Assembly: GCA_964035545.1 (NCBI GenBank)
Contig: OZ037767.1
Location: forward strand, 30,830,628 to 30,894,627
DNA: 64,000 nt
Direction: 5' to 3'
Source: Bugula neritina
Lineage: Eukaryota; Animalia; Bryozoa
Part shown: piece by piece, positions 1 through 64,000 of the stretch
Numbering within the stretch: position 1 is the first letter of the stretch
Layout: each line of letters begins with the position of its first letter
Position numbers and translations under genes: made by a program
The notes under the pieces: generated by a model
Databases searched by the model: none
What the model was told of the DNA's origin: nothing
The model's input: only the letters and a program-made list of their open reading frames with translations

Positions 1-111
1 ATCATCGAGTATTTATGAAATTTTTATATTGCACAAACAAGAAAGAATCAGCTTTAATTTCACATTATTTTTGCTAATCTTCCTTTAATTACAGTTGACC
101 TCTATTCACAG

Positions 112-2781
112 GTGGATCTAGTTGAAGGATATGCAGAGATTAAGGATAGAATACAGAGACTTGTATCTGTTGAGATATCTGAACTAGAACTGTGTGATGT
201 CATGACTCTAGAGGTCAAAGGTTAGTTGGTATAAGCTGACTATTGTATATTCATGTAATACTGTGTTACTGAATATGTTGTATTTATGTTTACTATCTAC
301 ATCATAGTCATTCTATACTCTCTTATATTAATTACTAGATTTAATTGTATAGGAAAGATAGAACAATACAACTCATGTATAAAATACAATACCATGCATA
401 CCAGTTTACAAACATTACTTCTACTTGTCATATGATACGGTGTAGAGATCTTTGTATATACTCACTATACTTTTATACTCTTCATTAATCCATGTTGAAC
501 TAGCATTATATTTACTATTCTATAATATATTCACTACTTTTATATAATATATTCACTACTATTATATAATATATTTACTACTATTATATAATATATTCAC
601 TACTATTATATAATATATTCACTACTATTATATAATATACTCACTACTATTATATAATATATTCACTACTATCATATAATATATTTACTATTCTATAATA
701 TATTCACTACTTTTATATAATATATTCACTACTATTATATAATATATTTACTACTATTATATAATATACTCACTGCTATTATATAATATATTCACTACTA
801 TTATATAATATATTCACTACTATTATATAATATATTCACTGATATTATATAATATATTCACTACTATTATATAATATACTCACTGCTATTATATAATGTA
901 TTCACTACTATTATATAATATATTCACTACTATTATATAATATATTCACTACTATTATATATTATATTCACTGCTATTATATAATATATTCACTACTATT
1001 ATATAATATATTCACTACTATTATATAATATATTCACTACTATTCTATAATATATTCACTACTTTTATATAATATATTCACTGCTATTATATAATATATT
1101 CACTACTATTATATAATATATTCACTACTATTATATAATATATTCACTACTATTATATAATATATTCACTACTATTCTATAATATATTCACTGCTATTAT
1201 ATAATATATTCACTGCTATTATATAATATATTCACTGCTATTATTTAATAGACTTCCTACAAACTCACTTCATTTGTTGTATTCACTATTATATACCATT
1301 ATCTTCACTACTGTTACATTACATTATATTCTCTGTTGTTTTATGATATATTATTTCCATCACTAACATGTAGTACTATTTTTACTATTAATATATAATG
1401 TTATATTCACTGCTATTATATAATGTTATATTCCCTACAAATAGTATAGTATAATATATTTAAGTAGTATATTAAGTACTATTTTATAATATGTTTACTT
1501 TATGCTATTATTTACTTTACTACATTTATATATACTTTACAGGAGAGAAGAGAGACATAGAAGTAGATTTAGTTTCTGCAGCAGACGTTTCTATTAGTTT
1601 GGATCAAGGAGTGACAACTTCTACTCTTCCTAATTCCCTCGAACTCTTTCAGTCTGTTGATGTTTCTGATTATTGTTACTCAGTCTGTAGATATGAGGGT
1701 AACACTTATGTAGGACTGCCTGGTAGAGTAGACAGAGTAGATGAGAACTATAATGTTACTCAGTCATTTGTTACAGTCAGTGGTTCTGTGTTTGGTCTTA
1801 CAGCATATAAAGATCAGCTGTATAGTTTAGTGCGAGGTGGCCTTAATAATTGGAAAGTAAATGTGTATGACTTTAGTGGTCATCAGGTGACCAGCTGGTC
1901 TCACAGCGACAATGTTGGGTATAGCAATACTTTTGTTATAGTGGATGATCAGGTTGTAGTCCCTGATAGACAAAGTAAAAGACTCACAATCTACTCTCTT
2001 ACTGGGGAGGTAATTAAACAAGTGCCCTGCTCTCTACTTAGTAGCAGTTATACGGCTATATGTGCAGCAGACAGACATTGTGTAGTAGTTTCTAATTACA
2101 TTTCCTCTCAAGTATTTAAGTTGGACCTGACAACAGAGAAAGTCATCTGGACATGTAAGGATGTGACTGACCCACAAGGTATGACCAGCTATAGAAGTAA
2201 ATATATCCTTGTGACTAACCAAAGCAGTAAAACCACTATCTGGATACTGGATGTGAAGACAGGTTAGTTGGTGTTTATTCTACCATATGGGAAGCTCTTG
2301 TACACAAACACACATTATAGTTGGTTGGCATGTATGCTCTCAGTCTAACCTTTAGATGAAAGCTATTACATGCTATATCATCATATATTATTATTAACAA
2401 TGTATATGGTAGCTATAAAGTATAGAAAACCTTTGCCATATATAATGCAGTATAATATTATAGTCATTACATATAATATTATCATATATAATATAGTTTC
2501 TTATTAACAGAGTATACTGTAGCTAGAGAGTATAAAAATCCTTTGTCTTATATAATGTAGTATGACCCTGTAGTGGGGTCTTTGTTGACATAACAATAGA
2601 GAAAGTAATATGTTAAATAAAGAATATTACATCATTTCCTGTTACAGGCACACAGCTGGCTAAGATAGAAGATCCAACTGTTAGAGAGAATAGTAATGTA
2701 TTTGATCTCCATGTGTATAGAGACACTCTGATTGTACCCAGATGTGATGAGAAGAAAGTTCTGTTCTACCAGCTCAAATGA
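112..2781 (+). CDS. TRIM-like (RBCC + NHL-like beta-propeller) gene copy 1, 5'-partial; exons 112-220, 1543-2262, 2648-2781
   Basis: GT/AG exons with matching phases, homologous to the last three coding exons of copies 2-6; ends VLFYQLK-TGA. Upstream exons lie outside the window. Confidence 0.9.
509..1245. repeat. 20-bp AT-rich minisatellite (TATAATATATTCACTACTAT), ~36 units, intron 6 of copy 1
   Basis: Visible tandem repeat; shorter versions in the same intron of copies 2, 3, 5 and 6, absent in copy 4. Confidence 0.9.
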
Positions 2782-4400
2782 ACAGGTATTATTGTAATAT
2801 TGTGTTTTATAGTCAAAGGGGATCTCTTATATTTTTTAATATAATATATTGATAAATATATTTCATGCTGAGGCTTTAAACCTGTAAATTACTGAATTTA
2901 CTCCTTGTTTTCATTTGCTCATATAATATCCTCTAATCTTTTCGCTGCTGTCTTTATCTGAACAAATGAAGTTTTATAATCTTTGGCAATATTATTCCAT
3001 ATGATAGTGTGATGTACTTCCTGTTATGTTGATACTCACATCTGATTGGTGTATGTTTTAGGTCATGTGGAGATAACCCTTACACTGTGTCAAAATGCTT
3101 GCTAGTTCTTGAGTACACTTGAGAATATCTTAGTAGTTGTCTTCTTACTCTTACAATGTCCCAGTCAGTGCCAACTGTTTATATTGAGTATTGTTTAGTA
3201 AGTTGTAGCAATTTCCTAATATTTGTCTTTTACTTATCTCTTGGTTCTTTGATATTGAAAACAATCTTTCACGAAAAAGATATTATTTACTGATGGTGAA
3301 ATGATAATTGCATTTTGTTCTAGTAAATACGTGTAGGTTTGCATGCAGTGGCTGGTTTTATTATACAATTTGTATTTTGCTGAACAAAATCTTTTAATAT
3401 TATTCTTTCTTTTCCATATTTCACTTTGTTGTTTTTTACTTTAAAGATTCTTTTGAGTTTTGACAATTATTGTGGTGATTATGGTTGCTTGTAACGAATT
3501 TTAGTTGCAACATTTAATGTTTTATGGAAAGCTTATGATTGAGATTTCTTCAAATGCAATATATATGATTATAATTATTATGTTCCTGTTTCCCTCCTTT
3601 TTGACGTGCACTAGTTACACCCTAAATCCAAATGTAGGCAAAATTATTGAATTGATTATATGTTGAACAATATTATGATTCTTGAGTAGTTTGAAAATTG
3701 TTGTTTTCAATTCAGTTTTATTAGTAAGATTTCGAAGCACAAATCACTTGAATGCTGCAACTAATGAGAACTCATGAATTCACTGACAATTCTCATGTAA
3801 CTCACATATCCATATTCATATATAATCCACATTGTAGCAGACATATGCAATGTACAGCAGGTGTGCGCAATTTATCAGAAGTTCACTCTAGTAGATGTAC
3901 ATACTGTAGCAAACGTACAGTTTATATCTTACAAATTTTGTGGTTGTGAAAAACTTTAACCACAAGTTTTCCTTTCAACTGTTACAACATCTTACATATT
4001 TTTTAATATACAAATACAGTTTATAAAGAAGACAAGTCTAAAAGGGTGATAGCTAGACTATCAATTAGTTAGTTGAAATTGGTGATTAGCATCAGTTGTG
4101 AACATGAATTAGTTAATGTGAACTTGTTTTGTGTACTACTGCTGTAGCAAGTAAATGCTATTGACTTTTACTCAACAGACTCTTTTGATCGATACTTTAT
4201 ATGCAGAATGTACTTATATTCTGCAAATATATAATTTATATTATAGTATATACGCACACGCATCAAACTTATAACCATTTAGAGTTTAGAAAATTAGATA
4301 TTATTGCAGTGTGTAGGACAAAAAAACCCAGAGAGTTGTCATTCTCTAGTGACCATAAATCAATTTTCGCGACTTCAAGATGCGAAAACGGCATTGATAT

Positions 4401-4455
4401 TTCCGGTGGGAAATCCCCAAATAAAATTCTCAGTTAGAGTTTGGTGGAAAACTGG
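4401..4455 (+). promoter_or_regulatory. ETS-like (TTCCGGT) + NF-kB-like (GGGAAATCCCC, 4408-4418) sites and end of non-coding exon 1 (donor GTAAG at 4456), copy 2
   Basis: Match to kB consensus GGGRNNYYCC; same position in all five complete copies; matching acceptor TTTAG at 5924, 27 nt before the ATG. Confidence 0.65.
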
Positions 4456-5951
4456 GTAAGTTGAATATTGGCAAATACTAAAAGTTGTTATATCAATCTC
4501 GTAATATTTTTGTACCCGAATTAAAAGTTTTTTTGTGAATAAATTTATATCAATAGATGTGAACTCGACATTGGCCTTGGGACTGAGGTTCGCTGCACAA
4601 TTTCAACAACAACTTCAAGTTGAAGTTGTACTACAGTTATAGGTCTAAGACCAAAGTTCAGTTTCATTTTGATTGTAAAATGATCAGTATTAATATTAAA
4701 TATAATATGATTATTGCTAATTCGTTGTCTTAATACAAACCTCGTTTGTGTTTTACTGAGAAAGTGATTGTCTTCAGGCTGTTATAACTATTTTAAGTAA
4801 TTTTTGTTATACCTAAAATAATTATCTACTCGCTTGGCTCTGCCTTTATGATAATAAATGTAAAGCATCAATAGATTACCTTATTTTTGTGTAAGTTTCT
4901 GCAGGAGCAGGTATTTTGGGGTTGTGTAGTTTGGAAGTCTGCGTCTCACTTTTCAGCTGCTCTCTTCTACGGCTATCTCTGTGATTATTCATTTATTGCT
5001 AATTCGTTTTCTTAATACTAACATCGTTTGATTTTTACTTTGATAGTGATTGTCTACAGGCCTTGGATTCCTATACTATAGTTATACTTATATCTTTCAA
5101 CAATTCAGTAAATTGACCTAATTTTAAAATTGATAGATGTTGATTTTCAAATATACAGGCAATTTTAATTCCACAAGCATTAGCTTAAGAATCAGTATGA
5201 AAGCTAGTTTTGTTCTGAGTTTAATATTGACAATTGTAATGGATAGTATTTGCGCTTCCAAGTTTTTACAGTTTCTTTGCATGAAAAGTACCTAATTATG
5301 TGAAATGAAGTGCTCTTCAGTTAATAAAGTTTTCAGCCAGCATGTTGGCGATGAATTTTGCCTGCTGCATTGTGCAATTCTTTTTTTAGTCCGATGAATG
5401 AGATATGTATGAATTTTACTTAAACAAAGTATAACTTCTTACTTTCTAACTGATGGTTAAGCATCACAAGCCTAATCCATCTTTGCACATCAAATATTTA
5501 CATAAACATGTAATAAGTAGACAATTCTATTTCCCTGAAATGAATTGGAACAGCAGATAGTGTCTCATACTTTAGTGTCTTAAAAAGTATGGTTTTTGTG
5601 CCATTCAGCTAGAGTTTGAAGCACAAAATTCGTTCCTGTCATGTGATACTATCTACTCTACTCCTTTTGGAAATAATTTGGCAAGTTTTATATTAGGTTG
5701 ATTTTATACCCCTTAATCCACAGCTACTCAACATAGAAATAATCTCAATATATCTTATAATTAGTTCTTTTAGTCTTTTGTTTTCTAAATACTCACTTCA
5801 CATGAACTAACCAGATATTTTCGTGATAACTAAGTGAACTAGTTAGTCTGATATATACACATAGTCTTGTAAACACTCTTCAGTTTCTGTTCTGTAAAGA
5901 TTAACTAATGCATATTTATTTTAGGTATTTTGACACAGTTATTGAAACAAG

Positions 5952-8856
5952 ATGGCTGAAGCAGAACCCAGAGAGATAGAGTGTGGGTTTTGTTTGTTAA
6001 AGGAAGGTCTTGAGAACCCAAAGTCTCTACCCTGTGGTCACATACATTGTTTACTTTGTCTAACTAGAAATGTTGATGTGAATGACCTGATCAGATGTCC
6101 CTGGTGCAGGTAAATTATATTACAAACTATGCTATTCTCAGACTACAAGTGTATCTATTTAACTTCATAGTGTGACTCTGATGCATGTTGAGTGTACTTT
6201 CTATTATATTCTGCATTATATGTGTTACAGAGAAGTGTTTGATGTGAGTATAGAGACTCTGCCTTCTGCTGATGTAGAGGACAACTCCACATCATGCTTT
6301 GTCTGTACTAAGAAGGGGATGAAGAATATCCCAGCTGTGATATACTGTACTGTGTGCAGTAAACTCTTTTGTGAGAAACATCGAGAGGTACTTTAATGTT
6401 GATTATTCTTTCTGCGGAATTTAGATGTGTAAAAATTAATAAAGAAAAAAACAACATAGTGATTTCTGACATGAAATATATTTCATAGTCACATGATGAT
6501 ACCAATGATGACCACCAGCAGTTGACCATATCAGAATACAGAGTACAAGCTAAGAGACTGGAAAAAAGAGTTTGTTCTAAACATACAGACTACCAAATAT
6601 CTCAGGGATGTAAACTCTGTGCTCAACTGTTTTGTGTGCAGTGTTTATCTCAGGCCGACTCTTGTGCTGGAGGTGAAATTTTTATCTTGCTCCTAATATA
6701 ATTTATTCACATTTAGTGTGCATGATAATTGGGAAAAAATATTTACTATACTCTATAATGACTACAACATTCTTGTCTGTTGGCTTGAATTAGTTACTAG
6801 CTTGTACTCACACCTAGTAAATGGGATTTATATATACAAATTATAGTAAATTGATAACAATATTTGTGGTCGTCTAACTGAAATGACACCCAAATCATTG
6901 TGGATTCTGTTTATGCTTTATTCTGTAAAATTAACTGTAGTTTAGTAATACATTTCCAGGTTCACTGCATGACATGGCTGGGTTAGATGACCTCATCAAG
7001 AAACTGGGGAATGTAGAAGAACTGATTACTACAGAAGACAAAGTATCTTCTCTCTTCAAACAACTTTCTAAAACTATATCTGACTTTGATACTGAAACAG
7101 GAGAGTTACTAGACATTCTCCATACACAGCGTGATGAACAGGTGTGATTGATATCACATTTTCTAGAATGTGTTTGTTTCCTGTCACACCTTGTAAAGGT
7201 TTTAATGGTTTACTCGTATGTTTTAGTTGGCTGAGGTGGGACTAAAGTATGAGAAACTTGAAGAGGAGTTCTTAGCTAGTAGAAAGAAAACTAAAGATGC
7301 ACTGGATGCATACATGGAGAGAGAAGTTGGAACTGTTTTGTCTGAACTGAGTAAAAGTAGAATGAAGATAGAAGCTCAACTCAGACAAAACAATCAGGTG
7401 TGTAGAGTTGAGATACAAATAACTTGTGCTGAATAATTGAGTCTGAAGAACACATTATTGTGTAAGTTGTGCAACATTACTTAAGTTGTTAGAATTTTAT
7501 TTTATATCTTTCAAAAGTCTCTAGGTTTGCTTCCAAAATATTGTTTGAACTGGTCTTAAACATACAGGATAATTGCATCGCATGATTATCTGCTGTACTT
7601 GAAAATAATTTTGCCTTTGTGAATAAATGTAAATTGTTGAATTGATAGGATAGTTTTTTAAAGAGGGAAATATTTTCAAGATTTTGAGAAACCCCTGAGT
7701 GAACTCATGGTCCACTAGTGACTAAAGTACAAGTATATTTCATAGTCAGATGTTAAAGGGATAATTTCTGAACTCTTGTTTGTTTTTATATTCAAAAACT
7801 TTCAAATCAAATTTAGACGCGGGTTTAGCTGTATGGCCTTTTAGGTTTGTAAAAACACATATTGCATGTTTTTATTAAATAGCAGTGAGTGAGTGACATT
7901 TATTGAGTGGTATTAATCAAGTAAGAAATAGCATGAATTTCATATTATTGTTACTATTGGTATGTTAATCTTCCTTTAATTATAGTTGATCTCTATTCAC
8001 AGGTGGATCTAGTTGAAGGATATGCAGAGATTAAGGATAGAATACAGAGACTTGTATCTGTTGAGATACCTGAACTAGAACTGTATGATGTCATGACTCT
8101 AGAGGTCAAAGGTTAGTTGGTATAAGCTGACTATTATATATTCATGTAGTACTGTGTTACTGAATATGTTGTATTTATGTTTACTATCTACATCATAGTC
8201 AATCTATACTCTATTATATTAATTACTAGATTTAGTTGTATAAGAAAGATAGAACATTACAACTCATGTATAGAATACAATAACCATACATACCAGTTTA
8301 CAAACATTACTTCTATTTGTCATATAATACAGTGTAGAGATCATTGTATAAACTCACTTTACTTTTATACTCTTTTAAACCCCATGTTGATCTATCATTA
8401 TACTTGCTACCATTATATAATATATTTACTACTATTATATATTATATTCACTGCTATTATACAATATATTTACTGCTATTATATAATATATTCACTACTA
8501 TTATATAATATATTTACTACTATGATATAATATATTCACTACTATGATATAATATATTCACTACTATTATATAATATATTCACTACTATTATATAATATA
8601 TTCACTACTATTATATAATGTATTCACTACTATTATATAATATATTCACTACTATTATATAATATATTTACCATTATCATATAATATATTCACTACTATT
8701 ATATAATATATTCACTACTATTATATAATATATTTACTACTATTATATAATATATTCACTACTATTATATAATATAGTCCCACTAATATACAAATGTTCA
8801 ACTATAAACAGATATTGTTTCTACCATTTAATAATTTGATTTTACATAACATAATA

Positions 8857-8908
<52 letters not shown>

Positions 8909-10154
8909 TTTACAGGAGAGAAGAGAGACATAGAAGTAGATTTAGTTTTTACAGCAGACGTATCTATTAGTTTGGATCAAGGAGTGACAACTTCTACTCT
9001 TCCTAATTCTCTCAAACTCTTGCAGTCTGTTGATGTTTCTAGAGGTTGTTACTCAGTTTGTAGCTATGAGGGTAACACTTATGTAGGACTGTATGGTGAT
9101 GGAGTAGATAGAGTAGATGAGAACTATAATGTTACTCAGTCATTTGTTACTGTCAGTGGTTCCGTGTGTGGTCTTACAGCATATAAAGATCAGCTGTACA
9201 CTTTAGTGCGAGGTGGCAGTAATAATTGGAAGGTAAAAGTGTATGACTTTAGTGGGAATCAGGTGACCAGCTGGACCCATAGTGATAATACTTGGTCTAC
9301 CAATACACTTGCTATAGTTAATGATCACGTTGTAGTCCCTGATAGACTAAATAGAAGACTCACAATCTACTCTCTTACTGGAGAGGTAATTAAACACATA
9401 CCCTGCCCTGTGCTTAGTAACCATCGTGTAGCTATATGTGCAGCAGACAGACATTGTGTAGTAGTTTCTGATTACAATTCTTCTCGAGTATTTAAGTTGG
9501 ACCTGACAACCGAGAAAGTCATCTGGACATGCAAGGATGTGACTAACCCACAAGGTGACCTGCTATAGAAGTAAATATATTCTTGTGACTAACTACAGCA
9601 GTAAAACCACTATCTGGATACTGGATGTGGAGACAGGTTAGTTGGTGTTTATTCTACCATATGGGAAGCTCTTGTACACAAACACACATTATAGTTGGTT
9701 GGCATGTATGCTCTCAGTCTAACCTTTAGATGGAAGCTATTACACGCTATATCATCATATATTATTACTAACAAGGTATGTGGTAGCTGCAAAGTATAGA
9801 AAACCTTTGCTATATAAAATGCAGTATAGATTTGTAGTCATTACATATTATATTATCATATGCAATATAGTTTTTTATTAACAGAGTATACAGTAGCTAG
9901 AGAGTATAAAAATCTTTTGTCTTATATAATGTAGTATGACCCTGTAGTGGGGTCTTTGTTGACATAACAATAGAGAAAGTAATATGTTAAATAAAGAATA
10001 TTACATTATATCCTGTTACAGGCACACAGCTGGCTAAGATAGAAGATCCAACTGTTAGAGAGAATAGTAGTGTATTTGATTTTCATGTGTATAGAGACAC
10101 TCTGATTGTACCCAGACGTGATGACAAGAAAGTTCTGTTTACCAGCTGAAATGA
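5952..10154 (+). pseudogene. TRIM-like copy 2 with a 2-nt deletion in the propeller exon; exons 5952-6109, 6231-6387, 6489-6672, 6960-7141, 7227-7397, 8003-8111, 8916-9636, 10022-10154
   Basis: RING-HC CGFC..CGHIHCLLC..CPWC, two B-boxes, coiled coil. Exon 7 is 721 nt (CAAGGTGACC vs CAAGGTGTGACC), giving PQGDLL-stop at 9566-9568. Could be an assembly error. Confidence 0.75.
8410..8907. repeat. 20-bp minisatellite (~18 units, to ~8775) and (TA)n tract (~8863-8907) just before the exon 7 acceptor, copy 2
   Basis: Visible repeats; same arrangement in copy 6. Confidence 0.85.
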
Positions 10155-11789
10155 ACAGGTATTATATAATGCTGTGTTTTTTTAGTCAAAAGGGATCTCC
10201 CATTTTATTTAATATATATTGACAAATATATTTCATGTAGATACTTTAAACCTGTAAATTACAGAATTTACTCCTTGTTTTCATTTGCTCATATATTATC
10301 CTCTAATCTTTTCACTGCTGTCAATCTTTCTCTCAGCAAATTATGAAGTTTCATAATCTTTGACAATATAATTCCATATGATAGTGTGATGTACTTCCTG
10401 TTATGTTGATACTCACATCTGATTGGTGTATGTTGTAGTTCATGTGGAGATAACCCTTACACTGTGTCAAAATGCTTGCTAGTTCTTGAGTACACCTGAG
10501 AATGTCTTAGTAGTTGCCTTCTTACTCTTAGAATGTCTCAGTCAGTGCCAACTGTTTATATTAAATATTGTTTAGTAAATTGTAGCAATTTCCTAATATT
10601 TGTCCTTTACTTATCTCTTTGTTCTTTGATATTGAAAACAATATTTCACAATATTAATATTATTTACTGATAGTGAAATGATAATTGCACTTTGTTCTGG
10701 TAAATACGTGTAGGTTTGCATGCAGTTGCTGATTTTATTATACAATCTTATATCGTTTGTATTTTGCTGAAAAAACCTTTTAATGTCATTGTTTCTTTTC
10801 CATATTTCACTTTATTGTTTTTTTACTTTCAAAGCTAATTTTGAGTTTTGACAATTATTGTGGTGATTATGGTTGCTTGTAACGAGTTTAGTTGCAACAT
10901 TTAATGTTTTATGGAAAGTTTATGATTGAGATTTCTTCAAATACAATATATATAATTATAATTATTTTGTTCCTGTTTCCCTCCTTTTTGACAGGCACTA
11001 GTTACACCCTAAATCAAAATGTAGGCAAAATTATTGAATTGATTATATGTTGAACAATATGATTCTTGAATAGTTTGAAAATTGTTGTTTTAAATTCAAA
11101 TTTATTAGTAAGATTTCGAAGCACAAATCATCTGAATGCTGCAACTAACGAGAACTCAAGAACTCACTGACAGTTATCATGTAACTCACATATCTATATT
11201 CATGCATAATCCACATTGTAGCAGGTATATGCAGTGTACAGCTGGTGTGCACAATTTATCATAAGTGCATTTTAGTAGATGTACATACTGTAGCAAACGT
11301 ACAGTTTATATCTTACAAATTTTGTGGTTGTGAAAAACTTTAACCACTGGTTTTTCTTTCAACTGTTACAACATTCCTACATATTTTTTTAATATACAAA
11401 TACATCTTATAAAGAAGACAAGTCTAAAAGAGTGATAGCTAGAGTATCAATAAGTTAGTTGAAATTGGTGATTAGTATCAGTTGTCAATATGAAATAGTA
11501 AATGTAAACTTGTTGGGTGCACTACTGCTGTAGGAAGTAAATGCTATTGACTTTTACTCAACAAACTCTTTTGATCGATACTATGTTTTCCGAATGTTCT
11601 TATATATGCGGCAAAGATATTATTTATATTATAGTATATACGCACACGCATCAAACTTATAACCATATTTTAGACTTTAAAGAATTAGATATTATTGCAT
11701 TGTGCAAGGCAAAAAACAATAGAGTTGTCCTGCCTTCGTGAGCATAAAATAATTTTTGAGACTTCAAGCCGCGAAAACGGCATTGCTAT

Positions 11790-11844
11790 TTCCGGTGGGG
11801 AATCCCCAAATAAAATTCTCAGTTAGAGTTTGGTAGAAAAGTAG
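11790..11844 (+). promoter_or_regulatory. ETS-like + NF-kB-like (GGGGAATCCCC, 11797-11807) sites and non-coding exon 1 donor (11845), copy 3
   Basis: Near-palindromic p50-type kB site at the homologous position. Confidence 0.65.
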
Positions 11845-13128
11845 GTAAGTTGAATATTGGCATATACTGAAAGTTGTTATATCAATTTATGCTTGTACCT
11901 TTGGCCTCAAAATATGGTAATATTTTTGAACCCGCATTGAAGGTTTTTTTGTGATTAAATTTATATCAATAGATGTGAACTCGACATTGGCCTTGGGACT
12001 GAGGTTCGCTGCACAATTTCAGCAACAACTTCAAGTTGAAGTTGTACTACAGTTATAAGTCTAAGACCAAAGTTCAGTTTCATTTTGATTGTAAAATGAT
12101 CAGTATAAATAATAAATATAATATGATTATTGCTAATTCGTTGTCCTAATACTAACGTCGTTTGATTTTTACTTTGATAGTGATTGTCTACAGGCCTCAG
12201 ATTCCTATACTATAGTTATAATTTTATCTTTCAACAATTCAGTAAATTGACCTAAACTTAAAATTGATAGATGTTATTACTCAAATATACAAGTGATTTT
12301 TACTTGACAAGCATTAGATTAAAATTAGCATGAAAGCTTGTTTTGTTCTGAGTTTAATATTGACAATTGTAATGGATGGTATTTGCGCTTCCATATTTTT
12401 ACAGTTTCTTTGCATAAAAAGTACCATATTTTGTGAAAAGAAGTGCTCTTCAGTTAATAGAGTTTTCAGCCAGCGTGTTGGCAGTGAATGTTGCCTGCTG
12501 CATTGTGCAAGTCTTTTTTTAGTCAGATGAATGAGACATGTATAAATGTTACTTAAACAAAGTATAACTTCTTACTTTCTAACTGATAGTTAAGCATCAT
12601 CTATCATTAATACTGCATTTCTGTCTTTGCACCTCAAATATTTACATAAACATATAATAAGTAGAAGAATCTATTTCCCTGAAATGAATTGGAACAGCAG
12701 AGAGTGTCTCAAACTTTAGCGTCTTAAAGAGTATGATTTTAGTACCATTCTGCTAAAATGGTACTAAAAGCACTAAATTTGTTCCTGTTTTGTGATGCTA
12801 TCTACTCTACACCTTTTGGAAATAATTTGACAAGCTTTATATTAGGTTGAATTTATACCCTAAGTCCACAGGTATTCAACATAGAAATAATCTCAATATA
12901 TCTTATAATTAGTTCTTTTAGTCTTTTTTGCATTCTAAATACTAAATACTCACTTCACATGAACTAACCTTGTATTTTTGTGATAACTAAGTGAACACAG
13001 CTATAGTTATGACTACTAGTTAATCTAATATATACACATAGTCTTGTAAACACTCTTCAGTTTCTTTTCTGTAAAGATTAAGTAATGCATATTTATTTTA
13101 GGTATTTTGACACATTTATTGAAACAAG

Positions 13129-16100
13129 ATGGCTGAAGCAGAACCCAGGGAGATAGAGTGTGGGTTTTGTTTGTTAAAGGAAGGTCTTGAGAACCCAAAG
13201 TCTCTACCCTGTGGTCACATACATTGTTTACTTTGTCTAACTAAAAATGTTGATGTGAATGATCTGATCAGATGTCCTTGGTGCAGGTAAATTATATTAC
13301 ATACTATGCTATTCTTAGACTACAAATATATCTATTTAACTTCATAGTGTGACTCTGATGCATGTTGAGTGCACTTTACATTATATATAGCAATTCCACA
13401 TGAGCTAGCTTTGCCGATCAATATTTTACTCAACTGTTGTACTGTTCTTATCCACTGAGTTTGTATCTTTATATGTTACAGAGAAGTGTTTGATGTGAGT
13501 ATAGAGACTCTGCCTTCTGCTGATGTAGAGGACAACTCCACATCATGCACTGTCTGTACTAAGAAGGAGATGAAGAATATCCCAGCTGTGATATACTGTA
13601 CTGTGTGCAGTAAACTCTTTTGTGGGAAACATAGAGAGGTACTTTAGTGTTGACTCTCTTGTTTGAATAGTTGAAACTGCGTAGAGAATGAAACCAGACA
13701 AAAACACCTGTCTTTCTGACAATCAATATCTCCTGTAGGCCCATGACATCGTTAATGATGACCACCAGCAGTTGACCATATCTGAATACAGAATACAAGC
13801 TAAGAGACTGGAAAGAAGAGTTTGTTCTAAACATACAGACTACCAAATATCTCTGGGATGTAAACTCTGTGCTCAACTGTTTTGTGTGCCGTGTTTATCA
13901 CAGGCCGACTCTTGTGTTGGAGGTAAAATTTTTATATTGTTCCTAATATTATTTATTCACATTTAGTGTGCATGATAATTCGGAAAAGTTTACTATACTC
14001 TATAATGACTACAACATTCTTGTCTGTTGGCTTGAATTAGTTACTAACGTGTACTCACACCTAGTAAATGGGATTTTATACATACAAATTATAGCAAATT
14101 GATAGCAATATTTGTGGTCGTCTAACTGAAAGTCGTCTAACTGAAAGTCTGACACCCAAATCATTGTGGATTCTGTTAGTGTTTTATCCTGTAAAATTAA
14201 CTGTAGTTTAGTAATACATTTCCAGGTTCAGATCATAAAATGCTCAGTCTGGATGACCTCATCAAGAAACTGGTGAATGTAGAAGAACTGCTTACTACAG
14301 AAGACAAAGTATCTTCTCTTTTCAAACAACTTTCTAAAACTATATCTGACTTTGATACTGAAACAGGAGAGTTACTAGACATTCTCCATACACAGCGTGA
14401 TGAACAGGTGTGATTGATATCACATTTTCTAGAATGTGTTTGTTTCCTGTCACACCATGTAAAGGTTTTAATGGTTTACTCGTATGTTTTAGTTGGCTGA
14501 GGTGCGACTAAAGTATGAGAAAGTTGAAGAGGAGTTCTTAGCTAGTAGAAAGACAACTAAAGATGCACTGGATGCATACATGGAGAGAGAAGTTGGAACT
14601 GTTTTGTCTGAACTGAGTAAAAGTAGAATGAAAATAGAAGCTCAACTCAGACAAAACAATCAGGTGTGTAGAGTTGAATTACAAGTAACTTGTGTTGAAT
14701 AATTGAGTCTAAAGAACACAGTATTGTGTAAGTTGTACAACATTACTCAAATTGTTAGAGTTTTTCTTTTTTGCCAGTCTCTAGGTTTTCTTGTTGTTTG
14801 AACTGGTCTTTAAATTATATGATAATTGTATCGCATGATTATCTGAACAGGACAGAGCGGAAATAGGTGAGGCTCGGTGAGGATTACATGATTATCTGCT
14901 GTACATGAAATCAATTTTGTTTTGGTGAATAAATGTAAATTGTTGAATTGATAGGATAGTGTGAAGAACGTGGGAAGTATTTTCAAGATTTTGAGAAACC
15001 TCTTGAGTGAACTCATGTTCCACTAGTGACTAAAGTACAAGTATATTTCATAGTCAGATGCTAAAGGGATAATTTCTGGACTTTTGTTTGTTTTTATATT
15101 ACTAAAAAATGTGGTTTTAAAAAAGAAGCTTAAACAGGTTTATGTTGATATTCATTCTCTCTATTCAAACTGTTCTGATTATTAAAACTTTTAAATCAAA
15201 TTTAGAAGCTGGTTTAGCTGTGTGGCCTTTTTGACTTGCTAAAGTTCTTGGCATGGTTTTATTAACTATCCGTGAGTCAGTGATATTCATTGAGTATTTA
15301 TTAAGTTTTTATTCTGCATCAACCTAAAAAGAATCTGCTTTAATTTCACATTATTTTTGCTAATCTTCATGTAATTATAGTTGATCTCTATTCACAGGTG
15401 GATCTAGTTGAAGGATATGCAGAGATTAAGGATAGAATACAGAGACTTGTATCTGTTGAGATATCTGAACTAGAACTGTGTGATGTCAGGACTCTAGAGG
15501 TCAAAGGTTAGTTAATATAAGCTGACTATTGTATATTCATGTAGTACTGTGTTACTGAATATGTTGTATTTATGTTTACTATTTACATCATAGTATAGCT
15601 CTACTCTCTTATATTAATTACTAGATTTAATTGTATAGGAAAGATAAAACATTACAACTCTTCTGTAGAATCCAATAACCATACATACCAGTTTATCAAC
15701 ATTACTTCTACTTGTCATATGATACAGTGTAGGGATCTTTGTATAAACTCACTCTACTTTTATACTCTTTGAAACCCCATGTTGATCTATCATTATACTT
15801 GCTACTATTATATAATATATTCACTACTATTATATAATATTTTCTGCTACTATATAATATATTCACTACTATTATATAATATATTCACTGCTATTATATA
15901 ATATACTCACTGCTATTATATAATGTACTTCCTACAAACTCACTATATTTCTATATTCTTTATCACTCCATGTTGAACTATAATGTTATCTTTCCTATTA
16001 TATAACATTATCTTCACTACTGTTACATTACATTATATTCTCTGTTGTTTTATAATATATTATTTCCATCACTAACATATAGTACTATCTTCACTATTAT

Positions 16101-17508
16101 TATATAATGTTATATTTTCTGCTATTGTATAGTGTTATATTTCCTACAAATAGTATAATATAATAATTATGTTTAAGTAGTAGATTCAGTACTATTTTAT
16201 AATATATTTGATTTATACTGTTATTTACTTTAGTACATTTATATATACTTTACAGGAGAGAAGAGAGACATAGAAGTAGATATAGTTTCTACAGCAGACG
16301 TATCTATTAGTCTGGATCAAGGAGTGACAACTTCTACTCTTCCTAATTCTCTCAAACTCTTGCAGTCTGTTGATGTTTCTAATGCTTGTTGGTCAGTGTG
16401 TAGATATGAGGGTAACACTTATGTAGGGCTGAGTGGTGGTAGAGTAGACAGAGTAGATGAGAACTATAATGTAACTCAGTCATTTGTTACAGTCAGTGGT
16501 TATGTGTTAGGTCTTACAGCATATAAAGATCAGCTGTACACTTTAGTGCGTGATGAAAGTAATAGTTGGAAGGTAGAAGTGTACGACTTTAGTGGGAATC
16601 AGGTGACCAGCTGGACCCATAGTGGTATTAGTGGGTATAGCAATGCACTTGTTATAGTTGATGATCAGGTTGTAGTCCCTGATAGACAAAGTAAAAGACT
16701 CACAATCTACTCTCTTACTGGGAAGGTAATTAAACACGTGCCCTGCTCTCTACTTAGTAACAGTAATGTAGCTATATGTGCAGCAGACAGACATTGTGTA
16801 GTAGTTTCTGATTGCAATTCCTCTCAAGTATTTAAGTTAGACCTGACAATAGAGAAAGTCATCTGGACATGTAAGGATGTGACTAAGCCACAAGGTGTGA
16901 CGTGTTATAGAAGTAAATATATTCTTGTGACTAACCACAGCAGTAAAACTACTATCTGGATACTGGATGTGAAGACAGGTTAGTTGGTGTTTCTTCTACA
17001 GCATGGGAAGCTCTTGTACACACACTATAGTTGGTTTGCATGTATGCTCTCAGTCTAACCTTTAGATGGAAGCTATTACATGCTATATCATCATATATTG
17101 TTATTACCAATGTATATGGTACCTAGAAAGTATAGAAAACCTTTGCCATATATAATGCAGTATAATATTATAGTCATTACATATAATATTATCATATATA
17201 ATATAGTTTCTTATTAACAGAGTATACAGTAGCTAGAGAGTATAGAATTTCTCTGTCTTATATAATGTAGTATAATCCTGTAGTGGGGTCTTTATTGATA
17301 TGTAATATAATATAATTTGATATTTGAGCAAGTAACATGTTAAGCATAGGATATTGCATCATTTCCTGTTACAGGCACACAGCTGGCTAAGATAGAAGAT
17401 CCAACTGTTAGAGAGAATAGTCATGTATTTGATCTCCATGTGTATAGAGACACTCTGATTGTACCCAGATGTAATGAGAAGAAAGTTCTGTTCTACCAGC
17501 TCAAATGA
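13129..17508 (+). CDS. TRIM-like RING/B-box/B-box/coiled-coil/beta-propeller protein, copy 3 (605 aa); exons 13129-13286, 13482-13638, 13739-13922, 14226-14407, 14493-14663, 15398-15506, 16256-16978, 17375-17508
   Basis: All junctions GT/AG, phases consistent, open frame MAEAEPREIECGFC...VLFYQLK*. Confidence 0.92.
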
Positions 17509-19136
17509 ACAGGTATTATATAATACTGTTTTTTTATAGTCAAAGGGGATCTCTTATTATATTTAATATAATATATTGATAAATATATTTCATGCTGAGG
17601 CTTTAAACCTGTAAATTACTGAATTTACTCCTTGTTTTCATTTGCTCATATAATATTATCCTCTAATCTTTTCACTGCTGTCAATCTTTATCTGAGCAAA
17701 TGAAGGTTTATAATCTTTGACAATATAATTCTATATGATAGTGTGATGTACTTCCTGTTATGTTGATACTCACATCTGATTGGTGTATGTTGTAGGTCAT
17801 GTGGAGATAACCCTTACACTGTGTCAAAATGCTTGCTAGTTCTTGAGTACACCTGAGAATATCTTAGGAGTTGTCTTCTTACTCTTAGAATGTCTCAGTC
17901 AGTACCAACTGTTTATATTGAGTATTGTTTAGTAAGTTGTAGCAATTTCCTAATATTTGTCTTTTACTTATCTCTTTGTTCTTTGATATTGAAAACAATA
18001 TTTTACAATAATAGCCATTATATACTGGTAGTGAAATGATAATTGCATTTTGTTCGGGTAAATACATGTAGGTTTGCATGCAGTTACTGGCTTTATTATA
18101 CATTATTATATCATTTGTAATTTTCTGAACAAAAAATATAATATAATTGTTTTTTTTCCATATTTAACTTTATTGTTTTTTACTTTCAAAAATTCTTTTG
18201 ACAACTGTTCTAGTGATTGAGGTTGCTTGTAAAAAATTTTGGTTGCAGCACCTAACGTTTTATGGAAAGCTTGTGATTGAGATTTCTTCAAATGCAATAT
18301 AAATAATTATTATGTTCCTGTTTGCTTACTTCTTGACGTGCACTAGTTCCACCCTAAATCTAGTTGTAGGCAAAATTATTGAGTTGATTATATGTTGAAC
18401 AATATGATTCTTCAGCAGTTTAAAATTTGATGTTTTCAATTCCTTTTTATTAGTAAGATTTCGAAGCACATATCACTTGAATGCTGCAACTAATGAGAAC
18501 TCATGAATTCACTGACAATTCTCATGTAATTCACGTATCCATATTCATGTGTAATTCACATTGTAGCAGGTATATGCAGTGTACAGCAGGTGTGCACAAT
18601 TAATCAGAAGTGCACTCTAGTAGATGTACATACTGTAGCAAACGTACAGTTTATATCTTACAAATTTTGTGGTTGTGAAAAACTTTAACCACGAGTTTTC
18701 TTTTCACCTGTTACAACATTCCTAAATATTTTTTTAATATACAAATACAGTTTATAAAGAAGACAGGTCTAAAAGGGTGATAGCTAGACTATCAATAAGT
18801 TAGTTGAAATTGGTGATTCGCATCAGTTGTGACTTGTGAACATGAATTAGTAAATGTGAACTTGTTTTGTGTACTACTGCTGTAGCAAGTAAATGCTATT
18901 GACTTTTACTCAACAAACTCTTTTGATCGATACTTTATTTGCAGAATGTACTTATATTCTGCAAATCTATAATTTATATTATAGTATATACGCACACGCA
19001 TCAAACTTATAACCATTTAGAGTTTAGAGAATTCGATATTATTGCAGTGTGTAGGACAAAAACCCAGAGAGTTGTCATTCTTTAGAGACCATAAATCAAT
19101 TTTCGCGACTGCAAGATGCGAAAACGGCATTGATAT

Positions 19137-19191
19137 TTCCGGTGGGAAATCCCCTAATAAAATTCTCAGTTAGAGTTTGGTGGAAAAGTGG
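19137..19191 (+). promoter_or_regulatory. ETS-like + NF-kB-like (GGGAAATCCCC, 19144-19154) sites and non-coding exon 1 donor (19192), copy 4
   Basis: Homologous conserved motif pair. Confidence 0.65.
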
Positions 19192-20699
19192 GTAAGTTGA
19201 ATATTGGCAAATACTAAAAGTTGTTATATCAATCTCGTAATATTTTTGTACCCGAATTAAAAGTTTTTTTTGTGAATAAATTTATATCAATAGATGTGAA
19301 CTCGACATTGGCCTTGGGACTGAGGTTCGCTGCACAATTTCAACAACAACTTCAAGTTGAAGTTGTACTACAGTTATACTTATAGTTATAGGTCTAAGAC
19401 CAAAGTTCAGTTTCATTTTGATTGTAAAATGATCAGTATTAATATTAAATATAATATGATTATTGCTAATTCGTTGTCTTAATACAAACCTCGTTTGTGT
19501 TTTACTGAGATAGTGATTGTCTTCAGGCTGTTATAACTATTTTAAGTAATTTTTGTTATACCTAAAATAATTATCTACTCGCTTGGCTTTGCCTTTATGA
19601 TAATAAATGTAAAGCATCAATATATTACCTTATTTTTGTGTAAGTTTCTGCAGGAGCAGGTATTTTGGGGTTGTGTAGTTTTGAAGTCTGCGTCTCACTT
19701 TTCAGCTGCTCTCTTCTACGGCTATCTCTGTGATTATTCATTGATTGCTAATTCGTTTTCTTAATACTAACGTCGTTTGATTTTTACTTTGATAGTGATT
19801 GTCTACAGGCCTTGGATTCCTATACTATAGTTATACTTATATCTTTCAACAATTCAGTAAATTGACCTAATTTTAAAATTGATAGATGTTGATTTTCAAA
19901 TATACAAGTGATTTTAATTCGACAAGCATTAGCTTAAAAATCAGCATGAAAGCTTGTTTTGTTCTGAGTTTAATATTGACAATTGTAATGGATAGTATTT
20001 GCGCTTCCATGTTTTTGCAGTTTCTTTGCATGAAAAGTACCTAATTATGTGAAATGAAGTGCTCTTCAGTTAATAAAGTTTTCAGCCAGCATGTTGGCGA
20101 TGAATTTTGCCTGCTGCATTGTGCAATTCTTTTTTTAGCCCGATGAATGAGACACGTATGAATTTTACTTAAACAAAGTATAACTTCTTACTTTCTAACT
20201 GATGGTTAAGCATCACAAGCCTAATCCATCTTTGCACATCAAATATTTACATAAACATGTAATAAGTAGACAATTCTATTTCCCTGAAATGAATTGGAAC
20301 AGCAGATAGTGTCTCATACTTTAGTGTCTTAAAAAAGTATGGTTTTTGTGCTATTCAGCTAGAGTTTGAAGCACTAAATATGTTCCTGTTATGTGATACT
20401 ATCCACTCTACTCCTTTTGGAAACAATTTGGCAAGTTTTATATTAGGTTGATTTTATACCCCTTAATCCACAGGTACTCAACATAGAAATAATCTTAATA
20501 TATCTTATTAAGTTCTTTTAGTCTTTTGTTTTCTAAATACTCACTTCACATGAACTAACCATATATTTTCGTGATAACTAAGTGAACTAGTTAATCTAAT
20601 ATATACACATAGTCTTGTAAACATCCTTCAGTTTCTTTTCTGTAAAGATTAATTAGTGCATATTTATTTTAGTTATTCTGACACAGTTATTGAAACAAG

Positions 20700-23595
20700 A
20701 TGGCTGAAGCAGAACCCAGGGAGATAGAATGTGGGTTTTGTTTGTTAAAGGAAGGTCTTGAGAACCCAAAGTCTCTACCATGTGGTCACATACATTGTTT
20801 ACTTTGTCTAACTGGAAATTATGACGCTAATGACCTGATCAGATGTCCCTGGTGCAGGTAAGTTTTATTATAAACTATGTTATTCTCAGACTACAAGTGT
20901 ATCTATTTAACTTCATAGTGTGACTCTAATTCATGTTGAGTGCACTTTCTATTATATTCGGCATTATATATGTTACAGAGAAGTGTTTGATGTGAGTATA
21001 GAGACTCTGCCTTCTGCTGATGTAGAGGACAACTCCACATCATGCACTGTCTGCACTAAGAAGGAGATGAAGAATATCCCAGCAGTGATATACTGTACTG
21101 TGTGCAGTAAACTCTTTTGCAGAAAACATAGAGAGGTAACACGATCTAGATTATGTTGTTGTATATACTAAACTTGTATAAAAACGAAACATTTTCTTAT
21201 CATCAATACTTTTGTAGTCACATGATAACTTGAGTTGTGACCACCAGCAGATGACTATCTCCCAATATCGGATACAAGCTAAGAGACTGGAGAGAAGAGT
21301 TTGTTCTAAACATACAGATTACCAAATATCTATGGGATGTAAACTCTGTGCTCAACTGTTTTGTGTCCAGTGTTTGTCCCCGACTGATTCTTGTGCTGGA
21401 GGTAAATTTGTTGTAAATGTCATGTTTTAAAAATTTTAAAATTATTTGTTCAAAATCACTATCAACATGTATGATAATCTAGCAGGAGAATACTTACTAT
21501 ACTATAAAATAACTAGAATATTCTCGTCTGCTGACTTAAATTTGTTGTTGTTGGTTGGTGATTCATGCCTGGTTAAAGGGATTTATCTCATTTATTATTG
21601 TTTAGATTATTATTCAAAGTATTTTTTCCAGGTTCAGCCCATCTCATGCTCAGTCTGGATGACCTCATCAAGGAGCTGGTGAATGTAGAAGAACTGATTA
21701 CTACAGAAGACAAAGTATATTCTCTCTTCAAACAACTTTCTAAAACTATATCTGACTTTGATACTGAAACAGGAGAGTTACTAGACATTCTCCATACACA
21801 GCGTGATGAACAGGTGTGATTGATATCAAATTTTCTAGAATGTGTTTGTTTCCTGTCACACCGTGTAAAGGTTTTAATGGTTTACTCGTATGTTTTAGTT
21901 GGCTGAGGTGAGACTTAAGTATGAGAAACTTAAAGAGGAGTTCTTAGCTAGTAGAAAGAAAACTAAAGATGCACTGGATGCATACATGGAGAGAGAAGTT
22001 GGAACTGCTTTGTCTGAACTGAGTAAAAGTAGAATGAAGATAGAAGCTCAACTTAGACAAAACAATCAGGTATGTTGAGTTGAGTGTTTCTGGAGAGAAT
22101 ATTTGTTGGTCTAATTGTTGTGTAGTTGATACTGTTTAGAAGCTACTTTGTTATTCTGATAATAATTGACACGTTACACAGGTGGATCTAGTTGAAGGTT
22201 ATGCAGAGATTAAGGATAGAATACAGAGACTTGTATCTGTTGAGATACCTGAACTAGAACTGTGTGATGTCATGACTCTAAAGGTCAAAGGTTAGTTTGT
22301 CTAGTAAACTATGACTATTTTGTATAGCGGGATTATACATAGACTAGATTGTCCTACAGTTTCTCAATCATAACTTCTACACTGTATTATTACACACAAT
22401 ATCATTATTAACTTCACTCTATAACTTATCTTTACAGGAGAGAAGAGAGACATAGAAGTAGACTTAGTTTCTGCAGCAGACGTATTTATCAGTTTGGATC
22501 AAGGAGTGACAACTTCTACTCTTCCTAATTCTCTCAAACTCCTGCAGTCTGTTGATGTTTCTAATCCTTGTTGGCCAGTTTGTAGATATGAGGGTAACAC
22601 TTATGTAGGATTAACTGGTAGAGTAGACAGAGTAGATGAGAACTATAATGTTACTCAGTCATTTGTTACAGTCAATGATTACGTGTGTGGTCTTGCAGCA
22701 TATAAAGATCAGCTGTATAGTTTAGTGCGAGTTGGCAATACTAGTTGGAAGGTAAATGTGTATGACTTTAGTGGGAATCAGGTGACCAGCTGGACCCATA
22801 GTGATAATACTTGGTGTACCAATACTCTTGCTTTAGTTAATGATCAGGTTGTAGTCCCTGATAGGCAAAGTAAAAGACTCACAATCTACTCTCTTACTGG
22901 GGAGGTAATTAAACAAATGCCCTGCTCTCTACTTAGTAACAGTCATGCAGCTATATGTGCAGCAGACAGACACTGTGTAGTAGTTTCTGATTACAATTCC
23001 TCTCAAGTATTTAAGTTAGACCTGACAACAGAGAAAGTCATCTGGACATGTAAGGATTTGACTAAACCAGAGGGCGTGACGTGCTATAGAAGTAAATATA
23101 TTCTTGCGACTGAACCCAGCCGTAGAACTATTATCTGGATACTGGATTTGAAGACAGGTTAGTTGGTGTTTATTCTAGTATATTCTACTACTTTCTGTAA
23201 AAAGTTTGTTCAATACATGAGTTCACATATATTATAGTTGAGTTGCATAATTTCTCTCCCAGTCAAAATGACAAATGGAAAGTATTTTTATAATGGTATA
23301 ACATATAATAGAGTTAGATGCAGTAGCTAGAAAGTATAAAAGCTCTGTCATATATGATCTAGTGTAAAACTGAAGGTTCTTTGTTGGTAATAATTTAACA
23401 GTTTCTGATATTTCGAAACGGTAATATGTTAAAAAAGTCATTACATCATTTTCTGTTACAGGCGCACAGTTGACTAAAATAGAAGATCCAACTGTTAGAG
23501 TGAATAGTCATGTATTTGATCTCTATGTGTATAGAGACACTCTGATTGTACCCAGAAGTGGTGACAGGAAAGTTCTGTTCTACCAGCTGAAATAA
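20700..23595 (+). CDS. TRIM-like copy 4 (604 aa), compact introns; exons 20700-20857, 20979-21135, 21218-21401, 21632-21813, 21899-22069, 22182-22290, 22438-23157, 23462-23595
   Basis: Intact spliced frame with the same exon lengths as the other copies; introns 5 and 6 only 112 and 147 nt. Confidence 0.92.
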
Positions 23596-24634
23596 ACAGG
23601 TATTACATAATATTGTATTTTATAGTAAGACGGGATCTCTTATTTTATTTAATATACCGTATATTGATAAATATATTTCATGTAAATATTTTAAACCTGT
23701 AAATTACAGAATTTACTCCTTGTTTTCATTTGCTCATATAATATTATCCTCTAATCTTTTCACTGCTGTCAATCTTTATCTCAGCAAATGAAGTTTTATA
23801 ATCTTTGGCAATATTATTCCATATGATAGTGTAATGAACTTCCTGTTATGTTGATACTCACATCTGATTGGTGTATGTTGTAGGTCATGTGGAGATAACC
23901 CTTACACTGTGTCAAAATGCTTGCTAGTTCTTGAGTACACCTGAGAATATCTTAGGAGTTGTCTTCTTACTCTTAGAATGTCTCAGTCAGTGCCAACTGT
24001 TTATATTAAATATTGTTTAGTAAATTGTAGCAATTTCCTAATATTTATCTTTTACTTATCTCTTTGTTCTTTGATATTGAAAACAATCTTTTACAATAAT
24101 AATATTATTTACTGATGGTGAAATGATAATTGCATTTTGTTCAGGTAAATAAATGTAGGTTTGCATGCAGTGGCTGGGTTTATTATATAATATTATATCG
24201 TGTGTATTTTGCTAAACAAAAACTTTTAATATTATTCTTTCTTTTCCATATTTCACTTTATTGTTTTTTACTTTAAAGATTCTTTTGAGTTTTGACAATT
24301 ATTGTAGTTATTATGGTTGCTTGTAACGAATTTTATTTGCAGCATTTAACGTTTTATGGAAAGTTTATGATTGAGATTTCTTCAAATGCAATATATATGA
24401 TTATAATTATTTTGTTCCTGCTTCCCTCCTTCTTGATGTGCACTAGTTACACCCTAAATCAAATTGTAAGCAAAATTATTGAATTGATTATATGTTGAGC
24501 AATATGATTCTTTAGTAGTTTGAAAATTGTTGTTTTAAATTCAAATTTATTAGTAATATTTTGAGGCAGAAATCATCTGAATGCTGCAACTAACGAGAAC
24601 TCGTGAATTTACTGACAGTTCATATAATATAACT

Positions 24635-25601
24635 TGAAGAGGAAGCTACAGCTGTTAACAACATATTGTCTATACCTCACATCGAGTCAAAATAAAGAAA
24701 TCGAGGAGGTAACTCCCAAATAGGAAGATATGTGAAATCAAGATCGATATGTAAATGTAGGAGTTGTACTACTATGTGCCATTAAAAGAAAACTTGCCTT
24801 CTCATGATAAAAAGTCAAGAAAAATAAGAACCGCTGCTCGAACAAGTCAGTTGTTGGAGTGGTTTTGAGACTGACAGATATAATTGTTGTTTTTGGCGCT
24901 ATCGCCATCTTTCGGATTTCTAAGATTATTATATTTTGCAATTAGCCCTCAGCCGTTATAATATTATACTTACTAAAGGAAAATTCTACATTTTTTTATT
25001 ACTGTTAGTTTTATCGTTCTGTCTTTTTGTCTGAATCAACTGCGCAGTTAATTTTTGGTGTTACAATAATATATTAATATAGTGAATATTATTCAATTTG
25101 TTCATATTCTATTGTATATTATTATTAACTTCTCTCTTTGTTTGTGATTGCACCAATCGGTGTACAAAACGTAATCAATTCTAGTATTTCAATTGTTAGT
25201 AGAAAGTAAGTCGTATATTTGTCTCAAAGTTATTAAAAAGTAATTCCTGTGTTGATACCCATCTGATCTTAAAATAGTAATAGTTTTAGATAACATAAAA
25301 ATCTGACATTTACATTCGCATAACCACAGCTGAGCAGTAGTAGACCATAATATTTTTAGTCTCACTGAACACTTTCCTTTATCATACTCCGACATAATAG
25401 TTATAGTAGATATTAATATAGAGATTCGAACTATACTACTCAGTTCCACTACCCGATCCAACATCGCGGCTACAAACAAACATCTTAACCTTGGCTTTGC
25501 TTTGCGCTACTCTACATCAGCACGTCATACATTACATCTAAAAGAACATTACAATAATTGAGTGGGCCTAAGTGACAACTATAACAATAATTGACTCTTC
25601 A
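24635..25601. mobile_element. 967-bp solo-LTR-like insertion (TG...CA, 4-bp TSD AACT)
   Basis: AACT|TGAAGAG...CTCTTCA|AACT; the other units show the empty site (GTAACTCACAT). Confidence 0.75.
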
Positions 25602-26111
25602 AACTCACATATCCATATTCATGTATAATCCACATTGTAGCAGTCATATGCAATGTACAGCAAATGTGCACAATTTATCAGAAGTTCACTCTAGTAGATG
25701 TGCATGTTGTAGCAAGCATACAGTTTATATCTTACAAATAACATTTTTTGGCTGTGAAAAACATCAACCACGATTTTTCCTTTCAACTGTTACAACATTC
25801 CTACAGCTGTAGGAAGTAAATGCTATTGACTTTTAATCAACAAACTCTTTTGATACTTTATTTACCGAATGTACTTACATATTAGGCAAATATATATACT
25901 TATATACCGCTACCCGAACTTTGATAGTTGAGAATATATTATATTTATAGTATAGTATATATACGCACAAACGCATCAAACTTATAACCATTTAGATTTT
26001 AGACTAGAGAATTATATATTATTGAATTGTGCGGAACAAAAAGCAAGAGAGTTGTCTTTTGGTGACCATAAGCTGATTTTCTGGGCTGCAAGCTGCGAAA
26101 ACGTCTTTGAT

Positions 26112-26168
26112 ACTTCCGGTCGGGAATCCCCAAATAAAATTCTCAGTTGGAGTTTGGTGGAAAAGTAG
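26112..26168 (+). promoter_or_regulatory. ETS (ACTTCCGGT) + NF-kB-like (GGGAATCCCC, 26122-26131) sites and non-coding exon 1 donor, copy 5
   Basis: Canonical class-I ETS site next to a kB site. Confidence 0.65.
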
Positions 26169-27480
26169 GTAAGTGGGCAAATACTGAAAGATGTTATATC
26201 AATTTGAATTTATGCGTGTACTTTTGATCTTAAAATCTCGTAATAGTTTTGTACCCGAATTGAAGGTTTTTTTGGTGATTAAATTTATATCACTAGATGT
26301 GAGCTCGACATGGGCCTTGGGACCGAGGTTTGCTGCACAATTTCAACTTCAAGTTGTACTACACTCTACAGTTATAAGTCTAAGACCAAAGTTCAGTTTC
26401 ATTTTGATTGTAAAATGATCAATATTAATATTAAATATAATATTAATAATGCTAATTCGTTGTCCTAATACCAACCTTGTTTGTGTTTTACTCTGATAGT
26501 GATTGTCTTCAGGCCTTAGATTCTTATAGATATACTTATAGTTATAGTTATACTTATACTCTTACAGTTATAGTATAACTGTTATAGTTATATTTTTCAA
26601 AAATTCAGTAAATTGACTTAAACTTAAAATTTATAGATGTTTTTACTCAAATATACAAGTGTTTTTTATTTAGATGAGCATTAACGTAATGATTAGCATG
26701 AAAGCTAGTTTTGTTTTGAGTTTAATATTGACAATTGTAATATATAGTATTTGTGCTTCCATATTTTTACAGTTTCTTGGCATAAAACGTACCTAATCTT
26801 GTGGAAAAAAATGCTCTTCAGTTAATAAAGTTTTCGGTCAGCATGTTGGCAAAGAACGTTGCCTGCTGCATTGTGCAACTCTTTTTTTAGTCAGATGAAT
26901 GAGAAACGTATGAATTTTACCTTAACAAAGTATAACTTCTTACTTTCTAACTGATGGTTAATCATCTATCATTAATAATGCATTTCTATCTTTGCACCTC
27001 AAATATTTACATAAACATGTCATAAGTTGAAGATTCTATTCTCCTGAAATGAGTTGGAACAGCAGATAGTGTCTCATACTTTAGTGTCTTAAAGAGTATG
27101 GTTTTTGTTCCATTCAGCTAGAGTTTGAAGCACTAAATTCGTTCCTGTTATGTGATACTATCTACTCTACTCCTTTTGGAATAAATTTGGCAAGTTTTAT
27201 ATTAGGTTGATTTAAACCCCTAAGCCCACAGGTACTCAACATAGAAATAATCTCATATATCTTATAATTAGTTCATTTAGTCTTTTTTGTTTTCTAAATA
27301 CTCACTTCACATGAACTAACCATGTATTTTCGTGATAACTAAGTGAACACAGCTATAGTTATGACTACTAGTTAATCTAATATATACACATAGTCTTGTA
27401 AATATTGTTCAGTTTTTTTTCTATAAAAATTATCTAATGTATATTTATTTTAGGTATTTTGACACATTTATTGAAACAAG

Positions 27481-30400
27481 ATGGCTGAAGCAGAACCCAG
27501 GGAGATAGAATGTGGGTTTTGTTTGTTAAAGGAAGGTCTTGAGAACCCAAAGTCTCTACCCTGTGGTCACATACATTGTTTAGTTTGTCTAACTAGAAAT
27601 GTTGATGTGAATGATCTGATCAGATGTCCTTGGTGCAGGTAAATTATATTTCATACTATGCTATTCTCAGACTACAAGTGTATCTATTTAACTTCATAGT
27701 GTGACTCTGATTCATGTTGAGTGTACTTTCTATTATATTCGGCATTATAATAGTTTGTATCTTTATGTGTTACAGAGAAGTGTTTGATGTGAGTATAGAG
27801 ACTCTGCCTTCTGCTGATGTAGAGGACAACTCCACATCATGCACTGTCTGTACTAAGAAGGGGATAAAGAATATCCCAGCTGTGATATACTGTACTGTGT
27901 GCAGTAAACTCTTTTGTGAGAAACATAGAGAGGTACTTTAATGTTGATTATCTTGTTTGAACAATTGAAACTGTGTAGAGAATGAAACCAGACAAAAACA
28001 CCTGCCTTCCTGACATTCGATATATGTGACCTGGCACCACAAAACAAGGGATGTATATAAAATGTTGAAAACCTAGTTATTACTATGGAGTGATAGAGCA
28101 GACTTTTTCAAACATTTTGCACTTTATTTGAAGTCTCTAGCATAAATAGAACTCGAGATATTAATATTTAAAAACCTTAACGTTTTTAGAATTTCTAAAT
28201 TACTGTTTCGAGAAAATCGCATTTAAAGTTGGCAACTCTAGAATAAGTTGAGAATTATTTGTTTACAATTTACAAGCCTTAGCAACGGGTCTTTGTATAA
28301 TAGGAATGGTGACAAATTTGGTACCAAAATAATTGTGAAAATTTGGGCTTTCTGTTAAACTAAATTTTATGCTGCCTCAATTTAAAATTAGGTCAAATAT
28401 GGCCGCCAAACTTTTTGTCTAATTCATTTGTCAATTTGCTTTTTATTTTGTTTATTTAATGAAAGGTTTAACAATTCCAGCAAAGAAGAGGATGTTTCAG
28501 CAAGTTTGTGTGTTGAGATATTTAAATTAGGCATCCAAGTCAGCAGGAAGTCATATAAAACAAAATGGCAGCTGCTTCCTGTTATACATTGAATATCTTC
28601 CTCTCCTCTAATATATTGTGTAATATATCAAACTGCAGCTATTGAGCTGTGCTGTTTCATAGTTATTGCTTAATGAGTAGAACACTTATGAGAAAATTAT
28701 TTGACTATTATGAGATCATTCGAGATTCATTCATAAATATCTTTATAATCTCTAACGGCAACTAAATTTAGCAATTGATGTTGAAAATATAAACATAAAA
28801 TCAGCTATTAGAACGTTTGAGTTTTATTAGGCATTAATATTCACATTTAAAACATCAAACACATTATTTTAAAAAATTAATTAAATGCAGTAAAAAATCC
28901 AGCCTGGATACAACCATTGTGCTTGAATTAACTCTAATCAAGAGAAGAAAATTAGGTAGCTTCTACGGTTTTTGCAAAAAAGGCACTTTTCATCTTTCTA
29001 CTTCCTTGGTCTTCATAATATGAGTTTACGGAGTATGAACACATAACATCATGTGTGTGGCAAAAGCTTCATCACTATCATCAGCTGATTTTCTAACAAT
29101 TATAGATGCTGCTACTTGACATCCATCCTGCCAATCTACCCATCTATTGTCTATTCCAGAGCTGCAAGTACAATGTTGACTTTTTTAAATAACAAAAGAA
29201 AACGGTAGCTTGATGAGAAACTATACGCAGTTATATTATAAAAATTTAGTTGGTTAAACACTCTTGTGGTACTACTATAGCAGCAGTTAATTGTCATCCT
29301 GCATTTTATCAACATTTAAATTTATTGAATTAAACAGAACAATTTAAATTAAAAAAATTGTTGAAAATTTTCAAGCACATCATTAAAAGACTGCAAACCT
29401 TTTTATGAATGAAATAAGCAGAAGCCATAACCTTGCAAGCCAAAATTCAGAGTGTCTACATTAGAAGTATTAGATTGATAGGTAGTAGAGTTGTGTAGGT
29501 TTAAGTCTTCACTCTAATGCTCTCATAAGTCCACTTTCTAAAATGTACAGAATATCGGATTATTCTATATTAACATAGTATTATCAGTAAAATTACACAT
29601 TATGCACTTGAATATCTAGCATATCTGCAATTGGCAATTTTGAAGCAATGTCTATTAACCACTCAAGCATTTAATTGAGTAAAAAAGCTAGCTAAGTGCA
29701 ACTGAATCTATTACAGACATTTACTATAAAATCAATTTGAATTCAATAAATTACTTTAAAATATGAATAAATTTTTGCTCATCCTTTATAATAAAATTAA
29801 AAAGTTTAGACTATTTATGCATTCAGTTAGTGTTACTACTCACTAAATAAGACTAAAAGTAACTTACTGAAGAACTAAGTCAGTCAACTATAGAATTACC
29901 ATGAACTCGCATTAATATTTCATCATTATACTCATTTACATTTAATCACATTTACCATTTCAATTTGGTTAGAGGTGATGCTTTTATCAATATAAATAGG
30001 GTTATCAATTGAGCTTTGACAGTAACTGTAAGCCTGCATAATGTGATAAATATTTTATCATTATGTTTTAAATAAAACTTTAAGCTAATTTAAAAATCAC
30101 AAAAGGAACCGTTAATCGTAACAGTAATCAGTAACTGTATTGACAAAATCTAAGACAGAGGCTAAAAGTTACTAAGAGTAATTCTAATGTAAATTTAAAT
30201 ATCAACTATAAAATAAATCAATAAATATAATACTATCAGTATGAGTATCAAGTGCTTACGCTAATCTAGTGGTCTAACGTGATTGCATCTTCAAGTAAAT
30301 CAAGTAAGTAAGGCGAAACTCAGAGTCAGACTCAAATAGTGAATTTAATTATTAATCATTACTTAAGTTATGCTATTAATATTAATGAGCTACATTTGGT

Positions 30401-33400
30401 TTTACTGCCAAATACCAGTATCAGCAAATCATGAATGATATTCATTATGATTATCATTATGAGTAACCGTACCTCAAACTGTGAGTCATAGTGAGTCATT
30501 TAAATAGTTACTAATATAGAATAGACATACTCCTAGTGATATTCATATTATCAGTATGAATATTAATAAGAAAATAACTACAAATAATCCTAGCAACAAT
30601 TCTAAGTTAGTAGCGTAAATGATGGTTTTGAGTATAATTACCTGCATTGTTGTGATTTTCAAGCTTGAACGCTAAAGATAAAGATTAAGTTTAGCATTTA
30701 TCACCAAAGGGCAAAACAGCTCAGTAACTTAAAAGCTAACTTCGGATGGAGCACGATGAAAAACTAAAACTAGCCTTCGATTTTAAATACGATGCTTCTG
30801 ACAATGCGAAGAAAGAGGTGTAAGCTAAATTCATTTGATAAAAAATAAATTTGCAAGATCTCATGCTATGAAAATGACTAAAATTGTCTTCTTTCTTTAC
30901 TTGATAACTTCGCAATTTTTTCATCATTTAAAAAATTGAATGCCTTAGTTACCAACTTTAAATGCAATTTTAGAGCTGAAGGAATCATCAAATGCTTACG
31001 AAAGTATGATTTTTGAAATCCTTGGATTTTTTTGTATTAGAAAAGTTCAAAACCTAAAAACTGGAAATTAATTTCAAATTTAAGTATTTCCAAATTAAAC
31101 CTTCATTTACTACACTTTATAAACGCCGCCACATCCCCGGTTTTGTCGCGACTGGTCACATATTTTCTAGGCCCATGATGACTTAAATGATGATCACCAG
31201 CAGTTGACCATATCAGAATACAGAATACAAGCTAAGAGACTGGAAAGAAAAGTTTGTTCTAAACATACAGATTACCAAATATCTCAGGGATGTAAACTCT
31301 GTGCTCAACTGTTTTGTGTGCAGTGTTTATCTCAGGCCGACTCTTGTGTTGGAGGTGAAATTTTTATATTGCTCCTAATACTATTTATTCACATTTAGTG
31401 TGCATTATAATTTGAAAAAAAAATTAAATGTACTCTATTATGACTACAACATTCTTGTCTGTTGGCTGGAATTAGTTACTCACACCTAGTAAATGAGATT
31501 TTATATATACAAATTATAGCAAATTGGTAGCAAAATTTTGGGTCGTCTCACTGGAAGTCGTCTAACTGAAATGACACCCAAATCATTGTGGATTCTGTGA
31601 CTGTTTTATCCTGTAACATTAACTGTAGTTTAGTAATACATTTCCAGGTTCACTACATGACATGGCTGGGTTAGATGACCTCATCAAGGAACTGGTGAAT
31701 GTAGAAGAACTGATTACTACAGAAGACAAAGTATCTTCTCTATTCAAACAACTTTCTAAAACTATATCTGACTTTGATACTGAAACAGGAGAGTTACTAG
31801 ACATTCTCCATACACAGCGTGATGAACAGGTGTGATTGATATCACATTTTCTAGAATGTGTTTGTTTCCTGTCACACCGTGTAAAGGTTTTAATGGTTTA
31901 CTCGTATGTTTTAGTTGGCTGAGGTGAGACTAAAGTATGAGAAACTTGAAGAGGAGTTCTTAGCTAGTAGAAAGAAAACTAAAGATGCACTGGATGCACA
32001 CATGGAGAGAGAAGTTGGAACTGTTTTGTCTGAACTGAGTAAAAGTAGAATGAAGATAGAAGCTCACCTCAGACAAAACAATCAGGTGTGTAGAGTTGAA
32101 TTACAAGTAACTTGTGTTGAATCATTGAGTCTGGGTTAAAATTATGTGATGATTGTATCGCATGATTATCTGCTGTACATGAAAACAATTTTGTTTTGGT
32201 GAATAAATGTAAATTGTTGAATTGATAGGATAGTGTGAAGAATCTGGAAATATTTTCAAGATTTTGAGAAAACCCCTGAGTGAACTGATGTTCCACTAAT
32301 GACTAAAGTACAAGTATATTTCATAGTTAGATGTTAAAGGGATGATTTCTGAACTCCTGTTTGGTTTTATATTCCAAAAAGCAGTTTCAAAAAAGAAGCT
32401 TAAAAATGTTTATGTTGATATTTATTCTCTCTATTGAATATTTTCTGATTGCTGGAGAAGTTTTATTAAAATTTTCCAATCAAATTTAGAAGCTGGTTTA
32501 GCTGTGTGGCTATTTTAGGTCTGTAAAGGCACATATTGCATGTTTTTATTAACTATCAGTGAGTCAGTGATATTCACTGAGTAGATTTTTTAAAGTTTTT
32601 ATTCTGCATTAAACAAGAAAGAATCAGTTTTAATTTCACATTATTGTTGCTAATCTTCATGTAATTATAGTTGATCTCTACTCACAGGTGGATCTAGTTG
32701 AAGGATATGCAGAGATTAAGGATAGAATACAGAGACTTGTATCTGTTGAAATACCTGAACTAGAACTGTGTGATGTCATGACTCTAGAAGTCAAAGGTTA
32801 GTTGGTACAAGCTGACTATTATATGTTCATGTGGTACTGTGTTACTGAATCACCGGCTTTCCATGTACCGATCTCAGATCGATCTTAGCGAGATCGATCC
32901 ATGGAAAGACGCCAAAGATCCATCTCCGTTGATCTGAGCTGGTCGGTCTGTGGAGCTCGAACTCAGATCGATCTCATGTCAATAAGACCATGGAAAGACG
33001 CCAGATCGATCTGAGAAGTAGAAAAAGACTGCGCGCTACAATGTTGTCTGCTAATAAAAATGACAACTTATTGATAATTACTAAGCAAAGTATTAAATAA
33101 TTATGATAGCCACCTTTTCAGATGCCAAAACTTTGACTTTCAGTATAATGATTAAGAAAACTCAATTATATGCAGTAAAAGGTAAAAAAATGCGAGAATT
33201 TAAATTGAATTTAAATGACTATTAAAACTTAGTTTCATTATAGCTATTTTCTTTGCAATTTTAAGCCTAACAGTCCTGTAAGTTTATTAATAATCTGCAA
33301 GACAGCCATTAATTTTATATAAGCTGTCAAGCTAAAAACTTAAAATTAATTATTTTAAATTGGCCAAATTACCATACACTGAAAGCTTTGCTGCGTATAG

Positions 33401-35564
33401 TTTATAGCTGGGATTAAATTTTAGCTTACTACCATCTTGTTTTCAACAGTAGTAGCTTTAATCACTCAAATAGGTGGACAAATTATACTTTTAAAGTATC
33501 CTTCACTTAAGAGGAGGCAACTTCGCGAGTTCGATCTGACACTCTCATGGAAAAACGATCGATCTGAGATCGGTACATGGAAAGCCCGTGAATATGTTGT
33601 ATTTATGTTTACTATCTACATCATAGTCAATCTATACTCTCTTATATTAATTACTAGATTTAATTGTATAGGAAAGATAGAACGTTACAACTCTTGTGTA
33701 GAATACAATAACCATACATACCAGTTTACTAACATTACTTCTACTTGTCATATGATACAGTGTAGAGATCTTTGTATATACTTCCTATAATTTTATACAA
33801 GTTTGTGTATTCTTTGAAACCCCAGCGTTGAACTGTCATAATATTTTCTGCTACTATATAATATATTCACTGCTATTATATAATATATTTACTACTATTA
33901 TATAATATATTCACTACTATTATATAATATATTCACTACTATTATATAATATATTCACTACTATTTTATAATGTTATGTTAACTGCTATTATATAATAGA
34001 TTTCCTACAAACGCATCCTATTTCTATATTCTTTATCACTCCATGTTGAACTATAATGTTATCTTTCTTATTATATAACATTATCTTCACTACTGTTACA
34101 TTACATTATATTCTCTGTTCTTTTATGATATATTATTTCCATCACTAACATATAGTACTATCTTCACTATTATTATATAATGTTATATTTTCTGCTATTA
34201 TATAATGTTATATTCCCTACAAATAGTATAGTATAATAATTGTGTTTAAGTAGTAGATTCAGTACTATTTTATAATATATTTGATTTATGCTATTATTTA
34301 ATTTAGTACATTTATATATACTTTACAGAGGAGAAGAGAGACATAGAAGTAGATATAGTTTCTACAGCAGACGTATCTATTAGTTTGGGTCAAGGAGTGC
34401 CAACTTCAACTCTTCCTAATTCTCTCAAACTCCTACAGTCTGTTGATGTTTCTACAAATTGTTGGCCAGTTTGTAGATATGAGGGTAACACTTATGTAGG
34501 ACTGCCTGATAGACTAGACAGAATAGATGAGAACTATAATGTTACTCAGTCATTTGTTACAGTCAGGGGTGTTGTGTTTGGTCTTACAGCATATAAAGAT
34601 CAGCTGTATAGTTTAGTACGAGTTGGCAATACTAGTTGGAAGGTAAATGTGTATGACTTTAGTGGGAATCAGGTGACCAGCTGGTCTCATAGTGATAATA
34701 TTGGGATTAGCAATAAACTTGTTATAGTTGATGATCAGGTTGTAGTCCCTGATAGACCAAGTAAAAGACTCACAATCTACTCTCTTACTGGGGAGGTAAT
34801 TAAACAAGTGCCCTGCTCTCTACTTGGTAACAATTGGGTAGCTATATGTGCAGCAGACAGACATTGTGTAGTAGTTACTGATAACAATTCCTCTCAAGTA
34901 TTTAAGTTAGACCTGACAACAGAGAAAGTCATCTGGACATGTAAAGATGTGACTAGACCACAAGGTGTGACCTGCTATAGAAGTAAATATATTCTTGTGA
35001 CTAACTACAGCAGGAGAACCACTATCTGGATACTGGATGTGAAGACAGGTTAGTTGGTGTTTATTCTACCACATGGGAAGCTCTTGTACACATACTATAG
35101 TTGGTTGGCATGTATGCTCTCAGTTTAACCTTTAGATGGAAGCTATTACATGCTATATTATCACATTATATTATTACTAACAATGTATATGGTAGCTATG
35201 AAGTATAAAAAACCTTTGTTAAATATAATGCAGTATAACTTTATACTCATTACATATAATATTATCATATATAATATAGTATCTTATTAACAGAGTATAC
35301 AGTAGCTAGAGAGTATTGAAATCCTCTGTCTCATATAATATAGTATAATCCTGTAGTGGGGTCTTTGTTGACATAACAATAGAGAAAGTAATATGTTAAA
35401 TAAAGAATATTACATCATTTCCTGTTACAGGCACACAGTTGACTAACATAGAAGACGCAACTGTTAGAGAGAATAGTTATGTACTTGATCTCCATGTATA
35501 TAGAGACACTCTGATTGTACCCAGATGTAATGAGAAGAAAATTCTGTTTTACCAGCTGAAATAA
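27481..35564 (+). CDS. TRIM-like copy 5 (604 aa) with two intronic transposons; exons 27481-27638, 27776-27932, 31171-31354, 31648-31829, 31915-32085, 32688-32796, 34329-35048, 35431-35564
   Basis: Intact spliced frame; intron 2 expanded by 3.1 kb and intron 6 by 0.74 kb. Confidence 0.88.
28025..31160. mobile_element. 3136-bp non-autonomous TIR DNA element, superfamily unresolved
   Basis: Imperfect 30-bp TIRs TGTGACCTGGCACCACAAAACAAGGGATGT / ACATCCCCGGTTTTGTCGCGACTGGTCACA. TSD is TA (or ATAT); removal restores the acceptor spacing seen in copies 3 and 6. Confidence 0.85.
32851..33590. mobile_element. 740-bp MITE with CAC...GTG termini and 3-bp TSD (AAT), CACTA/Chapaev (CMC)-like
   Basis: 34-bp TIR CACCGGCTTTCCATGTACCGATCTCAGATCGATC (1 mismatch), subterminal CCATGGAAAGACGCCA repeats; empty site TACTGAATATG in other copies. 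Confidence 0.9.
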
Positions 35565-37196
35565 ACAGGTATTATATAACACTGTATTTTTATAGTCAAA
35601 GGGGATCTCTTATTATATTCAATATAATATATTGATAAATATATTTCATGCTGAGGCTTTAAACCTGTAAATTACAGAATTTACTCCTTGTTTTCATTTG
35701 CTCATATAATGTTATCCTCTAATCTTTTCACTGCTGTCAATCTTTATCTCAGCAAATGAAGTTTTATAATCTACGACAATATTATTCCATATGATAGTGT
35801 AATGTACTTCCTGTTATGTTGATACTCACATCTGATTGGTGTATGTTGTAGGTCATGTGGAGATAACCCTTACACTGTGTCAAAATGCTTGCTAGTTCTC
35901 GAGTACACTTGAGAATATCTTAGGAGTTGTCTTCTTACTCTTAGAATGTCTCAGTCAGTGCCAACTGTTTATATTAAATATTGTTTAGTAAATTGTAGCA
36001 ATTTCCTAATATTTGTCTTTTACTTACCACTTGGTTCTTTGATATTGAAAACAATATTTTACAATACTAGCCATTATATACTGATAGTGAAATGATAATT
36101 GCATTTTGTTCGGGTAAATACATGTAGGTTTGCATGCAGTTACTGGCTTTATTATACATTATTATATCATTTGTAATTTGCTGAACAAAAATTTATAATA
36201 TAATTGTTTCTTTTCCATTTTTAACTTTATTGTTTTTTACTTTCAAAAATTCTTTTGACAACTGTTCTAGTGATTGAGGTTGCTTGTAACAAATTTTGGT
36301 TGCAGCACCTAACGTTTTATGGAAAGCTTGTGATTGAGATTTCTTCAAATGCAATATAAATAATTATTATGTTCCTGTTTGCTTACTTCTTGACGTGCAC
36401 TAGTTCCACCCTAAATCTAATTGTAGGCAAAATTATTGAGTTGGTTGTATATTGAACAATATGATTCTTCAGCAGTTTAAAAATTGATGTTTTCAATTCC
36501 TTTTTATTAGTAAGATTTCGAAGCACAAATCACTTGAATGCTGCAACTAATGAGAACTCATGAACTCACTGACAATTATCATGTAACTCACACATCCATA
36601 TTCATGTATGATTCACATTGTAGCAGGTATATGCAGTGTACAGCAGGTGTGCACAATTTATCAGAAGTGCACTCTAGTAGATGTACATACTGTAGCAAAC
36701 GTACAGTTTATATCTTACAAATTTTGTGGTTGTGAAAAACTTTAACCACGAGTTTTCCTTTCAACTGTTACAACATTCCTACATATTTTTTAATATACAA
36801 ATACAGCTTATAAAGAAGACAAGTCTAAAAGAGTGATAGCTAGACTATCAATAAGTTAGTTGAAATTGGTGATTAGCATCAGTTGTGAACATGAAATAGT
36901 AAATATGAACTTGTTTTGTGCACTACTGCTGTAGCAAGTAAATGCTATCGACTTTTACTCAACAAACTCTTTTGATCAATACTATATTTGCAGAATGTAC
37001 TTACATGTTTAGCAAATATATATTTATACGATAGTACACGCACACGCACACACACACAAACACACATCAAACTTATAACCATCAGACTTTAGAGAATTAG
37101 ATATTGCATTGTGCTGGGCAAAAAAGACTAGAGTTGTCATCCCTTAGTGACCATAAATTAATTTTCGCGACTGCAAGCTGCGAAAACACCGTTGTT

Positions 37197-37277
37197 ACTT
37201 CCGGTGGGGAATCCCCAAATAAAATTCTCAGTTGAAGTTTGATGGAGAAATAGGGAAGTTGAATATTGGCAAATACT
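37197..37277 (+). promoter_or_regulatory. ETS (ACTTCCGGT) + NF-kB-like (GGGGAATCCCC, 37206-37216) sites and non-coding exon 1 with shifted donor (GTAAGT at 37278), copy 6
   Basis: Both motifs are consensus matches; the donor used by the other copies reads GG at 37254-37255. Confidence 0.65.
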
Positions 37278-38549
37278 GTAAGTTGTTATATCAATTTATG
37301 CTTGTACCTTTGGCCTTAAAATCTCGTAATATTTTTATACCCGAATTGAAGGTTTTTTGTGACTAAATTATTATCAATAGATGTGAACTCGACATTGGCC
37401 TTGGGACTGAGGTTCGCTGCACAATTTCAACTTCAAGTTGTACTACAGTTATGAGTTAATGTTATAAGTCTAAGACCGAAGTTTAGTTTTATTTTGATTG
37501 TAAAGTGATCAGTATTAATAATAAATATAATATGATTATTGCTAATTCGTTGTCTTAATACAGACCTCGTTCGTGTTTTACTCTCATAGTGATTGTCTTC
37601 AGGCCTTAGATTCTTTCAGATATACTAATACTAATACTTATAAGTTATATCTTTCAACAATTCAGTAAATTGACCTATACTTAAAGTTTATAGATGTTAC
37701 TACTCAAATATACAAGTTATTTTAATTAGACGAGCATTAGCTTAAGAATTAGCGTGAAAGCTATTTTTGTTCTGAGTTTAATATTCATATTGACAATTGT
37801 AATAGATAGTATATTATGGGCTTCCACATTTTTACAGTTTCTTTGCATAAAAAGTAGCTACCTAATTTTGTGAAAAAAAGTGCTCCTCAGTTAATAAAGT
37901 TTTCAGCCAGCATGTTAACAAAGAGCGTTGCCTGCTGCATTGTGCAACTCTCTTTTTTAGTCAGATGAATGAGAAACGTATGAATGTTACTTAAACAAAG
38001 TATAACTTCTTACTTTCTAACTGATGGTTAAGCATCTATCATTAATATCGCATTTCTATCTTTGTACCACAAATATTTACATAAACATGTAATAAGTAGA
38101 CAATTCTATTCCCCTAAAATGAGTTGGAACAGCAGATAGTGTTTCATACTTTAGTGTCTTAAAGAGTATGGTTTTTGTGTCATTCTGCTAGAGTTTGAAG
38201 CACTAAATTTGTTCCTGTTATGTGATATTATCTACTCTATTCTTTTTAGAAATAATTTGACAAGCTTTATATTAGGTTGATTTTATACTCCTAAGTCCAC
38301 AGGTACTCAACATAGAAGTAATCTTAATATATCAGATAATTAGTTCTTTTAGTCTTTTTTGCTTTCTAAATACTCACTTCACATGAACTAACCATGTATT
38401 TCCGTGATAACTGAGTGAATACAGCTATAGCTGTGACTACTAGTTAATCTAATATATACACATAATCTTGTAAACTCTTCAGTTTTTTTTTATAAAAATT
38501 AACTAATGTATATTTATTTTAGTTATTCGGACACATTTATTGAAACAAG

Positions 38550-41500
38550 ATGGCTGAAGCAGAGCCCAGGGAGATAGAGTGTGGGTTTTGTTTGTTAAAG
38601 GAAGGTCTTGAGAACCCAAAGTCTCTACCCTGTGGTCACATACATTGTTTAGTTTGTCTAACTAGAAATGTTGATGTGAATGACCTGATCAGATGTCCTT
38701 GGTGCAGGTGAATTATATTACATACTATGCTATTCTCAGACTACAAGTGTATCTATTTAACTTCATAGTGTGACTCTAATTCATGTTGAGTGTACTTTCT
38801 ATTATATTCGGCATTATATGTTACAGAGAAGTGTTTGATGTGAGTATAGAGACACTGCCTTCTGCTGATGTAGAGGACAACTCCACATCATGCACTGTCT
38901 GTACTAAGAAGGGGATAAAGAATATCCCAGCTGTGATATACTGTACTGTGTGCAGTAAACTCTTTTGTGAGAAACATAGAGAGGTACTTTAATGTTGATC
39001 ATCTTGTTTGAACAATTGAAACTGTGTAGAGAAGGAAACCAGACAAAAACACCTGCCTTCCTGACATTCAATATCTTCTTTAGGCCCATGACATTGTTAG
39101 TGATGACCACCAGCAGTTGACCATCTCAGAATACAGAATACAAGCTAAGAGACTGGAAAGAAGAGTTTGTTCTAAACATACAGATTACCAAATGTCTCAG
39201 GGGTGTAAACTCTGTGCTCAACTGTTTTGTGTGCAGTGTTTATCTCAGGCCGACTCTTGTGTTGGAGGTGAAATTTTTATATTGCTCCTGATATTATTTA
39301 TTCACATTTAGTGTGCATGATAATTGGGAAAAAATATTTACTATACTCTATAATGACTACAACATTCTTGTCTGTTGGCTGGAATTAGTTACTAGAGTTG
39401 CCTCACACCTAGTAAATGGGATTTTATATATACAAATTATAGTAAATTGATAGCAATATTTGTGGTCGTGTAACTGAAATGACACCCAAATCATTGTGGA
39501 TTCTGTTAATGCTTTATCCTGTAAAATTAACTGTAGCTTAGTAATACATTTCCAGGTTCAGATCATAAAATGCTCAGTCTGGATGACCTCATCAGGGAAC
39601 TGGTGAATGTAGAAGAACTGATTACTACAGAAGACAAAGTATCTTCTCTCTTCAAACAACTTTCTAAAACTATATCTGACTTTGATACTGAAACAGGAGA
39701 GTTACTAGACATTCTCCATACACAGCGTGATGAACAGGTGTGATTGATATCACATTTTCTAGAATGTGTTTGTTTCCTGTCACACCATGTAAAGGTTTTA
39801 ATGGTTTACTCGTGTGTTTTAGTTGGCTGAGGTGAGACTAAAGTATGAGAAACTTGAAGAGGAGTTCTTAGCTAGTAGAAAGAAAACTAAAGATGCACTG
39901 GATGCATACATGGAGAGAGAAGTTGGAACTTTTTTGTCTGAACTGAGTAAAAGTAGAATGAAGATAGAAGCTCAACTCAGACAAAACAATCAGGTGTGTA
40001 GAGTTGAATACAAATAACTTGTGCTAAATAGTTGAGTCTAAAGAACACAGTATTGTGCAAATGGCGCAACATTACTCAAGTTGTTAGAGTTTTATTTTAT
40101 ATTTTCAAACAGTCTCTAGGTTTGCTTGTAAAACATTGTTTGAACTGGTTTTAAAATTATATGATAATTGTATCAAATGATTATATGCTGTACTTGAAAA
40201 CAGTTTGTTTTGGTGAATAAATGTAATTTCTTGAATTGATAGGATAGTTTGAAAAATGTGGGAAATATTTTCAAGATTTTGAGAAACCCTTAAGTGAACT
40301 AATGTCCCACTAGTGCAGTGGTTCCCAACCTTTTTCATACTATTCCCTCCTTTCATAATTATTTACTATTAATTTCCCCCCTTTAAAAGAGCGAAAATAT
40401 TTTATGACTTACTGAATGAGAATATATATGAAACAATGCAATATATTTTGTTCTATTATATTTGCATATCCTATGATTAAGATAACATTATTATTATCGT
40501 TATGAAACACAGAGCAGTTCAGTTATTAATGTTATGGCTGCAGCTGATAATATTGTGCCAGCTTGCTTACGTCTGGCTCTGTGTTTGATCAGGCCCATCT
40601 TAGGTCACCTTGCAGGTTGAGGCAGTTTCTCTTCTCTTTGAATTGATGAGAGTCCTACCTCAGACAGATAGGTGGTGCTGGATGGCACCAAAAATCTGCT
40701 TTGTCAGTTATGTGTGGGAAGAGTTTGCTTGTTGAAACTCACGATTATTTTAGGTAAAACTGGTGCATGTAAAAATGGCACAGGTAATAATGGCACAAAT
40801 GGAAAATTAAGTAGAAACGACACACCGATGTTATATTATTACAAACTCAAACCCCAAACTCTCCTCTCTAAGCCCCCAACCCTTGAACATCTACCCTACA
40901 CTTCAGAACTCCAAGTACAAACCCTAAATCCTCACCTCAAAACCTTCTTTCAAACTCCAAACCCCCACCCCAAAATTGAAAACATATGCCATTTTTTCCT
41001 ACTTTTCCATTTGTGCTATTATTACCTGTACCATTTCTACTGGACGCTAACCCACAATACATCAACTTGAGAAAATTTCCTGTCACCCTTCATTGCTGAA
41101 TTGTGAACCAACTCAATATAATCCTCCTGTAACACCTCTGAAAACTTGTCAACAAACCGTTGCAATGGGTCACATGTCAAGTTGAGAATCTAGCTCTTTC
41201 TTTGTCGGAGGTAGCGCAGAGAAATGCCTTTAAAAGTCGATTAAAATTTCAGAGAAATGCCTAGAAAGATTTTTAGAAAACGATCTGGAACAGTTGGTGT
41301 CCAGGGAAAAAATGGCAGATAATAATGGCACAAATGGAAAATTAAGTAAAAATGGCACATTTTCAATATTAGCATTGTAGATTTGAGTTGGGGGGTCAGG
41401 CATTCAGGATGGCGGGTTTGGGTTTGGCAAATTCTAACACCAGTATGCATTTTTACCTGTGCCATTTTTACCTACAATCGTAACAGGTTCTTCTCCTGTA

Positions 41501-43314
41501 AAATTTCATTGAGTGTGGGGAAAAACACCATGTTTTTAATAGACGCCACCACTTTAGTGTAACTTTAAAAACATTGATGCTGCTATGAAAAGCAATGATA
41601 TGAAGATGCACTCCTGCATTTTTAGGTTTAGACTATTCAGTGTAGCAAATATATTCACTAGGTATGTAGTATACAGTTTATAGAGATTGACTTGCATGGC
41701 TGCTAAAAGTTGACCTGTTGGTTTTTGCATCTTTTTGACCTCCATTCGAAGTAGCACAGGGAAGAGTTATGGTAGAGTAATTATTAAACACATTCATGTA
41801 GAAGTAAACCAAGATTGCAGAATATATGGTTTGGTTAAATAAATGAACTAAAATGAAGGTTTATAGATATACATATACATGTAACTTGCAAGAGTTCAAA
41901 AACCGTCAACAAAATGCGTAAATTTTTCAAAGTCCAAATTCCCCCACTAAAATATCCAAATTCTCCCCTAGGGGAGAATTACCCCAGGTTGAGAACCACT
42001 GCACTAGTGACTAAAGTACAAGTAAATTTCATAGCTAGATGCTAAAGGGATAACTTCTGAACTTTTGTTTATTTTTATATTCCAAAATGTGGTTCTAAAA
42101 AAGAAACTTAAAAAGGTTTATGTTGATATTCATTCTCTTTATTAAAAATTCGACGATTGGAGAAGTTTTTTATTAAGATTTTTTAATCGAATTTAGAAGC
42201 TGGTTTGTAAAGGCGCTTTGCATGTTTTTATTAGATAACAGTGAGTCAGTGATATTTATTGAGTATTTATTAAGTTTTTATTCTGCATCAACCAAGAAAG
42301 AATCAGCTTTAATTTCACATTATTGTTGCTAATCTTCCTGTAATTATAGTTGATCTCTATTCACAGGTGGATCTAGTTGAAGGATATGCAGAGATTAAGG
42401 ATAGAATACAGAGACTTGTATCTGTTGAGATACCTGAACTAGAACTGTGTGATGTCATGACTCTAGAGGTCAAAGGTTAGTTGGTATAAGCTGACTATTA
42501 TATATTCATGTAGTACTGTGTTACTGAATATGTTGTATTTATGTTTACTATCTACATCATAGTATAGCTGTACTCTATTATATTAATTACTAGATTTAAT
42601 TGTATAGGAAAGATAGAATATTACAACTCTTGTATAGAATACAATACCATACATACCAGTTTATCAACATTACTTCTATTTGTCACATGATACGGTGTAG
42701 AGATCTTTGTATAAACTCACTCTACTTTTATACTCTTCATTAATCCATGTTGAACTATCATTATCTTTAATATTATTATATAATATATTTACTACTATTA
42801 TATAATATATTCACTACTATTATATAATATACTCACTGCTATTATATAATATATTCACTACTATTATATAATATATTCACTACTATTATAAAATATGTTC
42901 ACTACTATTATATAATATATCCACTGCTATTCTATAATATCTCCACTACTATTATATAATATATTTACTACTATTATATAATATATTCACTACTATGATA
43001 TAATATATTCACTACTATTATATAATATATTCACTACTATTATATAATATATTCACTACTATTATATAATGTATTCACTACTATTATATAATATATTCAC
43101 TACTATTATATAATATATTTACCACTATCATATAATATATTCACTACTATTATATAATATATTCACTACTATTATATAATATATTTACTACTATTATATA
43201 ATATATTCACTACTATTATATAATATAGTCCCACTAATATACAAATGTTCAACTATAAACAGATATTGTTTCTACCATTTAATAATTTGATTTTACATAA
43301 CATAATAATATAAA

Positions 43315-43385
<71 letters not shown>

Positions 43386-44654
43386 TTTACAGGAGAGAAG
43401 AGAGACATAGAAGTAGATTTAGTTTCTACAGCAGACGTATCTATTAGTTTGGATCAAGGAGTGACAACTTCTACTCTTCCTAATTCTCTCAAACTCTTGC
43501 AGTCTGTTGATGTTTCTAGAGGTTGTTACTCAGTCTGTAGCTATGAGGGTAACACTTATGTAGGACTGACTGGTGGGGGAGTAGACAGAGTAGATGAGAA
43601 CTATAATGTTACTCAGTCATTTGATACAGTCAGTGGTTCTGTGTTTGGTCTTACAGCATATAAAGATCAGCTGTACACTTCAGTGCGTGATGGCAGTAAT
43701 AATTGGAAGGTAGAAGTGTATGACTTTAGTGGTCATCAGGTGACCAGCTGGTCTCACAGTGATACTAGTAGTGGGTATAGCAATGAACTTGTTATAGTTG
43801 ATGATCAGGTTGTAGTCCCTGATAGACAAAGTAAAAGACTCACAATCTACTCTCTTACTGGGAAGGTAATTAAACAAGTGCCCTGCTCTCTACTCAGTAA
43901 CAGTTATACAGCTATATGTGCAGCAGACAGACATTGTGTAGTAGTATCTGATTACGTTTCCTATCAAGTATTTAAGTTGGACCTGACAACAGAGAAAGTC
44001 ATCTGGACATGTAGAGATGTGACTGGACCACAAGGTGTGACCTGCTATAAAAGTAAATATATTCTTGTGACTGACTACAGCAGTAAAACTACTATCTGGA
44101 TACTGGATGTGAAGACAGGTTAGTTGGTGTTTATTCTACCATATGGGAAGCTCTTGTACACACACACTATAGTTGGTTTGCATGTATGCTCTCAGTTTAA
44201 CCTTTAGATGGAAGCTATTACATGCTATATTATCATATATTATTATTAACAATGTATATGGTAGCTATAAAGTATACAAAACATTTGCCATATATAATGC
44301 AGTATAATATTATAGTCATTACATATAATATTATATATAATATAGTTTCTTATTAACAGAGTATACAGTAGCTAGAAAATATAGAAAACCTTTGTCTTAT
44401 ATAATGTAGTCTAACCTTGTAATCAAGATCTTTATTGATATATAATATTCGTATAATATAATTTGATATTTGAGAACAGAATGTGTTAAACAGAGGTTGT
44501 TACATCATTTCCTGTTACAGGCACACAGCTGGCTAAGATAGAAGATCCAACTGTTAGAGAGAATAGTAATGTATTCGATCTTCATGTGTATAGAGACACT
44601 CTGATTGTACCCAGAAATAATGAGAAGAAAGTTCTGTTCTACCAGCTCAACTAA
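38550..44654 (+). CDS. TRIM-like copy 6 (606 aa); exons 38550-38707, 38827-38983, 39084-39267, 39556-39737, 39823-39993, 42367-42475, 43393-44118, 44521-44654
   Basis: Intact spliced frame ending VLFYQLN-TAA. Confidence 0.92.
40316..42001 (-). mobile_element. Decayed hAT (Charlie/Buster-like) transposon with transposase remnants and two nested small elements
   Basis: TIR CAGTGGTTCCCAACCT / AGGTTGAGAACCACTG, 8-bp TSD CACTAGTG. Minus-strand fragments LVPSSTTYLSEVGLS, KRNCLNLQGDLR.A.SNTEP and LQEDYIELVHNS resemble the hAT C-terminal dimerisation region. Confidence 0.92.
42770..43384. repeat. 20-bp minisatellite (~22 units) plus (TA)~33 before the exon 7 acceptor, copy 6
   Basis: Visible repeats. 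Confidence 0.85.
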
Positions 44655-46973
44655 ACAGGTATTATATAACACTGTGTTTTTAGAGTCAAAGGGGAGCTCT
44701 TATATTATTTAATATATATTGATAAATATATTTCATGCTGAGGCTTTAAACCTGTAAATTACTAAATTTGCTCTTTGTTTTCATTTGCTCATATATTATC
44801 CTCTAATCTTTTCACTGCTGTCAATCTTTCTCTCAGCAAATGAAGTTTTATAATCTTTGGCAACATTATTTTATATGATAGTGTAATGTACTGCCTGTTT
44901 TGGTAATACTCACATCTGATTGGTGTATGTTGTAGGTCATGTGGAGATAACCCTTACACTGTGTCAAAATGCTTGCTAGTTCTTGAGTACACCTGAGAAT
45001 ATCTTAGGAGTTGTCTTCTTACTCTTAGATTACCTAACGGTGATAATATTACCTTTTTTAGTAAATTCTACCATTTCTTAATATTTGTTATTTTTTTCAT
45101 CGGTTGGTTCTTGGAAAGTCAAAACAATATATTATAAAAATAGTATTATATACTGGTCGTGTATATTAAAATAGTGGTGTTGTATAATATACATATAATA
45201 GTATTGTTTAATTTTGTTAGGGTGAATGTGTGTAGGTTTGCATGCATGTTTTTATTATAATGTATACTTTATTTTGTTTTGCTGAATAAGCCCCAGATAA
45301 TTGTTTCTTTTTCAAATTATCATGCTTTTATGTTATATTATTTCATAAACTATCTTAATAACAATTACCGTAACTATACTTGCTTCTAGTGAATTTTATT
45401 TTAATTTTTGTTTAAAATGCAATGTTTATATAATTATATTATAGCTTTTGAGGCACAAATCTTCTAAATGCTGCTTAACTTATGAATTTACTAACAATTC
45501 TCATATAATGAACATATAATTTGAAAATAAACAATGCTAAGAAGTGTTTAACTAAACATCAACCTTGTTGGCAAGGCCGTATCTGTTTTCTACTTGGCTT
45601 ATTAATATTTGTTTGAAACATGTTAGTGGTCAAATGAATAATGATCAGATAATATTGAACACGTGTTCATTGATTGGCCTGTTGGTTAGCACTGCCATTG
45701 TTATTGGAATAATTGTATAACAGTAAACTGTAACTTGCATTGTTGGTGAAGATCAAATATTGAGCTTAATACTCTTGATACCGGATGGCACTCGCATAGC
45801 AGACGACATTATATTATTGCAGACGACACTTGTGAGCAGTCGACCGGAACAGAACATTGTTCATAGTAGACTCGCTATAGCGCATTAGTTTATCTAACTC
45901 ACGAAACTGGTGAGCTGTCGGATTAGAGTTTGTAGGAACTGACAAACCAAAAGGTAAGATTGGTTTAAAAATTGTACTTATTTCAAGCTTAATCAGGACT
46001 TTTAGTAGCGCAAAGCTACTTGATTCTAAGGTTAATATAGAAGTAACTATCATTGTGGGATATACGGGGAAATTTAGTGAAATGCAAACTGTTATAGCTT
46101 ATAGCGTATAATTGCGGTATAAAGCACACACATCAGGGTTTATAATATAAAATTATTGGTTACCTAAAGTTGATTTCACCATGTTTAGCAAATTCTTAGT
46201 TATCTTCAAAAAAAGTTCTTAACTCTGAAATTGCATGCTTAATTTGATAAATTTTTTTGTCTGATTTCCTTATATCAAGGACGTGACACAGCCTCAACTC
46301 AGTTATGGACATATCATTAGCTACACAAAGGCTTGCCTTCTACATAGGCAACTTTACCATTAACAACATGGTAAACAACGTAGAGAATTCTAGAACTTGT
46401 AACTTTCTATCAAAATGGTATTTTAAGCATTGATTATAAGTGATATGAATGCTGACTGTAGATTTGGACTAACAACTGTTGGTCATGTACTAAAGTTGTA
46501 CAGCACGGAGACAGCTTATCAGACTGTTTCAACACCAAGTGCAAACAAAATCTCCCAAATCAAATATTCTATGTACATAAATAGCATCAGCAGCGTAGCA
46601 TTCAGTGTTAGCTGCTGACTACAACATCAAATAAAACAAACTTAGCTTAGCAGCTGTTTTATAACCATCTGTTGACATATAGAGACCTGGTAATTGATGG
46701 GTAAAAACAAATCACAAACTTTTAATTAAAACTTGAGATATGAATGTGGAATAAATTCAGACAACGTAGTGGTATTGGCATATTGGCATATTCAGCTTAT
46801 AATATTATAAGATTGTTTAGACTTAATTACATAACCATTGGAGTGAGAAATAAGGCAGGAAATAATATCTTGGTCATTTAGGTTTCTAGATGAGGTATAT
46901 TAATATAAGGCGTTGTATATAAACTAAACACTCAACTTTATTTGAAGAACAACCATTACAAAGGATGGAATAG

Positions 46974-49900
46974 ATGATGAATGAAAAACTAAAAATTAGA
47001 CCGAAGTCTTCCGCTCCAACATTAGCAAAGTCAGGACAACTCAACTACATATCAATGCGGGGCCCAGACTGTTGGAGAACTGAGGCTAACGGCGGAGTAT
47101 GGGCATCAGAAACCAGTCTACTAGGTTAGATTTTCTCTGCTTTAGTCTTGTAATAAATAGGATGTTGAAATGAAATAATGTACCAATATACCTATACCTA
47201 CACCAGTAACTGTACCTACACCAGTACCTATACCTACACTAGTACCTACACCAGTACCTGTACCTACACTAATCCCTGTACCTATACTATTACCTGTACC
47301 TACACTAATACCTACTACAAGGGCACCCATTTATTACTCATCATGATTACTTCACTTATACCTATATCTGCAGCAACAACCTCTATTTGTATGCCCACAT
47401 CATCCTGCAAATTAATGATATAACCCTACCTGGTATACCTGCATATTTGATTATACCTGCATAATTTATTATACCTGCATAATATATTATACCTGCATAA
47501 TATATTATATCTGTATATGTTATACTTGTACCCATAGGCTTTGATTAAGTTGGGTTATTCTAGTCATGTGACTTGAAACACAAATGAAATAATAACATAG
47601 TTAATAACATGTAATAAATATGACCGAACAAATTTTTAAATGCTTGCTTTGGAGCATTGATTACAAAAACAACACATTGTAAGCACAGTTTACTACAAGT
47701 GTGCTGAATATCATATTTTATGTCTTTTGAGTTTTGATTACTCAAAATATTCACAAACTACTACAATATGATAACCCATAATAAATACACTATATGAGTA
47801 GTAGTATGAGCAATGGTAGAGTTAGTACTCTATCCTAATTCCTAACTTGAATTTACTTTTCTAGCTGCTCAATGAACTTGAATTTGTAAAGCAGCTGAAA
47901 ATTTGCTTTAGTTCTAACAGCTATTTTAGCTTGATAACGTTTTGAAATAAAGCAATCACCTTTCAAACTAAAATAAAGAAACTGAAGCTAGAAGTAACAT
48001 TTCTGCAACTGCTAGTAACCGTGTATAGACTATATGCATCATATTCTATATCTACTGTATGCCATTAGCATGCAGGTGACAGTGAGTGCTTCAGCTGACA
48101 GCAATTCTCAAGTACTTGTACTATGACAAATGTCAGCTTTGAATATGGCTAATTAAACTGAAGATAAGAAAAGCTTAAAACTCTGAGCACTGATGGGAAA
48201 TACTTAATTCACTCACTAATCATGACTATGTTCCCATTACTTTGAAGTAGGCTAGATAGGGTAGACTAAGATAACCTCTGCGTACAAACTATTTCCACTG
48301 AGTGTTTCATTCAGATATTGGACCAAAAAAAGCTTCAATGTAGAGTTTTAGCTTTTTTCTGGCTAAAGCCAACAATGACTAACTTGCTTTACTATTTGTA
48401 TCCAAGGAATTAATTTGCAGAGTAAAACAAAACTTAATTATGATCATGCAGCTGCGTGGCAAGAGGGTTGCTCCAAACATAAATGTTTAAAATATTTCTA
48501 GTTTTGTAAACAATTTTTGGATGCATACAGCTTTAGAAAAAGTTGCATTATGCTCCAGTGTATTAAATAGAAAATATAATTGAAAATGTTATATCACTGG
48601 TGACACTTTTCATTTATCATCTGAAGATGTAAGTCATTTGAATAGATGAGTTCATATAACAGCTGGACAGCAATATTAATCAATAAAATATGATTGTTCA
48701 TTAAAAAGCCTTATAATGAGGTAGCAATACTGAAGTTATAAGAAAACCAATGAATTTATAAAGGTGACACCTTTGTCAAACCACAAGAATTTGCATTTTA
48801 TATCATGTGACCAGCTACTGAGCAGTTTAGCTACTTTGACTCTGTAACTTTAACATAGATCATAGAGAATTTTAAACTCTCACTTAAACACTTTATTAAT
48901 TTTTAATGAATTGAAGGTTCAACTCAGTAGTTTAATTTCTCTTTAATACTCTTGAAGCAGATGCACACACTGTAGCAGACGTGCATAATGTAGGAGATAT
49001 ACACACTGTACAGTAGGTTGACATAACCACACATAATATGCCCAGTCATGCTGAGATTTAATTTTATAGTGTTTTTAAGCAATAAACTGTATTTAACATT
49101 CACTACAAATTTTTGTTCATATTCACTGCTTAAAATTTTGCTGAGTGGCTTACATAAAATGTTATTAACATTCATCATGATTATCACTGAGAACAGAGCC
49201 AGGCAGCACTAGGCAGCACCAGGCAGCACCGATGGCAGCACCGCTGACTCTGTATGTAGCTCTACGCAGTGTGATGTTACCCAGGAAGATATTAATCAAT
49301 ACTGCTTTGTTTTCAAATTGTGAGAAATGTCCTTTTCCATTCTCTGCTTCACTCGTCAAGAATAATTATATCTAGATAATTCTAAAGTTAATTGATTTGC
49401 AATAATAATGATGATGGTTAATAGGCAGATCCTTTCTCCTGGAATTGATTTAATAAACTCATTGACCACGGATGACATCAATGCATACTGCACGCTCAGT
49501 TTAACTCCTCTTCTCTTTCTAGTTCCAGTGAAATCATAACTTATGCCACACTTAGCCATATAAAGGGTTCATCAACTGCAAGTAACAAGCAACATGAATT
49601 ATTGTTACAAAACCTAACATGTTCAATAGTCAATAATCAGTATTATATAATATTATATTATCACCTACAGAATACCTAACAGTCCGTTATGCAATCATAT
49701 TAGTAACATAACTTGTTTAATTAGATTATATTCAGTCTATATAATAACATGCTATATAAAAAGTGGAGATCACAACCTACATCTATGCTATAGAGTATAG
49801 AATGCAAAGAGTAGTAATGCAGGTGTTACAGTCTCAAAACAAATATTTCTAACATTAAAACAGAATATAAGATAATCTACAAATATAATGCAATATATGT

Positions 49901-51145
49901 AATGTAATGCCATAGTTATACACAATGTATGTAGCAATATGATATAATATAATATCTATGAGAGAACCGAGCTGTTCCAACTAATCTCATTGTTTGATAT
50001 TTCCTTTCTCTAAATGCAAAAACACTTTTAAACATATTTGGTTGCTATGGTATTTGTTTACAGGTATCCAAGGATCTAAATATACTCCCCACCCTTGGCA
50101 AATTGGTCTCGGGCCCCAGTCAGGGGGTTTCTTACCAGTACTGAAGGCTAAAACACGGCCTTCAACCGGCTTAAGAAAAATTAGCAAAAGATCGAAACTA
50201 GCCTCTTCTATTCCATCGGATCCGTCTGGTGGAAAGATTATAACTGCCAACACGGCGTCTGTGTTAGACTTGAGCACCATAGTGCCCGGTGGAAATAAAA
50301 AGGAAGTCGTGAAGTTATACAGAGAAAACAGCCTACCGGCAAACTTTCAAGTATTAACACCTCCTGCGTTTAGATATTCGCAGGAGAGTAATGTGGACCT
50401 TGTCCTCTCAAAACTAGACTTACTAGATAGAGAATCAAACTCGGGAAATATTAGTTTGACAAAAACAAATGTCGGTGCAACTCACAGCCAAGTGAGTGTA
50501 GAGACTGAAGATATTAAACAGACTAGTTCCAGTTTGACACCCGCACCTCCACCTTCTCCGAGGAAGCAGACACCAGTCCGAGTAGACAAAACCTCAAGTA
50601 GTAAACATGAACAATTGACAGACAGTAAATGGAAGTTGAATGTTCTCATTCCAGACAACAAATCTGAAGAGGACGAGAGTAACACTTCGGCTGATGAAAT
50701 AGACACAATCAAAAACTCTAATAACCCAAAACCCGCTCTGAGCTTTGCCTCAGATAAGCTATTTGAGCCTCATAACACAAAGAAACTGGGAAACACAACA
50801 TCTGTGTTATCAGCTGGTGCTAGGCAAGGTGGTTTGGTAAACACGGCTACCAAGAAAAGGATATTAAGAAGCAAGTCGGTTGACAAATCAGCTCAACTAG
50901 AAAGTTCCGTAGATGATGCTTCAGAGAGTGATCAGCTGTCTGGAGACAATGAGCTGGACTCTACAAACACTGACTCCTCCAGCACTAAGCTGGCTGATGA
51001 ACCAAAGTGCGTGAGATTCTCGGAGCACCCGGCCAACGTGAAGGAGTATTATCCATGGGAGCCCCCGCAACACAGCATAGTGCATGTGACGCCCAAACCA
51101 CCGCCCCCTAAACCAGCCAAATTTACTCCAGTGTTCCGGCCTTAG
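46974..51145 (+). CDS. Uncharacterised ~410-aa Ser/Thr/Pro-rich protein with C-terminal RVxF-type motif (KCVRF); coding exons 46974-47124 and 50064-51145
   Basis: MMNEKLKIRPKSSAP...WASETSLL-G|gttag joins in phase 1 to ttacag|GTATC of the 383-aa ORF. Candidate non-coding first exon ends at AAAG|GTAAG (~45952). Confidence 0.75.
47178..47520. repeat. Low-complexity TACC-based 6/12-bp repeats and a short ~18-bp TATACCTGCATAAT array
   Basis: Visible repeats; they account for the YT-rich and GT-rich ORFs here. Confidence 0.7.
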
Positions 51146-51504
51146 TTCGGGCTACTTTTGCTCATAGATAAATCAAGAGTAGTATTTTTATAAGATATTT
51201 CCTAAGATTTAGTTTAAATGCACTTGGGTTATTACCCAAGTGCTACATGTATGTTTATGTTAATAGATTACAAATTATATGCACATACATAATAGCTATG
51301 CTAATTTGCAACTTTTATTTATTTATTTTGAGTGCATTGTACAGACAATCAAATTATGGTATTTTTTATCAAGGCCACAAATGCAAAAATATATAATGTA
51401 ATAATATAATGCAATAATATATATATTTTTTAAAGTTCTATCTTCTGGTACTATTGTATGATAAAGTAGTCTGTTTAACTTGCTTCTTACCTGTTATATT
51501 CTGA

Positions 51505-54500
51505 CTAGACGTGATCACCATTAGGAGGAAACGGGTCAGCAGTGTTGGGAGGTGGTAAAGGGAGTAGCGGAGTTTTATTGCGACGTTTCATCTCATTTCT
51601 AACATCATTTGAACCGGGTTTTTCTTTGCTCTTAAATCTGACTGCTTTATTTCTCAAACCTGACTTCTTTTCACCTTTCAGTTTAAGAGACGTCTGCAGA
51701 TTAAACACAAAAAACATACATTTGCTGAAAAATGTCAAAATAATATTCTAAGAACAGTAACAAAATTCATTGTATAAAAAGCAATACATGAGAAACATTT
51801 GTATGTGTGAATGATGCAGCTGTAGCCTGTATGTATATTTGGATAGTGCTTATTTATACCAATAAAATAGTTAAATTGTATACACAATAGGTAAGGCAAA
51901 TGAGTTTAGTGCAGCTTATCATTAATCACAACAGCTGAATGACAAAGTACTGACTAGTAATGGATTAGCCAATTTGTAGCAGCTACGATGAATCAAAGTA
52001 GGGGTTGTCTGCTTTTTGCCCCTGCAAGCTTTTCCCTTGGCCTTCATGGCTAGAATATTTAGTAATACTTTATAGCTTGGAGCGTCTTCAGGACCAGAAT
52101 CACTGTTCTTTACCGCCTGACACACAGCTGATTTTCCTGTCACAGTGTTTGGCTTGTCTGGCAGTGGAGGCAGCACTTTTCCCTGCTGCCAACGTTGTAG
52201 AAGAAACTCATAAAAAGCAAACAGTGGATCTGGTTTCCTATCGAGTACTTTATTTGTTACGTCTCTCTCGGCTAATCCAGTATATGAAGACAAGTATCTA
52301 GTGATGGCATAATTCACCACCAGATTCTGGAAAATATAAACAATGCACACAAAAATCATTTCACGTTACAATGTGCTTAAAACTCACCAGTTAAAGAGGA
52401 AGAATATAGTACATTATAATACAGGTTACCAGGAGATTAGTCGTGATGCAGTAAGCGCTATGTTATGGGTTCGCACCCCGGCAGAACTATTGGTGATATC
52501 AGGAAGCGTATTCAGTCATAAGTACTTCTAAGCTACAAGCTGAAGCTCTAAAACCAAATGTTCCAGCATTATGGTGGGTAAAGCCTTTAGCTCAACTGTT
52601 AAGCCCTCAGGGGTTCTCACAAAATCCCAAGTTTGATAATACAGTGCTCCCTCCACATCTCACTACGCTAAGAGTCCCGAAACCTCAATTTGTGACATAG
52701 TAGAATACCAGATCCAACTCACGAATCCTTTAAATTCAGCTATTTTATCCTTGTATACATAAATACCGGTAAGTCCCAAAATAGGGTCCAAGCCCTTCTC
52801 GTGGCCCGTGGAATGTTGTGGGAAATGGAGGGAGCACCGTATGTTCTAGCAATGATAGGATATTAAAGGGAACACAGTAGCTCACTTGTGCATTACAAGA
52901 TTGAATGTAGATATGGAGTGGTTTGTTCAGTGACTTGCTAAGCCAAGGATGGTATATGAGTTCGGGCAGGGTGAGATACGCCCCGTATTTTTGCTTAATC
53001 AGACGCAGCATCAAATCTTGGCATTCTACAATCACAACTAATATATATCTTGAGGGTGGCGGCAAAACAGCCCCATTCTTTCTTACAAAATATTCAGTGT
53101 CTCAGATTTTTAAAGAAATATATAGCAAGAAACAAGAAACGAACGGTACTGAAATATAATTGCTTCAATTGCAAGGCGAGAAACAGCTGAATGGATGATA
53201 TAAAGAAAAGTAAGCCCAACCTTTTGGAAATCTTTTTATAATTTCTTCTCTAACACTAGCCTGAGGTCTTAGAACAGTGTCTGTGTGGTTATAGACACTC
53301 TCCAAGAGTGAGTACATCACCCAACCTCTACAAACATTGTTTAACTACTAAACATCAATTTATAAAGGATAGGGCAACTTCTATCAACTGTAAACACAGT
53401 TTCAAAGGAGTTACTAATTATATAACATAATTATTTGCTCAAAGGTGAAAAAAGAATGTAAAAAGAATTTTTCAATTGATAAAATGTAATTGGTAATGAA
53501 ATCAATCTATAAAATAGTTTGAACAATGAGCTGTTGAAATTAATGGAGAGCCATGATTGTAAAACTGTAGACAGGTTATAGTGACTTGTACAGCAGTAAT
53601 TCCAGTATTATAATACTACAAGTTCTGTTTTACTGGATGCTGCCTAACTTTACTCACAAGTCTCGGATGTCTTTTCTCTTCTTAGGGTTGGTGATGCCAC
53701 CAGACACTCTACGGCAGCATTCGATACCTGCAGGTACAGGTAAATGTGTATCGTACTCACAGCAACTACACACGAGCACACACATAAATATTCTATATAA
53801 TGCAGAGTATATAATGTAGATTGTAGAATATAGAATGTAGAATATAGAGTGTAAAATATATAATGTAGAATGTAGAATATAGAATGTAAAATATAGAATG
53901 TAAAAAATCTTACCTGATAGTCTAATGTGGTCTACAGAATTGTCAGCAAATATTTTCTTGAGATTGATATTACTACAATATATATTACCACAGTATATAT
54001 TACTACAAGATATATTACTACAGTATATATTACTATAACATATTATATTACCAGTTACTACAATATATATTACTACAGTATATATTACTACAGTATATAT
54101 TACTAGTACAGTATATATTACTATAACATATTATATTACCAGTTACTACAATATATATTACTACCATATATATTATTAGAAAATATATTAACCTAAAATA
54201 ATTTATAGCTAGACAAAAAAACCAACTGTAAATATTTGACCAAAATGATAATTCTAATGATGTCTAATATAGATGCAAAACAACATTTTTATAAAATAAG
54301 AAACAATAAACATTAATTAATAAATACATTAATTACTATACTATAAATAATTACGCTATAAACATATATAAAGAGAAAACAACTACCAACACATACCAGT
54401 GAGCATAGCCCTGTCTATGGAGATACTCTACAGCAGTAACCAGTTGCCTCATTATACCTTTACACTGCATGTGAGTGAACCTAGCAAGTATACAGTATAT

Positions 54501-57500
54501 TATACCTTTACACTGCATGTGAGTGAGCCTAGCAAGTATACAGTATATTATACCTTTACACTGCATGTGAGTGAATCTAGCAAGTATACAGTATATTATA
54601 CCTTTACACTGCATGTGAGTGAGCCTAGCAAGTATACAGTATATTATACCTTTACACTGCATGTGAGTGAGCCTAGCAAGTATACAGTATATTATACCTT
54701 TACACTGCATGTGAGTGAACCTAGTAAGTATACAGTATATTATACCTTTACACTGCATGTGAGTGAACCTAGCAAGTATACAGTATGTTATACCTTTACA
54801 CTGCATGTGAGTGAGTCTAGTAAGTATACAGTATATTATACCTTTACACTGCATGTGAGTGAACCTACCAAGTATACAGTATATTATACCTTTACACTGC
54901 ATGTGAGTGAGCCTACCAAGTATACAGTATATTATACCTTTACACTGCATGTGAGTGAACCTAGCAAGTACACAGTATATTATACCTTTACACTGCATGT
55001 GAGTGAGTCTAGTAAGTATACAGTATATTATACCTTTACACTGCATGTGAGTGAACCTACCAAGTATACAGTATATTATACCTTTACACTGCATGTGAGT
55101 GAGCCTATCAAGTATACAGTATATTATACCTTTACACTGCATGTGAGTGAACCTAGCAAGTACACAGTATATTATACCTTTACACTGCATGTGAGTGAGT
55201 CTAGTAAGTATACAGTATATTATACCTTTACACTGCATGTGAGTGAACCTACCAAGTATACAGTATATTATACCTTTACACTGCATGTGAGTGAGCCTAC
55301 CAAGTATACAGTATATTATACCTTTACACTGCATGTGAGTGAACCTAGCAAGTACACAGTATATTATACCTTTACACTGCATGTGAGTGAACCTAGTAAG
55401 TACACAGTATATTATACCTTTACACTGCATGTGAGTGAATCTAGTAAGTATACAGTATATTATACCTTTACACTGCATGTGAGTGAACCTAGTAAGTATA
55501 CAGTATATTATACCTTTACACTGCATGTGAGTGAGCCTACCAAGTATACAGTATATTATACCTTTACACTGCATGTGAGTGAACCTAGCAAGTACACAGT
55601 ATATTATACCTTTACACTGCATGTGAGTGAATCTAGTAAGTATACAGTATATTATACCTTTACACTGCATGTGAGTGAACCTAGCAAGTATACAGTATAT
55701 TATACCTTTACACTGCATGTGAGTGAACCTAGTAAGTATACAGTATATTATACCTTTACACTGCATGTGAGTGAACCTAGTAAGTATACAGTATATTATA
55801 CCTTTACACTGCATGTGAGTGAACCTAGTAAGTATACAGTATATTATACCTTTACACTGCACGTGAGTGAACCTAGTAAGTACACAGTATATTATACCTT
55901 TACACTGCATGTGAGTGAGCCTAGTAAGTACACAGTATATTATACCTTTACACTGCATGTGAGTGAACCTACCAAGTACACAGTATATTATACCTTTACA
56001 CTGCATGTGAGTGAACCTAGCAAGTACACAGTAAATTTGGTGCAAATGAAAAAAAAAGATTGAATAAAAAGCATAATAAAATTACACGGACTTGGCAAGG
56101 CTTGCTGAGAATTCACTTTAATGAATCAAAAGGTGAGAATATTAGTTTCATTTTGATCAAGAATATCTCAGTGGTAGTGAGAAGTATCATAATGTAAACA
56201 GGTTGAGTTCAGGATATCTCATATGTCTCAGTGTCTACCAACAGAGTCTGGTTACAATCTTGTCTTAATTGAATTGTGTTCAGTAACTCTTCCATAGAAT
56301 GGATACTTGACTATAGATAAAGTACCTGACTATAGACAAAGTCAATGACGGAATAAAATAGTCAGACTAAACAGTGAACATGAAGAAAACACTAATAGCT
56401 AATTATATGTATTGTATATAGCATTGATTTCTCTAATAGAACATAATATAAAGCTCAACTGGAGGACAGTGTAGGCTGAATAGAGGTAGTTGAACCAACA
56501 TGAGGTCATTGACCAGTGAGACTATAAATTAGTCAGGGGAATAGTTTCACACAGCATGCTGAAGTAGGGGCCTCCGGCAAGAGCTCCCAAGGTCAAATAT
56601 AATTATATAGAACTTAGCTCCTAGGCATTTTGTACATCCAAACTAAACAGTGGGTTCAAAAGTGTGTAAAACAAAGAATAAAAAACTACTTGTAGCGCAA
56701 TTGCTGAAAATCATAGCCTAAACTTTTTAATTCAGCCTTCTCTCTGTTAGTGGTAGTGTTGGTATTAAGACTGATCTACGCCAAACCCCAAACCACCACA
56801 TTGCTGTAGGTTGCATATACTGTATACACTTACTTGTACCCACCACATTGCTGTAGGTTAAACTTACTTGTACCCACCACATTGCTGTAGGTTACACTTA
56901 CTTGTACCCACCACATTGCTGTAGGTTACACTCACTTGTACCCACCACATTGCTGTAGGTTACACTCACTTGTACCCACCACATTGCTGTAGGTTACACT
57001 CACTTGTACCCACCACATTGCTGTAGGTTACACTCACTTGTACCCACCACATTGCTGTAGGTTACACTCACTTGTACCCACCACATTGCTGTAGGCTACA
57101 CTTACTTGTATCCACCACATTGCTGTAGGTTACACTCACTTGTATCCACGTTTGATGTAGTCAAATATTGACCCTGAGGTGAGGTCATACACAAGCAGTG
57201 TATAGTCTTGGTAATAGACAATGTCGTATAGTCTGAGAACATGGCTATGATGAATCTTTGCGTGCATATAGCACAACCTGTTTATATCTACATCATTCTC
57301 ATACACAGCCATTGTTACCTGCAAGATAACACTCTACACTAACTGGTACACCCATGCAATCTGGTAAATTGGAAAACTAACCATATATGAACCGAAAATT
57401 AGGTATCGGCTTTCCCAAAATACACATTATTTTATTAGCTCATGGAAATTACATCTCTATACCCAAGTAATTTGTAACAAATTTGTGGTAAATCCATGAT

Positions 57501-57859
57501 ACAATCATAGCTTGAAACATGATCCACATGTAAAAGTTCATAACAACACAACTAAGCTATGTACAACCATTTTTTTAAAGAAAATATTTTTCAAACAGAT
57601 TTTACCAAACTTCATGCTATTCCAATGCAATTGATTATAGTAAAATGTTGAAAACTTAGTAACAACTCAAACATTAATTTAACAAGTAGCTAGGAAATGT
57701 AGATTAGAGCTGTTCATATAGACTAAAACCATGGTCATGTCAAGATAGCTACAGCAAAGGCGTTACCTTCTTCCTCGTAGGTATATGTTTGGCGTGCAAC
57801 ACTATATTCCCCAGACTACAAAATATGCCTCGGCATACTTCATAGTTTTGTATCTGCAT
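51505..57859 (-). CDS. CAMK/AMPK-related (HUNK/MARK-like) pseudokinase with UBA-like segment, ~377-392 aa; exons 57859-57767, 57318-57140, 54480-54397, 53972-53914, 53727-53658, 53327-53221, 53025-52886, 52326-(52114 or 52069), 51693-51505
   Basis: Nine exons join in phase: HIPTRKKVTMAVY, HSHVLRLYDIV, IMRQLVTAVEYLHRQGYAHCNIN, HIRLSGIE, DIRDLGWVMYSLL, ECQDLMLRLI...HPWL, then a UBA-like segment VLDRKPDPLFAFYEFLL. Confidence 0.82.
53966..54180. repeat. ~15-bp degenerate tandem repeat (TATATTACTACAGTA) overlapping a pseudokinase splice acceptor
   Basis: Minus-strand unit TACTGTAG|TAATATA reproduces the acceptor of exon 53972-53914. Confidence 0.75.
54451..56032. repeat. 48-bp minisatellite, ~33 units, each containing the acceptor and exon start of pseudokinase exon 54480-54397
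   Basis: Period 48 (five units per 240 bp); open reading frame on both strands, giving 16-aa repeats. Confidence 0.95.
56793..57139. repeat. 34-bp minisatellite, ~9-10 units, each containing the donor of pseudokinase exon 57318-57140
   Basis: Minus-strand unit GTGG(G/A)TACAA|GT(G/A)AGTGTAACCTACAGCAATGTG. Confidence 0.92.
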
Positions 57860-58134
57860 TCTTTCAGCTGTGCCTAGATGCTCTTGTGATTCAGAGATAA
57901 AATTCACATTTCTGAAAATATCCCGGTACTTCGCCTTACTAATGTATATCTTGATTTTTAGTTAATGAAAGACATGAAACATTTGAGATTACAGAGCAAC
58001 TTACTTGAGGAAATCTTCCCACATTTTCTTACATTAAAATAAAGAACCTGAAAAAGATTACCAAATATAGAAACAGGTATTGAAGAAATCACAAAAACTT
58101 TAATTCCTTGCAGTGTATGAAAAGCACCATTTAA

Positions 58135-61100
58135 AGGAGATAGGAATCCAAGCTATTTATTGCATTGAATAAGTTAAAAACACATATTTCAACTAATCTC
58201 TCAGCTTTTTATACAATTTATTATTCAAGAACACTAAAAAAATACTTCTGAATGTTGGCATTTTAGCAACTTTAGACATGCCCGGACTTGCCCGCTAGCG
58301 CAGCTCGGTGACGTGCGGCGGCTGAGAAAGCTCTTTTGTAGCGTGAGTTTATAGCGCATAAAGTTGTTGAGTAGCGGGTTTGTCGCAGATTCGTGTTATT
58401 CGTAGCTCAAATCATATAAATGTTGCTCTTCGGGTGCTACTAATAACCAACGTTAATTATTGAACACTGCAAATGATAATCAACTTAGCTAATTTCAAAT
58501 GAACTATTCCATTTCGCTGGTTTCTACCTTCTGCAAATTGCCAGTAGATATCGATCCTCTGCAAAAATAATTAGTCTTCAATATTTTAATTTATAATACA
58601 TTACCATGTCGACCACACTACAGGTTATTGGTTGTAACGGTGAATCCTAGTTTTAAAATTTAGAACCCTATCACCAATGACTGAAGCCGCAGGTGAAACT
58701 GAATTAAATTTATTACCACTAAATCTAATCATTATAAATCATTATGATTATGATTAATAATAATATTAATATTATTATTATGACATTGACTAGTCCCTAT
58801 CACTATGGCTATAAGCTATAACTATAAGTATATCAGCATGACTATGAGTGAATATGAGTATTACTATTACTATTAGTATTACTATTAGTACTAGTACAAG
58901 TACTAGTAAACGTAGATTCAGATTGTTGAACTAATACTGATACTATTACTAGTAGTAGTAAAAAACTCTAGTAACTGACTATAGTATAAGTATTATTATT
59001 AATTATGAGTAATAGTAATAATAATACAGATACTACTAATATTAATAATTGTAATTCAAATTGTAACTATTACTATTAGTATAAGTATTATTTATAGTAT
59101 GAACTTGTATTAGTATTACTATTATAATTAGTATTAATCCTAGTTTCTACGAACTATATATTCGATACTAATATTTATACTAATAGTAATAGTAATAGCT
59201 AATATCAATAGTATTACTTAGACTAGCAGTACTACGTCTACTAGTGATATTTATTATTTTGTTTTCGTAGTGTTTCAAATTTAAGTTGATATGGTCATTA
59301 AATTAACTAAAAAACTAGCCAAATATTTTGTATCAGTTGCAATAATTTGCTATAAAGCCAGTTAATTGTATAGCCATGCTGATGCTCAGACTATATCTAA
59401 TTGATACCATGATGATATTTATAATTTACTGTACAAAAGTAGCTAAAATTAACAAAGATTTTAACTTACCAACACACTGTGAGCAGAACATGTAAATGCA
59501 ATAATAGTACATTAATTGGTGATGGCAGCGCATTCATAGCTTGATAAACTTTGAACTAAACAACCAAAATACTGTAGTTTTGTGCTGGATTACATAACAA
59601 AAATATTATTTCTAATACTTGTTTATTAGTTTCATTGTGAACTGACTTATTAAAGTATCAAGTTGATGTATATTCTATTCATAAAATTAAGCAATCAAAT
59701 AAAGTTTTTAATTTATAGGTTATACAATTATCATTACAACAACACGTTACTAAACATGTGGTTCAACTTTGTAAAGTAAAGCTGAAAAAAATAAATACAA
59801 TTATGTGATTTATGTAATGGTATGTTAATTTCTAATGAGTTGAATAATATTCTAGTGCAGTGAAATAGATCTTTCTTTGGCTTACTGGTTAAGGTTATGT
59901 ATTTTAGGCTAGCATTCCACCAGTAGAATGGTGTGAGGAGCTAAGGAGCAGTCCGGTTGCTGCTAGAGCTGTGAAGAGGTACTTACAAAGCTTGATTCTA
60001 ATAACTTATCACCCTGTGTATTTGAACTGACGCCACATTCAACAGTTGTATATGCTACCAAGGTTAGCTTACATTTAATTCTTACACTTATTCGTATATC
60101 AACCTTCAATATATAGTTTGATTTCTGCTGTAAGTTTGCATAAAGAGCATAAACATAGCCAAACATGAGTTACGATATAGTATTTTTGAGTATATTTACC
60201 AAGATGAGTAATTTTGCTAATACATTCAATGTAAAATAAATTAATAATTGTTTTTGTTACAGATGATTCATTCGATAACACAAGGCAATACAAGAAGGTT
60301 TTGCAGTTATAGAGCATTAGTTTTCTGGCTGTTCTCAACTCTTCATAGAGGACAAAGAAAACAACTGCCAGCTTGCCTGTATAACGGGGTGCAAGCTTCT
60401 TCCACCTACAGATGATCATGAACAATTAGCTGATTGGAAATTTTTTAAGTTTGTTTACAATGAAGATCGATTATAGGACATTATTTTTTATGAAAAGATT
60501 GTCAAGTTTTTTTGTAATTTTAAAAATAGTTTTAGTTTCAATAAATCAGTTTAGCATTATAGACAATCATTGCACAAGCATTTTAATCTTAACTATGTAC
60601 AAAATTATCTAATTGACTGAAAACAAAATAAAACTATGTTTCAGATAGCAATAAACTGACCATCAATACTAAAATGAGTTGGAGATGTAGAACATATAGT
60701 GTTGAGATAGTTTTTCTCTGCTGTTTGAACCTTCTACTTCTAAACACTAAATTGAACAAACATATTAAGTAAATATGTGACAGCTAGCAAACAATAATAA
60801 TGTGAAATTAGTTGATATAAGGCAATATTAACCTGCTTTGTGTGATTGATGTTTTATCTAATTATTTTTGTGGCCTTTTAACCTATAGGTCTGTATAATA
60901 ATTACTATATTAACTAACTAATTGCTAAGACATTTCAGACCAGTCCTTTATTTAAATAAAACAATAGAGTAGGCTATAGAATATTTTATAAAATTGAAAA
61001 AAAACATACTTTTATTGAGTAAAACACTTGCCATTTTTTCATGATACCGCTACTGCTAACAAAAGAAACTTATATAAATACAGCTCCATCATTCTGTGGT

Positions 61101-62750
61101 CCTGCTGGTGTAAGAACATTTGTGGCAGGGAGTGTAAGCTGAGCTGCAACATAGAAGGTACAGCAACATGATATGTTGTAGTTGTAATCTATTCAGCACA
61201 TGATATGCAGCATAAAAATTCCTTTGGAAAATAATTAAAAAGATGCTTCACAAGCAATGATAAAAGCAATATTATCACACCTTTTAGAATGATTAGTATT
61301 GTTAGTAATTATGTATTCTTATCAAAATGTGTTTAATTTATGCTACAATGTTATTACTGCCAAAGGTTACGAAGTCCACCAGCCATATTTATGAAAAACT
61401 TTTAGTTTTACATGCAAAAATTAAACTTATTAAACATCATTCAAAACTAATAATCATAATGAGCTGCTAAATTTTAGCAGTACAAGTTAGTTATTCTGAG
61501 GAATGACTAAAATAAGGGTCACTTAGATGAATTTAACTCTAACTTAGTTAGTAACTATAATTACCTTTTAATATATACTATGAGTATGATAGCACTATAT
61601 CTCAAGTTAAAAATTTGTTATAAATATAATGGTTAGTATAAATTATAATTATAATGAAATAATTTTATAATTATTCATATTTAATTTCAATTTTTAAGGC
61701 CAGCAGTCAAGTTTAAAATTATTACATCTGATTGAATTTCATACTATAAGTATAACTATGAGTATAACTATAAGTATAACTGTATAAGCATAACTTAACT
61801 GTAAGTATAACTAACATAAACATATGATTATCAAATATCATTATCATTATGATTATAAATATAATAAATGCTTAACTTAGAACTCTAAGTCTACAAAGTA
61901 TTACTATTAGCATCACCAACAGTATGACTCTATGTCTAAGAGTAATAGTATAATATAGCTATGTTAATCATAAAGAATAAAGATATTCATATTGATAATC
62001 ATAATCTAAATCATAATGTAAAACTAAATGTTATACTGATACTTAACTTATACCTACTTATACTTATAGTTATTGTTTTAGTTCAACTGTTTAAGTAATA
62101 CTTATTGTAACTAATTAGATATTAGTTCAACTGAAAGCGATATAAATTTAAACAAAATTCAACTCAATAACTTACGATCAATATGCTTGCAACATTTTCT
62201 TTTATTGCAATTTTGATTGCTTCGGGTCACTTCAGTTACTTTTAGTACTAGAACATTATTATACGAAGTATTGTGATAAAATAAATAATACTGACCTTGA
62301 CATTTTCATCCAAGTGTATTTAGCGTCAAGCCCCGAACCAATTAGGAAATATTTTGGATTTTTTACTTTTGATTATTTTTTAAGAAAAGAGCTTCAAAAT
62401 AAATTAAAAAAAAATTGAGTTGTTGTTCACATTGAAGAAAATATGTGATCTAATTTTCTAAGCCCAGAAAGTTACTAGAGAGCCACAATATTATTTTAAA
62501 AAAATCTTTATCTTCTCGCAGATCTCTATATATTGGTATAGAGAAATGAGGGGTAACTCCGACTTAAATTTTTCTTCTCTCAGCCGCCGCACGTCATTAT
62601 CGGTACTATTAACATATATACTTCAATTAACTTTTTTGGTGTATTAGGCTTAGAATTTTTTTTACAAATCTTTCAGATGCAACTAACAAAACATGTTCTT
62701 TTACTTAAAAGTGATTGATTATTTCAAAATAACATGGATTCCTAGAATGT
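58135..62750. mobile_element. 4.6-kb degenerate Kolobok-like DNA transposon flanked by TTAA
   Basis: TTAA at 58131-58134 and 62751-62754; TAGGAATCCA inverted 6 nt inside each end; a perfect 19-bp inverted TGACGTGCGGCGGCTGAGA near both ends; internal KolX/P2X7-ballast-like remnant. Confidence 0.75.
60263..60476 (+). pseudogene. Frameshifted KolX / P2X7 ballast-domain-like remnant inside the TTAA element
   Basis: NTRRFCSYRALVFWLFSTLHRGQRKQLPACLY, then a frameshift into LPPTDDHEQLADWKFF; fits the R..aYR....W....L....R..lPsC......fP pattern as I recall it. Confidence 0.6.
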
Positions 62751-63252
62751 TTAATAGTGAGATGAGGAATAGAAAACTTACCACATAGACTATCTAAGAT
62801 GCAGAACTGAGAAAAACAGTAAAGAAACAGAAGCAAAGTCCCAAACATTCAACTGCATGCAAGACTACGTAATAAATACTTTATCCTATAAGTAATCAAT
62901 ATCATGCCATAACATCTACTCCCACCTTCAACTCTCTTATACATCATGCTAAGTTCCAGGTTTAAAATACAAGTAATTACCAGGTACAGAGGCTATGTAT
63001 TGTCGGAGGGCAGAGGGTTAAGTTATGACTTTCTTTGTAGCATTTGATGTGATACGACGTGTTTCCCACCGTATGGTCATGTGACCTTGAAGCCAACTAA
63101 TGTAATCAGTGTATGCGATTAGCCAGGAAGTAGCTTGTTAGGAGTTTATGAAATATAAATTAGCCAGACTCCGAATATATACTTGTATGACAGTCCACTG
63201 CCCAGCTATATAAAGTGTAGTTAATAGAAAATATATAACCCCTTATAGGGTA

Positions 63253-63460
<208 letters not shown>

Positions 63461-63763
63461 ACGTGTATTAAAAAGAATTATTATGGTAGCACCTAAAAAG
63501 ACGTCAATGAGTCAATGAATCCGTATTAAATTTATTATTTTGGTTAAAGTGAAAACATGTTAACTGTTAAAATGCAATAATTTAATTTAAATTCCATCTA
63601 CAAATATAAACAATTGAGTTAATAATAAACTACACCATATTGCGTATCAAATTGATGAAAGGAATGAATACTACTACCCCAAGCAGCCAATAAACAGACA
63701 GTAAACAAGAGCTTGACCAATTGCCTAACTGTACACAATTGTGACTTGCCAGTTTGTTATAAA

Positions 63764-64000
63764 CTATTGCACTTGACATTCATTTCGGCATAGGGGGCAT
63801 GCTAATGGATTTTTAGCTAGTAAGTTAATTAGTGCTTTCTGCAGATCACCCCCTGTCTGCGCTAGTTCTTGCTCCGCCTGTTGTCGACTAAACCCGTTGG
63901 ATATTAACGTCTGCACAAGGTGTTCTGGGTAAATGGGAGTTGGTCCTCGGGAGGAAGTAGATTGTGCAGCAGACGTTGAGGGTGCTGAGGTTGCCGGAGG
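63764..64000 (-). CDS. 3' end of a gene with a C-terminal UBA domain after a S/T/P/A linker (possibly DDI1-like), 5'-partial
   Basis: Frame open from the window edge: PPATSAPSTSAAQST...YPEHLVQTLISNGFSRQQAEQELAQTGGDLQKALINLL, a typical UBA L..xGF......aL....GD...A...LL pattern. Confidence 0.7.
   Translation of the reverse strand, partial: PPATSAPSTSAAQSTSSRGPTPIYPEHLVQTLISNGFSRQQAEQELAQTGGDLQKALINLLAKNPLACPLCRNECQVQ

Follow-up and report, generated by a model that had tools for sequence, protein, structure and literature searches.

TRIM-NHL proteins (C-VII, or subfamily C: TRIM2, TRIM3, TRIM32, TRIM56 and TRIM71/LIN-41, with Brat, Mei-P26 and Thin/Abba in Drosophila) combine a RING, two B-boxes and a coiled coil with a C-terminal six-bladed propeller, and the known members are conserved, few-copy regulators whose top face is basic and binds RNA. 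Big families of ligase components with a constant ligase side and a positively selected substrate side include the cullin adaptors of nematodes (F-box, MATH-BTB) and of the plant S-locus (F-box), the latter serving self/non-self recognition. Teleost finTRIMs (84 genes in zebrafish; PMC2657112) and primate TRIM5alpha are vertebrate, lineage-specific tandem TRIM expansions with a conserved RBCC half, recombination, and positive selection focused on the loops of a C-terminal B30.2/PRY-SPRY sensor, and are of shown antiviral role or virus-induced. We describe here an array of single-chain RING TRIMs from the bryozoan Bugula neritina that resembles finTRIMs and TRIM5alpha in these evolutionary features and TRIM-NHL proteins in architecture; it is lophotrochozoan, and its putative sensor is an NHL propeller.

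The window (64,000 nucleotides of contig OZ037767.1, assembly GCA_964035545.1) carried six tandem copies of eight exons each (Table 1), at the places given in the initial annotation, and five more genes of the array lay upstream, as did exons 1 to 5 of copy 1. The encoded order was RING, two B-boxes, predicted coiled coil and six-bladed NHL-type propeller. Loop strings listed earlier for copies 1 to 6 agreed with the translations where checked; overlooked were two frameshifts in copy 2 (a 2-nt deletion that brings in a stop at 9566, and a further deletion of 1 nt), because of which its last loops had been read in shifted frames. Copy 2 may be a true pseudogene, or its frameshifts may stem from a slip in the assembly. 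An extra exon hidden between exons 5 and 6 was rejected, the copy 4 intron there being short and plain and RNA joints skipping 14660-15395. Introns 2 and 6 of copy 5 held two insertions bounded by inverted repeats, and intron 5 of copy 6 held a hAT-like insertion.

Table 1. Features of the TRIM array (positions in the window)
Feature	Position	Strand	Remark
Copy 1, 3' part	112..2781	+	exon 6 112-220 (coiled coil end); intact 604-aa ORF
Copy 1 exon 7	1543-2262	+	linker, propeller blades 1-5
Copy 1 exon 8	2648-2781	+	last blade, stop
Copy 2 probable promoter/non-coding first exon (predicted)	4399..4460	+	ETS-like TTCCGG adjoining kB-like decamer 4408-4417
Copy 2	5952..10154	+	frameshifted near 9555 and 10140
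Copy 2 exons 1-4	5952-6109, 6231-6387, 6489-6672, 6960-7141	+	
Copy 2 exons 5-8	7227-7397, 8003-8111, 8916-9636, 10022-10154	+	
Upstream of copy 3	11788..11850	+	ETS, kB-like motif (11797-11806), donor site
Copy 3	13129..17508	+	605 aa; GT..AG joints present in RNA contigs
Copy 3 RING exon	13129-13286	+	
Copy 3 B-box exons	13482-13638, 13739-13922	+	B-box1, B-box2
Copy 3 coiled coil exons	14226-14407, 14493-14663, 15398-15506	+	
Copy 3 propeller and last-blade exons	16256-16978, 17375-17508	+	
Copy 3 exon 7, selected top-face codon span	16379..16938	+	propeller positions 42-227, count starts at codon 16258
Upstream of copy 4	19135..19200	+	ETS, kB-like motif (19144-19153)
Copy 4	20700..23595	+	604 aa, compact; propeller exon 22438-23157, last exon 23462-23595
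Upstream of copy 5	26112..26175	+	ETS, kB-like motif (26122-26131)
Copy 5	27481..35564	+	604 aa; propeller exon 34329-35048, last exon 35431-35564
Upstream of copy 6	37197..37260	+	ETS, kB-like motif (37206-37215)
Copy 6	38550..44654	+	606 aa; propeller exon 43393-44118, last exon 44521-44654

The reading of these genes as TRIMs with an NHL-type propeller was borne out by architecture, profile search and structure search. Exon 1 matched zf-C3HC4 (PF00097; 21.8 bits, cut-off 21), with all eight RING zinc ligands kept and an Arg after the last Cys; the RING was conserved (dN/dS, 0.16), and E3 activity is putative. Exons 2 and 3 each encoded one Cys/His B-box motif (exon 3 against PF00643, E 6e-4, under the curated cut-off; homologs matched PF00643 and PF22586 weakly), and exons 4 to 6 encoded ~150 aa of E/K/L-rich, helical-looking sequence, a putative coiled coil. 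AF2 models of window exon 7 alone and of a Watersipora homolog (P0208; the complete six-blade model, with 24 propeller strands) had pLDDT values of 91 and 94. Brat, Mei-P26, TRIM2/3 and Thin were the closest structures (best TM, ~0.77; Z, ~22; Mei-P26 and Brat), the best profile matches were NHL domains of TRIM-NHL proteins (E ~5e-12), and Atlas neighbours bore PF01436. The Bugula genes themselves had just 9 to 18% identity to solved NHLs. The Pfam NHL repeat PF01436 itself matched none of five window proteins and 1 of 21 homologs (E 0.009). WD40, PQQ and Kelch propellers were rejected (Pfam sub-threshold; profile and structure searches put NHL first; model six-bladed), and B30.2 (PRY-SPRY) was absent. 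Full-length homologs had no filamin domain, which precedes the NHL in most, though not all, TRIM-NHL proteins; the gap between coiled coil and propeller was a ~30-aa linker. Since no signal peptide or membrane segment was evident, the proteins are predicted to be cytosolic.

Genome-wide, at least 150 propeller-exon matches were found, clustered on at least nine contigs; the family numbers more than 100 putative ubiquitin-ligase genes and has broken copies. Spliced expression was seen at family level in RNA contigs (assembled from runs without treatment labels). The nearest named relatives, at 33 to 40% identity and indicating a cheilostome bryozoan host, were Watersipora subatra proteins annotated as "uncharacterized" or "TRIM2-like" (e.g., XP_067940339.1, XP_067944401.1 and XP_067933344.1), of like architecture and length (~560 to 660 aa; propeller identity, 33 to 42%) and, as in Bugula, in many copies on several chromosomes; they are known from automatic annotation, and the selection results below concern Bugula only. 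In the literature searched, of incomplete coverage, we found nothing relevant on bryozoan, lophotrochozoan or bivalve TRIM-NHL expansions, and neither this family nor TRIM immunity in bryozoans was described. Unlike known TRIM-NHL proteins, the Bugula genes exceed 100 copies, fall below the Pfam NHL cut-off and lack filamin, and their propeller top face is hypervariable and, by residue count, near-neutral.

Variation had been described as nearly confined to the loops of one propeller face. Averaged over the five intact copies, protein identity was 94% (RING), 95% (B-box1), 86% (B-box2) and 94% (coiled coil), and in the propeller 89% (strands), 92% (bottom-face loops) and 62% (top-face d-a and b-c loops); the loops stand out, but B-box2 also varies and three RBCC sites were weakly selected. 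The NHL top face is the ligand face (PMC4015489, PMC9634614). With faces assigned by DSSP strand order rather than coordinates, 23 of 26 and 23 of 25 selected sites in two clades fell on the d-a/b-c top face, as anticipated, whose excess over the bottom face, with 0 and 1 sites, was significant (Fisher p 1e-6 and 3e-5). Fourteen selected sites were common to both clades (propeller positions 43, 45, 59, 82, 98, 126, 127, 144, 170, 186, 210 and 227 in exon 7, and 257 and 273 in exon 8), an overlap with p 5e-7 even among top-face positions alone. The reported richness in Y/W/S/G/N/D held for Y, W and N (and H); S and G were near background and D slightly under.

These clades (13 and 22 genes, analysed separately) came from the 42 propeller loci examined, out of at least 150 and with none from clusters C5, C7 and C8. 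Exons were joined in silico for alignment and codon statistics; the codon models, which used NEB posteriors, were implemented by us, and indels occur in the loops. M2a and M8 gave omega ~6 at 10 to 13% of codons in both clades; for M8 against M8a, the LRT was 165 in C3, the clade to which the window belongs (omega 5.7 at 13% of sites), and 366 in C6 (omega 6.5 at 11% of sites). Simulations under neutrality with recombination gave LRTs of 14 to 58 against 188 in the real data; the simulated values were significant, so nominal chi-square p values are not trustworthy, yet they were 3 to 10 times smaller than the real signal, and a recombination artefact was rejected. With a free synonymous rate omega dropped to 1.6 to 3.1 (C3, 1.64, p 0.03; C6, 3.1, p 2e-9), and cross-validated sites gave omega 2.0 and 2.9 (LRT 8 and 28; neighbours, 0.7 to 0.8); selection is therefore real, though naive models overstate it. 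The diversifying selection proposed earlier is supported, at a strength that depends on the model, and of the outcomes named as contrary to it none was seen: pooled top-loop dN/dS was above 1 (no more than 1.2 to 1.7), selected sites did not spread over both faces, and the family was transcribed.

Could the loops instead drift under relaxed constraint, with gene conversion evening the framework and CpG or multi-nucleotide mutation mimicking selection? In C3, variable codons had raised synonymous rates and a "fast but neutral" codon class fitted better than M2a; CpG was depleted (o/e 0.34), some sites toggled among C/R/H/Y codons, and coding dS lay below intron divergence (JC 0.2 to 0.33 in 4 of 5 introns, only ~1.5 to 2 times below variable codons). 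Such drift is nonetheless improbable, and already disfavoured: the bottom loops are equally exposed and remain conserved, the two clades share 14 selected positions, and C6 keeps its excess under a free synonymous rate, with pure synonymous divergence equal at variable and other codons (0.079 and 0.082). CpG was involved in only 19 to 33% of variable-site transitions and variable codons were rich in transversions, which dominate, so that a pure CpG artefact accounts for a minority of changes.

The halves of the genes recombine: RBCC and propeller trees were incongruent (AU p 4e-6 and 0.039), recombination between copies was detected (PHI-like p 0.001), and such exchange is part of the diversifying mechanism. 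The "CDR-like" repertoire of the initial annotation stands only as a germline repertoire: nothing pointed to mutagenesis of a somatic or DGR type. Targeting of the loop codons, possibly somatically, by a dedicated diversifier (DGR-like, AID/APOBEC-like or programmed conversion) would accord with the concentration of changes at codon positions 1 and 2, the 2- to 4-fold rise in local synonymous rates and the mostly AGY serines at variable sites. We regard it as very improbable, since all four bases mutate without adenine-only or C/G-only bias, a spectrum that does not fit DGR- or AID-type mutagenesis, TGG and NNA/G codons are common, and no template repeat or reverse transcriptase was seen among the ORFs and repeats of the window.

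Upstream of copies 2 to 6 lay putative promoters with an ETS-like and a kB-like motif (Table 1), that of copy 2 being CpG-enriched with a splice donor 46 nt downstream. The kB-like decamer was retained in three diverged paralogs with unrelated flanks, whereas ~8 of 20 genes showed none upstream (for some of them the flank fetched was short); the genome also has RHD-encoding genes. The motif may simply mark the promoter.

Diversified RNA-binding repressors (as Brat, LIN-41 and TRIM56), each propeller reading its own transposon or RNA-virus motif and silencing or degrading the RNA, would suit the nearest solved structures, which are RNA-binding TRIM-NHL domains, the distinct RNA specificities evolved by NHL top faces (PMC5908797), the viral RNA binding of the TRIM56 C-terminal part (PMC6623546) and the enrichment of aromatic Y/W/H at variable sites. 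Known TRIM-NHL RNA binders, however, have a positive top face (PMC4015489), whereas net charge of top-half residues here averaged +1.1 (range, -5 to +6; 39 genes; a sequence count, not an electrostatic map) and K/R was not enriched at variable sites, and we consider this reading unlikely. Somewhat less likely still is recognition of self and non-self cells or proteins, or policing of a bacterial symbiont. The host is colonial, and a second source differed much from the assembly (best propeller matches to the examined genes 76 to 93% identical, none above 93%); an E3 repertoire with a variable propeller would also resemble collaborative non-self recognition. Against this, the proteins are predicted to be cytosolic, the family is dispersed rather than one haplotype locus, and the kB-like motif suggests inducible immunity.

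The array probably encodes, in our judgement, a germline set of sensor-E3 ligases that would work inside the cell as finTRIMs and TRIM5 do, with the NHL face as sensor. In the mechanism proposed, a bryozoan-specific birth-and-death array of TRIM (RBCC)-NHL E3 ligases would act in the cytosol. By analogy with TRIM biology, these proteins would dimerise and recruit an E2 through their conserved RING/B-box/coiled-coil half; the propeller top face would bind the target. About 25 exposed top-face residues are kept different between paralogs and alleles by the diversifying selection seen here, together with duplication in tandem, gene loss, and exchange among the copies by recombination or gene conversion. 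The ligand would be foreign, a protein or RNA-protein particle most likely from a virus or intracellular microbe; once bound, it would be ubiquitinated and cleared, or would set off signalling. An NF-kB-type promoter site may induce the genes. Pathogens would be the most likely driver, with the kB-like motif and the finTRIM/TRIM5 analogy in favour.

A bolder version, a 100-plus-member, NF-kB-inducible set of individually variable NHL "intracellular antibodies" fused to an E3 and reshuffled by gene conversion, as a lophotrochozoan parallel to TRIM5 and finTRIMs, is one that we hold tentatively, with less assurance. If true, this parallel makes use of a domain that has until now been seen chiefly as a conserved reader of RNA: the NHL propeller, a conserved RNA- or protein-binding module of developmental regulators, would have been redeployed as a fast-diversifying TRIM recognition surface. 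With ~25 candidate specificity-determining positions named on a small, well-folding domain, ligand and specificity are directly testable. The family would thereby offer a handle on specific intracellular recognition in invertebrates, which lack antibodies, and a natural library of propeller binders with a degrader already attached.

The window (G000:C3:30830628-30894627, in an assembly of 216 Mb; AT-rich animal DNA, GC content ~32%) contained six tandem units on the plus strand, each 7 to 11 kb long and ~83 to 92% identical to one another, introns included. Each unit had eight coding exons bordered by AG/GT, in the order RING, B-box1, B-box2, coiled coil (three exons), 720-nt linker plus blades 1 to 5, and blade 6 (last exon). 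Open frames of 604 to 606 aa were found in copies 1, 3, 4, 5, and 6; copy 2 carries two deletions, and the upstream neighbour gene (L006) is interrupted by a stop at codon 166. Five further family genes lie immediately upstream and three on the opposite strand ~370 kb downstream. Genome-wide, the propeller exon gave at least 150 matches in clusters on contigs C3 to C9, ~110 of them nearly complete in length, and the distribution of the RING exon agreed with this for the closer family members; the family has undergone birth and death. The propeller regions of loci L034 (C6:11483254) and L035 (C6:11539623), 56 kb apart, are identical in DNA, reflecting a very recent duplication, conversion, or an assembly duplicate. 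DNA almost identical to this was also present in JGI "metagenome" contigs bearing the label AY690838, which we take to be the Bugula neritina mitochondrial accession. Together with the named relatives of the propeller (below), this points to a cheilostome bryozoan host, very probably B. neritina. Dozens more RING exons (30 to 38% identical) cluster at G000:C8:6.6-7.2 Mb and 9.3-9.4 Mb, with no family propeller exon there among the matches listed; these would form a second large RING/TRIM array, presumably with a different C-terminal domain.

The family is TRIM and, by fold, NHL-type. The exon 7 product (pLDDT, 91) and a complete Watersipora propeller (pLDDT, 94; six blades of four strands) were confidently predicted, with the NHL domains of Brat, Mei-P26, TRIM2/3, Thin, and LIN-41/TRIM71 as top structural matches (TM, ~0.77; Z, 20 to 22; 9 to 18% identity); the same proteins ranked first among natural sequences in a family profile search. 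All named propeller relatives were Watersipora subatra proteins (33 to 42% identical). Family proteins did not reach the Pfam NHL model, and no filamin domain was found in them; in both features, and probably in the basic surface too, they differ from class C-VII TRIMs.

Faces were assigned by strand order following a published definition (PMC4015489) that places b-c and d-a loops on the top, ligand-binding side of NHL propellers. The feature proposed in the initial annotation, a propeller varying almost only on one face, is real: among the five intact copies, identity was 62% in top loops, 92% in bottom loops, and 89% in strands (RING, B-box1, and coiled coil, 94 to 95%; B-box2, 86%). GY94 site models (own implementation) were fitted separately to the window's clade (13 genes) and the C6 clusters (22 genes); M2a/M8 were favoured over their nulls (LRT, 165 to 196 and 366 to 418, respectively), with omega 5.7 to 6.8 at 10 to 13% of codons. 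Sites with posterior >0.95 fell on the top face in 23 of 26 cases in the window's clade (bottom face, 0; Fisher P = 1e-6) and 23 of 25 in C6 (bottom face, 1; P = 3e-5), and the 14 positions common to both clades far exceed chance even within top-face positions (P = 5e-7). The RBCC half had an omega of 0.30 and three weakly selected sites. Divergence between sources showed the same face: across five nearest-counterpart pairs with a second source, changes were 63 nonsynonymous/18 synonymous at top-face codons and 18/20 at bottom-face codons.

Non-adaptive or mutator explanations are, taken jointly, very doubtful. Simulations of neutral evolution that allowed free recombination and between-block rate variation yielded false LRTs of 14 to 58; the real data, run through the same protocol, yielded 188. 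With a separate synonymous rate for the fast class, omega dropped to 1.64 for the window's clade (P = 0.03) and to 3.07 for C6 (P = 2e-9). When each clade was tested at sites chosen from the other, omega was 2.0 and 2.9 (neighbours, 0.7 to 0.8), and tree-free pooled top-loop dN/dS was 1.64 (1.04 to 2.77) and 1.20 (0.81 to 1.79). Variable codons exceeded intron divergence ~1.5- to 2-fold, not by an order of magnitude. Changes at these codons are rich in transversions and affect all four bases, and only some of them are linked to CpG, which argues against DGR, AID-like, or methylation-only origins. A fair conclusion is that diversifying selection is real, with an effective omega of ~2 to 3, acting jointly with recombination.

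Recombination has shuffled the genes, as shown by a PHI-like test (whole genes and C6 propellers, P = 0.001 each), nearest neighbours that switch exon by exon, and RBCC and propeller trees that each reject the other. Because four of five introns diverge (0.2 to 0.33, JC) above the coding dS of coiled coil and propeller, the framework was probably homogenised by conversion. The near-invariance of intron 4 reflects a recent conversion sweep or constraint. The intron 6 minisatellite could promote recombination between RBCC half and propeller.

Contigs from three putative RNA runs covered all eight exons, with introns near zero and GT..AG joints at five of seven predicted junctions among the matches listed; at 85% likeness, this is expression of the family rather than copy by copy. 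Copy 3 matched one contig of a confirmed metatranscriptome exactly over 169 nt. One contig joining exon 6 to exon 8 may represent either an in-frame exon 7 skip, losing five blades to give an RBCC-only-like isoform, or a paralog without exon 7. Copies 2 to 6 have a kB-like decamer 1.33 to 1.56 kb ahead of the ATG, beside an ETS-like TTCCGG and within a patch enriched in CpG, with a splice donor usually lying just after it; this patch is probably a promoter with a non-coding first exon. The shuffle statistic overstates the kB-like sites because the five are copies of one ancestral site. The decamer is kept in diverged paralogs L014, L016, and L019 despite unrelated flanks, and was not found upstream of several other paralogs. 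Rel-homology domains are encoded in the genome.

The copy 6 insertion is a hAT-like, non-autonomous element that carries nested inverted repeats, those in copy 5 are probable DNA transposon remnants or MITEs, and the 386-codon frame is probably a large exon of a neighbour gene.

Features of the window and their coordinates
Feature	Position	Details
22-bp AT-rich minisatellite, intron 6	513-1250, 8407-8790, 15802-15924, 33851-34002, 42774-43241	Right before propeller exon; 5-34 copies/gene, none in copy 4; often then (AT)n run
Copy 2 deletions	near 9555; near 10140	2 nt; 1 nt
Intron 4	14408-14492 (+ paralogs)	85 nt; almost invariant with flanking coiled-coil exons (JC 0.03 vs 0.2-0.33 elsewhere)
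Exon 6-exon 8 RNA contig, run X2	15504-17373	GT..AG; shorter side supported by only 30 letters
Insertion, copy 5 intron 2	28022-31163	Inverted repeats 33 nt, 82%
Insertion, copy 5 intron 6	32850-33591	Inverted repeats 35 nt, 97%
Insertion, copy 6 intron 5	40308-42009	1.7 kb; terminal inverted repeats begin CAGTGGTT; 8-bp target duplication CACTAGTG
Open frame (+)	49985-51145	386 codons; Ser/Pro/Lys-rich; no Pfam match
Ser/Thr kinase-like gene exons (-)	51500-57350	CAMK-type motifs recognised by eye
48-bp x 33 minisatellite	54451-56037	Inside kinase-like gene; creates two spurious 550-aa ORFs
34-bp repeat	56825-57149	
(TG)102 microsatellite	63254-63457	Adjoins UBA-like exon
Exon with UBA-like segment (-)	63767-64000	Then CxxC motif

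By analogy with TRIM biology, the coiled coil would mediate dimerisation and the B-boxes higher-order assembly, and a target bound by the propeller would receive ubiquitin through the RING. We favour, with moderate confidence, a role in sensing pathogens through protein-like ligands. The propellers might instead read RNA, against viruses or transposons, which we consider unlikely: the variable surface is near-neutral and rich in aromatics and Asn, unlike the basic surface of RNA-binding TRIM-NHLs, and fits protein binding better. Allorecognition or symbiont control is a quite improbable role. The family would work like finTRIM/TRIM5 (PMC2657112) but, lacking B30.2, does not belong to that group. 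Defence-linked tandem TRIM expansions were foreseen in general terms (PMC3503706), and TRIM56 is an antiviral, single-copy NHL-like TRIM (PMC6623546). A literature search found no account of TRIM-NHL genes forming a large repertoire under positive selection, nor of TRIMs in bryozoans; the novelty is one of domain (NHL), scale, and phylum.
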